Part shown: piece after piece, positions 1 to 64,000 of the stretch
Position numbering within the stretch: the first letter of the stretch is position 1
How the letters are laid out: each line of letters begins with the position of its first letter
DNA from: Eutreptiella sp. 'Long Island Sound 2002'
Taxonomy: Eukaryota; Protista; Euglenida
NCBI GenBank assembly: GCA_964036045.1
Contig: OZ038378.1
Coordinates: 140,926,001-140,990,000, forward strand
Direction: 5' to 3'
Length of the DNA: 64,000 nt
Program-made: the position numbers and the translations under genes
The notes under the pieces: model-generated
What the model saw: only the letters and a program-made list of their open reading frames with translations
Told to the model about the DNA's origin: nothing
The model's database searches: none

Positions 1-1100
1 GCAACTCATGCAATGTACTGTCCCTGCCTGGAGGCAGTGGGCAGTGGAACTCCTGCAATACACTGCCTCACTGCCTGGGGGCAGCGGGCAGTGCAACTCC
101 TGCAATGCACTGCCTCACTTCCTGGGGACAGTGGGCAGTGGAACTCGTGCAATGCACTGCCTCATTGCCCTGGGGCAGTGGGCAGTGGAACCCCTGCAAC
201 GCACTGCCCCAGTGCCTGGGGGCAGTGGGCAGTGGACCCCTGCAATACACTGCCCCACTGCCTTGGGGCAGTGGGCATTGTAACTCCTGCAATGCACTGC
301 CTCACTGCCTGGGGGCAGTGCAACTCATGCAATGCACTGCCTCACTGCCTGGAGGCAGTTGGCAGGGCAACTCCTGCAATGCACTGCCTCACTGCCTGGG
401 GGCAGCGGGCAGTGCAACTCCTGCAATGCACTGCCTCACTGCCTGGGGGCAGTGGGCAGTGGACCTCCTGCAATACACTGCCGCACTGCCCTGGGGGCAG
501 TGGGCAGTGCAATTCCTGCATTACTCTGCCCCACTGCCTGGGGGCAGTGGGCAGTGGAACCCCTGCAACGCACTGCCCACTGCCCTGGGGGCAGTGGGCA
601 GTGCAACTCCTGCCATACACTGCCTCACTGCCTGGGGGCAGTGGGCAGTGGAACTTCTGCAATGCACTGCCTCACTGCCCTGGGGCAGTGGCCAGTGGAA
701 CTCCCGCAATACACTGCCGCACTTCCTGGGGGCAGAGGGCAGTGGAACTCCTGCAATACACTGCCGCACTGCCTGGGGGCAGTGGGCAGTGGAACTCCTG
801 CAATACACTGCCGCACTGCCTGGGGGCAGTGGAACCCTTGCAACGCACTGCCCCACTGCCTGGGGACAGTGGGCAGTGGACCCCCTGCAATACACTGCCG
901 CACTACCTGGGGGCAGTGGGCAGTGTAACTCCTGCAATGCACTGCCTCACTGCCTGGGGGCAGTGGGCAGTGCAACTCCTGCAATGCACTGCCTCACTGC
1001 CTGGAGGCAGTTGGCAGGGCAACTCCTGCAATGCACTGCCTCACTGCCTGGGGGCAGCGGGCAGTGCTACTCCTGCAATACACTACCGCACTGCCTGGGG
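1..1100. repeat. 47-bp hairpin satellite, block 1 (runs off the window start)
   Basis: Tandem unit approx. GGGGGCAGTGGGCAGTGCAACTCCTGCAATGCACTGCCTCACTGCCT; the two halves of the unit are imperfect reverse complements. Confidence 0.95.
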
Positions 1101-1178
1101 TGTGGTGCCATGCCGTGTGGCGTGGTGTGGTGTGGTGTGGTGTGGTGTGGTGTGGTGTGGTGTGGTGTGGTGTGGTGT
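1100..1178. repeat. (GTGTG)n pentanucleotide tract
   Basis: Direct reading; begins with the variant GTGTGGTGCCATGCCGTGTGG. Confidence 0.95.
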
Positions 1179-1772
1179 GCCGAAGGCGCTGTTACCAAAA
1201 GGCAAAAGGCCGGGATGTCTACCCACGGGTACAGGTAAACGGGCTGGGCTGTGTGTGTTGTGTGCGCGCTGTGCGTAAGTGTGTAGGCCTCGGCAGGGGA
1301 AGGGGGAGTCGGGGAGACCTAGTGAGTTCGCCTCTGGCGACCGCGCTTATTCCAGGAGCTCCTGCTGCACCCCTTCCCTTTCTGCTTGCTGGTGCAGGCG
1401 CAGCTCCTGCAACGCCCACGCCATCGTGCTGCCCGGGCCCAGGCGGGCCTTCTGCAGTGTGGCACGCGCCTTGGCGTGGGCGTACCAGATCCGTATGGAC
1501 TCCTCCACGACGTGGCGGAGGAACTTCGTGCCCAGCGAGTGGGGCCCCGTACACTCCAGGTGGGCTAGCTGCATGGAGGGGGTCTGCAGGGCTGCCGCCC
1601 ACTGCTCCAGCACAGTCGGTTCCCACAGCTGGTGACGCACTGGGGCCGCCCGTGGCCCCACCTTCTGGTCGAGCCACGCTGCGAGGCGCCGGCGGGCTGG
1701 CCCCCACTCGCGCGATTGAGCCGAGCAGGCCCACAGGTGGGCCGCCGTCTCGGGCTGTGTCTCGGGCAGTAG
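1179..1772 (-). mobile_element. 5'-truncated LINE-B: ORF2 C-terminus plus 3' tail
   Basis: The minus frame ending at the TAA at 1347 reads ETAAHLWAC...PARRRLAAWLDQKVGPRAAP...GPHSLGTKFL, an ETxxHLxxC zinc-finger tail typical of LINE ORF2. The 3' tail ...GGTAACAGCGCCTTCGG runs directly into (CACAC)n and recurs at 4319, 21646 and 23368. Confidence 0.8.
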
Positions 1773-2572
1773 ACAGTGCAACTCCTGCAATCCACTGCCT
1801 CACTGCCTGGGGGCGGTGGGCAGTGCAACTCCTGCAATGCACTGCCTCACTGCCCGGGGGCAGTGGGCAGTGCAACTCCTGCAATGCACCGCCTCACTGC
1901 CCTGGGGCAGTGGGCTGTGCAACTCCTGCAATGCACCGCCTCACTGCCCTGCGGCAGTGGACGGCGCAACTCCCGCAATGCACCGCCTCACTGCCTGGGG
2001 GCAGTGGGCAGTGCAACTCCTGCAATACACTGCCTCACTGCCCTGGGGCAGTGGGCAGTGGAACTCCTGCAATGCACTGCCTCACTGCCTGGGGGCAGTG
2101 GACAGTGCAACTCCTGCAATGCACTGTCTCACTGCCCTGGGACGGTGGGCAGTGTAACTTCTGCAATGCACTGTCTCACTGCCCCGGGGCAGTGGGCAGT
2201 GCAACTCCTGCAATGCACTACCTCACTGCCTGGGGGCAGTGGGCAGTGGAACTCCTGCAATGCACTGCCCCACTGCCTGGGGGCAGTGGGCAGTGGAACC
2301 CCTGCAAGGCACGGCCTCACCGCCTTGGGGGCAGTGGGCAGTGCAACTCCTGCAACGCACTGCCTCGCTGCCTGGGGGCAGTGGGCAGTGCAACTCCTGC
2401 AATGCACTGCCTCGCTGCCTGGGGGTAGTGGGCAGTGCAACTTCTGCAATGCACTGCCTCACTGCCCTGGGGCAGTTGGCAGTGGAACTCCTGCAATGCA
2501 CTGCCTCGCTGCCTGGGGGCAGTGGACAGTGCAACTTTGGCAATGCACTGCCCACTGCCCCAGGGCAGTGAG
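1765..2572. repeat. 47-bp hairpin satellite, block 2
   Basis: Same unit as 1-1100; joins the LINE-B fragment through a GGGCAGT microhomology near 1765. Confidence 0.95.
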
Positions 2573-2616
2573 GTGTGGTGTGGTGTGGTGTGGTATGGTG
2601 TGGTGTGGTGTGGTGT
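2572..2616. repeat. (GTGTG)n tract
   Basis: Direct reading. Confidence 0.95.
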
Positions 2617-3429
2617 GGAGGAGGAGGAGGAGGAGGAGCGCCTGCCGTGGTCCCACGTACGGTGAGCCGTGGCGTCGTCCCTGGGGGGCCCCACGCAGGC
2701 TCTGCCGAGGGAGTCCTCCGTCTTACCTCCGCTAGAGTAAGATGAATCTCGTCGCACACCTGAGAACGCCCCTCCCAGCAGGCCGTCTGGGTCTAAGCAC
2801 CGGTGTACGACCACGCTACGGTCTGATCAGCTCTCCGGTCCCGGCCACCGACTGCCCCGATCTGTCCTGGATCCACCCGAGTCAGCGTTCCAAGATCAAC
2901 GTGAGCTGAGAAGGTGTGGGTCTCCCGGGGCCTCACCCCCGACTTGAAAACGTCGCCGGGCTAAATAGAACGCGGCCCAGCACGACTATGCGCACTGCCG
3001 GTGGGCTGAGTACCGCCGGCGTCGCGAGTACGGTCACGCCACACGATCACGCGCACCCCCGGTGGCCTGGGTACCCCCGGGTTATGTGAGTGCGGGACGT
3101 GCGTCACGGCCATAGCACCACGGTGGTGCACCGCCGTGGAGGTCACCGACGACGCCCGGCCGCAAAGGCCGGGCCCAAACGACAAGCCCCACGATACGTG
3201 TACCGAGACGGCACGTGACCGAGAAAATGGCACCACGATGGTGCCCGAGCGAGACGGCGACGTTCGTCAATGGCACGTGAGGCGGTGAGTACCGCCGATG
3301 ACACGTCACCTCTGCACGGGGTGTCACGGAGCTTGGCGGAGCGCCAGGTGCAGACCTCGCCATGGTGCCTCGTGTATCGGCCTGGAGGATACACCATGGC
3401 CAGGCTGGCGCACGAAGACCGTCTGGGCA

Positions 3430-3804
3430 GCACCACGGTGGCGCTCTGCCCTGAAGGTTGCGCCACGACGGCGCATGCGGACGTTGACTGCACCACGGCG
3501 GCGCCATGTCACTGAACTGGCGCCACGTCGGCGCAAGGCTGTCTGGGCAGCGCCGCGGTGGCGCTCTGCCCTGAGGATTGCGCCACGGTTTCGCACGGCC
3601 CTAGAGGAGGCGCAGCACTGGCATACCCGTACGTCAGCTGCGCCACGATGGCGCACGTGCACGCTGGCGGCACCACGATGGCGCTTCGCCACTGGACTGG
3701 CGCCACGGCGGCGTAGGGCTGTCTGGGCAGCGCCACGATGGCGCCCTGCCCCGAAGATCGTGCCACAGCGGCGCACGTATTCGTCGGCGGCACCACGGTG
3801 GTAC
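3430..3804. repeat. 30-bp-period array: 15-nt palindrome GCGCCACGRTGGCGC plus 15-nt spacer, 13 units
   Basis: Palindrome variants start at 3430, 3460, 3490 and so on to 3790 in exact register; spacers recur with a four-unit (120-bp) period. Confidence 0.9.
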
Positions 3805-4004
3805 CCTGCCAGTGAGCCGGCGCGTGAAGGGGGAGCGTGGGTGAGCCTGGGCGGCTGGGGGGCCCTGTCCCTCACGGCACAGCACCGTTCTCCCTCGGGG
3901 GGTGCCCTCGGGGGGTGGCAGGGGTGGGCCCTGGGCTGACGCGGGTGAGCGAGCGAGCGAGTGAGTGAGTGGGTGAGTGAGTGAGTGAGTGAGTAAACAC
4001 GTGG

Positions 4005-4084
4005 CCGTTGCCTGGCTGTGCTTGTGGGCAACCCGTCCCACAGCTACCATCCTGGGGTTTTTTATCCTGGTGCCAGGCCACCAG
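4005..4084 (-). ncRNA. Structured 5' leader (partner copy 1)
   Basis: Minus strand CTGGTG-GCCTGG-CACCAG hairpin, A-rich linker, CCAGG, then a TGTGGG/CCCACA stem; homologous to 14638-14716. Confidence 0.6.
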
Positions 4085-4197
4085 ATATCGAGCAGGTGCA
4101 CTGTGTGTGGCAGCGGTGCATCTGCCCCTCACAGGCTGCACCTCTGGCCCAGGGAGGAGTCCTGGACGGGTGGCGGGCGGGGTGGGCCCGGCCTGAC
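4085..4197 (-). mobile_element. Fragment of the interior of the copy-2 partner subfamily
   Basis: Matches ~16320-16400 (GTGCATCTG...GGCCCAGGGAGG...GGGTGGGCCCGGCCTGAC). Confidence 0.75.
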
Positions 4198-4318
4198 GAG
4201 GTGGTGTGGTGTGATGTGGTGTGGTGCGGTGCGGTGCAGTGCGGTGCGGTGCGGTGCGGTGAGGTGCGGTGCGGTGTGGTGTGGTGAGGTGCGGTGCGGT
4301 GCGGTGCGGTGTGGTGTG
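4198..4318. repeat. (GTGTG/GTGCG)n tract
   Basis: Direct reading. Confidence 0.95.
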
Positions 4319-5220
4319 CCGAAGGCGCTGTTACCAAAAGGCAAAGGCCGGGATGTCTACCCACGGGTACAGGTAAACGGGCTGGGCTGTGTGTGTTGTG
4401 TGCGCGCTGTGTGTAAGTGTGTTGTGGCATGGCCGGACCAGTGCACTCTCGCACTTGGCCGACACTGCCTTGCCGACGCCTGCGCGCAGTCACACAGGGT
4501 CTCATTTGCCCACTGCACCCTGCGTGCCGCGCTGCACAACCAGTGCCTTCTGTGTGGTGCCGCACTGCTTGGTGCTCTGCACCACACTGCACTGTGTGTG
4601 CCCTGCTGCACTGTTGCCGTGGGCAGGGGGCAGTGGGCAGTGGAACTCCTGCAATGCACTGCCGCACTGCCTGGGGGCATTGGGCAGTGGACCTCCTGCA
4701 ATGCACTGCCCCACTGCCTGGGGGCAGTGGGTAGTGGACCTCCTGCAATCCACTGCCTGACTGCCCGGGGGCAGTGGGCAGTGCAACTCCTGCAATACAC
4801 TGCCCCACTGCCTTGGGGCAGTGGGCAGTGGACCTCCTTCAATACACCGCCTCACTGCCTGGGGGCAGTGGGCAGTGGACCTCCTGCAATACACTGCCGC
4901 ACTGCCTGGGGGCAGTGGGCAGTGGACCTCCTTCAATGCACTGCTCCACTGCCTGGGGGCAGTAGGCAGTGGACCTCCCGCAACACACTGCCTCACTGCC
5001 TGGGGGCAGTGGGCAGTGGACTACCTCCTGCAATACACTGCCCCACTGCCTGGGGGCAGTGGGCAGTGCAACTCCTGCAATACACGGCCGCATTGCCTGG
5101 GGGCAGTGGGCAGTGCAACTCCTGCAATGCATTGCCTCACTGCCCTCGGGCAGTAGGCAGTGGAACTCCTGCAATACACTGCCTCACTGCCTGGGGGCAG
5201 TGGGTAGTGCAACTCCTGGT
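4319..5220 (-). mobile_element. Putative satellite-carrying non-autonomous element with a LINE-B 3' tail
   Basis: 4319-~4420 is nearly identical to the LINE-B tail at 1179-1285. About 200 bp of CACTGC-rich sequence follows and grades into the 47-bp satellite, and pentamer tracts lie on both sides. Confidence 0.6.
4625..5220. repeat. 47-bp hairpin satellite, block 3
   Basis: Same unit as blocks 1 and 2. Confidence 0.95.
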
Positions 5221-5235
5221 GGTGTGGTGTGGTGT

Positions 5236-5645
5236 GGAGGAGGAGGAGGAGGAGGAGCGCCTGCCGCGGTCCCACGTACGGTGAGCCTTGGCGTCGTCCC
5301 TCGGGGGCCAAACGCAGGCTCTGCCGAGGGAGTCCTCCGTTTTACCTCCGCTAGAGCAAGACGAATCTCGTCGCACACCTGAGAACGCTCCTCCCAGCAG
5401 GCCGTCTGGGTCACAACGTCAGTGTACGACAACGCTACGGCTCGATCTGCTCTCCGGTCCCGGCCACCAACCGCTCCGAACTGTCCTGGATCCACCCGAG
5501 TAAGCGTTCCAAGATCAACGTGCACGGAAGATGTGGGTCTCCCGGGGCATCACCTCCGACTTAGAACGCCGCCAGACAAGGAGCGCGGTCCGGCACGACT
5601 GCGCGCAGCACCGGAACGGTCCGGGCGCGGGAGGTCGAGGACGGG
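5236..5645 (-). other. LINE-A 3' UTR/tail with a stem-loop and (CCT)n terminus
   Basis: Follows the ORF2 TGA and is conserved in 2617-~3000 and 14966-~15350. The sense strand has a TCCCTCGG/CCGAGGGA stem shortly before the tail. Confidence 0.85.
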
Positions 5646-8600
5646 TCACGGGCGGGGATAGGGCCACGGGGCGGGCCGACCCATGGCCACCTGCATGTCC
5701 TTAAAGACCGTGCGGGGTCCTTGGGAAGCCGCAGTGAGGATGGCCGAGAACGCAGAATGTAGTGCGGCACACCACGAGGGGGTCACATCTCCACAGAGGC
5801 CGGCTTCCAGGCTCCGTCCATTGCCACCGTAATGGATGGCCCAGAGGCGGCGTCGACCTGGGAGATGAGGGGCAAGCCCGTGCCGTCCGAGACTGTCCAA
5901 GATGATGACGTCATGGGGATTCTGCTCCACCTCCTGCCACATGGTCGGCGGAATCTGGTTCGACCCGTTGTACACATACAGGACACGGTACGGACTGTGC
6001 TTGCTCCGGGTGGAGATGACGGACTTCACCTTAGGGGCCAGGAGGAGGTCCCCTGATAGCCAGAGTCCTAGGAGGATGTCCCAGGCCGGCCACCTGCCCG
6101 AGCCGGGCGTTGGGGCCCAGTTGGCTACGTGATACCACTCTGGCGGTGGGTCGTTGGCGAGGGACTGGTTAACGGGGGCCCGCGGTAGGGGAGAGAGGTG
6201 GTCGGCAAGAGGTAGAACGGGCACCGCGTGCCGCTTATGTAGGAGAACGGTAGTGAGAACGACATCGCAGAGTAGGCGACGGAGACGCGCAGGACGCAGA
6301 CCTCTGTGCAGCAGGGCATCCCTGTGTGGCGTGGAGATGGCTCCGAGACGACCAACAGTGTAGGTTGCGATGGTGTGGTGGGCCGGGGAGCCATCCACAG
6401 CCAGTATGAACGGCTCGTCCCCCCAAAGGACGAGGGTGCCCCAAGCAGTGGGCGTACAGTGGCGCCAGGCATGGCACCTCTGAGAGAGTCGGGCCGCCAG
6501 CCACCGATGGTAGTGGGCGCGGATGAGCGGGTCTAGCGGGCACGAGAGGATATGGTCCCCGGAGGCGGGCATGGTGCAGAGGGGGCAGGACGTATCTCTC
6601 GGGGGGAACAGGGAGAGGCGGATGCCGGTGACCGTGAGGTGGTCCCCCCACGTGATGAGACCGTGGCTGACGATGTTGGCGTACTCGTTGAGGTCGGGGA
6701 GGTGTTGTGGCGGGGGGGACGCAGAGAAGGCGTGGTGGGAGGCGAGCAAGGCGCGGCGCGCGTGGGGCACGGCGTCGTGGACCTGGAGGCCCGCGTGGGA
6801 GAAGCAGACGCGGGGTTTCTGTAGGGGGCCGAGCCATCCCACGGCGTCCGGGCAATTGTCCGCAGCTTGCCCTGCCGCTTCGTCCACCCGGTCCAGCAGG
6901 GTATCGAGCCAGGTGCCGGCGATATGGGAATAGAGGTGATGGGGAGGGGCATGACCGTGGGCCATGTCGCGACACGATCTTATGAGATCTCCCTGCAGCG
7001 AGTCTTCCGGCTCGCGGCGCCCTTCCTGCGCCGTGATGTACCCTTTGCAGTCCGCGAAGTGCCACGCACCGGATCGGAAGCCGATGGCAGGGTCGGCTGA
7101 GGGCCCCTTGGCGGTGAGGGCCACCCACGCCGTGTACAGCTCCGCCGTGTAGGCGTTGTCCAGCCTCAAGGGGATGGGGACGGGGTACACCTGGTACCGG
7201 AGGGTGACGGGGCAGAACACCGCCACTGCCCCGCCGCAGCGCCGGGTCTTCGGGCACCACGACGCGTCGTGGAGGATCCCATAGTTCTCAGGGAGCCAGG
7301 AGAACGTGGGGACGGTCGCAGTCACCGCTTGGCAGCGTCTAACCGGGGGGACGGTGCCGACCGGCGGAGTGGGGCGGGGCGAGGCCCGGGGCCACCCCTT
7401 GCGTCGCGCGTCCTCTGTACTGCGACGGCCCGCAAGCATCCACGCGTGGGTGTCCTGGACCTCGAGTCCGGGTGACGACAGGGCCAGCACATGGGGGGTG
7501 TGGTGTGGCAGATGGCTGTCAGGGGGTAAGTGGATGGCGATGTCGCACCGGTGGCACAGGGCAACAAATAGATCGTGGTCTGTGGGGTGTGCGGTGCACC
7601 GGAGTCCGAGCTCCGGGGTGAGGCAGGGCTGGGAAGGATGGAACCGCCAGAGGGCAGTGAGGAGCCCGTGGCGCGTGGACCGGCAGACCAGGGAGTTGGG
7701 GTGGTTCAGGTGTCGGATGTAGACGCCGAAGAAGTTAGTAAACCCAACGACCGGTGCCGGGGGTATACCGACTCCCCCTTCGGGGACCTCACGGAGGAAG
7801 TGAGCAGAGGCGGAGAGGGTCCACCCAGCGGTGGCGCGCATGGCCGAGGCGGTCATGGCGTCCAGCACGCGCAGGGCCCCGTAGGAGGGGGGGCGGACAC
7901 TGGTAAACCAGTTGACCGTCCCATGACACTTGGCAGTATACATGGCGAGGGGGTAGTGGGCGGGGAGTCGTGGGGCGCGGAGCGCCCGGCACGCAGCGCG
8001 GGCGCCCGAGAACAGGCGCCGGGAGTCGACGGGATGGAAGAGGTGGGGAAGGGCATGGCGGCCAAGGACGCGGACGTAGTCCTGGCTCGTGGCACATCGC
8101 ACGGGGTGACCATTGAGGTATACCGTGTCGTTGAGGAAATAGACCTGACCATCGCGCATGTCGGTGCCGATCAAGACCGTTTTTGTTGGGTCTGGGTGGA
8201 GGTTGGTGAGGCGGCCCGCTCTCTCAATGCCGCTGGCGAGGGCGGGCAAATGGCAACGGTCGCCTGGCAGCCACTGGGTGTCATCCATCAGGAGAACCCG
8301 GTTCAGCGGGCCCGCGGGGGTGTCGGTGGGGGGGATGGAACGGCAGGCTTCGTGCCCCCGAACTTCGCCATATATGCAGTACTTCATGCCGGACACGGGG
8401 CATCCTTGCCCCGTGCCGGCCCCCAGCCGGGTGGAGGACGGAGAGCGTCCGTCAGCTCCCCCCATGTGCACCTCAAGGGCGCGGTCATGGTGCTGAAGGG
8501 TCGCGGCGTCGGTCGGGGAGATCCCTGCGGCGGTGAGGACGGCGTACTCGGTGGTGTGGTTGATTGAGCCATAGGCGTGGCGGACATCGTCCGACAGGAC

Positions 8601-10940
8601 CCACGCTTCAAGGCGTCTGCGCCAGCGGTCCCACCATACATCGTGTAGGACGCGGAGTAGCTCCACGGAGGAGCAGTGCGGGGACATCCCGAACTGGTAG
8701 GGCGGCAGGATGCCGTTCTGAACCAGGCGGGGTTGGTAGTGGTCTTTGATGAGGGCAGCCGTGAGCTTCCATATCGTGGCCAGATTGGTCAGCGGTCTGC
8801 CGTTCGCAATGGGGCCGTGCGGCGTCTTTTTCGGAAGGTTGATGAAGTCTGCAGAGTGTGCCTGGGGCACGGGCACCCCACGGAGAATACTGTTGATCAG
8901 GCTCACGATCGCCGCAAACTGGGCATCCTCCAATTGTCCGAACAGCCGGTACTCCAGTAAGTCGTGGTACGGCACAGTGGCCGCCGCCCGGCGGATGATG
9001 GCCCGCAGGTTTGCGGTGGTGGCGTTGGGTGGTGGGCCGAGCGGTCTTTCCTCCCATCCCGTGATGGTCCGGACGCGCGCGAGTGAGAGCGCCTCAAGAG
9101 GGGCAAGGTGCCTTTGGCGCAGCTGGTCCAACGCAACTGCGGCTTGTTGATGAAGAGGTACTGGGACGCCCACCACGTAGACCGGATCCGCTGGGGGTAC
9201 GTAGCGCGCCCCCAACGTGCGGCGGTAGTCCACTTTGGTGGGTTGGCCAGGGGCAGCGGGTAGGGGCGCCAGCCCTACATCCTTCTCCAGAAGGAGAACG
9301 TCCCAGGCCGCTCGGATGCGTTCTTTGAGGCGGGCGACCTCCACGAGGTGTGACGATTGGGACGCCCAATCCGGGTAGGCGAGCGTGTAGCGTTGAAGGT
9401 TGGTGACGTGGACACGTACCGTCGACGGTACCGGCTGGCTGGGGACGGGGGGCCCGTAGGCAGCCGTAGCCGCGGTGTATAGCGCTGAGGTCACCTCGGT
9501 ATAGCGTGGCTGCGCTTCGGGCGCGCCTGGGGGCGGCGCAGCGAGTTCGGCCTGAAAGGTGTCGTTGAGGGTGCGGAGCTGGCTGGCGAGGGGCTCCCGC
9601 GGGATGGGGAAGCGGCCCTTTTTCGAAGGGCATACCAATTGGGGCGCTGGCGGGAGGTCATGGAGGGTGGCAGTCACGGGTAGGTGGTCAGATGGGAAAC
9701 TGGAATCGGAGCGCACCTCCGTGGTGTGGGCTGCTTCCGAAGGGGCGCGGAGGAAGATGTGGTCCAGGGCACCGGCGAAACCTTGCGGGCTCACCCACGT
9801 GGGGGCCTCCGCAAGGGGGCGTAGACGGCGCATCCCAAGGCGCGTGAGCGTGGGGAGGACGAGGTCACAGAGGGAGGCAGGGGAGACAGGGAGGTGCGAG
9901 ACCCAGCGGCAGTTGGCGTTCAGGTCCCCTGTCAGGACAACCACTCTAGCCGGGGTGAGGAGGAGGTACGGGTACACCCAATCCAGGACTTCTTGGAGCG
10001 TGTCGAGGTTCCCGTCGGCGGGGAGATACACGTTGGCGTGGCAGTGGGTCACGCCAGCCATGGTGAAGTGCGTGACGAGGGCTCGTCCCGACGGGTGGGC
10101 GCTGTGGCCGGTCACGACCAGGTCCGGGGTCCTGTAGAGGAGGGTGGCACATCCCCCAGCTATTCTTGCAGGTGCCTGGATGGTGTGGTACAGGGGGTGC
10201 ACCCGTTGGATGATCTGGGGCCCCGCTTCTTGAACATGCAGGGTTAGCGGGTACTGGCACTCGCGCACCAGGACGTCCAGGGCGCGGAGCTTGGGTCGCA
10301 GGGACATCTGCACGTTGAGGGTCATCACGTCTGGGCGGGGCGACACGTGGCCGGTGGGGGGGGGACCAGGGCAGGAGCTGGCGACGGTGGAGTGCTGGGT
10401 TAGCTTGCGGTCCACGGCTGCGGGGAGGGCGCAAGGTAGGCCTCGCACCCACTTGCGGAGGTGCCGGTGGTGGTACGTGGCCGCCATCGCCAAGACACTG
10501 GCCCGGGTGAGGCCTGTGGCTGTGATGGAGACGCGGCTGTGTAGGGATTGTGGGAGGACCACGTGGTGATGCTCGGGCAAGATGAAGGAGGTGGGTGGCA
10601 GGCCTTTGCGGCAGAGCTGCAACTGATGGGAGCCCGTCACCTGCACACAGTGCACGGCGCCCACTAACGACAGAACGTTACGGGGCCAGGGGTCCGCCCC
10701 GCTGCACGCCCGGTAGTAGTGCACACCCACCGGCAGGTGCAGGCACATTTCGAGGGCATAGGGGGGCGTGATGAACTGGGCAGTGCCCGAGGCCGGTACC
10801 GGTACCAGGCCCCACTCTCTGGGGGGGGAGCTGGGAGTGTATGCGCCCAGGTGCAGGTCCCGGACATGGGGGACGCCGTCGAGGTGGGAGTGGCGGAGCT
10901 GAGACACGGCGGCAGGGATGTCCTCGTTGCGCCCCGCCAT
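5646..10940 (-). CDS. LINE ORF2 (1764 aa): unknown N-domain, APE endonuclease, reverse transcriptase, RNase H, CCHC finger, unknown C-domain
   Basis: APE (~10331-9663): TLNV, HVQE, ANVYLP, LTGDLNA, ALDHIF, SDHLPV. RT (~9000-8040): GRPLTNL, YQFGM, LSDDVRHAYGSI, GTGQGCPVS, LLMDD. RNase H (~7285-6860): LHDAS, TAEL, FADC, YSHI, RVDEAA. Finger (6587-6540): CPLC-x7-H-x3-C. Confidence 0.95.
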   Translation of the reverse strand: MAGRNEDIPAAVSQLRHSHLDGVPHVRDLHLGAYTPSSPPREWGLVPVPASGTAQFITPPYALEMCLHLPVGVHYYRACSGADPWPRNVLSLVGAVHCVQVTGSHQLQLCRKGLPPTSFILPEHHHVVLPQSLHSRVSITATGLTRASVLAMAATYHHRHLRKWVRGLPCALPAAVDRKLTQHSTVASSCPGPPPTGHVSPRPDVMTLNVQMSLRPKLRALDVLVRECQYPLTLHVQEAGPQIIQRVHPLYHTIQAPARIAGGCATLLYRTPDLVVTGHSAHPSGRALVTHFTMAGVTHCHANVYLPADGNLDTLQEVLDWVYPYLLLTPARVVVLTGDLNANCRWVSHLPVSPASLCDLVLPTLTRLGMRRLRPLAEAPTWVSPQGFAGALDHIFLRAPSEAAHTTEVRSDSSFPSDHLPVTATLHDLPPAPQLVCPSKKGRFPIPREPLASQLRTLNDTFQAELAAPPPGAPEAQPRYTEVTSALYTAATAAYGPPVPSQPVPSTVRVHVTNLQRYTLAYPDWASQSSHLVEVARLKERIRAAWDVLLLEKDVGLAPLPAAPGQPTKVDYRRTLGARYVPPADPVYVVGVPVPLHQQAAVALDQLRQRHLAPLEALSLARVRTITGWEERPLGPPPNATTANLRAIIRRAAATVPYHDLLEYRLFGQLEDAQFAAIVSLINSILRGVPVPQAHSADFINLPKKTPHGPIANGRPLTNLATIWKLTAALIKDHYQPRLVQNGILPPYQFGMSPHCSSVELLRVLHDVWWDRWRRRLEAWVLSDDVRHAYGSINHTTEYAVLTAAGISPTDAATLQHHDRALEVHMGGADGRSPSSTRLGAGTGQGCPVSGMKYCIYGEVRGHEACRSIPPTDTPAGPLNRVLLMDDTQWLPGDRCHLPALASGIERAGRLTNLHPDPTKTVLIGTDMRDGQVYFLNDTVYLNGHPVRCATSQDYVRVLGRHALPHLFHPVDSRRLFSGARAACRALRAPRLPAHYPLAMYTAKCHGTVNWFTSVRPPSYGALRVLDAMTASAMRATAGWTLSASAHFLREVPEGGVGIPPAPVVGFTNFFGVYIRHLNHPNSLVCRSTRHGLLTALWRFHPSQPCLTPELGLRCTAHPTDHDLFVALCHRCDIAIHLPPDSHLPHHTPHVLALSSPGLEVQDTHAWMLAGRRSTEDARRKGWPRASPRPTPPVGTVPPVRRCQAVTATVPTFSWLPENYGILHDASWCPKTRRCGGAVAVFCPVTLRYQVYPVPIPLRLDNAYTAELYTAWVALTAKGPSADPAIGFRSGAWHFADCKGYITAQEGRREPEDSLQGDLIRSCRDMAHGHAPPHHLYSHIAGTWLDTLLDRVDEAAGQAADNCPDAVGWLGPLQKPRVCFSHAGLQVHDAVPHARRALLASHHAFSASPPPQHLPDLNEYANIVSHGLITWGDHLTVTGIRLSLFPPRDTSCPLCTMPASGDHILSCPLDPLIRAHYHRWLAARLSQRCHAWRHCTPTAWGTLVLWGDEPFILAVDGSPAHHTIATYTVGRLGAISTPHRDALLHRGLRPARLRRLLCDVVLTTVLLHKRHAVPVLPLADHLSPLPRAPVNQSLANDPPPEWYHVANWAPTPGSGRWPAWDILLGLWLSGDLLLAPKVKSVISTRSKHSPYRVLYVYNGSNQIPPTMWQEVEQNPHDVIILDSLGRHGLAPHLPGRRRLWAIHYGGNGRSLEAGLCGDVTPSWCAALHSAFSAILTAASQGPRTVFKDMQVAMGRPAPWPYPRP

Positions 10941-10948
10941 GTCCCGGG

Positions 10949-13948
10949 TTACCGGTCCCGCGGACGCCGACCGAAGTACGGCTGGTAGCGGTGGGGGTCG
11001 GCTGGGGGGCTCCAGGGCGGGGGAGCGTAGGGGTTGTGGGCCATGGCCACTCGGGGGTCGTGGGGGTCCCCCGAGTACGGGTAGGGCAGGAGAGGGGCTG
11101 CTGCATGGTGGTCGTGGCGGCTGGAAAGCGCTTGTGGCTCATCGCGGTACGCGCTGCGACGCCTCGGCGGCGGGCTGTCGCGGCGATGGCCTGGGCTGCG
11201 GCGGCGGGACGGGGACCGGTCCGAGCGGCGGGGGCTGTACCTGCGCTGATATTTGGAGTCTGGTTCTCCGTCCGATCCCGACGTTGCCGTAAGGTCCACC
11301 TGATCCTCAGGGTCCCGTGGACGGCGCTGCTTCCCGCGGCTTCCCCGATGAGTCTTCCGGGGCGGACGGTCTCGGTCTCGGTCAGGGTCAGGCACCCAGG
11401 GCGTAAACGGTTGTTTCTTCGATTCGGCCCACGTCACTCGCCAGCCACGAGCCGTGTGTTGCCTCGTCAGTCGCATGCCGCGCTCGTACTCCGCTGGTCG
11501 GATTCCGACGATTGTGAACTTGGATGTATGGTTCAATTGTTCTTCAGTAATAGAGGAAAGGCCTGCACCAAATTTATCCCGAAGGATACCACCGAGGAGT
11601 CCTGCATCAACTTCACCGGACGGCGGATCGTCGACTTCTTGCCAGCCGACCCACAGGGCTTTCGAGTAGACTTGCGGATCGATTTTTTGGGGTGTATACC
11701 CCTTCTTTTTCGCTGCGCCCTGTGCCTGGTTGGCGGCTGCAGCTTCTGATGGGGAGGTGGCTGGGCTGGCGGAAACCTGCTGGACTGCAGGGGGGTTGGA
11801 GAGGAAGGAGCGCAGGACTTCCGCGATGCCGGGCAGGCTGGGCGCGTGGCTGTGGACCCAGGCCCACTGCTCCCGGATCGGCGACTGCGGGAGGGTGTCG
11901 ACCTTCGCGCCGTACTGGCGGAAGAGCTGGAGGTGGAGCGCGTGCGCAACCTCGTCCTCACAGCCCTTGGGGATCCCCGGGATCCACTCCAGCAGGTCGG
12001 TCAGGGCGGCATCGGCAGGCGACGGCAGAGACGGCGTCGGCTGGGCGGTCGCGCCCGGTGCCCGAAAGGCAGAGACCGCCCTCGGCTTAGGGATCGGTTC
12101 CGGGACTGCGAACGACAGTTCGGGCGCACGCGCAGGGGCCTCCGGGACCGGCACGGCGCCTGGCGCGGCCATAGCCCTACGGAGGACGTCGGCCAACTCC
12201 TCGAGGTTGGGTGCCTGGGGCGAGGTGAGAACTGCTGCGGCGAGGATGACCGGCACGAGGACCAGGAACTGCTGAGAGCCGGGGGGGGGCAGCTCGAATG
12301 AAGCCGGAACGGTACTGCGCACGGCGTTGGCGAATGCCGGCGGCGTGGACTGGAGGCCGTGGAGTCTGGTGGCGATGGACAGGAGGGGGGGTACCGACCT
12401 GATGAAGTTGTTGAGCCTGACGGCTTCGGTCTGCCGCTGTGCCGCGGCGCAACGCTGGGCCTGCTGCTGGGCATTATCCCGTTCGGTGCGCATCACGTCC
12501 AGGTCCCGCGCGAGGGACTCCAGGTCGCCCCGTGCCACGGCCAGCTCCCGTCGTTGGGCCTCATACTCGTCATGCAATTGAGCGTAGTCGGTGGAGTAGG
12601 CCGTGACATCCAGGTCCGGGACAAAAGGCTCCCCCACCTGGGAGGGGCTGGGGGGGGCCGACCCGACGGCCGGGGCCGGTGACTCCGGAGGCGTGGGGTC
12701 TGCGGCAGCCGGTGGTACCTGGGAGGCAGGCTCTGGGAGATTGAAAGAAAGCCTTGTCTGTTCGGGCAACAGTGATGAAGGCGATGGTTCGGACCCTGAG
12801 GGGGTGGGCTTGCCCTGGGCCTTGTACAGGGCTGACGCTGGGGTGAACGCCGCCGTGGCGAACAGAGTGCCGGCGGGGCTGGGCGCCGATTGTCCTTTGG
12901 TGAGGTAAGGTGCGTGGCTGGGCGGCGTGAGCGGGGGCGGGTTGGCGGTGTCGGCGATGCCGGCCTGCAGCAGGGCGAAAGTGGGGGCTGTGGCCCAGGA
13001 GTGCTCACCAGCCTGCTCGATCTGATGCAGCAGCTCCACGCTGCGGATCGGCAAGATCGAGCACTCGAGCAGCGGCCGCAGCTGTTCGGGGGTCCACATG
13101 CCCTTGTTGGCGAGGGCGGGGGGTGTGGGAACGGGGGCTGGCGTGTACTGTCCTGTGAGGCAGACGGAGGAGGCCCACGCTAGGAGCCCGAACTTCAGCG
13201 GGACGAGGTCTGCTGTCGGGATGTGGGCTGCCTGCAGGACCGCATGCACGTCGTTGGGTAGCGCCCAAAAGGCCGCAACTACCTCTCGGGTGCGGAGGCG
13301 GTCCCATGACGGTCTGAGGTGGGGGGCAAGGAACTGGCTGATGGGCTTGTGGATCTTGTGGGAGACCTTCTGGCTTTGGATGTCCGGAGGGCCGGCAGTG
13401 TCGACGGGCGGTGGCTGTTCGCGGGCTGTGTACAGGCCCTTGAAGACTTGGTTGCGGAGGCGTGACGCCGAAATTGGGGCATGGCTTGGGCTCCACCGCG
13501 TGACGAGAGCCGCTGTGAGGGCCTCAGGGTCCTTGGAGATATACTCCAGCAGTGGGCCTCCTTGTACCAGCGACAGGGGGACGTGCTCGATGACCTTCGT
13601 GTCAGACGGGCCTGCGGCGACCGTTACGGTGGCTGTGAGCAGGAGCCCCCGCGGCGTCCACACCCCCGTCACCGCTGTAATAGCCTGGATGTCGCCGTTG
13701 GCAGCCGTCCACCGCAGGGCATCACACAAGTCAGCCAGGGCGGGGTCGGTGGCCTGGATAGCCGTATCTGCCGCTTCCAGTGCGTCATCCTTCAGCATGT
13801 CCAGTTCTCGCAGCAGACGGTCAGCATCGTCGGACTGGGCGATGTCCATCAGAAACATGGGGAACGGCCCCTGACGAATGGCGCCGCCTCGACCGGTGTC
13901 GGGGGCGGGAGAGGGGGTGTCCTGGGACGGTGTTGAGCGGTCTGACAT
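10949..13948 (-). CDS. LINE ORF1 (~999 aa from the ATG at 13948): coiled coil, RRM-like domain, RS/RD-rich tail
   Basis: Open frame directly upstream of ORF2 with an 8-nt gap. Heptad-rich YAQLHDEYEAQRRELAVARGDLESLARDLDVMRTERD (~12600-12400); KALWVGW...ILRDKFG...KFTIVGI...WRVTWAE has RRM topology (~11670-11415); RRYSPRRSDRSPSRRRSP tail. The track starts the ORF at a TTG at 13990. Confidence 0.88.
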   Translation of the reverse strand: MSDRSTPSQDTPSPAPDTGRGGAIRQGPFPMFLMDIAQSDDADRLLRELDMLKDDALEAADTAIQATDPALADLCDALRWTAANGDIQAITAVTGVWTPRGLLLTATVTVAAGPSDTKVIEHVPLSLVQGGPLLEYISKDPEALTAALVTRWSPSHAPISASRLRNQVFKGLYTAREQPPPVDTAGPPDIQSQKVSHKIHKPISQFLAPHLRPSWDRLRTREVVAAFWALPNDVHAVLQAAHIPTADLVPLKFGLLAWASSVCLTGQYTPAPVPTPPALANKGMWTPEQLRPLLECSILPIRSVELLHQIEQAGEHSWATAPTFALLQAGIADTANPPPLTPPSHAPYLTKGQSAPSPAGTLFATAAFTPASALYKAQGKPTPSGSEPSPSSLLPEQTRLSFNLPEPASQVPPAAADPTPPESPAPAVGSAPPSPSQVGEPFVPDLDVTAYSTDYAQLHDEYEAQRRELAVARGDLESLARDLDVMRTERDNAQQQAQRCAAAQRQTEAVRLNNFIRSVPPLLSIATRLHGLQSTPPAFANAVRSTVPASFELPPPGSQQFLVLVPVILAAAVLTSPQAPNLEELADVLRRAMAAPGAVPVPEAPARAPELSFAVPEPIPKPRAVSAFRAPGATAQPTPSLPSPADAALTDLLEWIPGIPKGCEDEVAHALHLQLFRQYGAKVDTLPQSPIREQWAWVHSHAPSLPGIAEVLRSFLSNPPAVQQVSASPATSPSEAAAANQAQGAAKKKGYTPQKIDPQVYSKALWVGWQEVDDPPSGEVDAGLLGGILRDKFGAGLSSITEEQLNHTSKFTIVGIRPAEYERGMRLTRQHTARGWRVTWAESKKQPFTPWVPDPDRDRDRPPRKTHRGSRGKQRRPRDPEDQVDLTATSGSDGEPDSKYQRRYSPRRSDRSPSRRRSPGHRRDSPPPRRRSAYRDEPQALSSRHDHHAAAPLLPYPYSGDPHDPRVAMAHNPYAPPPWSPPADPHRYQPYFGRRPRDR

Positions 13949-14637
13949 GGTAGCTGTGGCGAGAAAAGAGCGGGTGGCCTGTGGCCGCAATATGTTGGGG
14001 GGGGGGAGCAGATCGAGGTGTCGGCAAACGGAGGTGCACTGACATCATAGGCAGCCCCAGTCGGATGGGGCGCGCAGGAGAGAAACAAGGGGTACCACGA
14101 GCGTGGCCATAGTGTGACAAAACAAAGAGCATGGCGCGATGGCGCGGAGTAACATGGGGCCGCCTGGCGGACCGGGTCGGTGAGCGGGGGTCCCAGGACA
14201 CACAGGGCGGGGATGCGAGGGGAGCACCGCACTGGCGCGTGGTGCTGCAACCCTAGTGGCGCACGGGAGCGAGGGGCCCCACGTTGGGACGACGAATCGG
14301 ACGACTGATGATACCCCTGCACAAGGCGTCACGCTTGAGCGGCGGATACGTCGAATGCAGTCCCCGTCGCGGCTCCCCGCGTAGCGGCCTGGAAGATTGC
14401 CACGGCGAGGTCGACGTCTTGCCAGAGACGAACGTATAACGACGTGCCCACTGTGAGCAGGAAACGGCTTGCAAGGGGGAGGGACGCACTTGAGGTGCGG
14501 CACTCAGCCCTTGGAGACACGGGACGAAGAGGGAGAGAGAGAGTGCACCATACGGGTGGAGCTGAGCGGAGAGGGGGCCACGATGGCAGAGCTGAGTCAC
14601 GTGGTGGCACGACTATCACGACGATTCACGATTGGTG

Positions 14638-14716
14638 TCGAGCGTGGCAGTGCGTGTAGGCAATCCGTCCTACAGCTACCATCCTGAGGGTTTTTAGACT
14701 GGTGCCAGGTCACCAG
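14638..14716 (-). ncRNA. Structured 5' leader of LINE-A
   Basis: Sense CTGGTGACCTGGCACCAGTCTAAAAACCCTCAGGATGGTAGCTGTAGGACGGATTGCCTACACGCACTGCCACGCTCGA; four copies in the window, with one compensatory base-pair change. Confidence 0.6.
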
Positions 14717-14965
14717 TGGTGTGGTGTGGTGTGGTGTGGTGTGATGCGGTGAGGTGCGGTGTAGTGGGGTGCGGTGCGGTGCGGTGAGGTGCGGTGCGGT
14801 GCGGTGCGGTGTGGTGCTGTGTGGTGCGGTGCGGTGCGGTGCGGTGCGGTGCGGTGCGGTGCGGTGCGGTGAGGTGCGGTGCGGTGCGGTGCGGTGCGGT
14901 GGGGTGGGGTGGGGTGGGGTGGGGTGGGGTGTGGTGCGGTGCGGTGCGGTGCGTTGCGGTGCGGT
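14717..14965. repeat. Mixed (GTGTG/GTGCG/GTGGG)n tract
   Basis: Direct reading. Confidence 0.95.
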
Positions 14966-15782
14966 GGAGGAGGAGGAGGAGGAGGAGGAGGAGCGCCTGC
15001 CGTGGTCCCACGTACGGTGAGCCGTGGCGTCGTCCCTCGGGGGCCCCACGCAGGCTCTGCCGAGGGGGTCCTCCGTCTTACCTCCGCTAGAGTAAGACGA
15101 ATCTCGTCGCACACCTGAGAACGCTCCTCCCAGCAGGCCGTCTGGGTCACAGCGTCGGTGTACGACAACGCTACGGTCCGATCTGCTCTCCGGTCCCGGC
15201 CACCGACTGCCCCGAACTGTCCTGGATCCACCCGAGTCAGCGTTCCAAGATCAACGTGAGCGGAAGATGTGGGTCTCCCGGGGCATCACCCCCGACTTGA
15301 AAGCGGCGCCGGGCTAAATAGAACGCGGCCCAGCACGACTATGCGCATTGCCGGCGGGCTGAGTACCGCCGGCGTCGCGAGTACGGTCACGCTACACGAT
15401 CACGCGCACCGCCGGTGGCCTGGGTACCCCCGGGTTCTGTGAGTGCGGGACGTGCGTCATTGCCATAGCACCACGGTGGTGCACCGCCGTGGAGGTCACC
15501 GAGGACGCCCGGCCGCAAAGGCCGGGCCCAAACGACGAGCCCTACGATACGCGCACTGAGACGGTACGTGACCGAGAAAGTGGCACCACGATGGCGCCTG
15601 AGCGAGACGACGACGTTCGCCGATGGCACGTGAGGCGGTGAGTACCGCCGATGACACGTCACCTCTGCACGGGGTGTCACGGAGCTTGGCGGAGCGCCAG
15701 GTGCAGACCTCGCCATGGTGCCTCGAGTATTGGCCTGGAGGACACACCATGGCCAGGCTGGCGCACGAAGACTGTTTGGGCT

Positions 15783-16292
15783 GCGCCACGGTGGCGCTCT
15801 GCCCTGAAGGTTGCGCCACAACGGCGCACGTGTACGTTGACCGCACCACGGTGGTGCCACGTCACTGAACTGGCGCCACGTCGGCGCAGGGCTGTCTGGG
15901 CAGCGCCGCGGTGGCGTTCTGCCGTGAGGATTGCGCCATGATGGCGCACGTGTACGTTGGCGGCACCACGATGGCGCTCTGCCACTGAACTGGCGCCACG
16001 GAGGCATGGGGCTGTCCGGGCAGTGCCACGACGGCGCTGTGCCCCGAACACTGCGCCACGGTAGCTGCACCACAGTGGTGTGCTGCCACGGAAGTGGCGC
16101 CACGTTGGCGCTGGACTGTTTGGGCGGCGCCACGGCGGCGCTCTGCCAAGAAGGCCGTGCCACGACGGCGCTCTGCCCAGAAGGCCGCGCCACGACGGCG
16201 CACGGGTACGTTCGCGGCGCCACGATGGTGCCCTGCCATTGAGCCCGCGCCATGTCGGCGCAGAGCTATCGGGGCAGGCGCCACGTTGGCGT
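15783..16292. repeat. 30-bp-period hairpin/spacer array, ~18 units
   Basis: Units at 15783 through 16053 every 30 bp, a 16-bp deletion, then 16067 through 16247 every 30 bp, and one more at 16278. Confidence 0.9.
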
Positions 16293-16444
16293 CTGGCGGT
16301 CGGGGGGAGGCCACGTATGTGCATCTGTCCCCCACAGGACTGCATGTCTGGCCCAGGGAGGGGTCCTGGACGGTTGGCGGGCGGGGTGGGCCCGGCCTGA
16401 CACAGGGAAGACGCACGAGAAATCGAGACGTATCACGACTGGCT

Positions 16445-16523
16445 TCGAGCGTGGCAATGCGTGTGGGCAATCCGTCCCACAGCTACCATCCTGAGGGTTT
16501 TTAGACTGGTGCCAGTTCACCAG
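16445..16523 (-). ncRNA. Structured 5' leader (partner copy 2)
   Basis: Homologous to 14638-14716. Confidence 0.6.
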
Positions 16524-16849
16524 AGGTGCGGTGGGGTGCGGTGCGGTGCGGTGCGGTGCGGTGCGGTGCGGTGGGGTGCGGTGCGGTGGGGTGGGGTGGG
16601 GTGGGTTGTGGTGTGGTGTGGTGCGGTGCGGTGCGGTGCGGTGGGGTGCGGTGCGGTGCGGTGGGGTGGGGTGGGGTGGGGTGGGGTGGTGTGGGGTGTG
16701 GTGTGGTGTGGTGCGGTGCGGTGCGGTGGGGTGTGGTGCGGTGCGGTGCGGTGCGGTGCGGTGCGGTGCGGTGGGGTGTGGTGCGGTGCGGTGCGGTGCG
16801 GTGTGGTGCGGTGTGGTGCGGTGCGGTGCGGTGCGGTGCGGTGCGGCGC
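16524..16849. repeat. Mixed pentamer tract
   Basis: Direct reading. Confidence 0.95.
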
Positions 16850-17176
16850 GGCGCACGGGTACGTTCGCGGCGCCACGATGGTGCCCTGCCATTGAGCCCG
16901 CGCCATGTCGGCGCAGAGCTGTCGGGGCAGGCGCCACGTTGGCGTCTGGCGGTCGGGGGGAGGCCACGTATGTGCATCTGTCCCCCACAGGACTGCATGT
17001 CTGGCCCAGGGAGGGGTCCTGGACGGTTGGCGGGCGGGGTGGGCCCGGCCTGACACAGGGAAGACGCACGAGAAATCGAGACGTATCACGACTGGCTTCG
17101 AGCGTGGCAATGCGTGTGGGCAATCCGTCCCACAGCTACCATCCTGAGGGTTTTTAGACTGGTGCCAGGTCACCAG
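16850..17176 (-). mobile_element. Duplicate of the 5' ~327 bp of partner copy 2
   Basis: Near-identical to 16197-16523 (offset 653 bp); lacks a 3' tail. Confidence 0.9.
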
Positions 17177-17426
17177 AGGTGCGGTGGGGTGCGGTGCGGT
17201 GCGGTGCGGTGTGGTGCGGTGCGCTGGGTTGTGGTGTGGTGTGGTGTGGTGTGGTGTGGTGTGGTGTGGTGTGGTGTGGTGTGGTGTGGTGTGGTGTGGT
17301 GTGGTGTGGTGTGGTGTGGTGTGGTGTGGTGTGGTGTGGTGTGGTGTGGTGTGGTGTGGTGTGGTGTGGTGTGGTGTGGTGTGGTGTGGTGTGGTGTGGT
17401 GTGGTGTGGTGTGGTGTGGTGTGGTG
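17177..17426. repeat. Long (GTGTG)n tract
   Basis: About 40 near-perfect GTGTG units after a short mixed stretch. Confidence 0.97.
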
Positions 17427-17859
17427 CGTTGCGGAGTGATGAGGCACCTACAAATGGAACTCGGGAATCTCATCCGCCTTAGACCCCAGCCGAGGAACCA
17501 GCCCCGGGGATGGCCAATATTTGTTTGGCTGGGTGCCTCACTTTAACCAAGCGCATTCGGGTCCTGTGGGATGAAGGTATGATTGAGACTTCGCGTAACG
17601 AAGGTCAAGTTCGTGGGCTGAACTATGAGGAATGTTGCAGGTACCTCCGCCTGATGTTATGCACGATTCATTACTCGTACCCGGAGGCCGTATGTTCTGC
17701 ACATGTTCAGTCGTAGGCCACTGTCATTGTACTGTTTACTATGCTCACTGTTGCTATCTGTTTAGCTGGCTTTTGGTATGCCATTGGGGGCCCACATATC
17801 TACAAAAATGCCATGCGGCATTGCAAGGAAATGGAAAAGAAAAATCACTCCGTGCCAAC

Positions 17860-20290
17860 ATGGACAAAAGAGTTTGAAGCCTTCGAAATTAAGCGTGGTA
17901 CACCGTTACCCATCCGAAGAGAGCTAGTGCATTTGTGGAGTATCCCATCATCCTTCCGGTCGTATCGGTCCTTAAGAATCGCCTCGTTCTTTAAGTTCAA
18001 CTTCAACTCTACGAAAATGTATTCACGATCCTCTTGAGTGACATGCGTGGTGGGATATGTTGTAGACGAAGAATTGGTTTGTTTTTCATCCACTCTTGGT
18101 GGTGGAAGCGCGGCAACCTTTGACTAGCAGCCTCCTTGAATACTTCAACGTAGAGGCTTTGGCACACCAAGACCATGCGCTCTGGTTCTCCCATATTTAG
18201 GCGGAGGTTTTCTTGGATATGCGCATGATATTGAGACTAGCACATGATCTTGACTACCGATCTCTTCTTCACTTGTGTGGCACGCTTTGTCCCTTCGTCC
18301 TCAACCTTCTTTTTCCAATAGCTTGAGGGGAACATCTTTGAGGAGATAGCCGAATTCCAATTATTCATTCCAATCCTCAACCTTCCTCAATGCCTCAGAG
18401 TGCTTGGCTGCTTTAGTCTTGGCCGCTGCACTGTAGGGTTGACGTGCTTAATCGACGCCGCCACAGTTTGGGTGAATGTCATCAAGCAGTCTGATGTTCA
18501 CACAGCTAGATGGATCTCAAACCTAGTGTTGGTCGCCTGGGTTTGATGACACGGTAGTATGGATCACTCATGACAAAACCATCAACCATGAGTCAACGGG
18601 AGCATGGATATCCTGACCCGGGGAGAGATGGTGGTCATGCGGAATAATCTTGCCGACCAGTGTTGTTCTGGAGGTAGGATGCCAGGCATGTGCTGCGACT
18701 ATCATGCAACCTCCCATATGTCATGGCTGCCGTAGGTCGGCGGCTAAATCCCTTGGCTAGGACGCAAGAGACAAGCATACTGGGACACTGCCGTGGGGCA
18801 GTGGGCAGTGGGTTTCCTTCTGTTGACTGCCTCACTATGGGGGCTTCTCTTAGCGTGCTCTTGTTGAGCCCCGTCCGGCTGAGATACACTCGAGGACCCC
18901 GGATCACCATGTTGCAACGATTGCTCCTACTATTCTTGGACTTATCGCCCTGCTTGCAAAAGAGATTGCGCAACTTCTCCAATGTGGGGTGCACTTCGCT
19001 ATCTACCTCGACCTCCACCATCTTGACAAGCTTGGCACTCCTTCCAATTTTCGATCGTCGTCTCTTTCGGAATCGTCTCCGGATGTAGCTTGAAGTACTC
19101 CTTTTTATCTCTGGCGTACACTGCACATTGGGTGTGATCATGCTGATTGGACGACCCTTCCCATAGCACACCCAACATCCCTTGCACTTCTTCATGCCGG
19201 TGGGAGTGACCCTTGCCATGTACCAACCGTCATTGAGGAAGGTTGAGGATTCGAATGAATTGTTGGAATTTCACTATCTCCTCAAAGATGTTCCCCCAAG
19301 CAATTGAAAAGAGAAGGTTGAGGACGAAGGGACAAAGCGTGCCAAGAAGAGATTGGTGGTCAAGATCATGTACTAGTCCCAATATCATGCGCATCTCCAA
19401 AAATACTACGCCAAAGTCTCTACGTGGAAGTATTCAAGGAGGCCGTTGGTCAAAGGGTGCTGTGCTTGCACCACCAAGAGTGGATGAAGAACAAACCACT
19501 TCTTCGTCTACAACATATCCTAGCACGCATGTCACTCGAGTCGATCGTGCAATACATCTCGTTGAGTTGAAGTTGAAGCTGAAGAACGAGGCGAACGAAT
19601 CATAAGGACCGATACGACCCGAAGGACGATGCTGTCCTCCACAAATCACCCATTTCTGATTTGGTGCATCCACACCTTCTACCTCCTCGGGCCAATCCAA
19701 GTATTCTGTTTCTCCGCGCATTTTGCCATTTTGGGTTGCAGCCCTCAATTCTTCCTTCAATTCTTCTTGGAGACGATGCGGAAACGTCCGCATGGCCCAG
19801 CGATCCCTTTGGACCTAGGTCGTACCTCCCATGACCTCATAAGCGAAATCACACTCCGGCCAATTGTTGCTGAAACTCTTGCTGTTCTTGGGGATGAAGG
19901 CGAAGAAGAGGTATTCCGCCTGGTCGTCGTTGTTGACATTGATGTCATTGTTGTTTTTGTCCTCATTTGTCCTGTGTCCATCATGAATTTCCCGGTGTTG
20001 TCGTTCTCAATGGCGTTGATTATTGTGTTTTGTTCTCGTAGTGCTAGAGCGAGGGGAGTTACGCTTGGGAGCATGGTGTCGGTACATGCGCATGTACGGA
20101 TGGTCATTGAGGAAGGTTGAGGATTGGAATGAATCGCCCGAATTCGGCTATCTCCTCAAAGATGTTCCCCCAAGCTATTGGAAAAAGAAGGTTGAGGACG
20201 AAGGGACAAAGCGTGCCACACAAGTGAAGAAGAGATCGGTAGTCAAGATCCTGTGCTAGTCCCAATATCACGCGCATCGCCAAGAATATC
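17860..20290. pseudogene. Scrambled gag-like remnants of an LTR retrotransposon
   Basis: The segment YLLKDVPPSYWKKKVEDE... occurs on minus (~18400-17860) and plus (19240-19640, 20105-20290). A Cys/His cluster GCWVCYGKG...HDHTQC is on minus near 19180-19120. A protease remnant lies nearby. Confidence 0.55.
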
Positions 20291-20699
20291 TCCGCCGAAA
20301 TATGGGAGTTCTTGCTGTTGTCGTTCTCGGTGGCCTTCATTATTGTGTTTTGTTCTTGTAGTGCTAGAGCGAGGGGAGTTACGCTTGTGAGCATGGCGTC
20401 GGTACTTGCGCATGTGCACCTGAATGGCAATGTGGTCAAGATACAGTGAGGGACGGTGGGCCGCAATATGAGTATTGAAATGTTATAATACCGCCTCAAA
20501 TATTTTCGTGACGGTATTGGTCCAAGTGCCAGCGCAGTTGCTGTATGAAGTTAGGCGACATGCGGCCCGAGGTGGGCCGACACCAGTACGGCTGCGGTCA
20601 CCTAGAGGTCTCGCTTAGCGCCGCCGCCATGCAAAAGGCCCCGTGCAGATCCGTAGCCATCACATGTAGGTCCATGGTGCTTGTCCCGCTGCCGCAAGG

Positions 20700-21330
20700 G
20701 CCCCATTAGGCGGCCCTATAGGGTTTGCTGGGAACTGCCAGAAAGGTCGGCCACGTAGATTTTCCCATGGAGCATCAAGCGTTTCGCTTGGTCCGGTCGA
20801 TCCAATCGATTGTGCTCCAAAAATTCCAAGCGAAGTTTGGCTTCACGGGATCCTCCACCCGTGATGTCGCCATTTGCGACCTTGAAGCGCGTTGGTCAGT
20901 CACTGTGCTTCATACATGTGCCCGGAAACAAACCATTCCGTACCAACCTTACCTGGACCCGCGTATCCACCAAGACATCCGCGACCACTTCTCTCCGTCC
21001 ACACATTACCCGCACCTTCAAGTGCAACTGCCGCCCATGTGGTGTACGGATGAGTCTCACAACAATTAACTCTAGTACGGACAGGCGCGTGAGGACTTCC
21101 AACCTCTGGTCTCGTATCTCGTAGATTTTGGGTTGGTCCTACACATCCATACAAATTCGCGAGTCATCTAAATCCACGTGTATCTTCTTCACATCACCCA
21201 CTTCCATTGTGTCGGCAAGAGTTGACCAAGTCATGGGGTGATGAAATAATTTTGGCCCATCCGGGGCTCTCTTCGGCAGTGCAGATGCCTTCTTCATTGC
21301 CCTGATTTTCTTCGAGGTCGCAAACTCACT
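20700..21330 (-). pseudogene. Retropepsin (aspartic protease) remnant of an LTR retrotransposon pol
   Basis: RQLHLKVRVMCGRREVVADVLVDTRVQVRLVRNGLFP resembles a decayed VLVDTGAxxSL motif (~20990-20950). Confidence 0.6.
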
Positions 21331-21339
21331 TCTGTGCTG

Positions 21340-21505
21340 GTGAGTAGTGGGTAGTGGAACTCCTTTAGCAGAGTGCCTCACTGGTGGGGAGCAGTGGGTA
21401 GTGGATCTCCCTCAATACACCGCCGAACTGAAGGGGGGCACTGCAGTGGATCTCCTTTAATACATTGCCTCATTGCTAGGGAGCGGTGGGTAGTGGATCT
21501 CCTTA
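21340..21505. repeat. Degenerate 47-bp satellite
   Basis: GCAGTGGGTAGTGGATCTCC...CACTG variants. Confidence 0.7.
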
Positions 21506-21632
21506 GGTGTGGTGTGGTGTGGTGTGGTGTGGTGTGGTGTGGTGTGGTGTGGTGTGGTGTGGTGTGGTGTGGTGTGGTGTGGTGTGGTGTGGTGTGGTGT
21601 GGTGTGGTGTGGGGTGGTGCGGTGCGGTGCGG
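21506..21632. repeat. (GTGTG)n tract
   Basis: Direct reading. Confidence 0.95.
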
Positions 21633-21645
21633 AGTGCAAGTGTGT

Positions 21646-23340
21646 GCCCAAGGCACTGTTTACAAAAAAGCAATGGCCAAGATGTCTTGCACATGGGAAA
21701 ATGTAAAATAGAACGGCCCCCATCCACCAACCTAAATCCAATTTTATGCCCTATTTGCAGGTTGCCAATTGCCTTTCATGGGTAGGCGGCTGCACCCACT
21801 ACCCCCAGCAGTGTGGCCATGAACTTTAGGAGGGCCACTAACCATTGCCCCCATGTTGTGCAGTGGTGTACTGAAGCAAACAACTGCCCGCTCCCCCCTA
21901 ACTTGTGGCGGTGTGTTAAAGAACGCCCATTGCCCATTGCCCATTGCCATGCGGCAATGTACGAAGGAATATGCACTTCCAATTACCCACTACAGTGCAG
22001 CACTATATACTGAAAGATTCACACCACCCACAAACCCGTGCGATGACACGATGTAGAAAAAGACTACCACTACCCCGTTGAAGGGTCTTCACTGCCCGCT
22101 GCCCACAAAAGCAGGGCAGTGCATAGCAGGAGCCACCACCGCCCATTACCTATGGCAGTATGGCAGTGAGCACAAGGAGGTACAATTGCCCACCAAGACG
22201 GTGAGCGGAAGGAGCCACCAATGAGCACTACACACAACAGGGCGGTGGTGTACCAAAGGAGACGCCACGGCCCACGGGTGCAGCCATGTGGCAGTTTGTA
22301 GAGGGAGGTGCGACATCCCGCAACCCTCATGGTGCTCATCAAGTCGTGTGTAGGCCTTGAGGCACCATGGCATGACAGGTGTGGACTCCTCCACAAGGGA
22401 AAGGGGGAGTGTGCAGCAAACGGGGCAGTGGGCAGTGGGCCCCCTTCAGTACATTGCTGCAACACATGGGGGCAGTGGGGGGTGGGTGTTCTTCTATACA
22501 CCGCCGCACTTAATAGGGTGGTGGGTAGCAGGCATCATTCGGTACACCGTCGCAATGTGGGCCGCGGGCCTACTTTAGCAGATTGCCACACTGCAATGGG
22601 CTGTGGACATTGGGCCTCATTCGCACACCGCCACATTGCTAGGGGCAGCAGGTATCCATCAGCGGACCGCCTCATTGTAGGGAGTGTGTGGCAATGGGGC
22701 TCCTTTAGTACACCGCGGCATTGCAGGGTGTGTGTGTGTGTGGGGGGGGTTGGGTCTCCGTTTCCCGCTACAATGTAGGGGGCAGTAGGTAGCCATTATC
22801 CTTCAGTACAATGCCACAATGCAGGGGTCTGGGTTTAGTTGGTAGTGGGTATTGTGGACTACACCGTCGCTCTACATGCGGCTGCGGCTCTCCTTTATTA
22901 CACCGGTGCTCTCAAAGGGGCAGTGGGCATCAAGTCTCCTCTAGTACACTGCCACATTGCACAGGCCAGCTAATAGCGGGCCTTCTTCGGTAGACTGTTG
23001 TAATGTATAGGGCAGTTGGCAGTGGGTCTCTTGTAGTACACCGCCACGCTACAGGGGGTAGTGGGTAGTGGGCTTCCTTCTGTACAATGCTGCAACACAA
23101 GAGGCGGTGCGCAATGGGTATCCTTGAGTTCATTGCAGCACTGCATGGAACAGTGGGTTGCGGGCCTCCTAAAATATACTGCTACAATGCGGGGCGGGGG
23201 GGGGGGGGAGGGGTAGCAGGCGGTGGGCCTCCTTTTGTACACCGCTGCACCACATGGGGCATTTGGCAGTGGGTACCGTTCTTTACGCATCCGCAATATA
23301 TGGGGGAGTGGGCAGTGGGTCTCCTTTAGTACACCGCCAT
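21646..23340 (-). mobile_element. Old satellite-carrying element with a diverged LINE-B tail
   Basis: Tail GCCCAAGGCACTGTTTAC...GATGTCTTGCACATGG is homologous to 1179 and 4319 and is followed by ~1.5 kb of heavily diverged 47-bp satellite, the same order as 4319-5220. Confidence 0.55.
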
Positions 23341-23367
23341 GGTGTGATGTGTTGTGGTGTGGGGTGT

Positions 23368-24651
23368 GCCGAAGGTGCTGTTACCGAATGTCAATGGACA
23401 GGCTGTCTTGCACATGGGTGGGCCCTCGACATGTAGCCTAGAACTAACCATAAGCCCTTTGCACCTATGGTGAGTGGGGCTGGGTGGCATGAATTCGTGG
23501 CTCCCCTGAGGATGCCTTACAACTCCGCCTGCTGGTGGTGTTGAAGTTGTCATGAGGCCCGCGCCATTGTTCCTCCGGCCCTGATGAGGCCGGTGTGTGC
23601 CCTAGCGTGGGTCATATAGACGATCTGGAACTCATTCATCGCTTGCTGAAAGAATTTTGTCCCCATGTTGTGCGGCCCGGCTGGTTGTGCGTCAAAATAG
23701 GGATGGTGTTACAATGGCCACCACCTTGCTGGAGGACGGCAGAGTCCCACCGGCCTTACATTGGCACCGCCTTGGGCCCCACATGGGTCCGTAGCCATGT
23801 GTGCAAGCGTTGCCGGGCTGGTCACACCACATGGAATTGTACGTGGCAGTGCCACGTTGTCTCCGGGCTCTTGCCGCAACATACGTAGAATGTAAATAGG
23901 TACACAAATCTGAGCTCCAAATGCTCTGCCACCACCATCATGGTGGGGAGGTTATGGATGCGGTGGGTTATCAAGTGCTGCTACTCGTCACAGTCTAGCC
24001 AAAGCCACACCCGTCAGTTGTTGAGACAACACGCCGGTTGTTGAGACAACACCTGTGCTCATAGTGCAACCCCAACGGCACTACCGCTTGCTCTTGGAGC
24101 CAGTCCTGCAAATCCGACGGGCCAGCTGGATCATGATACTTGTGCGGCAGAAGAAAAGAGTATGCCCGGCAGAGCATCTTGGGGAGGTCAGCCTACGGCT
24201 CCTCTTGGGCTGCGGCGTCACCTTGCATCTTTATGTGGCTGCACATTAATAGCCATTATCCAGTGCGAGGCGGTGACCACAACGTTGATCGTTGTTGTGG
24301 GGTTTAACGGTCACAGGCATGCCGGTAACGGAGCCATGGATTACCCTCCTCAAGGGGGCGGCAGCCAGTTTTCGATACCCGGCCAAGTGCCGGACACACG
24401 AATGCCCGGGGCATCCCAACAAAGAGCCGCCTTATATGACAGTATATGCTGTAGGGGGCCTGCATTGCCTGAGTTCCAAATACGGCGACCCAGACACCCA
24501 CCCCCAGTAGTCCTTGGTGGGTGATGTCTGGTGCCACACCCTGGTGGGGCCTACAGCACCGCCCGCCCGCGAATCCTGGAGGGTGGCCACCCGCCAAAAC
24601 ATGCATGTAGGGGGGGCTCGACCTGTACCTGGATGTGCAGGAGGGTCACCG
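23368..24651 (-). mobile_element. Old 5'-truncated LINE-B copy
   Basis: Tail GCCGAAGGTGCTGTTACC; minus-strand PETTWH...PARQRLHTWLRTHVGPKAVP...GPHNMGTKFFQQ aligns with the ORF2 C-terminus at 1347-1772; pentamer repeats on both sides. Confidence 0.75.
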
Positions 24652-24791
24652 GTGTGGTGCCGTGTGGTGCCATGCCGTGTGGTGTGGTGTGGTGTGGTGT
24701 GGTGTGGTGTGGTGTGGTGTGGTGTGGTGTGGTGTGGTGTGGTGTGGTGTGGTGTGGTGTGGTGTGGTGTGGTGTGGTGAGGTGTGGTGTG
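24651..24791. repeat. (GTGTG)n tract
   Basis: Direct reading; contains the GTGCCATGCC variant also seen at 1105. Confidence 0.95.
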
Positions 24792-27049
24792 CATCGGCCC
24801 GCACACACTAGCAAGGGGACAATACTTCAACCACAGCAGGGCGACATTGAGGACACTAATCCAGTTTAATGCACAACTGAAAGGCAGCAACGTCACCTCC
24901 AGGAACACAGTCAAATCTTGCAGCGTGCTCACAAGCCCGCCACTGGCCCAGTCTGCACTTTGGCGCTGGGCTGCATGCAGGCTTTTGCTCCCTTCGTACC
25001 TGAGACACAGTAGGTGTGGCATGCAGCTCAATAGCGCAACAGCCTTGGCATCCGAATGCCCCGCCCCTCCACAGGTGACCTCAGTGCCGCTCAGTGCACT
25101 GCAGCGGTACCGGAGGGGGGGTTAATCCATGTGTACCAAATTATAAAGCTAGAAATTCCGCAGCTAGAAATTCTGTACAATTTCTTAAAAATGAGCGAAC
25201 AAATTATGTATGGTTGCCAGAAATTGGTCATAGTATGAAATGGTCGACTTTGCATGGTTGCTGTTTTTTCCAAGTGGACTGTGCATGATTAACCCTCAGC
25301 AAGGCATTGCGTGGTGACCCCAGTCACCAAAATATGTTCAGAATGTATACCACCAATAAGCGATATTTCAGCAGAGACATGTAGTAGCCGAGTTGGTACA
25401 TGTCTTGGCACAGAACTGTCAGGTCCTGGGTTCAATCATACCACTGGCACTCTTTCTGGCGCTTTTTCTGGCGCCTTTTCTGGCGCTTCTGGCGCTTTTC
25501 CTGGCGCTTTTTCAGCATTACAAGTGCACATGACATGCATTGGACACAACCCCAAACAACAAAAAAAAGCTGGGTACCACAAATCTTTGAATCCAGCCAC
25601 TCGAAGGCACAGCTGAAGGAGGATGTCTGCTCCCAAAACAGAAAACACACTGCTTGACACAAGGATCGGACGAAAAGCGGCCATGTGTGGACAGCACTAT
25701 GTACTTCAGCACTTTTGCGACTTCAACCGGGAAGAAACTATCATTAACCAAATCCTTTGGGGTGGTACGAGTGGACGAAGGCAAGGCTTAATGTGTAGCA
25801 GTGCAAATCCTTAAAAACACTGAACAAATTGCGCACAAAAATTTGGCACAGAATTTGTTAAACAGAAATTCCCCCCCGTATTTTATCCCCCCCTCCGGTA
25901 CGTGGGCTCCAAATGGCGGCCTGCGGCGTGCTGTGTGTGCCGGCGATTACCCGGAGCTGCTGAATGAGGGCCTGAATCACTCACATCTCGAAAGGTTCGG
26001 TCCCGTGACGGTGCTGATCTGTGGTCAGCAGCCGGGCCCTTGCGCACAGACGCGGGGCTCTTGGGGGGGGGGGTTTAATGGCAGCGAACGCCGGTCGCAA
26101 CGGCAGCTGCGGCCCCTGCAGCGACCCCGGGAACCTTGGCCTGTGCCGGGGCAGGGCCTCGTGTTGGGGCTGCTGAGCGTGGCACAGCTGCGTACGGACC
26201 GGGCACCCATTCAGCGGTGCAGAGACCGAAGGACCCACAACGATTGCCACAAGACAAGGGCTAGGCTCTCAGGCGGAGGGGCGGGTGGATTCTGCCGGGA
26301 CCTCTCCGCTGGCCTCCGTGCGTGGCCGCCCATGTGGTGCCGCTCTCCGGGCGGTGCTGCCCCTGGCGAATCAATGTGATGCGTAGTCCCGTCTTGGCCC
26401 TGTGTTGCCCCCCGATGCAGCCCCAGAGTGGCAGTGCGTCCACCGTGGAAGGAGCTACAGTGCCACTTCGAGCGAAGGCGTGTGGCAAGCTCAAGAGTGT
26501 GGGCCTGTGGGAAGGAATGCGGCTCGATTTGGGTCTGTTTGGGGGTTCGGCCCTACAACGGGTTCAGTTCTAGTTGGGGTCCCCGGCGTTTGCACAGTCC
26601 CAACTTCCACACTAAACCCTTGATAGCCGACGACAAGGACAAAGTCGCGGCGACAGGCCACCGGCCGCAGACTGTCCTTTCCAGCATTTCAAAACAGAGT
26701 AGCCCCATACCTGTGCGACACATCGCCCTCAGGGACTTGCTCACGATAGCTCATGTAGGTCTGGTTCATGCACAGGGGGTCGAACACACGCTCTCGAAGG
26801 AAAGCTGTTCAAGAATGAAGGTCTGGCAATGTTGATCCGGCTGGGGGGCCTTGCCCAGGGTACAGGGTAAGCCATCACCAAGGGCACCTTACGACTCACC
26901 AAGGCAGCTCCCCGAGCCCAAACCAACGGAGGGCAAAAAGGGTCTGTCTGGCATAACTGACTTTCCCACGGACAACTTGTAATGCTCAAACAAGTGTTTT
27001 TAGCCAATTTTGAGCCTGTTGTCACATATTGTGGCCCTCTCAAAGCCCC

Positions 27050-27190
27050 CAAAACCCTCAAAAATGGGCCATTTTTGGACCATAGTAGGGGATTTTGTCC
27101 ACTGAAAGTCCCAGGAAGCCTTGAAAATGGGCCATTTTTGGGGACCAAAACAGGGTCAGGAAGCAGTCAAAAATGCCTTTTTCCAAAAGT
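27050..27190. repeat. Repeated short palindrome AAAATGGGCCATTTT, possibly part of a non-autonomous repeat
   Basis: Two copies, at ~27061 and ~27124; element boundaries not determined. Confidence 0.4.
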
Positions 27191-28339
27191 GACCCGAGCC
27201 CACTTGGGATGCTGCGGCAAGTATTCTTAGCCTATTTGGAACCCATTTGAACCCATTTTGATCTATAAACTGACACATTCCACGCCAAAGCCACACATTC
27301 AAGCCATGAATGTGTGTCTTGTGCAAAAGCACAAGGAGGGACAGAACCAAGCACCAGTGATGCATTCAGCTGCGCATCTTGGGTTGCAACATCTGCAGGG
27401 GGAGGGGGGGGGGTCTAGGCGTCCATCTGGGCAATTCTGAGGGCTAGAAACCACAGAATGGTGGGGGCTTGGGTGGGCTGGGTGCCCTTGGGATCTGTTT
27501 GTGAGCCACATAGCCCAAGACCATGCCCAGTTTTGGTTTTGGGCTGTTTGCAGGCAAACAAAATGTGCAAAACTTGGGCCTTTGTGGGACCTTTTGGGGG
27601 GTGATTTCGGATGTATCTCGGACTTAGGGGCATGCAAAGCGCTCTTTGACACGAGCAAAACCAAGTTGGTTGCAGCATAACCTTTTTCCTTCAACTAACC
27701 ATTTTGAATGCAATTAAGGGCTGCTTTGGGTAATATGACTGCTTTGGGTCAAAAATGCGCAAATTTGGGAGGGCACCTCCCAGCTTTGCACCCATGCTAC
27801 CAGGCTCAGATTTGGGAAGGGCATGTGGCAATATAAAAAGATGGATTGGGTAGGGCAGAGCCTGAAGCAATAGCACCTCGGAAGTAGGAAGTTGCTGGTG
27901 GTTGGGGTCCCCGAACAACACACCTCAAAAGTACATTTCATGCGAAACAACACAAAACATAGGTATCCTAGAATCCCATTTAGGACTATGCCAATTAGGA
28001 CTACGCAATTTGGGACTATGTTGGAGAACTGTAAATGGATCACATCAATATGCTTCTTTTGAAGGTCTTGGACACTTGAAACTTGGTTCTCCTGCTAGTA
28101 GTGAAAGGAAGCCAAACCTCTTCGATAGCAATGGGATGATTGCCTACCTAACCAACTGTTTATGGGGTCATTCTACTGCTTTGAGAGGGAGGTGCCTCAT
28201 TGAGTGTTTGAGAATACCAGCATCGCGGCTGCACACACAGCACTAACACACATTACCGAAAACAAACACAGAAATATCAGCACAAGTCCTGATGGCCTCT
28301 CCACACAGGTACCAAACACAAGGAGCAAGATGGATTGGT

Positions 28340-28900
28340 ATACCTAATCCTCCTTGAGGAGGCAAAACGAGGTCTCAAGTATAACTACCACCAGTTGTAC
28401 TTGTTGATCTTGCCTAAGCTCAAGGCCAAGGAGTAGGTCAAGATCCAACAGGAACGATTCCGACGAAGGGGAATCGGTGGAAGGGCAACACAGGCAACCA
28501 GTTGTGGACTGATGCCGATGCGCTTCCCACTGAGAGTCTTGGCGATCATTGTTTGTCTTCTTTGACGGTGGACGATACCTTTGAGTCATAGTTCTGGGAC
28601 CAAGACACCCAGGAAGTATTTGGAGTCCTGCTGGTGTCAAGTCTGCACGGTGGTAGGCCAGGAAAGCCTACCCCTCGCATTGTACACGAGTGTAAGTCCA
28701 AGTTCCACAAGGCGGACACTGGTTGGGCATTGCATCCCAACTTGGTTCCTGCCAATAAGCGATATCTGGTTCTAGCGGAATCCCCATTTGCAGAGAAAGT
28801 GTGGAAAGTGTGGAGGAACCAACGACAACGAGCCTCATTGCTATCCAGGTCAAAAAGGTGAAAAAAGTGGCAAGGGCAAGCCTAGTGGTAACCACTCGGG
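28340..28900 (+). pseudogene. gag remnant with a CCHC zinc knuckle
   Basis: RKCGKCGGTNDNEPHCYP at 28794-28847 has C-x2-C-x4-[H to D]-x4-C spacing; upstream frame is broken by stops and frameshifts. Confidence 0.6.
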
Positions 28901-31244
28901 GGGTAGCTAGAAAATGCGCTCCTCAAGGGGGAGTTTGGGCCCCAAAATACCCCGTGTTACGGGTGCTAAGCGTCACCACTGTCAGCACACGGCATTTGGC
29001 GCCGGTTCAGTTGGATGGCGATGAGACTATGATCCTGCGAGAGCCCCATGGTGGACGACCGCATAAAGAGCTCAAGGGGTCCCCTACTACGGGTCCCGCC
29101 GGGAGGGGTAACCCGATGCCAGACCTTGGCCTCGCATTGCCGTCTTGACCCTCGCATTGACGCAAGATGGGAGCCCACCATAGGGGACAAGTTCTATGCC
29201 AGGAGCACCCGGGTACCCCCCTACTCCTCCCAATGAAAACAGTACCCGGTGGCCCGGAGGATGGCGTCCCAGGTGTCTCCCCACACCACTTCTACGGGCC
29301 GCCGTACGGGCAAATGGGCCGGAGCTGGCGGTCTCTCTAGACGAGGTGCACAGCGTCCTACGCACCCGGGGTGTTGCGGCCGTACGCGTTCACCTCTTGC
29401 GCCTCCCCATTGCACCCCTCTCAGGCTCGTGCGGCCCCAAGGCGGTGAGCCTGGCCCTAAAGTGGGACCAATTAGGCCGGGACTAGCGGTGCTGGCTCGC
29501 CTCCCTCATGCCCCAATACGTCGCGGCGCTGCAGCGCCCCTGGACCCCCTAGCAGCCGCGGGCACAACAACTCACCCACCCACTGCACAACACCATACAC
29601 CGCGCTGCACAAACGTGCAAGGAAGACTACCTTGATAAACATGGGCCCTGACTGCTCCGCAACATCTCCTGCCCGTACGTTCAAGTCATGTCCGACTCCG
29701 CCAGATCCCAATCCGCTGCCTCCCCCGAGCACCACGCCGCCTCCACTGCTGCTCCCGCTCCCAGTCAGCAACCCGGAGACACCCGCGGAGCGGGAGGCAC
29801 GGCACCTCCGCGAGGCTGTTGCCCTTGTCCCCCAACCCTCTCCACCCGCCATAGGGGGCGGGGCGAATAGGGACGGCTGGGCAACACACGCGGCCGCCGC
29901 CCCCGTCGCTTCGCAAGAGCGCCACGACCCGGCCCACTGCGGTGAGCTGCGCCGGGCACCGACTTGATGCCTAGGTTAATGGTCCTAGAGGCCCTAGAGA
30001 TGGGAGCTAAATGCGCCGACACCCCCCACCCCCCAAACCGGGCACGCGGCGGCGCCCTGAGGTAGGGGGAGGGCCGAGGGAAGGGGAAGAGGGAGGACGG
30101 CACCACCAAAGACACCAAGAAATGACGAGGCATCACAATCAAATGATGCAGAACACGGAGGACGGACAAACCAAGGAGTATGTATGGATGTGGAAGGAAG
30201 TCACGGCCACTTTGTAGAAAAACCAGGATTAGGAGTCCAACTTAAGTAAGAGTCCAAGCCCGGGCACCAAAGACACTCACAAGGGAGAGGACCTCTATGA
30301 CATATTGGATGTGTACCAGCAACGGGTGGCCAGCAATTTTGCGAAAATAAAGAGTCATGTGCAGGCTGTTGAGGAGGACACGGAGAATTTGGAAACCAAG
30401 CGAGCTGAAGATTATGAAAAACTGTAAAATAGTCTGCAGGAAGTGAAGGAAGCCAAGAAAGAAGATCAAATGCACACAGATCATGGTGGCCGTGATGTGA
30501 GAGCATTGCCGGATCCGAAAGCGGACATGTATGCCCATTAGGATAAGGGCGGTGCATATCAAAGGGACCTGGCTTTGGGCGCACATAGAGCGGTGCAAGC
30601 CCCCCTAAGCCGGTGGAATCCAGGTCTAATGGCGCCCGAATGCAGTCATGTTGCGGGTTACCTAGCTAAAGAGGATGTCATATGGGCACAGGTGGAGCCC
30701 TATTTCAAGGAGGATCACTTCATCCCCGGGATGGCGCTAGACACCAAGAAGGTGAACATGGGAAGGAGGACGGACATCATTCCGATGGGGGTTGGTGATG
30801 GACCAGCTTTCCAAGAAATCACGTCGCCACAATTGTCTAAAGTTCATCAATCACAGGCAGTGGACCCCAAGTTGATGGGACAAGAACGGGGTCCGTTTGG
30901 GGAGCAAGCCAATAACCCTCCTTTGGGCGGGCAGCATGTGGGGTTGGGTCCCATAGTGCGTCCTCGTCAACCTCCGGAATTGTGGATCCAAGGGCAAATG
31001 CTCCGGGCGCACAGTTGGGCCCCCCAATCCCCCTTGCGCATGGGGGCTGCGACTCCTCGGTTCCGGACGCCAACTACTTTTGCTAGCCTTTGCCCAGGGG
31101 GGTGGTGGTCTCTGGGAGGGTTAGTTGAGGGAGGGTCCAATTGGGGCAATTTGAGGGGTACAAGATCCCTCAAATTTCGTTCATGGCTGCTTATGCCACG
31201 TCATTGCTCTCCATTTCGGACCCCCACAATAAGTCTGACCCTAG

Positions 31245-31385
31245 CCTAGGATTAGAGCTTGGGCTAGGGTTAGGGTTAGGGTGAGGGCTAGGGTTCGGGT
31301 TAGAATTAGGGCTAGGGGTAGGTGTAGGTGTAGGGTGAGGACTAGCCTGAGGGTTGGGGTGGGTTTTAGGGCTAGGGTTGGATTG
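31245..31385 (+). repeat. Degenerate interstitial (TTAGGG)-like hexamer tract
   Basis: GGGCTAGGGTTAGGGTTAGGGTGAGGGCTAGGGTTCGGGTTAG... Confidence 0.75.
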
Positions 31386-32689
31386 TGTTGGGGTGCAAAG
31401 GGAGGAAATTTTCTGTTGTGCACATTTGGTGCCCATGGAGCGTCGGTCGCCTTTGGTGCCCATGGACACCTAAGTGCGGCACCTTTGGCAACTAACTGTT
31501 GGACGGAGGCCTCCTTGGGGGGGGTGTTGGCGTCCTAGGACCTGCGGAGCACTACCCCCCCCCCGTGCCCCTGGGTTTTCAATAGGCATAAGACCTATAG
31601 CTCACGCGCTCCGGATTTCGTTTGCCGGGTGCAATTCCATGCCTCCTAACTCGGCCGCGCTGGCACCCTTCGCGGGGGCGAGGGTGATGCTGTGTGTAAT
31701 GTCGCGTTATGGTTGTTGTTCTATTGTGTTCGCATCACGGGGGGGGGGGATTTACAATCGGTCCGGATGCGACGCGCCCTAGGCTATCTGTCGTAACTTG
31801 CGGGGAAAGGGGGGGTTGGCGGGATGGTGGGGGGGTATTGGTAGCTCAGCCGGGGGGGGTCCCGGGGGGGGGGCGGGCTACACACGACCCCCTACTACCA
31901 CATGCATACCTCAAGGGTGTGTGTGTGTGTCTGGGGGCATGGGGGTGTAGAAGTATGTAGGATGGAGTGCGCTGCCCAGATGACCCGACTGCGCCGCTAC
32001 CCTTGCTACTATGGTGGGCTGCGGTGTACGGCGACTCCCGGGTTCTATGGCTCTGGCATCACAGAGGGGTTCCAGAGGGGAATGGCTGGATACGTGGATG
32101 ATGTTGTATGACCAACCGTAACGGTCTGTGGAATGCCGAGTGTTCTCCGTCTGGTGGATGCGGCGGCGGAGATAGCATATGAGACGTGGCTTCCTACTGG
32201 CCTTTGCGTGTGGCAGCGGCCGACGTGATATGACGGCCATTGCGACGTGGCAGGTCGTGCCGGCCTAATAGTGCACGGTACCGCCCCCGCAAGCACGGTT
32301 CGGCCGACGAGTGGCTACGCCCGCCTGCCCCGGTCGTCTCGACCAGGGTAATAAGGGCCAAACCCCAGTAGGGTATTCCCATGGCACCGGGGTCTCTATT
32401 GGCGACCTAGCTACGGCAGTCACGGGGGTTACTCCGGGGGGTTAAGTGAATACATACATGTCCCCATGCTAGCGCGACTGGTGTTGACCACGGGCTGCGG
32501 GGAGTGGCCTGATAGGTCGGGCTGCGTGTGGAGTCATAGCAGCATGGATGGCCACAAGGGATATGCGAAGGTGCTACAAGTCGATGATTAATTGCGACTG
32601 GAAAAGGACGTGGGCGTGGACGTCTGAGACGGACATTGAGGGTTGGACGGGTCTGCATGTATGAGGTTTGGCAGCGGGGGGGTGCCCCT

Positions 32690-33330
32690 TCACCCCAGGA
32701 ACAACTCAAGGAGGTATCGGGGCAGCCCACGGGCCCCGGAAGAAACTTCGTGGGGGTATAGGGGTGCCCCCTGACTCCAAGACCAACCCAAGGAGATATT
32801 GGGGCCGCCCACGGGCCCCGGGAGATAATCTCTGGGGGTATGGGGGTGTCCCCTGACCCAAGGACCAACTCACGGAGATACAGGGGCCGCCCACGGGCCG
32901 TAGGAGAAAATCTGTGGGGTATGGGGGTGTCCCCGGACCGTAGACCACCTCAAGGAGGTATAGAGGCCGCCCACGGGTCACGGGAACAATTCAGTGGGAG
33001 TATGGGGGTGTCCCTTGACCCCACGACCAACCCAGGGAGGTATCGGGGCCGCGCAAGAGCCCCGGGAGAAAATCTGTGGGAGTATGGGAGTGTCCCTTGA
33101 CCCCGGGACCAACCCAGGGAGGTATCGGGGCCGCCCGGGGGCCCCGGGCGAAAATCTGTGGGAGTATGCGGGGGTCTCCTAACCCCAGGACTAACTCGGG
33201 CAGGCATAGGGGCCGCCCATGGGTCCCAGGAGCAATTCAGTGGGAGTGCTTGGGTGTCCCGTGACCCATCGAACAACTCATGGAAATACTGGGGTGTCCC
33301 TCTAACCCCGAAAACAACCCAGAGGGCGTA
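32690..33330. repeat. ~82-bp tandem minisatellite, about 8 diverged copies
   Basis: GACCCC..GACCAACCCAGGGAGGTATCGGGGCCGCCC..GGGCCCCGGGAGAAAATCTGTGGGAGTATGGG.GTGTCCCTT; unit starts at 33017 and 33099. Confidence 0.85.
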
Positions 33331-35532
33331 CTGGGGCATCCCCTGGCCCCACAAGCAAACTAGAGGGACAATGCCTACGGGCATGTGCATAGCCTAACCA
33401 TTTGACCTGTGCACACGTAGCCAGTAGCACGGCGGCAGGGGCGTTGGCGGTGGTGTGCGTAGAGTGACGCACTCGCGGGTACAGGGTGTATGCGGCACCC
33501 GGTGTCCCGGTGTGGCGCGGTAGCGGTGCGAGCGGGCGGTGGTACAACGCAATGGCGGTAGCAGCAGGCATAGCCTAAGCGGTAACTGCGAGCGTGCGGG
33601 GCTATATAGGGGTAGAGTGGCATGAGTGCACCGGGATGTGCCAGTGTACACAGTGCCTGTATCAGAGGCCTAGGGGGTGAGGCACAGGCCCATGCTATAA
33701 GTAGGCATGCCACGTCGTCGGTGGATGCCGAACCTGCGGCTCGGCCGCTATTGTGGCGGAGATGGCACAACCACGGGAGCTGGGCAATTCGTGCAGGTAA
33801 GGGTCAAGGGTAGGCGCCAGGGCAATGTATGTGGGCCAGATGAGGTGAACCTGGTAACCACGGCGCGGGGCGAACCTCTGGTGGGTACCCACACGAGGTC
33901 GATAACCGAGCTACGGCACCCACCAGCCCGAACCCAGCTAGCGATATTCACGGGTTGTGCCTCTCATGCTGCAAGGTGGCCGGCTTCCCCCCTGTAGACC
34001 CTCGTGTTATATGATAAGAGAGTGTGTACAATTACCACGGGTCGGCTCAGGTCATTACCTTGAGGTGGGAGACCCAGTCCTATATATATGGGGTCCAGTG
34101 GGGGGTATACCATGGGCGCGGCTGCCGGCTATTGGTGGCAATGGAGAATTACCGTGTGCATATATACACTGATGTATCTCGGTCTACGGGTCCAAAAGAG
34201 GTGGGGGGGGGGGGGGGGCACAAAGTACTGATGGCCTATACGACGTGTAAACACTTTACGAATTTTCCTTCACTTCAACTTTCTGCCATGACTTGCAGAC
34301 AGTTCAGGTGGGTGTGTTATGTTGCACCTTAGCATGGTTCACCTTCTGACAACCACTGTTCGGCTTCGCCCTCTGCGGTTGTTAGCACCCTTGACGGGGG
34401 GGGGGGGGGGTCCTCTGCATCCCTCTGTTGAGGGCCAGGCTAGGCTGGAGCTAGGCTGGAGCTGCCAAGGAACCCTAGCTACACGTCCATGGACTTTTCT
34501 ATGCGCGTTACCGGTTGCAGGGTGCACGTGCGCCGATGGGATGATACGTCAAAGGACAATAGGGGAGGACACCTTGACGGGGCCTGCTCTTGGTGCGCCG
34601 CATGCATGCGGCTTCGTTTCTTGGTTGCTGCACTGCACCCCTAGGAAGCGCCCTTGCTTTCTGCTTGTTGCTATGATGCTGCGATGCTATGCCTTGCCCC
34701 CTTACCCCCGGCGATCCAACGGGCTGGCGCTCGTCGCCGTTGCTAATGCTAACGCTCTGCATATGCCACTGCCCCCAAAGCTTGATTTACCAGTATCCCC
34801 GGTCCTCTGGGTCCTCCGTCATGCCGTGGGCCACCTCAGGCAGCCCTGGGACCCACGGGATCGAGCAAGGCAGGAACCACCTGTCGGTGTGAGATGCCCG
34901 GTAACTCTAATAGACGGAAGGATAAGTGGTTATGACTATGACTATGACTATACAGGTATGTATGCGATAATCGCGGTTTTTCGGCTTTGCCAAGAAGAAA
35001 GTCTTATGGGTCTTAAGGACCAAAAGCATAGTACCGCCTTAAACTAAGCACGGGATAAAAAATTTGGCGCCGTTGGTGCCATGGCTCCCGCACCGCTATC
35101 TTTCAAAAGTTAGGGAGCGGCGGGGGGGGGGGGGGGTGACATGGTCACCAACTAATTGTCATTGACTTAATTTATGTTTGAACTAGCTTTGTTGGAGTAT
35201 TTTTGAAGCCAATATTTATATGACCAATTAGTGGGGGGTCCCATATTGCAACCAGTTGGTCATATAATGTGATAGCTGCCCCTCGTTTGTAACTAAAGGT
35301 TAGAAGGTGCTTTAGTTATCGTGTGCACCTTATTGCTCTATGGATTTATTGTCTTTCAACGATTTGCAGAGACAACTAAAGCATTAAAAGAGTAAATAGT
35401 TGCCAGCGGTTGATGTACGCAAGTGTTTTGGTGACTATCATGGGTCGGGTTTGGATCAGCGGTGGTTTTTCTGTGTCGGTTGGTCACATACAGGTTTCCT
35501 ATCTGCGCCATACAATGTCAGTGGATAGCGCC

Positions 35533-36477
35533 ATGAGGACAGAGAAAGCAGCACTACTGTCACGCGGATTGTGCGACGACGTGTAGAATCTGGTGGCCGA
35601 TTTCAACGCCGGATGGCTTGGAAGCTGCTCCGCCCCTTTCGGGTACTACGGCTCTGGGTCGTACTGCAGCAACTGTGGGTTTGACATGGAGTACGACAAC
35701 TCCGCCGTTGACTACGCTTATAATAAAGTCAACCCATAAACACGAGGGCGGTTCTATACGACCCTAGTGTGTTGTCAAGCCTGCAAAGAGGAGTATGAAT
35801 CCACCTTCCCCGAGATGGCTGCATGATGCAACTGTTTCGATTTGACGATGTCCCAAAGCTATGAATTGTGGTCCATTTTGACTTCTTGTCGCATTGTCTC
35901 AGTTGCTCCGCGCATCGAGTCCTCGACGCCACCCTTGACAGCGCCCCCGCGGGATTACCTGACGTTTGACACTGAGCAGCGCAGCCAACAGTCCAAGAAC
36001 GATCTGGTTGCTGCACGCATGCACCATCATGCGGGCGCACAATTTGTGACCCTCGTCCAGGCGGCCACCCTGGGGAAGGGCCTCGGAGACTTACTCTTCG
36101 ACGCCTTCCTCCAGGTCGCCCGGCACAACCGCCCCCCACTTGCCACCCCTGACGGCGAGAGCCCGCCCCCCACAGGGACCCGAATCTGGGTGCCTCCCAT
36201 CGACTGGGGGCCACACCTTGTCGGATACCCCGTGCCGGGGCGGGTGGACACCAAGGGCCGCACCCGCTACCACGAGCCCAACATGGCCCACCCCCCACCC
36301 TGCGCCACCCCCACCGACACTAAGGCGTGGGAAAGAGAGACATGGGTCGACCGGATGGCCTCCCTGAGCAACTTCAGGGACCACGACCGGGGCGACATCA
36401 CCAGCCCCAAAAACCAGCAGCCAGCTGCCTCCACGTACATGACAAGCCCTGGAAGAAGAAATGAGAAGGGGCTGTGA
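35533..36477 (+). pseudogene. Decayed ORF (~315 codons) with two CxxC motifs
   Basis: One frame from the ATG at 35533: MRTEKAALL...YCSNCGFD...VCCQACKEEY... continuing into the track ORF 35842-36477; three in-frame stops (TAG, TAA, TGA). Confidence 0.45.
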
Positions 36478-37459
36478 AGATTGGATGGATTGTTGGTGAG
36501 AACATCAGATATCTACGTCTCTGTACGCATAAAGTCTACTTCCAGCTAGCTTGGCAACGCCTCCAAGGGGCTCTGGCGTTTTGGGGTTATCCTAAGGCTC
36601 TGTGGAATTCTCCTCCTATCCTTTGGGAACGTAAATCAATGCATGTCAACCCACACTAGGACCCTGAAATGGCGTCTCTGTTTGCTCGCCTCTCACAGGT
36701 GAGTGGCGTCAGGGCTGAGCCTCTGAACCACAGGGGAGTTGCTCTGCAACCCCCCACCACGCTGGCATTTCGTGGCCCACACGATGCTGACATCCCCTTC
36801 TCCTGGCACAAAATGGTCACACGCCTCCACCAAAACCTAAAGTCCGTTGTAAGCTTCCAACTTTTTGCCACACTTACACCACTACCGAATCTGAATAGGA
36901 TTGTCCGCGCATTCAGTATTCACACACTGTCACATCACGGCATCTCAACTCAGTAGTGAATTTCGCTGGATTTTTTTGCATTTCACGCTGCATTGTTTCT
37001 ATTTTTTATGTGATTTAACCTCTGTGGTGTATTTATTGTTTCACAGTTTTTGCTGATGAGGGAGCCTCTAGCTCCGAAAAGCTTACACTCCAAGACACTC
37101 AGTTTGGTTCATTGATACGTGCTATGCCTTGATTGCTGCCTTTGATTCCGTCTTTGTGAATTGGGGCATTTCAAGAGAGTGAAACACCTATGGGCTTTTT
37201 TGGTGTTGAAGCATTCATGGCAAGACGAAGTCGAACCCAAGAAAATGATTCCTCTGTAAAAAGCAAACGTACAGGCTAAAAACAAAATGACAACTATTGA
37301 CCATTTCCGGGTCAAAGAAGGCATTTCGTTTTAGCTCCCAGCTCTCAGGCTGAAATATACGTTTTCGTGACTGCGATGCATGCTACACATCGATGGGGGG
37401 CTGCTACCCTTGTCGCACAAGGTCCAAAATCACGCATTTCAGGCCAAAAAATGGCAATT

Positions 37460-37850
37460 TTCGAGCATGGGTGGTCATGGTGGGGGGGGGTTAATTGAGT
37501 GGTCTTTGGGGGGGGGGGTCACTGCGGGGTCCATGGGTGGTCACTGGGGGGTCATGGGGGGGTCATAGGGGGAGGGGACCCATGGGTGGTCAAAGGGGGG
37601 TCCATGAATGGTCAATGGGGGTTCTTCAGGGGGTCATAGGGGGGGGGGGTCCATGGGTGGACAATGGGGGTTCATGGGGGGGGGTTCATGGGGGGTGGTC
37701 CATGGGTGGTCAAGGGTGGGGGGGGGGTTCATGGGTGGTCGATGGGGGTTCATGGGGGGGTCATAGGGGGGGGGGTTCATAGGGGGGGGGTCCATGGGTG
37801 GTTGATGGGGGGTCCATGGGTGGTCAATTGGGTGGCCTTTGGGGGGTGTC
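37460..37850 (+). repeat. G-rich minisatellite of (G)nTCCATGGGTGGTC/(G)nTTCATG units
   Basis: Direct reading; many runs of 4 or more G. Confidence 0.85.
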
Positions 37851-38393
37851 CTGGGAGAACAATAGGGTGGTAGGGGCTAGCGCAAATAGTCATATGAACA
37901 ATTAGTTGCCCCCCCCCCAACTAATGGCTCATAGGCCATGAAATAGTTGGACCCTCTAAGTTGGGCAAGCGGAACTTCAAAGGAGAATTAGTTGGCACCA
38001 TAGGGGGCAGGCAAAATGCCTTTAAGAGCAATTAGTTGGCAGACAGGACCCCCCACTAAATGCTCTATAAAGAGTAAGCGGATGGGAACCCCAACTAATT
38101 TGGTTTTATAGAGCAATTAAGGCATTATCTTGTAGTTGGCCGCCAAGCCCCCCACCCCCCATGGTTCACATGGGGTCGTGCCGTGGGAGTTGTCCGACGT
38201 TGTCCTATTCGGAGCCGGTTAGCTCAGCGTTCCTGTTGTGGGTGTTGTTGTACGTTCCTTTGGTATTCGGACTGTCCGCCGCTGGCATTGTGTTGCGTTA
38301 GTGGCGGTTTCATGGTTGTGTAGGTCGTTGTGGTTTGTGGTATGTTGGTGCTGCGTATGTGATGTGTGGGTTGCGGTCGGGTGCTTGTGGGCA

Positions 38394-38564
38394 GCGGCGA
38401 TTGAGCACTGGGAGAAGCCCAAGATGGTGTCCGAGCTACGGGCATATCTGGGGTTTTGCAACTACTACTCGGCATTTATCACGATGTATGCTGAGTATGC
38501 AGCCCAGATGAAGGCCATGCTCAAGGGCAACCGGGAGGAGAACAAGAAGGAGTCCAAGGACTGA
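38394..38564 (+). pseudogene. Ty3/gypsy RT thumb/connection fragment
   Basis: AIEHWEKPKMVSELRAYLGFCNYYSAFITMYAEYAAQMKAMLK matches the gypsy pattern AIxxWxxPxxxxELRxFLGxxNYYxxFIxxYAxxAAPLxxLL. Confidence 0.85.
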
Positions 38565-39699
38565 TGTTATGCTGATTTGGCGTGAGGCATATCCCACATT
38601 GCATGGCTATTGCCCATCATTTCATTGTCAGTTCATCTTGGAAGGGGCCTATGTTGTCTTTGGCATTGCGCCTCAGAGGTCTTGATGACTATAAAGGTGT
38701 CCACCTTTTTCTCTGTGATGTACATTAAAATCTGATTGGGAAACACATTGGGGATGTTTCTGTGTGTTTGGTTTTGTTGTTTTCGTGATGTGTCTGCACG
38801 GCCAATGGTAGCATTCTCACTTAAACAGGTATATAATATAATATGTACCCTCATTCTATAGGACCATAGCAACACATATATATGCCCTACACAAGAGGCA
38901 TACACACACCCATAAAACATACGAACACGTGAAAACTGTGAGTGCATATCAATCACTAGCACACCTCCCATTGCTTACACCTACACATAAAAATGCACAC
39001 CTATTTAGCGAGACATACCACCTACTCGCGAGGCAAAATGGACTCGTAGAAGCATCCATATGACCCTCTCCCCAAGGACAGCCATCAATGTCACATTCAG
39101 CTGCTATGGCTATCAAACAAGCAATCCCATCTCAATGTATGATACCACCACCTCAATTGTCATCATTGTGCACTATGGGGTAACAGGCTCCGCGGATGCT
39201 AATTCTATCACCCTCAAATGTGAAGGCCCCCCACTCATCCAATTGGAAGCAATCTTCCATTCATATGAGATGATGCTAAATCACAATACCACCAAAATCG
39301 CCACCGATACACAACCACAAGAACCCCAAAGCAATCACTACGATCATGCAAGTCTCAACAACCATTGATCCCACCCCAACAAAAAACGGTCATGGCACAT
39401 ATGTTACTCTGGAATTCAAAAAGGCTAGAGCACAAGCACCTTCTAAGGGAAGGCACTCCGCATACACAAACCAAACCGTGTTGCAATTTCCCACACACTG
39501 CTACTCACTTTAAAGGTGGTTGTTGTGAGACCAAAATGAGTGCCGCGCAGATGGGTGTACTCTTAACCGAGCGAACGTTGTTGTTTCACGCAGCCGTTGG
39601 ATTAAACACAACGGCCACCACACCCAACCCGAGGCTTACATCCATTAGTAAATTACAACAATTATCAATGGAGAGCACAGCCCACCTAGCGGCCACAAC

Positions 39700-41900
39700 C
39701 AAATCGCGGCAAATGTTAAAATCTTCCTGTTCAATGCACGGATGTATGACTTGGATCGCGAAGGGGGGGGGAAGAATTCATTGAAGGTGACGGCCTCACA
39801 AGTCCCAGCAGCAAATGGGAGTGGTCGGCAATCAATGTTAACGACATTGTAGTCAAGCTACAATTTGAGGATGACAACATCCCCATAGGTGAATATGACA
39901 TCGAGTACATCCCTCAAATGGTACTTGATGACTGAATATTGGAAGCGCTCACCAAACACCGCACCACGTTACATTTGTTGGACACCATTGCGATGGGCTT
40001 TGGCAACCACACGAGAAGCCAAATACCACGTCACAGTGTACCGCTTGCAATATCAAGGGTCCATCTTGAGCCATCAAAAGCAATGGCATTCGAGACAAGC
40101 ATGGCCGTAAGATTCCGATCGATATGCGGTGCAGCCGTGGATGGAATATGTAGCAATCGTAAAAAAAAGAGTTGCCTTACTGCTCCGGCGGTGGTGCGCC
40201 TGTACTCAAAGGTGCACTGAGCCACGGGCACCATAAATCATAGACTATGCACACATGAACCAGCAAGGACCCTACGATGCTCTGTATATGATTTATAACA
40301 CAATACGATGTTCGTGTTCACCACACTTGCCTTACCTTGAGTCCAAAGGTACAAAATCTCTTCTTCCACGGATACGTTGTCGATGAGGAAAGACGTGCAA
40401 ACATCCCCGCAACATTGGCAAAAACAATATGCGCCAAAAATACCACTTTTTTGGAGCGGCCAATTGCAATTGCCTCCTCACACACATTCACTCAAGGATA
40501 TGGCAGTGCCCCTGGAAACAGGCGAGGAAGACATGGTCCAAATGGTCGACCTTGCACAAGTTAATGCCCTCGATGCGCGGTGGCCCGGCATCGTTCCTCA
40601 CACAATGATTGCATAGCAAAATCGGATGAACACACAAGTCACAACATTTGTGTGGACTATGTTTTGAGGGCATATGATAGGACATGCACCCACAACCGCA
40701 AATCTAGCGATTTTTGCCGGATCTAGGCGGCCTTTTCAAGGGTTCAACTTCCACTTCACGCAGTTTGAATTTTCTTTAATTTTTGGCGAAGAAACCACGG
40801 GCAAAAGGGGCAAAAAGTGAGCAATGCGAGCGGACGCATTCAAAAGTGCGGTGCACAAATGGTACATTTGTTCCCGGAAGACTCAAGCATTCACTTGTTG
40901 GACACCTCCGTTGACCACATACACATACTAGCGGATGAAATTTTCAACCTCACTTGTGCGCCATGTACCCCTTGCGTCCCCACGGCATCATTCTTTACAA
41001 AATCAACTCGTTACCAACATGACATTCTTGCGCGGGGATAGGAGCACCAGGAAGGTACATCCGTTGCTCTACTTGCCAACCACTACGAACAAAAGCGCCT
41101 CAACGAGGCTCTTTTTGGTTCACCTCAATTCGTGACGCGCATGGACCCCGTTGGCAAATTCCAAGGCAACCAAGTAGATATTGTCATCCTCAACATTGCA
41201 TCTGAAAACATCAATTTTTTTGCTTTGAATGCATGATACTATGTAGCGTGTTCACGAGCAGGGCATAGGCTGTTTGTCATGGGTGAAATTGCAAAGTGGA
41301 AAGAACACCAACAAGAAAAGCACTTGATGGATGCCTTGTGTGCAGTGGCATCTGGGCTAGCTATTCCGCTTACCCGCGTACATACTATTCAAGTTCTACC
41401 CCTATTTAAGCAAAATACGGCACCCAATGAAACATATGATTGGGTGACATTCATTTGGAAGACAAGGGGTAGAGCATTCCTCCAAACAACAATGCTACAA
41501 CGTGAGATCTTGCGCCACATCCAATCCAAGGGGCAAAGTTGCTCATAAAAATTGCACATGGGTGTTCGTAAACATTTTAGCCTTTCAATTACCACGGCGC
41601 CTAAAAAGCTTCATTATGAAGCACTTGACCCATTAAGCTATGTAGATGTACAATGTCAACCCCTGCATTCGTGGAAGCTGGGAATATCCACGGATGTGTG
41701 CTGCAAAATGCGGAGTGCACTCAGTAGTGGCAACATGTGCTATACCTTAACACTGCCCCTATTCCAATCTTTGTTACGGCCATGTTAATGCATTGCACAC
41801 ACATGACCATGAGTGCACCACTCATGTATTTTTTGTACGGCCTCATCCCCCAACTCAATACTCACCCTCTATGCCGGTCATCGGGCTAACAAATGCCCTT
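39700..41900 (+). pseudogene. Decayed UPF1/DNA2-like SF1 helicase, copy 1
   Basis: YVVDE (~40372), LQLPP (~40464), QNRM (motif IV, ~40617), KFQGNQVDIVILNI (~41156), YVACSRAG (~41239); many stops and frameshifts. Confidence 0.8.
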
Positions 41901-42900
41901 GTGGATGGACTACGTAGAAGTCGGCGAAACAAGAGCTGCCTTATTCCTCCGGCGGCGGTACGCTTTTAGCCAAAGGTGCAACGAGCCAGAAGAACCATAA
42001 ATCATAGACTATGCACAGATGAACAAGCAAAGACCTTGTGATGCTCCGTGCATCATGTATGATGCAATGCGAATGTTCCTCTTCACCACACATGCCTCGG
42101 CCTTGAGTCCAAAAGTAAAACCAATTTTTGTCAACCACTACATCGACGACGAGGCAAGCCCGGCATCCAAACTGCATATGAGTGTTCAAAAAAATTTTAG
42201 CCTTTCCATTACCAGAGCGCCTAAAAGGCTTCATTATTCATAAGCACTTGACCCATTAAGCCACGTAGATGTACAGTGTCGCCCCCTGCATGCGTGGGAA
42301 CTGAAGATATCCATGGATGTGCGCTGGAAAATGCGGAGTGCACTCAGTAGAGGCAACATGCAGCATACCTTGCCACCACCCCTCTTCGAATCTTTGTTAC
42401 CGGCCAAGGGGTTCCACACAGATGACCATCAGTGCAGCACTCATGTTTTGTACAGCCTTAACCCGCAACTCAATAGTCACCCCAACTCAATAGTCACCCT
42501 CTACCCCGTGGTCTATCCACTGCGACATCCCAACCCTGTAACCGTAACATACATATCCTCGGCCGCTAACCCACGAGCTGCCTATCATGGCAAACTGGCA
42601 TATATCCTCACCCTCCTTGCCCCAACTTGGCCTTACACATTTGCCCAATACATGTATCACGTTCATTCCAATAGTAACCTCGCAAAGGTATTGTGTATCA
42701 CCAACCGTGTGGGTTTACCTAACCCATAAACGCCACAGGACCCAACCCCCTGAAAGTCCCAGTACCCATGTCTGGGGAGACAGAAGCCGATGAGACCCAA
42801 CGCAATATGCATATTCTCGAAGTACACTTGCGGCACATATCCAACCGTACGGAGGTGCCGGACACGAGTGGCAACGCAACTGGAGTGCCAGTACGCAGTT
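41880..42900 (+). pseudogene. Partial helicase copy (motif II region joined to the C-terminal extension)
   Basis: MFLFTTHASALSPKVKPIFVNHYIDDEAS, then MDVRWKMRSALSRGNM homologous to ~41690 and ~49580. Confidence 0.7.
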
Positions 42901-43329
42901 TCTTGGGGGGAGGAGTGTAGATTACAAGATGTATATGGGGGGTTCACCGGGGAGGGGCGGGGGTGATTCCGACGCAAAGTCGAAGTTTTTTGTGTTCTCG
43001 CCGTTTGACGCAAAAATATCATTCCGTAGCGGGGGGGGGGGTGTTAAATTTTTGAAAGCTCCAAGAGAAGGCCTGAAAGGTGTGGGTTGGGGGGGGGGTA
43101 CGAGACCATATTTTGGAGTACCGAAGCCGAAGGATTTGGCATATCAGGGTTTGAAGGGGTGTTTTTTGCCTTTTTATTGCCCGTGTGTGCCGCTGCAGGT
43201 GTTGTGTCCCCATATCCTTGCTCTCCCCATACAACACCTTATTTCTTGCTCTTCTTTGTGATGGGTAAGTCCAAAATCCATGCCCATAAGTCCCCGAAAA
43301 CAGGGCAGTCCAAAGGCACAAAGGAAAAC

Positions 43330-44245
43330 ATGTGCCTCCAATGTGCCCCCCAGTCGGCGGTACCGATTTTTCAAGGGTATCAGCTGCCGCACGTTGACAA
43401 AGTCAATTTCACACGACCAACAAAAACACATGTTGGACGGCTCAAAAAACATTCATGATGACTACGACTTTGACTTCCGCACTCTGCGACAACGCAACAC
43501 ATGGGCCAATTGTATCGTGTGAAATGTTCTCCCTTGGGACATCGAACAGCCACCGTGTTTCACTTGGGCTCATTACTTGCAACGGAAAGAAAATTGCAAG
43601 AGTGATTGTGCAGGGTACTTGGAGCCAAGGTACCTTTCTATTAGTGAGCATTCGTAAACGATAGGGCACTATAATGGGTTGCGGAAAAAATTGGCAGATG
43701 ATGTTTGGAAGCGTTGTCGTAAGATGTGGGGTGTGAGGCACCCGCAAGATTTGAAATCCAATGCCAACAAAGACATGGGAAAATTGAGGGAGACAAGAGC
43801 AGACATCAAGGATAGCGGGTTGGACGAAGCAGTGTAAGAGTTGCAAGAAGCTATACAGAGGGCCGAAATTGCAAACCAAAAAGGACACCGCGTCCCGTTG
43901 CATTTGTCGGAAAGCATTGCGACGGGCTTTGGCAATAACACGAGAAGCCAGGTACCACTTGACACTGTGCTGCTTGTAACATCAAAGCTCCATCTAGAGC
44001 AATCACAATCGGTTGAATTCAAGACAAGCATCGCGGTAAGGTTTAGTTGCATAAGCGGTGCAGCCGCCCGCGGTAAATCGCATGTAGCAATTGTTATCAT
44101 GCAGGTTCGCTTTTGGGTAGGCCACCGCACCTTGGTCACCGGGCCAACAAATGCCTTTGTGCATGGACTATGTAGCAACTGGAGAAAAAAGAGTTGCCTT
44201 CTTGCTTCGGCGGTGGTGCGCCTTCACTCAAAGGTGCAAGGCGCA
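43330..44245 (+). pseudogene. Helicase-repeat copy with Walker A and motif Ia
   Basis: HLEQSQ...RFSCISGAAARGKSHVA...RTLVTGPTNAFV (44053-44152); the upstream part is homologous to ~50560-50850 and ~51610-52150. Confidence 0.75.
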
Positions 44246-45478
44246 GCACCCCGGAATGGGCGGCCCAGGGCCCAACAACGCCCAGCTCACAGAAGCGCAA
44301 AGCCACCGCACAGCCCAAAACCCGACCACGACCAAAACCCAAGTAGTTGACCAAGGAGGAAGTCGCCGCATTGTACCCTGAGTTCACCGTAGGAGCCCGA
44401 GTACAACTGCCCTTCGAGTTGGAAACCGCCGCAGGCGCCTCCGCGTGGACATGTGGGGCCAGCGTGGTCACCCACTGGTACTGGGTAGCCGGAGACCACC
44501 AGGGCCTCAAAATCCACGTCAAGTGGGACCCAGCCTGCCCCACCGACACAGTGGAGGGACGCACCATCCAGCTTTGGCGGGACAACAGCGGGCGGGAACT
44601 GGTCCCCTTGCAACTATGCAACCCGGACGCAGAGCACCTGACCGGCACCGCATATATGGGCGAGGTACATGACGCCTGGAGGGCATTTGGGGATGATGAG
44701 GTCGATGTAGAGGGGCCGGTGGCCCGTGCCCGCGACTGGGAGGTCCCCGTAGGCTGCCTCGTGGCCGCGCACGGTGGTCCGGTCCCCATAGCAAGTGTCG
44801 CTGCTGGAAGAGTGGGTGTCGGCTTCGGGGTAGTGGGAAGGTGTGCCCGTGAGCCCTGCCATGAGGTGGGTGAGTGTCAGTTGGTGCATGGCGTCTCGCA
44901 CGGCAATGTCGGTGGCTGTGGGCAGGCCTGTGGGTTCATCGTCGTTGGGGGCGGCGCTTAGCTCGCCGATGATGATGCTGGGCACCAGGAAGGAGAGGCG
45001 GCGGTATGCCAGGCTCGGGACATCTAGGAAATCTGTGGTTTCCTCCCGGAATGAGACCTGCGTGAGGAGCACGTTCAGCTGCCACCCAGGCCCCACGGAC
45101 TCGTACGCTCGGAGGCGGCCGTCGATCCCGAGGTCGCGGTGGGCGTGTACCGTGACCGAAGCCTTGTGGTAGAGGGGCACCCCTCGCTGCCAGCGGGTGT
45201 GGTACTTGTTTCACCCTGGGTCCAAGATTGGTGCCGGCTCGGGCTGGTCCGCCGTGCGGAGGGCTTGCTCAAGGTCACCCGAGGAGGTCCGCGCCTTGGG
45301 GGTGTGGTCCGGGCATGGCCTGTACTGTGGCGGCTTCTGTGGGGTCGTAGGTGACCGCGGGTTCGTTTAAGGTGTTGATGCGGGTGTGGGCTTTTGTAGG
45401 CGGTGGTGATTTGGGGCCTGCGGACGCGGTGGTGGACCGTCTCTGGTCCGGACTGTTTACGGCGCTTCCGTAGGGGCC
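44245..45478. mobile_element. GC-rich retroelement-derived insertion interrupting the helicase repeat; contains an APE fragment on minus
   Basis: Helicase homology stops near 44245 and resumes near 45478. Minus-strand SIIIGELSAAP...GTPSHYP...DTCYGD resembles APE GDFN / PT / ID motifs. Confidence 0.6.
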
Positions 45479-45654
45479 AGCAAGCCAAAGGCACGACAAA
45501 TCATAGACCATGCATACATGAACAAGCAAAGACCCTACGATGCTCTGTGGAGGATGTATATATAATCCAATGTGATGTTCGTGTTCACCACACATGCCTT
45601 GCCCCTTGTCTTGCCTTGGTGTGTTGCTGTTGTCGTTTGGACAGAGGCCTTTGT

Positions 45655-45735
45655 CTCTCGCTCTCCCTCGCTCTCTCTCCCTCTCTCTCTCTCTATCTCT
45701 CTTCCTCCCTCCCTCTCTCTCTCTCTCTCTCTCGT
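45655..45735. repeat. (CT)n microsatellite
   Basis: Direct reading. Confidence 0.9.
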
Positions 45736-48189
45736 GTTTCATTTGTGGTGCTGCATTTAGTTGCTTGATTTTTGAGGGGTTGCTTCTTGGGGCCCCGTCC
45801 CTCCCATTGGAATGCACAAGGGGCGGGGGGGGGGGGGCGAAAGGCGCCTATGGCAATGCTGCTCTGCAGCCTTGTGCCTTTGTGGTAAGGGTTAGCATTC
45901 AACATCTGCATCCCACAGCGGGCGACGAAAGCGAATTCTATGGCACCATTCACAATGTGCCGTTATCCCCCTACCCCCGAGCCCCCAATCCTCAACCAAA
46001 CCCAGTGCCAGAACGCACGGCCGTAAAGTCGCGTTTTCCAGCCGTCATATCTTCTAAAGGCAAATTGATTGCCCTAGGCACCACAGAATAGTTGGGGTAG
46101 GGCATTCGATGTTCTTGTCACTCGGTCTGGGCACTGCACTTCGTTGGTATGACGTTTAGTGGGACCATTTTGCTAACAGACACGTTGAAGGGCTTTTTTT
46201 TTGTGGGCCCGAGGGGGCAACAGATACAATGATCATTCACTGTGGTGTTGTGTTGTGTGTGGTGTTATTGCCCGATTTTCTAGTGTGGACCCGTTTGTCG
46301 TGACCCAGCCTTTCAATTGGCGTGAATCCCTTTTTTTCTTTTGTGCCTTCCCTCAACGTTTCCTCCACACCCTTGAGAACTGCAGCGCCCCCACCCTTTT
46401 TCCCCTCCCCCATTGCCCCCCATCTCCTCCCAATATTCCCACACCCTCTCCCATGTTCCTTTGCATACCAATACACTGACTGTCACCCCCATGCCCCACT
46501 GTATCCCCCAAGCATTTCAACCGCATCCGAAGCTGTTCGTTACACTCGTTGAAAGTCCGTCGTGGACTCCAATGGGCACGGCGGGTGCCCCCCCCCCCCC
46601 CCCGTACCGCCGCCGTCTCGCGGGGGGTATGGCGCACCTGCGATGCCACAGCCCCTGGCACGTATTCCTGCACACAAACGCACCGGGAAACGTTTCACGG
46701 TCCCTCGCGGGAGCCAAAGGCAGCGAACATGTGCACAAAGGATGTTGATCGGAGACCGGGGACTCTTTTGCGGCCGCAGTCTGCCCGATCAATGGTGAAT
46801 GAAACACTAGCTGCGCCAATGGCCAAATGGGAAATCCACACATCCCCCCCCCCCCTTGTCCAAGGAACACTTCCGTTCGGACCGTTTTTTTTTTGGGGGG
46901 GGGTTCATTAAGTAGGTACCGCGTTTGGGTACCGAATTAAGTAGGTACCGCATCGTGTGTCCAACGAATGCTCCCGTTTGGACCGTTTTTTTAGGGAATT
47001 TTACTATTCGCTAAACATGGGGGGCGGGTATGCGCATATTCTTCGAAAACGTCTGTTTTTTGGGGCACGGCCGTGTTTATTGCTGTGTGAATGCTGGTAT
47101 GTGTACTGCTTGATGATGGATTTGGCTGTCAAAATATTTTGCTTTTACTCTTTTTTTCGCTTTTTCTACAAAAAAAAAACTAGAAAAATATACCCCCCAA
47201 AATACAAACCACTGGCCACTGGCCAAACGCCTTCTGGCCACTGTTTAGGTCACTCTCGCACCCGATCCGCCCACGTCCTCAAGCTCCGTGGCGGTGCTCC
47301 TGGTGTTCGCCGTCCGGTCCCACGCCATGGCGCACGACGACGGCAATGATATGAAAGTGGCGGTTGTATGGGATTGGGCGTCGCAGGGCTCCTTCCTGTC
47401 GGTGATGCTGCTGCTGCTGTCACTGTTCGCTTGGAACGGGGGGTTGGCGGCGTATGAAGCGAGGCTGCTGCTTCTGATGTCCGTGGTATGCCTCCACTTC
47501 GGCCCTTCCTCCATCTCACAAGCCCCATGGCCAAAGGCCTAACCAAGGTGCTTTTTTTTAACCAAAGGGAGGAGCAACACGTGATTGCCTTGTTTCCGGT
47601 CCTAGAGGCCAGCCTAAATAATGGCAATGCTGGGGATATTGTCCGCTGTCCATCTGGGGTCGCCGGACCCCTTCAAGGTGCTGCCATGCAATCGCCCCTT
47701 TCCCTACCGGTGATACCTAGGTTGCAGATGCCCAGATGAGTCATAGGGGGGGGGGATTCTCCCATTTGGGTTTTTGGACAGGGATCGTGTGCATGCGTTT
47801 GTGTCAATCGGCACAAACACATATCATTACGACCACACTTGCCCAGTTGTGTTGCCTCCATGGGCCCCATCCTCTATGGTGAATGAAGGGGATGAGACCC
47901 ACTGTAGTCATTTTGGTGGTGACCAGGTGCTTAACCCTGCTGATCGCAATGCCGTGCATGTGGCAACAAGCCACTCTGTGCACAGCCCTCCCTTGAAAGG
48001 ACATGCTCTGCATGCCAGAAAACCTGCATGGAATGTGCCTGACACCCACATGCAGAGTGGTGCCGAGGGTGGTGGTGATGCCACATTTGGACACATGCCC
48101 GCGCGATACGATTTTGTAATGCCGGTGGATGGCACCACCCTCTATGCAACCTGCGAGCATCTGCATCCCCTGCCCATTCGTAAGAGTGC

Positions 48190-50150
48190 AAGGGTACAAA
48201 ATGTGTTCATACACCACTATATCGTCAATGAGATGGGCAAACATCCCTGCGACATTGGCAGTAACAACAAGCACCAAAAATACCATTATTTTTGGAGAGG
48301 TCGATTGCAATTACCTCCTCATACTCATTCGCACAAGGCTATGGCACTGCCTCTACACAAAGGCGTGGAAGACATGGACGAAATGATTGACCTTGCACAA
48401 GTTAATGGCTTCGATGTGTGGCGGCCTGGCATCGTTCTCCACAAAATGATTGCATAGCAGCACCGGATTAACACGCAACTGACATTCGTTTTGACGGTGT
48501 TTTGAGGACATATGGCAGGACAGGCACCAACAACTAGGAATCTAGCGATTTTGGGCAAATTTAGGCGGACTTTTTAGGGTTCAACTTCCACGTCACGCGT
48601 TTTGCATTTTCTTTCATTTTTTGCCGAAGAAACCACGGGCAAAAGGGGCTAAAAATGAGCAATGTCAGCGGACGCATTCAAAAGTGCGGTGCATAAATGG
48701 TACATCCGATCCTAGTAGACTCAAGCACTCACTTGTTGGACGCCTCCGTTGACCACATACACACACTAGCGGATGAAAATTTCAACCTCAATTGTGCGCC
48801 ATGAATCCCTCGCGTCCCCACGTCATCATTCTTTACAAAATCAACTCGATACCAACAAGACATTCTTGTGTGGGGATAGGAGCACCGGGAAGGTACAATA
48901 GTTGCACTACTGGCTAACCACTACGAACAAACGCGTGTGAACAAGGCTCTTTTTGGTTCACCTCAATTGGTGCCGGAAATGGACATTGTTGGCTAATTTC
49001 AAGGCAACCAAGTAGATATTGTCATCCTGAACATTGCATTTGAAAACACCGCTGTTTTTTGCTTCGAATGCACGACAATATGACAATATGTAGTGTGTTC
49101 ACGAGCAGGGCAGAGGTTGTTTGTCGTGGGAGAAATCGCAAAGCAGAACGAACACCAACAAGGAAAGCACTTGATGGATGCCTTGTGTGCGGTGGCATCC
49201 GGGCAAGCTATTCCGCTTACCCGCGTACATAGTTTTCAAGCTCTACCCTAATTTGAGCTAAATACGGCACCAAATGAAACATCTTACTAGGTGATGTTGA
49301 TTTGGAACCCAAGGGGTACAGCATTCCTCCAAACAAAACTGCTACAACATGACATCTTGCGCCATATCCAATCCGAGGGGCAAAGTTGTTCAACAGCCCG
49401 GCGTCCATAATAAAGGGCTGCGGTCTTCATCCGGAAGGTACATGGGTGTTCACCAACATTTTAAGCTTTCCACTACCACACCACCTAAAAGGCTTCATTA
49501 TTCATGAAACACTTGACCAATTAAGGCGCGTAGAGGTACAATGTCAACACCTGCGTTTGTGGGAGCTAGTCATATCCATGGATGTGCGCCGTAAAATGCG
49601 GAGTGCACTCTGTAGAGGCAACATGCATTATACCTTAACACTGCCCCTTTTCGAATCTTTGCTACCGGCGATGTTAATGCATTGCACACACATGACAATG
49701 AGTGCAACACTCCTGTATTTTTTGTACGCCCTCATTCCCCAAATCAATACCCACCCTCTACCCAGTGGTCTATCCACTGCGCCATCCGAAGCTTGTAACC
49801 GTAACACACATATCCTCGGCCCCGAACCCATAACCTACCTATTATGGCGAACTAGCATATATCTGCACCCTCCTTGCCTAAACTTGGCCTTACACATTTG
49901 GCCAATACATGTATCACCTTCGTTGCCACCTTAAACTTCTTAAGTTGCAACCCCCTGAGCGTCCGAGTACCCATGTTTGGGAAGACGCAAGCCGATGAAA
50001 CGCAACTCAACATGCATTTTCTCGGAGTACACTTGGGCCACATACCCAACTGTTCGGAGGTGCCTCACACTAGTGGCAACGCCATTGCGGAACGCAGGTG
50101 CAAATGCCACTACGCATCTTCTTGGGTATAGGAGTGTAGATTAGAAGATG
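48190..50150 (+). pseudogene. Decayed UPF1/DNA2-like SF1 helicase, copy with motifs II-VI and C-terminal extension
   Basis: HHYIVNE, RLQLPP, QHRI, FQGNQVDIVILNI (~48998), YVVCSRAG (~49088); colinear with 40330-41900 and 42250-42930. Confidence 0.8.
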
Positions 50151-52150
50151 TATATGGGCGTTCTACCGCGGGGGGGGGGGGGGTGATGCCGAGGCAAAGT
50201 TGGAGTTTTTTCAGTTCTCGCCGTTCGTCTAAAAGTTATCATTGTGCAGGGGGGGGGGGGATGTTAACCTTCTGAAAGATCCAAGAAAAGGCCATTTGGG
50301 AAAGGTGTGGTTTCGGGGGGGGGGGGGGGTAAGAGACCATATTTTTGAGTACCGAAGCTGAAGGATTAGGCAACCACGGTCTTAAGGGTTTTTGTGTGCC
50401 TCTGTGTGCTGCTGCATGTGTTCTGTCCCCGTATCCTTCTTTTCCCCATACAAAACCTTATTTCTTGTTCTTCTTTGTAATGACTAAGTCCAAATCCATG
50501 TCCCCAAGTCCCCGAAAACTTCTTCAGGAAAACTTCTTCAGGGCAATCCAAAGTCAAAACGGGACACATATGCTTCCGATGTGCCCCCCAATCGGTGGTA
50601 CCGCTTTTTGAAGGGTATCGGCCGCCGTACGTTGATGGAGGCGATGTCACATGACGATAAAAAGCCAATGTTGGCGGAGTTGAAAAAGATTGATGATGAC
50701 AATGACTTGGACATCAGCATTCTCCGACAACGCAATGCATGGGCCAATTGTATCGTGTGAAGTTTTGTCTTTTGGGATGTGGAAGAGCCACCGCGTTTCA
50801 CATGGGCTCATTATTTGCAAAAGAAAGAAAATTGCAACAGTGATTGTGTAAGGTGCTTGGGGCGGAGCAAGTTTTCTATGATTGACGGCTTAAAAAAGGT
50901 GGGGAGCTACGATCGCTTTTAGGCAATACATGTTTCACCTTGGTTCCAATGGTAAACTAGCAACGGCATTGTCTATCACCAACCCTATTGTTTTCCCGAA
51001 CCCTTAACCGCCCGGGGACCCGACCGTCTGAGAGTCCTAGTACGCGTGTTTGGGAATACACAAAACGATAAAAACCAACGCAAGATAGGGCAAGAAGTGG
51101 TGCATATACTCCAAGTACCCCTACGCCGCATACCTAACTGTTCAGAGGTGCCTGACACCAGTGGCAATGTTGTTGCCGAACGCAACTGCAAGTGCCACTA
51201 CGCATCTTCTTCGGGGCAGGAGTGTAGATTACAAGATGAATATGGGCGTCTGACCGGGGGGCAATTCCGACGCAAAATTGGATTTTTTCCAGTTTTCGCT
51301 GATTTGCTCAAAATGATCATTTTGAAAGCTCCACTGAAGGCCGTTTTACAAAGGTGTGGGTTAAGGGGGGGAGGGTAGGAGACCATATTTTTTTTAGTAC
51401 CGAACCCGAAGGATTTTAAATTTGACGATGTGAAGTGTTTTGTTTTGCTTTTGTCCTGCTTGTGTGTGATGTTGCATGTGTTGTGTCCCAGTATGCTTTT
51501 TTGTCCCGATATAGGATCTTATTTGTTGCTCTTGTTTGTGATAGCTAACTGCAAAACGAGGCCCCCACGTCCCGGAAACTTTTTGAGGGCAGTCCAAAGA
51601 CAAAACGGAAAAAGTATGCTTCCAACGGGCCCTCCGGTCGGTGGCACCGATTTTGGAACGGCATCAGATGCCACAGTTGATAAGGTCGATTTCACATGAC
51701 CAACAAAAACAAAGATTGAAGGATGTGAAAAAATGGATAATGACAACGACTTTGACTTAGAAACTCTCCGACAACGCAAAGCATGGGCCAACTGTGTCGT
51801 GTGACATTTTGTCCCTTGGGACATCAAAGAGCCACCACGTTTCACTTGGTCTGATTGTTTGCAATAGACCGAAAAGTGCAAAACTGATTGTGCAGGCTAC
51901 TCGGAGCAAAGCCGGTTTTCTGTGAGTGGCCGCTTGAAAACGATTGGGCACTATGATCGCTTGCGGGCAGCATTGGCAGATGATATTTGGAAGCGTTGTT
52001 GTAAGATGTGGGGTGTGGGGCACCCCTGGGATGTGAAATCCAATGCCAACAAAGATATGGAAAAAATGAGGGAGACAAGAGCGGACATCAAGGATAGCAG
52101 GTTTGCCGAAGCAATGTAAGAGATGCAAGAAGACATACAGAGGGCCGAAG
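50130..52150 (+). repeat. Two further partial units of the helicase-associated repeat (G-rich module plus upstream ORF piece)
   Basis: GGAGTGTAGATTA...GAGACCATATTTT...GAGTACCGAAGC module at ~42910, ~50130 and ~51220, each followed by DFD.RTLRQRN.WANC.V-like sequence. Confidence 0.75.
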
Positions 52151-52812
52151 TTGTAAACTAAAAAGGACAGTTGGTCTCGAGTGAGGAATTCCATACATCA
52201 AAAGAAGCCTCGAAGATGCAATTGGGAGTGGCACCGGCATGCGTTCACCCACCAATTGAAAGGGTGACCAAATTTCTTTATGCTGGGTTTGCTTGACAAA
52301 TAGCACTTTCGATACTGGAGTAAAAGCGACAACATGTGGTGCGGTGAGAGAGCTCAAATATTTCCAGCTTTTTCGGAGATTTTCAAGAGCGGCAGTAGTT
52401 CGTCCCTTCACGAGTGTGGGGTGGCCCGCAAGAAATTGTGCTTGCCACACGTGGCTTACCAACGCACACGCACCAAACCCGTTGGGGGCGGCGCAATACC
52501 CCTCGTAGGGCTACCTGAGGGGGAGGCCTTGTTGATACACACAACCGGCTACCAAACCAGTCTACGGAGGGTGTGCAACGGCTATCGCACGCACGTCCGC
52601 TAGAACAAGGCGTGGACCATCTGGCGGAGCAGCGTCCGACAGGGCGCCCAGCCGCCGGACCTAGATGGGCCGCTAACGCCGGTCCATGCCTATTACATGG
52701 GAGCGGACTTGTGGCCCTTGGCGGTTTCGCTACACACGATCACCAGATAGGCGATGCACCAGAAGCAAGAGTAGGCAGTCCCCTCCAACCTCATCTGGGA
52801 ACCTAACCAAGA

Positions 52813-53146
52813 AACACATCTGGTAAGTGCATGTGGCGGGATCCCGGTCTAGGTAGCGGAGGCGCCCAATCTACACGCTGGACCCATCACGCACACCCGG
52901 TCGGCAGCGACGATCGCTATTGCACAGCGCGGGCGGCACCCCTCCTGCTTGGTGTGCTGCATATTCGGCCCAGCCGATGAACACATCTGGTAAGTGCATG
53001 GGGCGGGATCCCGGTCTAGGTAGCGGAGGCGCCCAATCTACACGCTGGACCCATCACGCACACCCGGTCGGCAGCGACGATCGCTATTGCACAGCGCGGG
53101 CGGCACCCCTCCTGCTTGGTGTGCTGCATATTCGGCCCAGCCGATG
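52813..53146. repeat. 167-bp tandem duplication (2 copies, one mismatch seen)
   Basis: AACACATCTGGTAAGTGCATG... starts at 52813 and 52980. Confidence 0.9.
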
Positions 53147-56100
53147 CACACATCATTCTCTGCGGAGCCTAGCACCTGCTAGGCCCGGAAGCCACCTTAC
53201 ACATGGCCGATTGCAGCAGGACTAGCCTCACGGGACTGACCGAGGGCAACCACAACGCCCTACTATTACAAGTCCAGCTCTAGGACCACACGAAGATGTC
53301 ACTGCCAAGAAAATGGCCGGAGGCGGCCCCACTCCCGACGGAGCTGGTGATCAACCTTGCAACGTCCACAAAGCCGTACAACTCGTCGCAAATGATCCAC
53401 GAGCTTAGCTTGACACACGAAAGAGAGAACGCCAAATCAGACCCGCGCAGTGGGTGGACTAGTGGCGAAATCCCGCAAAAGGGAATGCCGTCAACAACCT
53501 CGGGTGCGCATCTGGTATGATGCGAGGGGCCGAGGGCAGGGGCCCCCAACGCCGGCCTAAACGACCACGCTCGCAAATCTGCGCCTGGCCCCAGGTGCGG
53601 AGAGCACTATTTGCCACGTTTCCCCGGCAGCGGGGCGCCACATAGCCCACCAAGTGTCCTCTCTACGAGGACCTATTGTATATGAGCAGTGCCATGCTCG
53701 AGCACCCTCTGTGGCACCCGCTACACACCTCCGCTACGGAGGACGGCCGAGAGGCCACCACTCATGCTCAAGAGAAAGGGGCGCGCAACCTTGGGACACG
53801 CCAAGCCTATGTGAAGCGCGTAGCAGCGCAGCCGGCGCCGAGCGCCGCGGTGGGCGGGGCAGGGCGGGGGGCGGCCACCACCCCCTCCTCGGCGACGGGC
53901 TGCGGGCAACGGAGATGCTGTCAACGCCGGCCGCGGCGGTGGCGGCGAGGATGCAAGCCGTGGCGGCCGCCGAGGGGGCGGCTCGATGACGGCGGGCCTC
54001 GCGCAGGTTTGGGCCCTGTTGCGGGCGGGGTCACAAGACCTGCTGGCGCCGGCGCTCCTGCAAGCATTGCAGCGGCCGCCAACGCTGATGGAACGGAGCT
54101 AACCACCCGGGACGATTGACTACCAGAAGAGGCAACAGGCGACGCCCTCTCCTGCTTACTGATGCTGCGTAAGGTTGTTGAGTTTTGGTGAAACGAGGTG
54201 ATTTTTGAGGAAATCAAGGCAACCATAACGAGATCTACAACTAGTGGTAGCCGGTTAGGTGGTGGGAGACCGTCGAATTCCTGCAAGTTGTGAGTGTTTT
54301 CGGGTTATTGTGGGTAATGATATGACCCCGTGGGCCCACCTTGTGGCAACAACGTGGATTGGCGGCCTGTACCGACAAGGAGCCTTTCATGCTCGGGAAT
54401 GTTGCCCCTGCAGGGAGGGTTCACCATCATGCCCAAGAGACAACAATCACCACATGCACACAAAAGATGCATGTACCTGCTAATCTATGAGGGAAGAGGT
54501 ACATTCCATTCTTCATGAGCAAAGTTGCCGCAGTAGTAGGTTCAAACACACAAGGGGTTGGCCTCCTGAAGGCGGTCGATACCGGATACCTGGCTTAGCA
54601 TGACATCCTCGGCTTTACCGGGATCGTGTTTGGCAAGGCTGCGGCCGTAAAGCTTCCCCTCCACCCCTCCAAGCAAAGGGTGGATATGTTCTTCGGCAAC
54701 GAGCCCCTCCTCCCCTGGTCCCTATGGGAGAGTATTTGGGCCAGTGGCATGGCCCACCCCTAGGTGCGACGGCCGTACCACCTCCACGTTCGATTGGTCC
54801 TGCTTGGGCTTGTGGGCGGCAATGAAGCCCCGGCAATGACCACCCCCAATAGCCACACGGATGGCCGCTTGCTCCAGTTCGACACTGGAGATGAAGCCGT
54901 GCAATGCTGCCTGGGCCGCAGTCACGACTCCATAGGAGGACTCCTCCGTGGTCACTTGGCTAGGCCCCGCCGAACAACGGGCCCGTGAGTCCATGTTGGG
55001 GCCGAAAGGCACACGGTGGACCGCACGCACCGAAGAGCGCCCGCCTGAGCGGGAAGGCGTCCCGACGGAGGGGGATACAGCCGAGGACGTGCCGGAAGAG
55101 TGTGCGCTGGAGGATACGGGCGAAACTGGCGAAGAGCCGAAGGCAGCATGGTCAATGGCAGCGAGTCACAGCCCGGGAGAGTCAGTGGAACTACAGGGGG
55201 ATGAACTGGATGGGAAAGCCCACATTGGGGCGGCTCTTGCCCGAGTCTTGGCCCGTGGCGCGCCGGCAGCCGCTGGTGCGGGAGAGGCAGAGCAGGGCGC
55301 GGAAAGCTCGCGACGGGCGGCGAATGTGGTGCCCATGGACAACAACGAGGTCAGGTGTACGAGGGGCCAAGGGGCGCCCAGTGTGCGGCCAGAAGCAGCG
55401 GAGGTGGCGGAGAGAGCGCGGCCCAAGGTAAGTCGGACGGACACCCGCCGGTCCTGGGCTTGGGGATGGTGCATGAGGGTAGATGCGTGCCGGTTCGCCG
55501 ATCCCCAAGCCCCAGTGCCGTGAGGGGTCCACAAGGAATTGCTACCGGTCCTGGAAACAACAGCCCCACCATCCTCCTCAGCCGCTCGGCCCGCCAAGAA
55601 GAGCTGCTGCCCCATGCGGTGGAAGCAAAGGACTGCCGGCGGTGGGGTATGACGTTGCCCACACAGGCAAGGTTGTGCGTGCAGCGGCATTGCCCTCCTC
55701 ACCCCATTCTTGGTGGTCCCTTGGGGGGATACGATGTCCCTCCGGGGTGGGTGTGCACGTGGCAGACCCATTCAACAAGCATGGACGCGCAGCAGTGGCA
55801 AGCCCGGGCGGTAGTCTCCTACGTGTCCTGGGTGTTGCCCAAGGCGGGGGTATCCTGGGGGTAATGGTGGGACACGGCGCTGGGCTAAGCCCGGGATGGG
55901 GGACATGTGGCGACCCGCTCAGACCTGCCCCATCAGCCCATGGCGGTCCAACTGTGGACCCTGTTTTTGCATCTACCCAAACTGGCAGCCAATGTGGCGG
56001 CAATTGACCCTCTTCTACCCCTTGAGATCGCGAAGGAAGTCGGGTTTTCGGGCAAAAAGGCCCTCCTGTCTTTATGGGCACTAGCTTGTTGTGGCAGCCG

Positions 56101-59100
56101 ATTGGAACTGTATGCCATTGCATCGGTCCCCTAAGCTTGTGTCTCGACCCGATGTTTGTTGCTTGTATTGTCACATTTTGGCTGTTTCCAAACGGTTGTG
56201 TTCCTTTGCGTAGGAGCGATGCGTCAAGAAGAGGAGGCATAATTTGTTTACTCAATGAACATGTTGCACAGCATGCTGCGAATGTAGAACAAATTGTTCG
56301 TCGTAGTGCGCAGATGAGTGCCAAGAATAACTTGAATCACATCTTCGTGGGTACTAGCCACTTTACCTTCATATGAATGGTGGTTGTGCTTGCCTAGAAT
56401 TGCTTCTCCCTCCACAAACTCATGGCGGTCCCACTTGTGCACCCATGTAGAACACCCTTCGGCATCAGACATGAATTTTAGATCCCGCGTGGAGGTAAGC
56501 TCACGTGCTCTTTCCGCACTTGCAATTATCTCCGTCTACTTTCTCTTAAGTTACCTAACGACATAGCCAGTTTATTCTATCTATGATCTCCGTCCTTTAA
56601 TGCATGGACGTGTAATGTGCGGCCAATGGGAATCTTTTTTTTGCAACTTGTACTCCCGCCGGTAGACATGGCAACAATTAGAACGTAAGACCGCAAGGCA
56701 TAGCCCTATATTTCGAAGTCCAAATGTTTTCAGCACAATGCAAAGCAAAGCAGCTCCTGCAAGAGAAATGGGCATATACACGTGTGGCAGGCAATGAATG
56801 CCAACTTTTTTTTTTGCAACTTGCACTCCCACCAGTATAGCACAAGAAGTATGAGAAGCGAAGAAAACAATAGTACAACAGTATTTCAAGGACCAAACAT
56901 CGTGTGTACAAAGTAGAAGCAAGAAGCTGCACATATTGCACACTCCATCAAGGTTTTTATGCATCATGTGACCATGCCTTTGCCACCGCAATCGACGCTA
57001 AGACCTCACGTTCACACGCTTACGTTTCGCCTCACCAATGGATTGTTTCGGTTCTACAAGAATTACCGTGTCCAACTAGTTCGTTGCACATCTTCTTTAC
57101 CGGCCAGCAAAATGAAGCAAAATATGTAAAAGCCCAAGAATTTCAGGGCGCCGTATCTACCGACCTATGCCTTGAACCTTTGCAAGCAGCATCAGTAAAA
57201 AAAAAAAGGAGAAACAATAGACACCATTTGAGCCAAGATCTTACGTCAACAATCAACAACACCACAAGCAATTGTTGAGGCGGACCGTAGGTTCCAACGG
57301 GCCATTGGGCTGCAGGACAAAAGATGGCGTCAAGTTAAAGATGGGGAGGTGGTGCCAAAATAACACATGCTAGATGCTTATCCGCGTAGTTTGTGTTTGG
57401 TAGAACTTTGTAAGGCGAAAAGGAAAAGCAACGGCGGATCCATGAACGAAAGGGCTTAGCATGGAATGACCTCCGAGGCTATTCAACAATGAAATCCGGC
57501 GAGCGGCAATTGCTCCCTACATGGATTGTAGCAGACTCCATGACGTGGTTACGAAAGCTCTTCGCGGCCACGCCGTTAAGTGCAACTGGGGGGTATGTGA
57601 TGAGTTGCAAGGAGGAGCGGTGTTGTGCTTGCACGCAGAGGTGGGAAACATGCCCCCAGCGTTCCTGCGTTCGACGCTAAATGCATTTGCCCGCAATACT
57701 TGGGGTGGAATGGGGGCGTTGAGGGCCAAAGCGAGTGATGGTCGGGACTGCGTGGTGTCGGTGGGGGATATGGTGTGCAATCTGCTTGAGGCGGCATCAC
57801 GTCATGAAAATTGTGTGGTATGTAAAACCAGCATAAAACCCAACCACAATGGGCCCAAAGGCCAAATGTGGGATGCGAGGATAGCATTTGACATCTAAAA
57901 CCAAAGGATGCCGGCTGCGACCATAGAGCCCATAGATGACAGCGAGAAGCCAAGGTGCCCGAGCAGCTGAAACGCTTGTTGGTGGACCATGGACTTGCGC
58001 TTCGTAATCCGTAGATGAACAACCTGGAGCAGCACAGCTCTATGATCGGAAAGCTGTACCTGGCGGCAACGGAAGGATGGTCCAGTAGTGACATAAAGAG
58101 AGAAAAGGGGAGAGGGGGGCGGGATGTACGTGTGTGTAAGATAGCAATTTAGATCAAGAGTGACATATAGAGAGATACAGGATGAGGGAGAAAGGGACCG
58201 AGAAAGAGAGGTACACACACAGGCACAGAAAGGGAGAACGAGAGAGGGAGAGCAAAATAGGAGGAAGAAGAGAGTAAGGACCTAGCCTGGCGGGCCCCCG
58301 GGGAAATGCGATAAGGGCAAAGAGGGGGGCGGGGAGGGGGCGGGCGACAGGTTCGACAGCACCACCAACAACCATTTCGCCCACTGCACCGCAGGAACAC
58401 CCTCGGTAGCACCCACCCCCACCCCAACTGCGACCCTAACCCTAACCCCCCGCAGTTGTGGCTTGGGCGGCAGCTCTAGCGCTGCGAGACCCAGCTCAAG
58501 CACGCGTCACAGGGACCATGCTCGCCGTCCTTTGCGTATTCGCGGCCTGGTTTGCTGCAACACACTGAATCTCAGAAGACGGACCCGGCTGCCCATAGCC
58601 TGAGTGGCTCTCTGCCGATCTTCCCGCCCACGGGAATCAACCGAAAGCCAAGCCCCACAGGTAGCACTAGCCAATTCTCGCCAAGGCCGCACGTGGTTAT
58701 GATGCAAAATTATTGGTGGGATGAGCGTGGAACAAATTGCTTGGTGGCGAAAGGGATGGGTTGCAAGGTGATGCACTTCAAAGATGTCATTGTAAGAGTG
58801 GAACTACACAAACGATGGAACTTCCCCGTGTAGTGTCTTTATTCTCTTATATGCGCCGTGGTGGCGAGCAACTTTGTCGTTGTCGGCGGCGGCGAGCATT
58901 CATGATGCCCAAAGAACAAAGCTTCCACACCTTGCCACACACTTGTATGCTAACTAGTGCCACACCATGTGGTCCAAGATGATGGCTTTTATGCTCTTCA
59001 CACTCGTAGGACACCTACGAGGCATGTGGTAGGTCCACTACGACCACAACGAAATGCTCCGCGTGTTGCACCACCGTACAGCTTGGCACGGGGAGGTGGA

Positions 59101-59649
59101 TGTCTAATTGCAACAAAATAACCTACTCCGTGCACTGTTGGCCCAGGACAGCCAGATCCTGCAAGATTATGTGTTCTCACAATCTGTGACGCGCTCCCCG
59201 TGCACCGTCCATGGAGAAATGTGGTGTATGTTGTCCAGCCGTTGAGCGGTGCTGCGATGTATCTGGAATTCACGAAAAAATTACACTGCCGCCTCCATGT
59301 GCACCACAGCGGTGGATGTGCACGCACGAGTGGCGCATCGGATTGGCATTATGTGTTCGTCATCACGGTTATCGCACTAGGACAGACTGGGCTGCGCAAG
59401 ACAAAGAAAGTCGAGGGGCGGCATGACCGGGACTATATGGGGTTTATGGTGGGCCACCTCATTGATGTGGTGCGGGTGCAAACGGGTTGGAATCTATACA
59501 TGGAGCTCTTCAACGTGGCACCATGTGCCTCGTGCTGTCTACAGTGGGGATACCAGCTGCACACTGCCCTTTCGTGAGTTGGTTGTGCCCTCAGCCGTGG
59601 CAGCTTCTTACTTGAGGTTCAACTAGTTGGTTGCGAGCTTGGTTAGTGA

Positions 59650-60850
59650 TCTTGCCTGCATCGCCATCATTTCATGCTTTTGCGCTTTGCAATGGGCACA
59701 GGGATGGGTGGTTGCTTAGTGCTTCTTCTTTGTGATTGGGTGCATTGCACCTACTGGTTTGGGCGGCGCATAGCACTTCTCAAGCCCCAGCTTTTCCTCT
59801 TACAGGCGGTATAGCGTTAGCTACCTGGCCGGGTTTTTGTTTGTGCCAAAGGGTGCATTGCACTTGGGGCTTGGGGTGCAAGCCGGGATTAGGGTGATGC
59901 ATGGGGTTTCGGGTTCGTACGGACTGTTTCCAAAGTGCCTCTTTGTAACCACCATAGTGCCAGCCAACGCTTCGCCCATCGCCCTTTGTGAGCGACCTGT
60001 ATGACGCTTTTGTGCCTTAGCCTGCGTTGAGAAACCCGCGGGTTGCTACAGAGGGGTGTGTTGATTTGGAGATTTATACAGCAAGTGAACTCTTTGCCTT
60101 GCCCCTAAGGGTTGTCCTTTGCATACAACTTTGCACTTTTGGCCTTGTTGCCTCTGTCTCTATAGTTTCATGCTTTTCCACTTGCAGCCAATATGACGTG
60201 AGCTAGCAGGCGTGCTTTTTCTTTGTGCCAATGGGTGCATTGCGCCTGCCGGTTGGGATTAAGGCGAGGATTAAGGTGATGTGTTGTGGTTGGGTTTAGG
60301 TGGGTTTGTTTCTAAAAGGCCCCAAACCACTATGGCGACAACCTTTCGCCCATCGCCCCTTGCAGGCGGGTTGCGTGATGGTTTTCTGCTTAAGTTTGCT
60401 CCCGGAAAACCGAGGGTATGATGACTCCTTGTGTGTTGACTTGTCACTATATCTTCATACCGTCAGCCAACGAAGGCCTTCCCCATGAGGGTTATCACTT
60501 ACATACAATTTTCCATTTTTGGCCCCATTCCTTGTTATCCTCTATTTTGATGCTTTTTTACTTGCAGCCGGTATAATGTTAGCTCAGGGGCCGCATTTTT
60601 TTTGGGTAATTGGGGCATTGCACCTACGCATACGAGGCAAATTGAGGGTGAGGCGTTGGTAATACGACCAGTTAGGCACATTGTCATTCGTATACAGACC
60701 ATGTACTACTTGTCAATCCGTAACGCGTCCCCTAAACACTCATTTGTATCCTTAGCATTGCCAACACTTTGCCCATCGCCCCTCCCAGGAGTCTTGTGCA
60801 TTTCGGTCTGTTGTGAAAGCCCTTGGAGTTGAGGACTATTTATCTGTTAA
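59650..60850. repeat. Diverged ~380-bp tandem repeat, about 3 copies
   Basis: GGGTGCATTGC-like anchors at ~59851, 60233 and 60612; GCCCATCGCCC at ~59974, 60348 and 60771. Confidence 0.6.
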
Positions 60851-62789
60851 CGTTGAACTGGATATTTTGGTGAACCCTTGGATATTTGTACCCTCTGCAA
60901 CGACAACTTGATGACCAATGCCCCTTGTTTTTGCGTTGGTTTATCGATTCGGGTGGTGTTACATGTGGCTAGTTGGTTGGTGGTATGCTCGTGCGTTTTT
61001 GCATTGCACAAGAGGCTCTGATGTGGGCTAGATGTGTGGAATGACTAGTTGGCTTGTGCTCTTTTTGGTATTTGCATTGTGTAGGGGTGGACTTGGGGTC
61101 AGGCCTTGGAGGAGGTCAACACCCTAAATGATATGCCAAAGGTGCGATGACAGCGGTGGATGTTCTTTTCACCAAAAGAGCGTAACCTGCCTCTTGGCGG
61201 TGGTCGGTGCCCTAAATAGTGCCACCGGCCTTCATAGGCATTCTCCATCACATTCGTAGAAATGTGGACCGTTTTGTGGTTTCGGTGGTAATGACCATGC
61301 TCATGAGTATCCCTCAATGCGAGGTAGGGCGTCACATGGTGTCCTCGAGTGTCCCGGTGTTCTAGTTCTCATACAATGCGTGTCGTTTGTTTGCGTCTTT
61401 CCCTTTGCCTAAGGTGTGGTCCTATTTGGATAAATTTGGTCCCCTTTGGCAACCTTTGGTAACAATGGGTACATTCGTTGATGTGACGACATCGCCCGAC
61501 ATCTCGGGACAGGAGGTTGCGGTTGCGGGTTGTGGGCATGGTGCTGGGTCATTGTGGCGTTAGAGGCGCACTCCTCCTTGTTGCGTTTGTATGACTGCGG
61601 AGGGGTGCAGGATCTCACGCTACGTGTGTCTGCCCTGTAGGCCTTGCACCTGGGTTCCCTGGGTGGCGACGACGGCACAACACTGTTCCGCCGGGTGACG
61701 ATAGTGGGTGTTGCATCGCCTCGGTACAGCAAGGGCTACGGCGGGGACGCCCTCCGCCTGGTCATGGTTGAGGGCATGGCGCTCTGGCTCCGGGCGTTCA
61801 CGGGCTCACGCCGGACGGTCCCGGGAGACTGGGAGAAGTTCGCCGACGCGTGGCGTCGGTGGATAGAGGTGAAGTTTCCTGCGGAGGGGATGATGCACCT
61901 GCTGCCACCACCCAGTGTGCCGCCGGTCTGCCTCGATGTCCCTGTGGTCGCAGTGGTGAACGTAGTCCCGAAAATGGCGACGAAGCCTGCCCCGAAAAAA
62001 GGCCTCAACGTATTGTTCAATAGTTCCCCTAACATCCGTGCGGTTCTAACGCACTTCGGGGGGGGGGGGCTTGGCCATAGCGCAACGCGGGGTGGGAGAC
62101 GTGAACGTCCGCCCCTGGTGCAGGCTTTAGGGGCCAGGCCAGCGTCCATGCCGGGCGGGCGGCCACCTGAGGCCCAGCCGCCCTAACCTCAGGGATGTCA
62201 TTGACAACTTGGCCGAGGACCATGGGTCGGTCCCGGCCCAGCGCAACTAGGCAGAGGCCATGGTCATGGCTACCATTTCCCGCAGGTGTGCAGGGCTCTT
62301 CGCGACTGCCAAAGCCAGGCCGGTGAGGCGCGCACAACCTTCGAGGGTACAACCGTTGGGGCCGGAGGCGGCCTCTTCGTCATCCGTGTGGTGATGGTCA
62401 ATAGCAATGTCCTCGGTAAAAGGAAAAGGCGCGGGGGCCTCGAGATGGCGTTCCATTGTCAAGGATGTGCGGGTTTGGTCTGTGGAACAAGGTTCGGCCC
62501 GCCCTAATCCGGTGCAGGCGACTTCGGCGTCGAGCGGAGCGCGCCTGGCCGCGACTGGCGCCATGGCACATCGTCGCGTCATGGCACAGGCACTTCGTGT
62601 CCGCCACCAGATGCCGGCGATGTTGCCCCCCCCCTCCCCCCAACTGTTGGAAAGAATGCCGCCGATGATCGAGCAAGCGACGAAATCACGACACAAATTG
62701 TGAAGTTTGGTATACATCAACCAGGCTTGAAGCACCAAATGATTGAGGCAAGGGCGCAGCGCGCCTACAACGGCGGACAAATGCTATGT

Positions 62790-64000
62790 GCCGAGTATGC
62801 TGGAAAGCAGGTTTTGAAGCGCTTCCACGTGTGATGGACCCGAACGGTCTCCACGCCCGAGGCTCTATGCCGGGTGATGCGTGCCCACTGCGCGTGGCAT
62901 GCTTGATAGATGCAGCGGGCATACTACACGTAGAAAGTGGCATCCTTGGTCTCTTTCACGAGACGGGCTGCAAGACCCCCATGGCGTGGGGCACCGGCGG
63001 CATCGGCCGCTGCTGCGCGTGGTGGTCTCTTTATTGCCCTTCTATCAGACGGGTTCGCCGCGGAGGAAGTTGCCAGGGAGGAAGTTCGGGATGTGATGGA
63101 GATTGTTCCGGGCAAGGGCAAGGCCATCGCCCTCAACGTCGTTATCGGCGGTGGGACACCCACGATCGTCAATGTCCACGGCCCGGCGGGCGGCGACGAC
63201 TCATGGGCATCTAAGGCGTCTTCTTGGGCCGCCGTTGCCATGTATGAGGCGGCAAAGAGCGATGGGGACACCACGTCGGTGCTCATTTGGGGGGACTTCA
63301 AGGACTGGTTGGAGTCGGCGGGGCACCCCACCACGAAGAGGTTCACTGTGCTGTGGAAGCAGTGTAGGCTTGTGAGGGCTGGACACTCGGCGGAAGAAGA
63401 CCGACAACCCACACGTGAAGGCCACAAGATGGATTCCTATTTGCTCAACGCTCGGCTGGATCTGTGGGCCATGCGGGAAGGCCCGTACCTTGCGCCCGGG
63501 AGGCCTCCCACGGCGCTAAGGTCAGACCGTGGCCCGGTGGCTCTGGGTATCCCGCTAGCAGTGGCTGCCGAAGATAGCATTACGCGCTTGGCCTATTCGC
63601 ACGCCCAAGACAGGCTACACGCCAGACGTTCGGACTCGCCAGGGACCCAGGAGGTGGCAGCGGCCGTGGTGCAGCGGGACTGTGATGACCCGACACTCCA
63701 GAACTGGCTCTCTTCGGAGCGCGATGAGGCCTCAATGGACACACCGGCGGTGCAGTTTGTCTTCGACCTACTCTACGCCTTTCGGCGCAACCGGTGACAT
63801 CCATCAAGGACTACTGGCAGGGCATGGTCCCGAAGCTGCAGCTACGGTGGGCGGCGATCCGAGGGGGCATCAACGTCGTCAGGTATGCTCCCTGGGGCTT
63901 GTGGTTAGTGCGAGTCCCAAAGTTGGAAGAAGTACTCATGGAAGCCTCGAAAGTCATTGGGGAAGTCCAAAGGTAATGGGAGGCGTTGTATGCCAAGCGC
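62790..64000 (+). pseudogene. Degenerate LINE ORF2 start (APE endonuclease), continuing off the window
   Basis: DPNGLHARG...GILGLFHET; IVNVHGP; VLIWGDFK; PTREGHKMDSYLL; SDRGPV. These are decayed NxxGL, LQET, NVYAP, GDFN, IDY and SDH motifs, with frameshifts and a stop at 63797. Confidence 0.75.

Follow-up and report, generated by a model that had tools for sequence, protein, structure and literature searches.

The window, by which we mean the whole stretch of 64,000 nucleotides analysed, carries on its plus strand a series of period-5 tracts detected by TRF (1115-1179, 2568-2618, 4203-4316, 14718-14966, 16525-16851, 17178-17426, 21506-21629, and 24651-24791). Their units GGTGT and GGTGC correspond to CACCR on the minus strand. 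When this strand is read, a retroelement 3'-end is found directly upstream of a pentamer tract at every place named in the initial annotation, which had described all these ends as minus-strand and abutting such tracts. Ends of the LINE-A type, ...CAGGCGCTCC followed by a (TCC)n tail, are located at 2617, 5236, and 14966, and those of the LINE-B type, ...GGTAACAGCGCCTTCGGCAC or a diverged form of it, at approximately 1177, 4316, 21647, and 23369. Two details were corrected: the tract following 5236 gives way to a 47-bp satellite after only some 18 nt, and that after 23368 is degenerate and about 29 nt long. Eight same-strand pentamer tracts within 25 kb, each adjoining an element end, are far beyond chance expectation. 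In the region from 26 to 64 kb of the window, TRF repeats account for only 4.4%. In minus-strand reading, the (CACCR)n tract at 14717..14965 lies between the tail of partner 1 and the head of LINE-A and here represents target DNA; sister tracts on the same strand are found at 16525-16851, 17178-17426, 4203-4316, 2568-2616, 1115-1176, and 5218-5235.

LINE-A is present in full length (5236..14716, minus strand, approximately 9.48 kb) and consists of a 5' leader, ORF1, ORF2, a 3'-UTR, and a (TCC)7 tail. Its two pentamer flanks share a 6-nt suffix/prefix match (ACACCA), which fits a target site duplication (TSD) of 6 bp. Both ORFs proved to be intact, as had been proposed. ORF1 is an open frame of 1013 codons (13990-10949) with the first Met at 13948; the resulting product of approximately 1000 aa (10949..13948, minus strand) contains a coiled-coil stretch and an Arg/Ser/Asp-rich C-terminus and matched no Pfam family. 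ORF2 (5646..10940, minus strand) encodes 1764 aa, comprising an N-terminal region of about 200 aa, an APE endonuclease (aa ~204-426), a reverse transcriptase (RT, aa ~650-1000), an RNase H (aa ~1200-1390), a CCHC knuckle (aa ~1452-1466), and, at the C-terminus, a conserved region of about 300 aa. The Pfam matches of ORF2, RVT_1 (aa 703-924) and Exo_endo_phos_2 (aa 302-422), are both weak, and its ends gave none. The RNase H fold was recognized in an AlphaFold2 model (mean pLDDT 69) that matched E. coli RNase HI in a Foldseek comparison (E 3e-6, probability 1.00). The C-terminal region is conserved among subfamilies down to about 50% identity, and its model is poor (pLDDT 40). All protein relatives retrieved for the LINE-A family came from Euglena assemblies, with no sequence relative retrieved from elsewhere. 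Identity between the window copy and 25 other sampled copies is about 97% over the last 1.65 kb, and a single protein cluster at 90% identity contains 385 full-length ORF2 sequences. The designation of the window copy as a master element is refuted by this number.

The two non-coding partners of about 1.5 kb do possess both ends of LINE-A, as first suggested: they are 85-91% identical to it over 76-97 nt at the 5'-end and 375 nt at the 3'-end. Partner 1 (14966..16523, minus strand, 1558 nt) combines the LINE-A leader, the 375-nt end and the (TCC)n tail with a cargo of GCGCCACNNTGGCGC-type repeats of 30/60/120-bp periodicity; four genomic copies of 1567-1568 nt with TSDs were found. Partner 2 is a variant of 1468 nt (2617..4084, minus strand), directly upstream of which lies a partner-internal fragment of about 115 nt (4086-4202). 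A partner 5' fragment at 16852..17176 (minus strand) was rejected as a separate third insertion, because it belongs to a local duplication that includes its pentamer tract (16196-16495 and 16849-17148 are 100% identical at a spacing of 653 bp; family D7). The common leader of about 97 nt (14620..14716, minus strand) can form a 5' hairpin (CUGGUG/CACCAG), the loop of which is able to pair downstream, and a second hairpin with one compensatory pair (UGUAGG/CCUACA in LINE-A, UGUGGG/CCCACA in the partners). It matched no ribozyme in Rfam and does not thread onto an HDV-like fold. LINE-A and its relatives in the window are supported as real APE-type LINEs with non-autonomous partners sharing their termini.

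A first genome-wide look yielded 1454 candidates for the LINE-A 3'-end, 1138 for its 5'-end, 767 for the partner, and 1190 for the LINE-B 3'-end. Flanks were sampled for about 65 LINE-A family ends out of more than 1000, taken from the best-scoring copies (96-100% identical) and including a few segmental duplicates (L004-L006). Tandem repeats adjoined 64 of 67 sampled ends, the 50 nt nearest the junction falling into a TRF repeat in 32 of 33 3' flanks and 32 of 34 5' flanks. The three remaining ends include two repeat junctions, which leaves one of about 65 ends outside a repeat. Within 300 nt of flank, repeats make up 95-97% on average. This share is far above the background, for which we used the 9.85% of tandem repeats in the published E. 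gracilis genome (PMC11252322) and the 4.4% in the 26-64 kb region of the window. About 19 distinct target units of 4-51 bp were observed in tracts of 132 to more than 1500 nt, most exceeding 400 nt. Among these are the 47-bp satellite in both orientations, (CACTCACC)n, (TGCAC)n, (CACCT)n, (CACCGC)n, 13-mers, and units of 23 to 51 bp; (TTAGGG)n was not among the targets sampled. The proposed strand-specific integration into repeat tracts with co-oriented head-to-tail arrays is supported by this sample, in which elements are stacked head to tail in other repeats as well (L062, L086).

The initial annotation further held that LINE-A is a site-specific family whose endonuclease recognizes (CCRCA)n, as TRAS/SART do telomeric repeats. 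Every LINE-A-type element in the window indeed has pentamers on both sides, and a few other genomic copies do so too (L010, L080). However, pentamers flank only 2 of 30 3'-ends and 2 of 30 5'-ends genome-wide, i.e. about 4 of the sampled ends, the rest lying in unrelated repeats with proper TSDs, and at least 10 different junction positions are used within a single 47-bp unit. Specificity for the pentamer is very improbable in the light of these data.

The insertions into repeats are genuine, since they show TSDs, have the same repeat on both sides, and start precisely at CTGGTGACC in 28 of 30 cases. TSDs of 4-14 bp (mode 6) include TCTTGC, TGCC, TCAGTT, ACCCCT, ACTGC, the 14-bp TGGGGCAGTGGGCA, and TCACCC for the L090/L025 pair. 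Unequal crossing-over or segmental duplication that multiplied a few founder insertions, in place of repeated retrotransposition, would account for the 653-bp identical duplication in the window and for the identical flanks of L004-L006, but at least 50 sampled junctions differ in flanks, phases, and TSDs and are distributed over many chromosomes. As a general explanation such multiplication is hardly credible.

For target position -1, which precedes the (TCC)n tail, a C is inferred in 27 of 29 junctions; G never occurs at +1. Outside the 47-bp satellite, C exceeds G on the LINE-A sense strand in all but two of about 36 repeat flanks; in the satellite, 3' junctions occur only in the half that is C-rich on this strand. 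This strand bias and the microhomology at the junctions characterize the insertion of elements and not their retention. They argue against passive accumulation, in which LINE-A would insert nearly at random and survive only in tandem repeats because copies elsewhere are selected against or deleted, an explanation that was put forward for Waldo-A/B of Drosophila near CA repeats (PMC3812793). The copies are also young (96-100% identical), and more than half of the 2.3-Gb genome consists of other repeats (PMC11252322), in which insertions should be neutral. Moreover, about half of the LINE-B copies adjoin non-repeat DNA, although this element matches LINE-A in youth and abundance. Passive accumulation is thus very unlikely.

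Since CAC and C-rich runs occur on the sense strand of all of the approximately 19 target units, a preference for arrays dense in a degenerate motif, driven purely by sequence, was retained as a rival. A short C-rich sense-strand motif (CAC or CC, then Y) would suffice in this case, and arrays would win by its many presentations (avidity or many tries), without any sensing of repeat structure or chromatin. The strong strand bias, the C at -1, and the frequent junctions at CAC^Y, C^ACY, or CC^T agree with such a preference. Short motifs of this kind are, however, very common in the unique DNA of a genome with 50-65% G+C, and still just one of about 65 ends falls outside a repeat; in addition, two targets with units of 51 and 43 bp (L019, L021) are not C-rich overall. 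We regard targeting by sequence only as possible though rather unlikely.

LINE-B explains the nature of the pentamer itself. Its copies end in ...GGCAC(ACCAC)n, and the tail varies both in length, from 3 to more than 36 units, and in unit. The second base of the unit A-N-C-A-C is C, A, G, or T between copies, giving (AACAC)n, (AGCAC)n, and (ATCAC)n as variants, and is uniform within a tail. Of 30 flanks beyond the tail, only 14 lie in repeat (mean repeat share 30%), and the other 16 are non-repeat DNA. The pentamer is an element-borne 3' tail of LINE-B and for this element not a pre-existing target, contrary to what had been assumed. The assumption survives in part, because the pentamer is also present upstream of three of the five independent 5'-truncated genomic copies, the only ones whose 5'-ends were seen, and of all copies in the window. 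Existing tails thus serve as landing pads, and the microsatellite is seeded by LINE-B tails. One copy (L034) has a TSD of about 35 bp beginning at the edge of a pre-existing pentamer tract, and in another case (L040) a LINE-A head sits directly on a LINE-B tail of 36 units.

In the window, LINE-B is represented by its last 585 nt with the ORF end and ...GGTAACAGCGCCTTCGGCAC (1177..1763, minus strand; (ACCAC)n tail at 1115-1176). Genomic copies (L044-L046) contain an open C-terminal ORF of at least 493 aa with a CCHC knuckle. A 47-bp tandem array (1764..2570, minus strand) is joined to this 3'-end at a fixed junction, which recurs in 6 of 30 genomic copies and defines a composite non-autonomous element; sister arrays are located at 3-1100 and 4626-5218. 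The LINE-B-like end at 4316..4625 (minus strand; tail at 4203-4315) has only its last 87 nt in common with 1198-1284 (95%, family D11). An older, diverged composite (21647..23340, minus strand; tail at 21506-21629) combines degenerate repeats resembling the 47-bp unit with a unique segment and an end ...GTAAACAGTGCCTTGGGCAC, and further B-like ends were found at 23369 and approximately 24792.

We consider two nested LINE systems, in which LINE-B tails are one of many repeat targets of the repeat-landing LINE-A, to be the best explanation, with a probability of roughly 0.7. As the pentamer is the LINE-B tail and LINE-A lands in tandem repeats, the window would therefore represent LINE-B tails invaded by LINE-A. 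LINE-B would be an autonomous LINE whose RNA ends in ...GGCAC plus an element-borne (ACCAC)n, with derivatives including the 47-bp-array composite. It inserts both into unique DNA and, in many cases, next to or within pentamer tracts that are already present, most likely by annealing of its tail there, and such re-insertion may seed and lengthen tracts on the same strand. LINE-A (~9.48 kb) and its partner (1.57 kb) would use endonuclease-initiated target-primed reverse transcription to enter long tandem arrays, almost irrespective of their sequence. Locally, the G-rich strand would be nicked, and the exposed end may pair over 1-3 nt with the C residues that terminate the (UCC)n tail of the RNA. 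Nick and pairing would set the orientation, so that the element sense strand is the C-rich strand and copies in one tract are co-oriented head to tail. Regionally, a second cue marking tandem-array DNA as such presumably guides LINE-A. It could lie in the chromatin of the repeats, in a base modification that they carry, or in a non-B or slipped structure. No feature reading tandem-repeat DNA was found in the protein domains or the RNA, ORF1 and the ORF2 ends being blank in Pfam and the C-terminal model poor.

The initial annotation did not recognize a described family, and we likewise found no published description of LINE-A or LINE-B; the genome paper gives LINEs only as bulk percentages (PMC11252322). 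Microsatellite-specific APE-type LINEs include Waldo (ACAY)n, Mino (AC)n, Kibi (TC)n, Koshi (TTC)n, and Dong (TAA)n (Kojima and Fujiwara 2004, reviewed in PMC3812793). LINE-A resembles these in being APE-type, strand-specific in repeats, and arranged in co-oriented arrays. Whereas each of them is restricted to a single motif, LINE-A was found in no fewer than 19 unrelated units of 4-51 bp and at many positions per unit. The telomeric-repeat-specific TRAS1 and SART1 of Bombyx cut one defined position of (TTAGG)n and have poly(A) tails. LINE-A shares with them strand-specific insertion into short G/C-skewed tandem repeats and head-to-tail stacking, but has a (TCC)n tail, variable positions, and many repeats.

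The trypanosomatid (Euglenozoa) pairs ingi/RIME and L1Tc/NARTc consist of an autonomous LINE and a short partner with common termini (PMC3185411, PMC4035085). The same holds for LINE-A and its partner, which also correspond in the ORF2-type APE, RT, and RNase H and in a conserved, structured 5' leader of about 80-100 nt. This leader is unlike Pr77, which starts CCCTGGCTCAGCCGG according to published primers (PMC3185411, PMC4035085). Two ORFs and a (TCC)n instead of a poly(A) tail further distinguish LINE-A from these pairs.

Poly(A) tails of L1 seed microsatellites. Microsatellite 3' tails are carried by CR1/L2-type LINEs and, as (TAA)n, by the I-factor (covered in part by PMC3812793). The LINE-B tail is likewise carried by the element, varies in length, seeds microsatellites, and can prime re-insertion at matching tracts; it differs in its unit, a pentamer with a second base varying between copies. 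To our knowledge, a tail of this type, uniform within each copy, has no described parallel. SVA of hominids is a composite non-autonomous retroelement with a 3' module from an endogenous retrovirus. The LINE-B derivative is comparable in combining an internal array, here of 47 bp, with a LINE-derived 3'-end and tail and in mobilization in trans, although it is unrelated in sequence and its 3' module derives from its own LINE.

LINE-A, the ~9.48-kb two-ORF element, forms a young LINE family of high abundance whose copies are restricted to tandem arrays unrelated in sequence, with a strict choice of strand, which makes it more unusual than first proposed. Genome-wide, the 149 nt that precede the (TCC)n tail resulted in 1454 first-look candidates, 40 of which were scored and were 99-100% identical. 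The 5' end resulted in 1138 candidates, from which 30 loci were fetched. Our descriptive conclusions on LINE-A refer to ~65 junctions out of >1000, a non-random set chosen by score. The recognition of (CCRCA)n proposed in the initial annotation was refuted by this set: the pentamer followed the (TCC)n tail in 2 of the 30 fetched 3' loci, one being the window itself. A tandem repeat preceded 29 of 30 LINE-A heads, and only in two cases was this the pentamer. Other 3' targets had short units, namely (CACTCACC)n, the 13-mer (CCCCTCAGTTGCA)n, (TGCAC)n, (CACCT)n and (CACCGC)n, or long units, namely a 47-bp satellite in either orientation and units of 31, 43 and 51 bp. LINE-A used ~19 distinct repeat units and pentamers accounted for ~6% of ends. 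According to TRF, the nearest 50 nt were repeat in 32 out of 33 3' flanks and 32 out of 34 5' flanks, and 300-nt flanks consisted of repeats to 95-97% on average. The TRF repeat share is 4.4% in window 26-64 kb, and 9.85% was reported for the published E. gracilis assembly (PMC11252322). Even with only ~50 independent junctions counted, this enrichment lies beyond chance by tens of orders of magnitude. Two of the three non-repeat flanks turned out to be junctions between repeats, and a single locus, L066, had ~70 nt of non-repeat DNA. This stretch upstream of the LINE-A head contains ...GTCGTCGGTTCGAATCCCTG..., which resembles a tRNA T-arm, and judged by its sequence may belong to a tRNA gene or to a SINE derived from a tRNA. 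Head-to-tail stacks of LINE-A were also found in non-pentamer repeats (loci L062 and L086). That LINE-A generally parasitizes the tails of other LINEs was rejected, because several target tracts follow unique DNA without any element end.

The LINE-A-type copies are genuine insertions. LINE-A and its ~1.5-kb non-coding partners show the hallmarks of TPRT, i.e. TSDs, defined (TCC)7-17 tails and no LTRs or terminal repeats. TSDs of 4-14 bp were found at 7 resolved insertions: TCTTGC, TGCC (+A), TCAGTT (+A) and ACCCCT at four partners, ACTGC at a partner and the 14-bp TGGGGCAGTGGGCA at a full LINE-A on an independent ENA contig, and TCACCC at a 9.4-kb element with ends at loci L090 and L025. The flank match of the window LINE-A copy is compatible with a TSD of 6 bp. 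Complete elements had the identical repeat on both sides, and the 5' ends were precise (CTGGTGACC in 28 out of 30).

Within the arrays, insertion followed local rules. Outside the 47-bp satellite, C exceeded G on the element sense strand in all but two (L019 and L021) of ~36 flanks. The satellite was used in both orientations, and each of its strands has a C-rich half (CCACTGCCCACTGCCCCC and CACTGCCTCACTGCC). All twelve mapped 3' junctions in the 47-bp unit were located in the C-rich half of the sense strand, at ten or more positions. In the pre-insertion sequence rebuilt from the repeat period, position -1 was C in 27 out of 29 targets and position +1 was never G. The terminal C residues of a (UCC)n RNA tail would thus be able to pair over 1-3 nt with a G-rich primer strand, analogous to the poly(A) tail of L1 on T-rich primers. 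Such pairing between tail and primer would explain the orientation of LINE-A as well as its co-orientation within a tract. It leaves the avoidance of unique DNA unexplained, because such short motifs occur everywhere at 50-65% G+C.

This avoidance points to an additional regional cue. Pure motif density is one candidate, and in its favour CAC and C-runs are present on the sense strand of every target unit. A repeat-generic cue, i.e. structure, chromatin or base modification, is the other candidate and is favoured only modestly. Specifically, LINE-A may sense the state of a tandem array itself, not the DNA sequence, via a repeat-specific DNA structure or a chromatin mark; we tentatively assign this reading a probability of roughly 0.3. 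To our knowledge, a repeat-sensing retrotransposon represents a targeting mode not described for LINEs, and the well-studied target-specific LINEs known to us all read one sequence, be it rDNA, a telomeric repeat or a single microsatellite. A literature phrase search for LINEs targeting tandem repeats generically found no report, which is weak negative evidence. Base J may be one concrete candidate for a repeat-generic cue; it has been reported from the nuclear DNA of Euglena, and in trypanosomes from simple repeats, among them the telomeric ones (PMC1874636).

Related systems differ in this respect. TRAS and SART are each tied to a single position in a single repeat. Waldo, Mino, Kibi, Koshi and Dong are APE LINEs with one microsatellite motif each (PMC3812793). 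In contrast, LINE-A uses ~19 units, and non-repeat DNA follows the tail in 16 out of 30 copies of LINE-B, the second LINE of the window.

A role of the pentamer as landing pad, also part of the initial interpretation, was retained for LINE-B and lost, as a specificity, for LINE-A. The last 151 nt of the LINE-B end resulted in 1190 candidates, and 30 loci were examined. In all 30 a period-5 tail of 3 to >36 units followed ...GGCAC. Its unit was mostly ACCAC, and whole tails also consisted of AACAC, AGCAC or ATCAC. Beyond the tail, 16 of the 30 copies continued into non-repeat DNA. Exact start, variable copy number and unrelated DNA behind it characterize the pentamer of LINE-B as an element-encoded microsatellite tail. 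Hence, the pentamer is mainly a LINE-B tail. Variant tails were (AACAC)n at loci L036 and L054, (AGCAC)n at L038 and L051, and (ATCAC)n at L060; the frame A-N-C-A-C was kept, and the second base varied between copies and was uniform within a tail. Such uniformity suggests either repeated copying of a single template unit to form each tail or inheritance of the tail from its source copy. The pentamer was also present upstream of 3 out of 5 independent 5'-truncated LINE-B copies and of all window copies, and at locus L034 a TSD of ~35 bp starts at the edge of a pre-existing pentamer tract. The pentamer is thus both the tail of LINE-B and its favoured landing pad. As in the window, a LINE-A head directly adjoins a LINE-B tail at locus L040, where this tail has 36 units. 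A repeated element, CTGAGTACTCCCCAG...GGCTGGGTGCCGGGTGCGAAGCCC, was observed directly after LINE-B pentamer tails at loci L037, L053, L056, L058 and L093, and may be a further family landing in or beside pentamer tracts.

Followed upstream, at least 16 LINE-B copies have an open reading frame of 493 aa or more that includes a CCHC knuckle, which indicates that LINE-B is an autonomous LINE. The proteins of LINE-B and LINE-A aligned at this knuckle only. In 6 of the 30 LINE-B copies and in the window, a 47-bp array was joined to the last 585 nt at the same fixed junction. This composite element consists of the array (15-21 units), the last 585 nt of LINE-B and a pentamer tail, and is located at 1764-2570 plus 1177-1763 in the window. 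It recurs on other chromosomes with 90-93% identity (loci L035, L036, L040, L041 and L048). The composite is a non-autonomous derivative of LINE-B that resembles SVA in its design and may be a vehicle spreading the 47-bp satellite.

The source assembly comprises 2.28 Gb. In the window, the first 17.5 kb have a G+C content of 63-67%, compared with 47-62% beyond. TRF detected eight period-5 tracts (GGTGT/GGTGC on the plus strand) between 1115 and 24791, and three arrays of 47-bp units at 3-1100, 1764-2570 and 4626-5218. Reading of the minus strand placed type A 3' ends (...GGCAGGCGCTCC(TCC)n, minus strand) directly upstream of tracts at 14966, 5236 and 2617. Type B 3' ends (...GGTAACAGCGCCTTCGGCAC or a diverged form, minus strand) are located at ~1177, 4316, 21647 and 23369, and a type-B-related end, ...GATGCAC, at ~24792 on the same strand. 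TRF and the minus-strand reading therefore confirm the initial annotation that the retroelement 3' ends abut minus-strand pentamer tracts. Tracts are present at all ends it listed, with two small corrections: only ~18 nt of tract follow 5236, and behind 23368 the tract is short as well as degenerate. The window LINE-A copy extends on the minus strand from ~14716 to 5236 and carries two ORFs at a distance of 8 nt, ORF1 with ~1000 aa and ORF2 with 1764 aa. A third partner 'head' (17176-16852) lies inside a local duplication: 16196-16495 and 16849-17148 are 100% identical direct copies at 653-bp spacing, which include the 5' part of a partner and a pentamer tract. This duplication most likely originated from a recent unequal exchange between tracts. 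In the order we propose, LINE-B-type elements and composites would have inserted head to tail, resulting in pentamer tracts on the same strand. LINE-A and two partners would next have entered these tracts in the sole orientation permitted by their priming, and one unequal exchange would have duplicated 653 bp. Further repeats in the window were a degenerate interstitial (TTAGGG)n-type tract of ~130 nt (31247-31379), an 82/244-bp satellite of ~7 units (32678-33267) and two repeats of a 167-bp unit with 98% identity (52813-53154).

Safe-harbour integration finds its main natural model in target-specific LINEs. A young family of >1000 copies that is confined to unrelated arrays with a strict strand would imply a different kind of cue, namely structure, chromatin or base modification, and many natural LINE-A insertion sites are available for working it out. 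This 2.3-Gb protist genome illustrates how LINEs and tandem repeats, both microsatellites and satellites, promote each other: LINE-B tails give rise to pentamer tracts, a derivative of LINE-B probably disperses the 47-bp array, and LINE-A colonises both. For annotation purposes, high copy numbers characterize LINE-A and its partner as well as LINE-B and its composite, and these families probably sit among the repeats (33%) classed as 'unknown' in the published assembly.

The two ORFs of LINE-A were verified, and its ORF2 matched Pfam Exo_endo_phos_2 (aa 302-422) and RVT_1 (aa 703-924), both under curated cut-offs. A PF03372 match is precomputed for close ORF2 copies, and the distant, 33%-identical protein relative P0010 matched PF03372 at E 6e-13. 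With an APE-like endonuclease N-terminal to the reverse transcriptase in one ORF, LINE-A is an APE-type LINE. C-terminal to the reverse transcriptase, Pfam had no match in the region of a modelled RNase H. An AlphaFold2 model of aa 1150-1420 (mean pLDDT 69) retrieved exclusively RNase HI/H1 structures among the top 50 Foldseek hits (best E 3.4e-6, probability 1.00). By this predicted fold, LINE-A carries the RNase H domain of the RNase H-bearing LINE groups (I, Tad1, LOA, R1 and Ingi). A CCHC knuckle follows, and the last ~300 aa are conserved down to ~50% identity among subfamilies. The AlphaFold2 model of the C-terminal 364 aa (pLDDT 40) was unusable. Pfam searches with ORF1 in three pieces and with the ends of ORF2, including its first 200 aa, gave no meaningful match, and neither did a phmmer search of ORF2 against PDB. 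Word-indexed and exhaustive ORF2 searches, one with a profile, found relatives only among unnamed proteins from Euglena assemblies or environmental and metagenome data, and the ESM Atlas search yielded generic LINE clusters with reverse transcriptase and RNase H only. The contigs of P0010 and of P0026, a second distant relative, stop short of the element 3' ends. Since 385 full-length ORF2 sequences fell into one 90%-identity cluster, the window copy is one among hundreds of intact copies and does not deserve the 'master' status initially given to it. LINE-A copies are ~3% divergent over 1.65 kb. Four estuary metatranscriptome runs contained 29-49% of the sampled LINE-A 5' UTR words, in contigs from which neither transcription nor 5' ends can be read.

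The two non-coding elements with LINE-A termini, 1558 and 1468 nt in length, were confirmed as well. They share 76-97 nt at the 5' end and 375 nt at the 3' end with LINE-A, and partner nt 2-98 plus the last 375 nt match it at 91% identity. The common 5' leader of ~97 nt is predicted to form two hairpins. The 5' one has a 6-nt loop able to base-pair with a CUCAGG located 12 nt further downstream, and in the second, LINE-A and the partners differ by one compensatory change. Its RNAfold z-score of -1.6 was not significant. Rfam, applied to window positions 1-26000 with E values up to 10, found no ribozyme in the leader, including the HDV type, and yielded only chance miRNA-like matches in the palindromic 47-bp satellite. 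Manual threading of an HDV-like fold failed, because the first helix closes on the 6-nt loop, into which the P2 and P3 strands do not fit; pistol and hatchet topologies did not fit either. A LINE with a partner of common termini is also known from ingi/RIME and L1Tc/NARTc, which belong to the same phylum as the source organism. These pairs differ from LINE-A in ORF number, tail and leader. LINE-A lacks the Pr77 hallmark of ingi and L1Tc, a 77-79-nt 5' sequence doubling as HDV-like ribozyme: its leader starts with CTGGTGACCTGGCACCAG, as opposed to CCCTGGCTCAGCCGG in L1Tc according to published primer sequences, and has no convincing similarity to Pr77. The partner cargo (window 15772-16201 and 3423-3608) consists of 30/60/120-bp periodic units around short GCGCCACNNTGGCGC-type palindromes. 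Partners were clustered at a spacing of few kb at several loci. The table of matches contains five copies in 11 kb in both orientations at C4:157138685-157149982 and two copies 1.8 kb apart at C5:2279464-2281441. Such tight clusters probably mark large target arrays.

Follow-up and report, generated by a model that had tools for sequence, protein, structure and literature searches.

SVA and LAVA elements of hominoids are non-coding, non-autonomous retroposons that a LINE mobilises in trans. They have a GC-rich minisatellite middle, a central VNTR of 30-50-bp units whose number differs between copies and subfamilies, and occur in hundreds to thousands of young copies. In mouse L1 (A, Tf and Gf monomers), a segment of the LINE 5' UTR is repeated head to tail directly downstream of the 5' end in variable unit number, and promoter strength increases with monomer number. 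The ingi/RIME and L1Tc/NARTc pairs of trypanosomatids, which are also Euglenozoa, combine an autonomous LINE with a short non-coding partner; the two members have the first ~80-110 nt and the 3' end in common, and their 5' ends are precise. The retroposon described here resembles SVA/LAVA in each of these features, its internal array resembles the mouse L1 monomers in arrangement and variable unit number, and its relation to a neighbouring LINE resembles that of the trypanosomatid pairs.

To our knowledge, the mobile elements of euglenids are almost undescribed. In the published E. gracilis assembly, LINEs make up about 1.5% of the genome and a third of the repeats are unclassified (PMC11252322). 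The locus analysed here establishes a complete system of LINE and partner. A segment of the LINE 5' UTR has very probably been multiplied in the partner to give a higher-order minisatellite with a palindromic core.

The LINE and its non-autonomous partners

The window (the whole stretch of DNA analysed, 64,000 nucleotides) contains one autonomous LINE and two complete partners. All lie on the minus strand, an orientation read from the LINE ORFs and their APE and RT domains.

5236..14716, minus strand: autonomous LINE, with leader, 3' UTR and (CCT)n tail as in the partners
5646-10940, minus strand: LINE ORF2, 1764 aa, APE endonuclease and reverse transcriptase
10949-13990, minus strand: LINE ORF1, 1013 aa, no Pfam match
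2618..4084, minus strand: partner 1, complete non-autonomous retroposon of ~1468 nt, sister subfamily, very young
14972..16525, minus strand: partner 2, complete non-autonomous retroposon of 1554 nt
14972-14993, minus strand: (CCT)n tail of partner 2
14994-15390, minus strand: 3' UTR of partner 2, common to the LINE
16427-16525, minus strand: 5' leader of partner 2

Matches between partner and LINE are confined to sense nt 3-113 (87% identity) and 1135-1554 (88%), so that the two have in common a ~110-nt 5' leader, a ~420-nt 3' UTR and the (CCT)n tail. A 3' end common to the autonomous LINE is characteristic of stringent-type LINE partners. The array accounts for most of the private interior of the partner, which in partner 2 lies between leader and 3' UTR; the array is absent from the LINE (5236..14716), as an earlier note on this DNA had observed. 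Partners 1 and 2 are about 81% identical overall and 93% identical over 2568-3585. They lack coding capacity of their own, since their reading frames differ, one frameshift is fixed and no Pfam domain was found.

The partners form a dispersed family with defined ends. All copies (about 50 loci) start exactly at CTGGTGACC and end in (CCT)n of variable length, and target-site duplications of 8 bp, read at the two unique-flank loci L023 (CCTGAAGC) and L040 (CCTGGACC), partly overlap the (CCT)n tail. A partner-private 26-mer has about 526 genomic matches (0 for the control), and the sampled copies are spread over at least 20 chromosome-scale contigs. The perfect 15-mer core of the array occurs 620 times in 2.28 Gb (4 for the control), which is approximately the family copy number; the core motif is private to this element family. 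The best explanation is that the array-bearing partner is a ~1.5-kb non-coding retroposon of about 500 copies that is copied by the neighbouring LINE. These results support the attribution of the array to non-autonomous partners of the LINE made in the earlier note.

Two established classes were considered and rejected. The partner is not a canonical SINE, which would begin with a Pol III head derived from tRNA, 7SL or 5S: it starts with the leader of the LINE itself, and Rfam returned no family at threshold anywhere in the window. Nor does it belong to the SVA family proper, its modules being a LINE leader, a 5'UTR-derived array, a LINE 3' UTR and a (CCT)n tail.

Organisation, variation and probable origin of the array

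Cutting the sequence into 30-bp rows resolves array 1 into 13 units at 3430-3819 and array 2 into 17-18 units at 15783-16292, in agreement with the strict 30-bp period and the 13 and ~18 units first reported.

3430..3819, minus strand: array in partner 1, with two units whose cores have decayed (3580, 3610)
15783..16292, minus strand: array in partner 2, element sense nt 234-743; (A-B-C-D)x4 with one additional A
Near 16066, minus strand: 16-bp out-of-register deletion in the partner 2 array, subfamily-wide
Before the last unit, minus strand: 1-bp shift in the partner 2 array
15468 and 15583 (span 15468..15597), minus strand: two isolated cores, with partner 1 equivalents at 3115 and 3230
16849..16945, minus strand: last three array units again, within a 653-bp local duplication

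Each unit of both arrays consists of a 15-nt core, GCGCCACGNNGGCGC, and a 15-nt spacer. The core had been described as a 15-nt palindrome; a core of that length is present in every unit, but its palindromic arms span 5-6 bp. With up to 2 mismatches, the core has 48 matches in the window (3.85 expected; none of 100 shuffles reaches 48), nearly all of them within the two partners and a third partial copy at 16870-16945. This third copy belongs to a partner fragment (16849..16945) that is fused to a (GGTGC)n microsatellite. The isolated cores at 15468 and 15583 are remnants of a second 30-bp array, which still has 8 units in an older subfamily (L077, L079 and L080).

The spacers comprise four types in a fixed A-B-C-D cycle, which bears out the earlier count and order. 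Units of the same type are 0.79 identical in the core and 0.72 in the spacer; between types, spacer identity falls to 0.33 (chance level 0.27) and core identity is 0.73. All C-type units carry an A3:T13 core signature that is maintained across lineages, and the loop and position-3/13 signatures of the core likewise remain type-specific across lineages. Head-to-tail units within the 10-100 bp range, greater similarity between units at the same position than between adjacent units, and TRF periods of 30, 60 and 120 identify the array as a higher-order minisatellite of 4 x 30 = 120 bp. As had been proposed for two of the spacers, D and A extend one stem (sense-strand fold GGCAG..ACGCC/GGCGUGCC-like, z -1.9).

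Like a CRISPR array, this array alternates a short, partly palindromic repeat with non-repeat segments of equal length, and prokaryote-type spacer acquisition was considered on that ground. The likeness is visual only. CRISPR repeats are 23-47 nt long as against 15 nt here, cas genes are absent, and the spacers recur as a fixed cycle of four types where unique ones would be expected. A CRISPR array would occupy one or a few loci of a prokaryotic genome; this array has about 500 dispersed copies (about 526 matches) in a euglenid nuclear genome (more than 5000 matches to the spliced-leader sequence), and its flanking ORFs encode a LINE endonuclease and reverse transcriptase. Recurring spacers and copy number already refute a CRISPR array on both counts, and we regard an adaptive array of this kind as vanishingly improbable. 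A regular repeat-spacer pattern in a eukaryote is not necessarily CRISPR-like.

The arrays fall into two length classes, 535 and 519 bp, with variants of 475 (-60) and 415 (-120) bp, and three loci contain reiterated blocks of 240 bp. The number of units is 13, 18 or 16+8 depending on the subfamily (overall range 13 to 24), so that copies differ by whole units as in a VNTR. The 16-bp deletion and the 1-bp shift noted earlier in copy 2 are both real, but the deletion is not private to that copy: it is fixed in a prolific subfamily that accounts for about half of the 49 sampled copies. The other half have 18 units, all in register except the last, which is offset by 1 bp. Spacer length, described earlier as constant apart from these two changes in copy 2, gives way in more diverged arrays, which contain phase breaks (spacings of 22, 29, 31, 49, 51, 71 and 82 bp).

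These variants bear on a protein-coding reading, in which the partner would be translated into a decapeptide repeat, RxRGA or, in a different frame, AP.W. Partner 1 does have a long minus-strand ORF of 235 aa across its array and partner 2 one of 288 aa, and RxRGA repeats appear in one of the minus-strand frames of copy 1. The two ORFs are, however, in different frames, and the 16-bp deletion, which had been recognised as breaking the RxRGA frame, divides two equally prolific subfamilies. At about 70% GC, composition alone keeps two sense frames out of three free of stops; Pfam matches are sub-threshold and of low complexity, and the only similar 'proteins' are mechanical gene calls made on genome contigs. 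We consider translation of the array very improbable.

The array had been called cargo of the partners. It does reside in them, but alignment of LINE 5' UTR nt 250-560 with the partner interior gives about 65-70% identity, and core-like motifs are enriched in the LINE 5' UTR.

14131..14589, minus strand: LINE 5' UTR segment alignable with the partner interior, with four scattered core-like motifs
14131, 14224, 14276 and 14575, minus strand: core-like motifs in the LINE 5' UTR

The 768-nt LINE 5' UTR contains 4 core-like motifs, where the ORFs have 0.72 per kb (Poisson P = 0.0026), and one of the four is retained in a 94%-identical LINE copy. These scattered motifs are the likely source of the amplified motif. 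Because the partner interior is homologous to a LINE 5' UTR with core-like motifs, the array is not foreign cargo. As in monomer arrays of the mouse L1 type, tandem 5' UTR-derived units lie near the 5' end (from sense nt 234). We conclude with high confidence that the array is a LINE-5'UTR-derived minisatellite in a non-autonomous retroposon.

Tests of selection and RNA structure

The palindrome motif shows a measurable signature of selection. Variants shared at the subfamily level are 3-fold fewer in stems (7/204) than in spacers (29/255; P = 0.0015), and private variants affect the two similarly (43/204 and 61/255; P = 0.5), giving a McDonald-Kreitman-like odds ratio of 0.33 (P = 0.006-0.026). 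The shared-variant rate of the stems, 0.034 per site, is the lowest in the element; other parts, including the leader, range from 0.06 to 0.136. Across six array lineages, stems show a within-type diversity of 0.13-0.20 and spacers one of 0.31-0.33 (P = 2e-5), a comparison in which the choice of units relied partly on finding cores and could somewhat inflate core conservation. The gap persists at non-CpG sites and at G/C sites alone (P = 5e-4). By hand count, the two clearest between-subfamily comparisons (P1 with P2 and P1 with L079) show no stem-specific conservation. Since between lineages the arms change at about half the rate of the spacers, and in dispersed copies both decay equally, selection appears to operate in the propagating lineages, and we think it fairly likely that it acts on the arms.

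Alternatively, the array could be a neutral minisatellite, a GC-rich, hairpin-prone 120-bp unit that the element carries passively and that expands by slippage, unequal exchange or reverse-transcriptase template switching. Arm conservation would then be only apparent, arising from concerted evolution among 4-fold more templates or from unit choice. Such an origin accounts for unit-number changes in multiples of 30, 60, 120 and 240 bp, for the fixation of an out-of-register 16-bp deletion in a prolific subfamily, for decayed cores in active subfamilies and phase breaks in older arrays, and for the equal load of private mutations in stems and spacers. It also fits the absence of covariation and of unusually stable hairpins (below), and unrelated GC-rich bacteria have simple 30-bp tandem repeats in which a similar core arises by chance. 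It does not account for stems having the lowest shared-variant rate of any part of the element, or for a halving of stem diversity that survives the CpG and base-composition controls. Had the units diverged neutrally from a single 30-bp ancestor, cores at 0.73 identity across types with spacers at chance would not be expected, and the persistent type-specific loop and position-3/13 signatures argue against simple homogenisation of cores across types. Passive carriage therefore seems possible but doubtful, and there is probably more to the array than a minisatellite carried along passively.

The arms could be conserved as RNA or as DNA. The earlier note had pictured the partner RNA as a multi-hairpin scaffold and suggested stem covariation as a check. 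Within types, covariation was not found (584 Watson-Crick paired cells, 580.5 +/- 4 in within-type shuffles), and the compensatory maintenance of base pairs that marks a conserved structured RNA is not seen; the only covariation is the between-type A3:T13 pair, in units that are not independent. Mismatches compatible with G·U pairing show no sense-strand bias in the central pairs (24 vs 20), and a hand count in the family majority sequence gives more of them on the antisense strand (6 vs 3). Single-unit hairpins are no stabler than shuffles (z -1.9 to +0.7). The whole array folds about equally well on either strand (z = -4.0 sense, -4.3 antisense), with a minimum-energy structure that is one long fold-back, not a row of hairpins. 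These results do not sustain the scaffold.

A narrower RNA-level role would be that of a handle for the LINE proteins, in which cores form short hairpins in the partner transcript or pair in trans with motifs of the LINE 5' UTR. The array would capture LINE ORF1p/ORF2p, or co-package the partner with LINE RNA, and so confer an edge in trans-mobilisation. Constraint on the arms in propagating lineages only, a motif confined to the element family and found in the LINE 5' UTR as well, C-type stems in which a compensated A3:T13 replaces G3:C13, and a common A6·C10 state that is G·U on the sense strand are all consistent with this role. LINE ORF1p itself, judged from a reading of its sequence only, appears to have a coiled coil and an arginine-rich tail, which we take to be typical of nucleic-acid binders. 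The missing within-type covariation, the G·U counts, the unremarkable unit hairpins and the strand-symmetric fold-back weigh against it, as do the lack of an Rfam match and of a clean transcript among RNA-library contigs. A handle of this kind is unlikely.

Possible function and comparison with known systems

Taken together, these observations suggest that the array is probably a repeated control element and not CRISPR, a gene or pure junk. By analogy with SVA VNTRs or mouse L1 monomers, it may best be read as a reiterated 5'-UTR cis-element. The partner has retained the first ~110 nt and last ~420 nt of the LINE and the (CCT)n tail, the parts required for 5' end definition and reverse-transcriptase recognition, and its middle very probably descends from the LINE 5' UTR. 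There, the GC-rich motif GCGCCACG-NN-GGCGC, of which the LINE has a few scattered copies, has been multiplied 13 to 24 times. We infer that this motif may be a cis-element that aids propagation of the partner, its reiteration raising the dose. Active subfamilies tolerate decayed cores, 13 to 24 units and an out-of-register deletion of 16 bp, so whatever requirement there is must be loose and dose-like. The whole proposal (a minisatellite derived from the LINE 5' UTR, selection on its arms and a propagation-aiding cis-element) is one to which we give a little less than an even chance.

As to mechanism, we tentatively prefer action in the DNA copy, where the motif might work as a repeated internal promoter/enhancer unit in the manner of the mouse L1 5' UTR monomers. 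This preference arises because base identity, not base pairing, is conserved, because the pattern is strand-symmetric and because the array lies in 5' UTR-derived sequence directly downstream of the leader. Such a DNA-level promoter is itself rather unlikely, and a role in RNA as a handle for the LINE proteins has almost the same likelihood. The sole RNA-library contigs with the element come from estuary metatranscriptomes; they are shallow, cross the 5' boundary of the element and could be DNA. Since the motif is private to the element, an element-encoded protein fits as its recogniser at least as well as a host transcription factor.

A more speculative and quite unlikely possibility is that the palindrome is a recognition code common to the LINE and its parasite, present in a few copies in the LINE and multiplied ~18-fold in the partner. 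Partner RNA would then out-compete the LINE for ORF1p/ORF2p; alternatively, the palindromes could pair in trans with LINE RNA, like a retroviral dimer-initiation site, and bring both into the same particle. If true, this would add a new way of hitch-hiking to those used by non-autonomous retroposons.

The comparison with described systems delimits what is particular to this locus. Xist A-repeats and engineered MS2/PP7 arrays also reiterate a GC-rich, hairpin-capable core with less conserved linkers, but they are RNAs with demonstrated binders, whereas covariation and strand bias are absent here. RIME and NARTc lack an internal minisatellite, being short derivatives or products of simple internal deletion, and their tails are A-rich, not (CCT)n. 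Mouse L1 monomers are about 200 bp long and belong to an autonomous element; the array described here has palindromic units of 30/120 bp amplified only in the non-autonomous partner. SVA elements join Alu-like, VNTR and SINE-R (HERV-K) pieces, end in poly(A) and rely on the relaxed 3' recognition of L1. The partner, in contrast, takes both ends from the LINE's own leader and 3' UTR with (CCT)n, a stringent-type partnership in a protist host, and its repeat is LINE-5'-UTR-derived, of 4 x 30 higher order and with a palindromic core, so that the likeness to SVA is architectural only. In this architectural sense, the array is a protist counterpart of SVA VNTRs and mouse L1 monomers, and the locus provides a concrete, testable case for a non-autonomous element boosting its own propagation.

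Array anatomy and the elements that carry it

We cut 3200-4100 and 15600-16500 of the window into 30-bp rows and identified one array of 13 units starting at 3430 and one of 17-18 units starting at 15783, which bears out the 30-bp core-plus-spacer arrays that an earlier note had described at both sites. In each unit a core of 15 nt (GCGCCACGNNGGCGC) precedes a spacer of equal length. The palindrome arms of the core are 5-6 bp (GCGCC[A] / [T]GGCGC) and enclose a centre of 3-5 nt. TRF assigns the arrays periods of 30, 60 and 120. With two or fewer mismatches, the core has 48 matches in the window (3.85 expected; no shuffle gets to 48), confined almost wholly to the two arrays, a three-unit fragment and two isolated cores per partner. 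The elements concerned are as follows.

2618-4084, minus strand: partner 1, a non-coding retroposon sharing the ends of the LINE; array at 3430-3819
5236-14716, minus strand: LINE, the autonomous element
Between the arrays, minus strand: LINE ORF of 1764 aa with endonuclease and reverse-transcriptase matches
10949-13990, minus strand: LINE ORF1 of 1013 aa, without a Pfam match
14972-16525, minus strand: partner 2; array at 15783-16292
16870-16945: three-unit array fragment, from core matches

Both large ORFs lie on the minus strand, and all elements are thus minus-strand. ORF1 is of an uncharacterised type; by eye it has a coiled-coil stretch and, at the C terminus, a tail rich in arginine and serine. 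A word-based protein search with the reverse-transcriptase region returned near-identical LINE copies only and yielded no clade name. In a self-comparison, the sequence common to partner 2 (1554 nt) and the LINE is limited to the first ~110 nt (87%) and last ~420 nt (88%) of the partner. Across about 50 genomic partner copies, the 5' end is CTGGTGACC in every one, and the 3' end is formed by a (CCT)n tail whose length varies. Their flanks consist of unique DNA or of repeats, either CA-rich pentamer microsatellites or a 47-bp satellite; 8-bp target-site duplications, partly overlapping the (CCT)n tail, are readable at two unique-flank loci (L023 and L040). A partner-private 26-mer adjoining the array has 526 matches in the 2.28-Gb genome, against 0 for a control.

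The 47-bp satellite, with CACTGCC/GGCAGTG motifs in its unit, flanks the LINE and partner 1 (window 1-1100, 1764-2570 and 4626-5218) and is the immediate flank of many other partner copies (L002, L005, L010, L013, L021, L034, L045 and others). Like the CA-rich pentamer microsatellites, it seems to be favoured as a target for insertion. These microsatellites enclose the LINE and partners (window 4203-4316, 14718-14966, 16525-16851 and 17178-17426) and likewise surround partner loci L004, L008, L014, L016 and L024-L026. On the sense strand they read (CACCG)n, (CACCA)n, (CACTC)n, (CTCAC)n, (CTACA)n and (CCCAC)n. The same pentamer repeat often stands on either side of an inserted element, which suggests that insertion targets, or generates, these repeats.

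Other repeats were observed along the way. Three blocks in the window lie apart from the elements: an 82/244-bp tandem array of about 7 units (32678-33267) and a 167-bp duplication of 98% identity (52813-53154), both unrelated to the palindrome array, and an interstitial stretch of degenerate telomere repeats of the TTAGGG type (31247-31379). Elsewhere in the genome, head-to-tail partner copies with a ~1658-bp period, about 90-92% identical to partner 2, occur at C11:48316249-48328359 (at least 8 copies) and C20:21794474-21809427, so the retroposon has been amplified as a satellite too. Perfect 15-nt cores spaced ~222-224 bp apart (C1:100889911-100890371 and C4:9494194-9494654) hint at another repeat family or array type with the same core. 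As a test of the host's assignment to the euglenids, the genome was queried with the 25-nt Euglena gracilis spliced-leader sequence, which has exact matches at >5000 dispersed places on both strands (for example C1:29492 and C1:113346; control 0). This is far above the expectation for tandem SL-RNA gene clusters alone and may reflect retroposed SL-bearing copies.

Higher-order structure and origin of the array

Partner copies were sampled via the flank and not via the array. The sampled arrays fall into two length classes, 535 bp and 519 bp. The 535-bp class has 18 units, (A-B-C-D)x4 plus an extra A, where A to D are the four spacer/unit types; its last unit is offset by 1 bp and the others are in register. 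The 519-bp class is the same array minus a 16-bp out-of-register deletion. The earlier note had seen this deletion in partner 2, which belongs to the 519-bp class. The deletion is real; some half of all 49 distinct full-length copies carry it, and it is thus a subfamily marker rather than private damage.

Unit number varies further. Some partner arrays are shorter by 60 or 120 bp, 240-bp blocks are reiterated at three loci, the partner-1 subfamily has 13 units per array, and an older subfamily (L077, L079 and L080) carries a 16-unit and an 8-unit array. Four diverged arrays added through a search of contigs (L091-L094) retain the four types and contain phase breaks. Same-position units of the 120-bp repeat are 0.79 identical in the core and 0.72 in the spacer; units of different type are 0.73 identical in the core and 0.33 in the spacer, where chance gives 0.27. 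The array is thus a higher-order minisatellite whose unit number changes in the ordinary way, and its unusual trait is that the core is the sole part common to all four sub-units.

The partner interior aligns with nt 250-560 of the LINE 5' UTR at about 65-70% identity. This UTR contains 4 core-like motifs in its 768 nt, where the ORFs have 0.72 per kb (P = 0.0026). The array is thus an amplified LINE 5' UTR motif, and the proposal that it is cargo of the partners does not hold. A 94%-identical LINE copy on another contig keeps one core-like motif and also lacks the array. The genome contains the perfect 15-mer 620 times (4 for a control), a count close to the family copy number, and the motif is therefore private to this element system.

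Several other identities were rejected. Long minus-strand ORFs across the two arrays use different frames, Pfam gave only low-complexity matches below threshold for four long array ORFs, and the 16-bp deletion divides two equally successful subfamilies; a protein-coding repeat was thus rejected, in line with the earlier remark that the deletion breaks the frame. In a word-based protein search with a 288-aa array ORF, all matches were mechanical gene calls from genome contigs in ENA, and 0 came from transcriptomes. The CRISPR reading was rejected, as was descent from a small RNA of 120 nt, for instance 5S, which had no Rfam match. When metagenomes were scanned for paired cores at a distance of 30 bp, nine GC-rich, apparently bacterial contigs with 2-5 identical 30-bp repeats were recovered. 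None of the nine has homology to the partner, and they are thus chance look-alikes. Contigs of this kind with 4-6 identical 30-bp tandem repeats and a similar GCGCCACG..GGCGC core (L089 7395-7560, L090 2920-3085, L082 1360-1495 and L086 2536-2640) likewise lack homology to the Euglena element.

Probable selection on the palindrome arms

In an alignment of 49 full copies, we split changes into private (one copy) and shared. Private changes hit arms (43/204 sites) as often as spacers (61/255; P = 0.5), indicating uniform post-insertion decay. Shared variants, which are mostly source-element inheritance, occur at 7/204 arm sites and 29/255 spacer sites (P = 0.0015), the lowest rate among all parts of the element being in the arms. 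A McDonald-Kreitman-like test gives an odds ratio of 0.33 (P = 0.006-0.026).

We also compared diversity in a set of 121 distinct units of assigned type that represent six or more array lineages, the units having been located partly via their cores.

Within-type diversity of the parts of the array unit
Arms: 0.13-0.20
Centres (loops): 0.25-0.36
Spacers: 0.31-0.33

The difference between arms and spacers (P = 2e-5) persists at non-CpG sites and at G/C sites alone (P = 5e-4). CpG sites mutate faster (79 transitions, 22 transversions), which fits the heavy 5mC methylation reported for the Euglena genome (bioRxiv 10.64898/2026.05.21.726589). Because the arms are CpG-rich, the selection test is conservative. 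From lineage to lineage the types keep their signatures: C-type cores have A3:T13, and the B and D types have centres of their own. This argues against core homogenisation as the cause.

Taken at sequence level, these patterns make purifying selection on the arms in propagating lineages fairly probable, with a moderate signature. A neutral minisatellite is a serious rival, to which we give a substantial but clearly smaller share of probability. Arm-specific conservation is absent from two close subfamily comparisons counted by hand, and in the partner-1 subfamily the McDonald-Kreitman-like test finds 1 shared variant in stems and 0 in spacers, in copies too young to inform.

Possible role and related systems

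The earlier note had proposed a multi-hairpin RNA scaffold and suggested covariation as a check. Within types, 584/726 paired cells are complementary versus 580.5 +/- 4 with 3' letters shuffled, so covariation is not detected. Core positions 6 and 10 show no significant association (P = 0.47), and sense-RNA G·U mismatches are not favoured relative to the other strand (67 vs 47 overall, 24 vs 20 in the four central pairs). Segments of 45 nt give the expected hairpin with a stability no better than shuffles (z -1.9 to +0.7); for the whole array the fold is one long fold-back, not hairpins in series (z-score about -4 on either strand). The scaffold is thus not supported, and an Rfam search of the whole window found nothing at threshold. 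The conserved feature is base identity (GCGCC-ACG-..-GGCG), and it is symmetric. Sequence recognition, of DNA or RNA, would therefore fit better than selection for pairing, at the shallow divergence available.

A sequencing-run search found the family in three RNA libraries only, all estuary metatranscriptomes; their contigs are shallow, of undefined strand and in some cases extend past the element's 5' end, and hence do not prove transcription. In one run whose library type is unrecorded (taken to be DNA), depth is very high at the element ends and lower over the array, a profile not readable as copy number.

In sum, the array is a palindromic higher-order minisatellite that derives from the LINE 5' UTR and lies within a LINE-dependent non-coding retroposon of Euglena. 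The selection signature in the arms leads us to read it as a putative reiterated cis-element of the partner, which may act at the DNA level as a promoter or enhancer. From the sequence patterns, we slightly prefer this role over an RNA handle for LINE proteins, which ranks just below it. The closest architectures are those of the SVA VNTR and the mouse L1 5' monomers, and the pairing of LINE and partner resembles the autonomous/non-autonomous ingi/RIME pairs of trypanosomatid relatives.

What the first reader, a model, noticed from the sequence alone, without database searches (positions are those of the whole stretch)
14638..14716. Shared ~79-nt 5' leader folds as an H-type pseudoknot plus covarying hairpin: candidate new ribozyme or internal promoter
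Seen in four copies (4005-4084, 14638-14716, 16445-16523, 17098-17176), sense strand: stem CTGGTG/CACCAG; loop (A/G)CCTGG (AACTGG in the 16445 copy) able to pair with downstream YCAGG across an A-rich linker; then a long stem TGGTAG-C-TGTRGG...CCYACA...CTGCCA. LINE-A has TGTAGG/CCTACA where the other three have TGTGGG/CCCACA, a true compensatory change, and the pseudoknot has G-U versus G-C. Established: the ~77-nt signature shared by trypanosomatid ingi/RIME and L1Tc/NARTc acts as a promoter and HDV-like ribozyme, and R2 elements use 5' ribozymes to cut out of co-transcripts. Inference: an element embedded in tandem arrays needs similar 5' processing. By eye this fold does not fit HDV, hammerhead, twister or pistol consensus (it is pistol-like in P1/linker/pseudoknot but lacks P2 and the GCG).
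Basis: partly seen in the sequence, partly recalled or inferred. Interest (0 to 1): 0.75.

Follow-up and report, generated by a model that had tools for sequence, protein, structure and literature searches.

The report
Conserved 5' end module of LINE
The 79-base block is the conserved first stretch of a very young jumping gene (a LINE) and of its short parasitic derivatives in a large, probably Euglena-type genome; it is clearly kept by selection and one hairpin in it is supported, but nothing shows it to be a self-cutting RNA, and one family argues against that.

Summary
The four copies are real and read in sense on the minus strand. Exact-pattern counts give about 1,100 copies genome-wide.

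- **Families A and B.** In the 9.5-kb LINE-A and the 1.5-kb derivative family B, the block starts at the same first base in all 60 sampled copies, behind unrelated flanks.
- **Selection.** A and B differ at 2 of 79 block positions but at 7 of the next 23. The two block differences form one compensatory base pair (A-U versus G-C).
- **Intermediates.** The G.U form of that pair occurs 25 times genome-wide and the A.C mismatch 5 times. This supports one hairpin.
- **Weak points.**
  - The 5' hairpin never varies.
  - The pseudoknot pairing arises in about 27% of shuffles.
  - Fold z-scores are only -1.0 to -1.3.
  - Two of the four window copies lie in one 653-bp tandem duplication.
  - AACTGG is a private mutation.
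- **Ribozyme tests.** No Rfam family matches, and no HDV-like fold fits all three families.
- **Family C.** In the copy at 4005 the block is internal. All 205 exact-matching C copies keep the junction to a 115-nt extension upstream of it (seen in full in 30 sampled copies), so no cleavage at block base 1 is evident there.

Best reading: a start-site and promoter module whose RNA carries a selected hairpin. A new ribozyme is unlikely (about 7%).

The parts
14638..14716 (-). 79-nt 5'-terminal block of LINE-A. Base 1 is window 14716. It holds the 5' hairpin nt 1-6/13-18, an A-rich linker, and the long bulged hairpin nt 36-48/57-72 with the A46-U59 pair.
5236..14716 (-). Full-length LINE-A, about 9.5 kb. 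It has a 5' UTR of roughly 0.7 kb; ORF1 at 13990-10949 (1013 codons, no Pfam match); ORF2 at 10940-5646 (1764 aa, weak APE endonuclease and RT matches); and a 3' region ending in (TCC)n.
17098..17176 (-). Family B block with the G46-C59 pair. This copy sits in the upstream unit of a 653-bp tandem duplication and is followed by only 328 nt of B and then a microsatellite.
   Evidence: (D11)
16445..16523 (-). Family B block of the complete 1.56-kb B element (16523 to about 14966). It carries the private C8A mutation (AACTGG).
4005..4084 (-). Family C block. It is internal and carries four CCWGG pentamers.
4085..4199 (-). 115-nt 5' extension of family C, homologous to family B nt 123-205. The true 5' end of the C element lies near 4199.
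14718..14993 (-). (TCC)n tail of the upstream B element followed by a (GCACC)n microsatellite that abuts LINE-A base 1.

Best explanation
The block is the conserved 5'-terminal cis-module of a young, very active non-LTR retrotransposon (LINE-A) and of the short elements descended from it by internal deletion and cargo gain. It marks the first transcribed base.

Most likely it acts in two ways. As DNA, it is the element's internal start-site or core-promoter determinant. This is inferred from general LINE logic and from the exact 5' ends. As RNA, it forms a 5' hairpin and a long bulged hairpin that selection maintains, probably for recognition by the element's proteins or for protecting the RNA end. 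The long hairpin has direct sequence support: one compensatory pair with a G.U intermediate.

It is not a member of any known ribozyme class and probably does not cut itself.
For: - The 5' end lies exactly at base 1 in 30 of 30 A copies and 30 of 30 B copies, with unrelated upstream flanks: several microsatellites, a 47-nt satellite in both orientations, and unique DNA.
- Conservation has a sharp boundary between A and B: 2 of 79 differences in the block against 7 of 23 just downstream (Fisher p = 3.5e-4), after which homology ends.
- The only two A/B differences are the two sides of one predicted pair. The chance of that is about 0.003.
- Genome-wide, the G46/T59 form occurs 25 times on many chromosomes, and the A46/C59 form 5 times.
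- Non-coding families B and C keep the block, so its role is not translation of the LINE ORFs.
- About 1,115 5' blocks against 1,142 3' termini genome-wide shows that nearly all copies are full length.
Against: - Promoter activity was not tested, and Euglena-type promoters are poorly known.
- Family C starts 115 nt upstream of the block. The block therefore does not always set the start site.
- RNA stability is unremarkable (z about -1), and the long hairpin is not in the MFE fold of the first 200 nt.
- Only one pair covaries. By the shuffle control, 47 of 500 shuffles do as well.
- The 25 G.U copies may descend from a single master, so the 25:5 asymmetry overstates the evidence.
- Templated (quasi-palindrome) mutation could give a compensatory change without selection.
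Confidence: 0.45

Rival explanations
1. The block is a purely RNA-level, non-catalytic cis-element. It would be a structured 5' module bound by the LINE's own proteins, or protecting an uncapped end. It would be needed to finish reverse transcription and integration, in the way the 5' RNA of R2 directs second-strand steps. The promoter would lie elsewhere.
For: - There is almost no 5' truncation: 1,115 5' blocks against 1,142 3' ends. A promoter alone would not explain this.
- The block is retained by non-autonomous B and C together with the LINE's 3' end.
- It tolerates an internal position in C.
- One compensatory pair, with G.U favoured over A.C.
Against: - Loops are as conserved as stems between A and B. 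That fits sequence-specific recognition, but it fits a DNA element equally well.
- Thermodynamic support is weak.
- No protein-binding data exist.
- An element with exact 5' ends still needs a start-site determinant somewhere, and the block is the only 5' sequence that A and B share.
Confidence: 0.25
2. The block is a new class of self-cleaving ribozyme, or a Pr77-like dual promoter and ribozyme. It would cut read-through transcripts exactly 5' of base 1.
For: - 5' termini are exact and independent of the flank.
- 17 of 90 copies sit head-to-tail behind another element within 1.5 kb, so co-transcripts are possible.
- The stretch is conserved, partly structured, and about 79 nt long.
- There is precedent in the related trypanosomatids (L1TcRz in Pr77; PMC3185411, PMC4035085).
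Against: - No Rfam family matches at gathering score or at E up to 5-10.
- The only perfect partner for nt 1-6 is nt 13-18, which leaves no room for the P2 and P3 helices of an HDV-like fold. The descriptor search found no solution shared by A, B and C.
- Family C keeps 115 nt 5' of the block: 205 exact junction matches, 30 sampled copies with the whole extension, and none without it, giving a 95% upper bound of about 11.
- The pseudoknot is not above chance.
Confidence: 0.07
3. The block has no special function. The families are simply recent relatives, and the block is shared by descent.
For: - B is a deletion derivative of A, and C is a rearranged B-like element.
- Copies are 98-100% identical.
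- Only three lineages can be compared.
- The divergence of the C block (8 of 76) is not different from the rest of C against B (p = 0.15).
Against: - The conservation step between A and B is sharp: 2 of 79 against 7 of 23, p = 3.5e-4.
- Both A/B differences fall in one base pair (about 0.003).
- Family C made all three possible CCWGG-creating changes (p about 1e-4, post hoc). That is directional change, not decay.
Confidence: 0.13

Closest known systems
Pr77 hallmark of trypanosomatid ingi/RIME, L1Tc/NARTc, DIRE and SIDER elements (internal Pol II promoter plus the HDV-like ribozyme L1TcRz)
   Same: - A block of about 77-79 nt sits at the very 5' end of an autonomous LINE and is shared with its short non-autonomous derivatives.
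- The 5' terminus is exact.
- The host is probably in the same phylum (Euglenozoa), according to earlier notes that I did not verify.
   Different: - There is no evident sequence similarity. Pr77 begins CCCTGGCTCAGCCGG and has CCACC at 16-20 and the essential CGTG element at +25 to +28 (PMC4748587). Here nt 25-28 are AACC, and the first CGTG lies near +88.
- No HDV-like fold fits.
- Neither promoter nor ribozyme activity has been tested here.
HDV-like ribozymes at the 5' ends of R2, RTE, Baggins and L1Tc retrotransposons
   Same: This is the main class whose whole catalytic fold lies 3' of the cut. Such a ribozyme could produce flank-independent exact 5' ends like those seen here.
   Different: - The nested double pseudoknot (P1, P1.1, P2, P3, P4) cannot be drawn, because the 5' end pairs locally with nt 13-18.
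- No Rfam HDV-family hit was found.
- Family C shows no processing at the block.
Pistol ribozyme
   Same: A hairpin whose loop could pair downstream across an A-rich linker.
   Different: - No Rfam match.
- The P2 helix and the conserved core are lacking.
- Pistol cuts inside its motif, so it would not leave the block intact at an RNA 5' end.
- The loop pairing is at chance level.
5' protein-binding RNA of R2 (a structured 5' RNA with a pseudoknot that directs the second half of integration)
   Same: A structured 5' RNA module of a LINE that lands in repeats. Near-absence of 5'-truncated copies would fit a role of the 5' end in completing integration.
   Different: The R2 module is about 300 nt and R2 uses a restriction-like endonuclease, whereas this element has an APE-type endonuclease. 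No binding data or homology exist.

Membership tests
HDV-like self-cleaving ribozyme | A P1 helix formed by the first 6-7 nt with a strand lying 3' of a P3 hairpin, all nested inside P2 (double pseudoknot). | tested here: not met
   Descriptor search on the first 200 nt of A, B and C. The only perfect partner of nt 1-6 is nt 13-18. The partial solutions differ between families and reach outside the conserved block.
HDV-like self-cleaving ribozyme | A match to the Rfam HDV-type covariance models. | tested here: not met
   cmscan at gathering score on the whole window, and at E up to 10 and up to 5 on the A, B and C copies. No ribozyme family was reported.
HDV-like self-cleaving ribozyme | Self-cleavage immediately 5' of base 1. 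| tested here: inconclusive
   There is no biochemical test. A and B have exact 5' ends, which is compatible. Family C retains the 115 nt upstream of the block (205 exact junction matches, full extension in 30 sampled copies, 0 hits without it), which argues against.
Pr77 hallmark (ingi/L1Tc clade) | The first ~77 nt are shared by the autonomous LINE and its non-autonomous derivatives. | tested here: met
   A and B share nt 1-79 (2 differences) plus the last ~376 nt. C shares 75 nt of the block plus ~395 nt of the 3' end. In C, however, the block is internal.
Pr77 hallmark (ingi/L1Tc clade) | Sequence homology to the Pr77 consensus, including CGTG at +25 to +28. | tested here: not met
   Pr77 landmarks were taken from PMC4748587 and compared by eye with the block. 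The landmarks are absent.
Pr77 hallmark (ingi/L1Tc clade) | The host LINE belongs to the ingi/L1Tc clade. | not tested
   ORF2 gives only weak Pfam APE and RT matches and no PDB sequence match. The word search returned only copies from the same genome. The LINE clade was not determined.
Pistol, hammerhead, twister and hatchet ribozymes | A match to the family covariance model or conserved core. | tested here: not met
   No hits.
H-type pseudoknot | The loop of stem 1 pairs with a downstream strand, supported above chance or by covariation. | tested here: inconclusive
   The geometry is feasible: a 1-nt loop 1, an 11-nt A-rich loop 3 and 5 bp. But such pairing occurs in 27-29% of shuffles, the pairs change on one side only, and a competing partner exists at nt 69-74.
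Internally deleted non-autonomous LINE derivative (RIME/NARTc/SIDE type) | Both termini of the parent LINE are retained, coding capacity is lost, and the same tail is used. | tested here: met
   blastn comparison of B and C against LINE-A. All three have the same 3' terminus and (TCC)n tail.

The most novel reading that the evidence does not exclude
The block is a self-cleaving RNA of a class not yet described, or a Pr77-like dual promoter and ribozyme that arose independently in euglenids. It would free LINE RNA from read-through transcripts at its first base, and family C would carry an inactivated copy.
Probability: 0.07. Interest if true: 0.8.

Novelty: new member of a known kind. Interest (0 to 1): 0.35.

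Why it matters
The biology of LINEs in euglenids is almost undescribed. Here a roughly 1,100-copy, apparently still active system shows three things:
- a sharply bounded 79-nt 5' module;
- exact 5' ends;
- almost no 5' truncation.

This parallels the Pr77 hallmark of the related trypanosomatids without sharing its sequence or fold. If the block proves to be a compact promoter, it would be a rare defined start-site element for Euglena and a practical tool for expression vectors. If it proves to be a protein-binding or end-protecting RNA, it would help explain how this LINE achieves full-length insertion. As a ribozyme candidate it is weak.

Tried and rejected
- **Rfam.** Searched at gathering score and at permissive E-values on all three families. 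Nothing relevant.
- **HDV-like descriptor search.** No consistent fold.
- **Y at position 46.** A pattern for a pyrimidine at nt 46, to find further covariants, gave 0 copies.
- **Miscounted gap.** One pattern with a miscounted gap wasted a search, but it showed a diverged copy at C21:14107394.
- **More genome DNA.** Covariation therefore rests on three lineages.
- **ORF2 word search.** It returned only copies from the same genome. PDB gave nothing and the protein atlas gave only generic APE-RT(-RNase H) clusters. The LINE clade was not determined.
- **Big HMMER search.** Not run, because the protein is not open and the claim does not rest on it.
- **Relaxed constraint in the C block.** Rejected: 8 of 76 against 61 of 981, p = 0.15.
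- **(CCACA)n as a strict target.** Rejected: upstream flanks are diverse.
- **Organism identity.** This comes from earlier notes only and was not verified here.

Full report
**1. What is there**

The finding lies on the minus strand. Read in sense, the block begins CTGGTGACCTGG at window 14716 and runs to about 14638.

The window comes from a 2.28-Gb eukaryotic assembly. Earlier notes of this scan call it Euglena, and one says diplonemid. I did not verify this. A 2.37-Gb Euglena gracilis assembly is published (PMC11252322).

The copy at 14716 is the 5' end of a roughly 9.5-kb non-LTR retrotransposon, LINE-A:
- ORF1 has 1013 codons and no Pfam match.
- ORF2 has 1764 aa, with weak APE-endonuclease and reverse-transcriptase matches.
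- The element ends in a conserved 3' region and a (TCC)n tail.

**2. Three lineages, not four independent copies**

blastn of the elements shows three lineages.
- **Family B** (copies at 16523 and 17176) consists of LINE-A nt 1-97, then cargo with 60-nt repeats, then the last ~376 nt of LINE-A.
- **Family C** (copy at 4084) is a rearranged B-like element. It has 83 nt homologous to B nt 123-205, then about 30 nt, then the block (75 nt), then a (CACT)n run, cargo and the common 3' end.

The 16445 and 17098 copies lie in one 653-bp tandem duplication that is 100% identical over 300 nt (D11). The AACTGG loop of the 16445 copy is a private mutation, because the family has ACCTGG.

**3. Genome-wide picture**

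DNA searches of the whole assembly returned 40 copies per family at 98-100% identity. Exact-pattern counts are:

| Pattern | Count |
|---|---|
| Block nt 3-45 | 1,115 |
| Hairpin core nt 38-62 | 1,046 |
| 3' terminus plus tail | 1,142 |

So 5' and 3' ends occur about one to one. On contig C1 the listed 5' and 3' positions pair up at about 9.4 kb (family A) or 1.5-2.0 kb (families B and C). 5' truncation is therefore rare, which is unusual for a LINE.

**4. The 5' terminus**

In 30 of 30 A copies and 30 of 30 B copies the element starts at the same C. The upstream flanks are unrelated:
- CA-rich microsatellites of at least six unit types;
- a 47-nt satellite in both orientations;
- unique DNA.

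The element is therefore not strictly (CCACA)n-targeted. In 17 of 90 sampled copies a co-oriented element's 3' end lies within 1.5 kb upstream, and the gap is filled by a microsatellite or satellite.

Family C is different. All 30 sampled copies carry the same 115-nt extension 5' of the block, and only beyond that are the flanks variable. Genome-wide, 205 copies have the exact extension/block junction. No C-type block matched a filter for non-extension flanks, which puts a 95% upper bound of about 11 on such copies. In C, then, the propagating RNA begins 115 nt upstream and is not cut at block base 1.

**5. Selection on the block**

Between the A and B family sequences, nt 1-79 differ at two positions (46 and 59). 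The next 23 nt differ at seven positions, and homology then ends. Fisher's test gives p = 3.5e-4.

The two differences are the two sides of one predicted pair, A46-U59 in A and G46-C59 in B and C. The chance of two random changes doing this is about 0.003.

Across the genome the G/T combination (a G.U wobble in RNA) occurs 25 times on many chromosomes, and the A/C mismatch 5 times. A binomial test gives p = 3e-4. No neutral mutational asymmetry between the two routes is expected. The copies are not independent, however, so this shows at most that a G.U master was viable.

Positions that vary between families elsewhere are:
- 7, 19, 20, 53 and 63, which are unpaired in the model;
- 30, which switches between G.U and G-C in the proposed pseudoknot;
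- 68, where C breaks the A40-U68 pair.

**6. What is weak**

- The 5' hairpin never varies, so it is neither supported nor refuted.
- The pseudoknot has only one-sided changes. A 5-bp partner for the loop arises in 27-29% of shuffles.
- The same loop can pair with nt 69-74. In family C this alternative helix is perfected to 7 bp and becomes part of the MFE fold.
- Fold z-scores for the 76-nt block are -1.0 to -1.3.
- In the first 200 nt of LINE-A the long hairpin is not in the MFE structure.
- By the tool's shuffle control, the single covarying pair is matched in 47 of 500 shuffles.

**7. Ribozyme tests**

- Rfam reports no family at gathering score in the window. Nothing relevant appears at E up to 10 or up to 5 on the A, B and C copies.
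- An explicit HDV-like descriptor search (P1 from base 1, P3, P2) found no solution shared by the families. The only perfect partner of nt 1-6 is nt 13-18, which leaves no room for P2 and P3.
- Ribozymes that cut inside their motif (pistol, hammerhead, twister) could not leave the whole block at an RNA 5' end.
- Family C shows no processing at the block.

A new ribozyme class cannot be excluded by computation, but nothing positive points to it.

**8. Comparison with Pr77**

The trypanosomatid hallmark begins CCCTGGCTCAGCCGG. It has CCACC at 16-20 and an essential CGTG element at +25 to +28 (PMC4748587). The block has none of these landmarks; nt 25-28 are AACC. The resemblance is architectural only: the first ~77-79 nt are shared by a LINE and its deletion derivatives, and the 5' end is exact. 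It is not sequence or fold homology. The LINE clade could not be determined.

**9. An unexpected detail**

Family C's block differs from B at 8 positions. Three of them (T19G, T30C, C73G) are exactly the only three single substitutions, out of 228 possible, that create a new CCWGG pentamer. The post hoc probability is about 1e-4. C has six CCWGG in its first 200 nt against roughly one expected. This is directional change, not decay. It could reflect a DNA motif cluster for a factor, or extra partners for the CCUGG loop. I cannot tell which.

**10. Reading**

The shown facts are:
- a sharply bounded, selected 79-nt module at an exact 5' terminus;
- one selected hairpin;
- retention of the block in non-coding derivatives;
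- full-length insertion as the rule;
- no known ribozyme fold;
- no cutting in family C.

From these I infer that the block is the element's start-site and core-promoter determinant, and that its RNA forms a structured 5' end used in cis (confidence 0.45).

The rivals are:
- an RNA-only module for the retrotransposition machinery (0.25);
- shared descent without special function (0.13);
- a new ribozyme (0.07).

**11. Limits**

No diverged relatives could be sampled, and covariation rests on three lineages of one genome.

Noticed in passing
whole genome G000 (pattern counts); window 5236-14716: Exact-match counts give 1,115 5' blocks and 1,142 3' termini, and the 5' and 3' positions pair up at 9.4 kb or 1.5-2 kb. 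Almost all copies are full length, which is unusual for a LINE.
   Followed up: partly
window 4005-4199 (minus strand); L031-L060: Family C made all three of the only three possible single substitutions that create a new CCWGG pentamer in the block (nt 19, 30, 73). It has six CCWGG in its first 200 nt against about one expected. The meaning is unknown.
   Followed up: partly
window 4085-4199 (minus strand): Family C's 5' extension is homologous to family B nt 123-205. C is therefore a permuted chimera, possibly made by template switching, that nevertheless amplified to 205 or more copies with its own fixed 5' end.
   Followed up: partly
window 16196-17176: A 653-bp tandem duplication of microsatellite plus the first 328 nt of a B element, 100% identical over 300 nt. 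It is not a retrotransposition product.
   Followed up: yes
window 2568-2640, 5180-5260, 14718-14993: All three families end in the same ~20-nt terminus followed by (TCC)n, and then a CA-rich microsatellite whose unit differs from locus to locus. 17 of 90 sampled copies sit head-to-tail behind another element within 1.5 kb.
   Followed up: partly
L007, L013, L016, L022, L028, L062, L072, L077, L080-L082 (upstream flanks): Insertions into one orientation of the 47-nt satellite cluster within about 10 nt, around CTGCCCCCAGG. This suggests a preferred site inside the satellite unit.
   Followed up: no
G000:C21:14107394-14107437: A diverged block copy with an altered 3' strand of the 5' hairpin and an altered pseudoknot partner. 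It may belong to an older family. It could not be fetched.
   Followed up: no
window 3423-3823 and 15772-16250: Arrays of 30/60/120-nt GC-rich hairpin-like repeats form the cargo of families B and C. Another note of this scan already covers them.
   Followed up: no
window 10949-13990 (minus strand): ORF1 of LINE-A has 1013 codons (first Met at codon 15) and no Pfam match even at E up to 1.
   Followed up: partly
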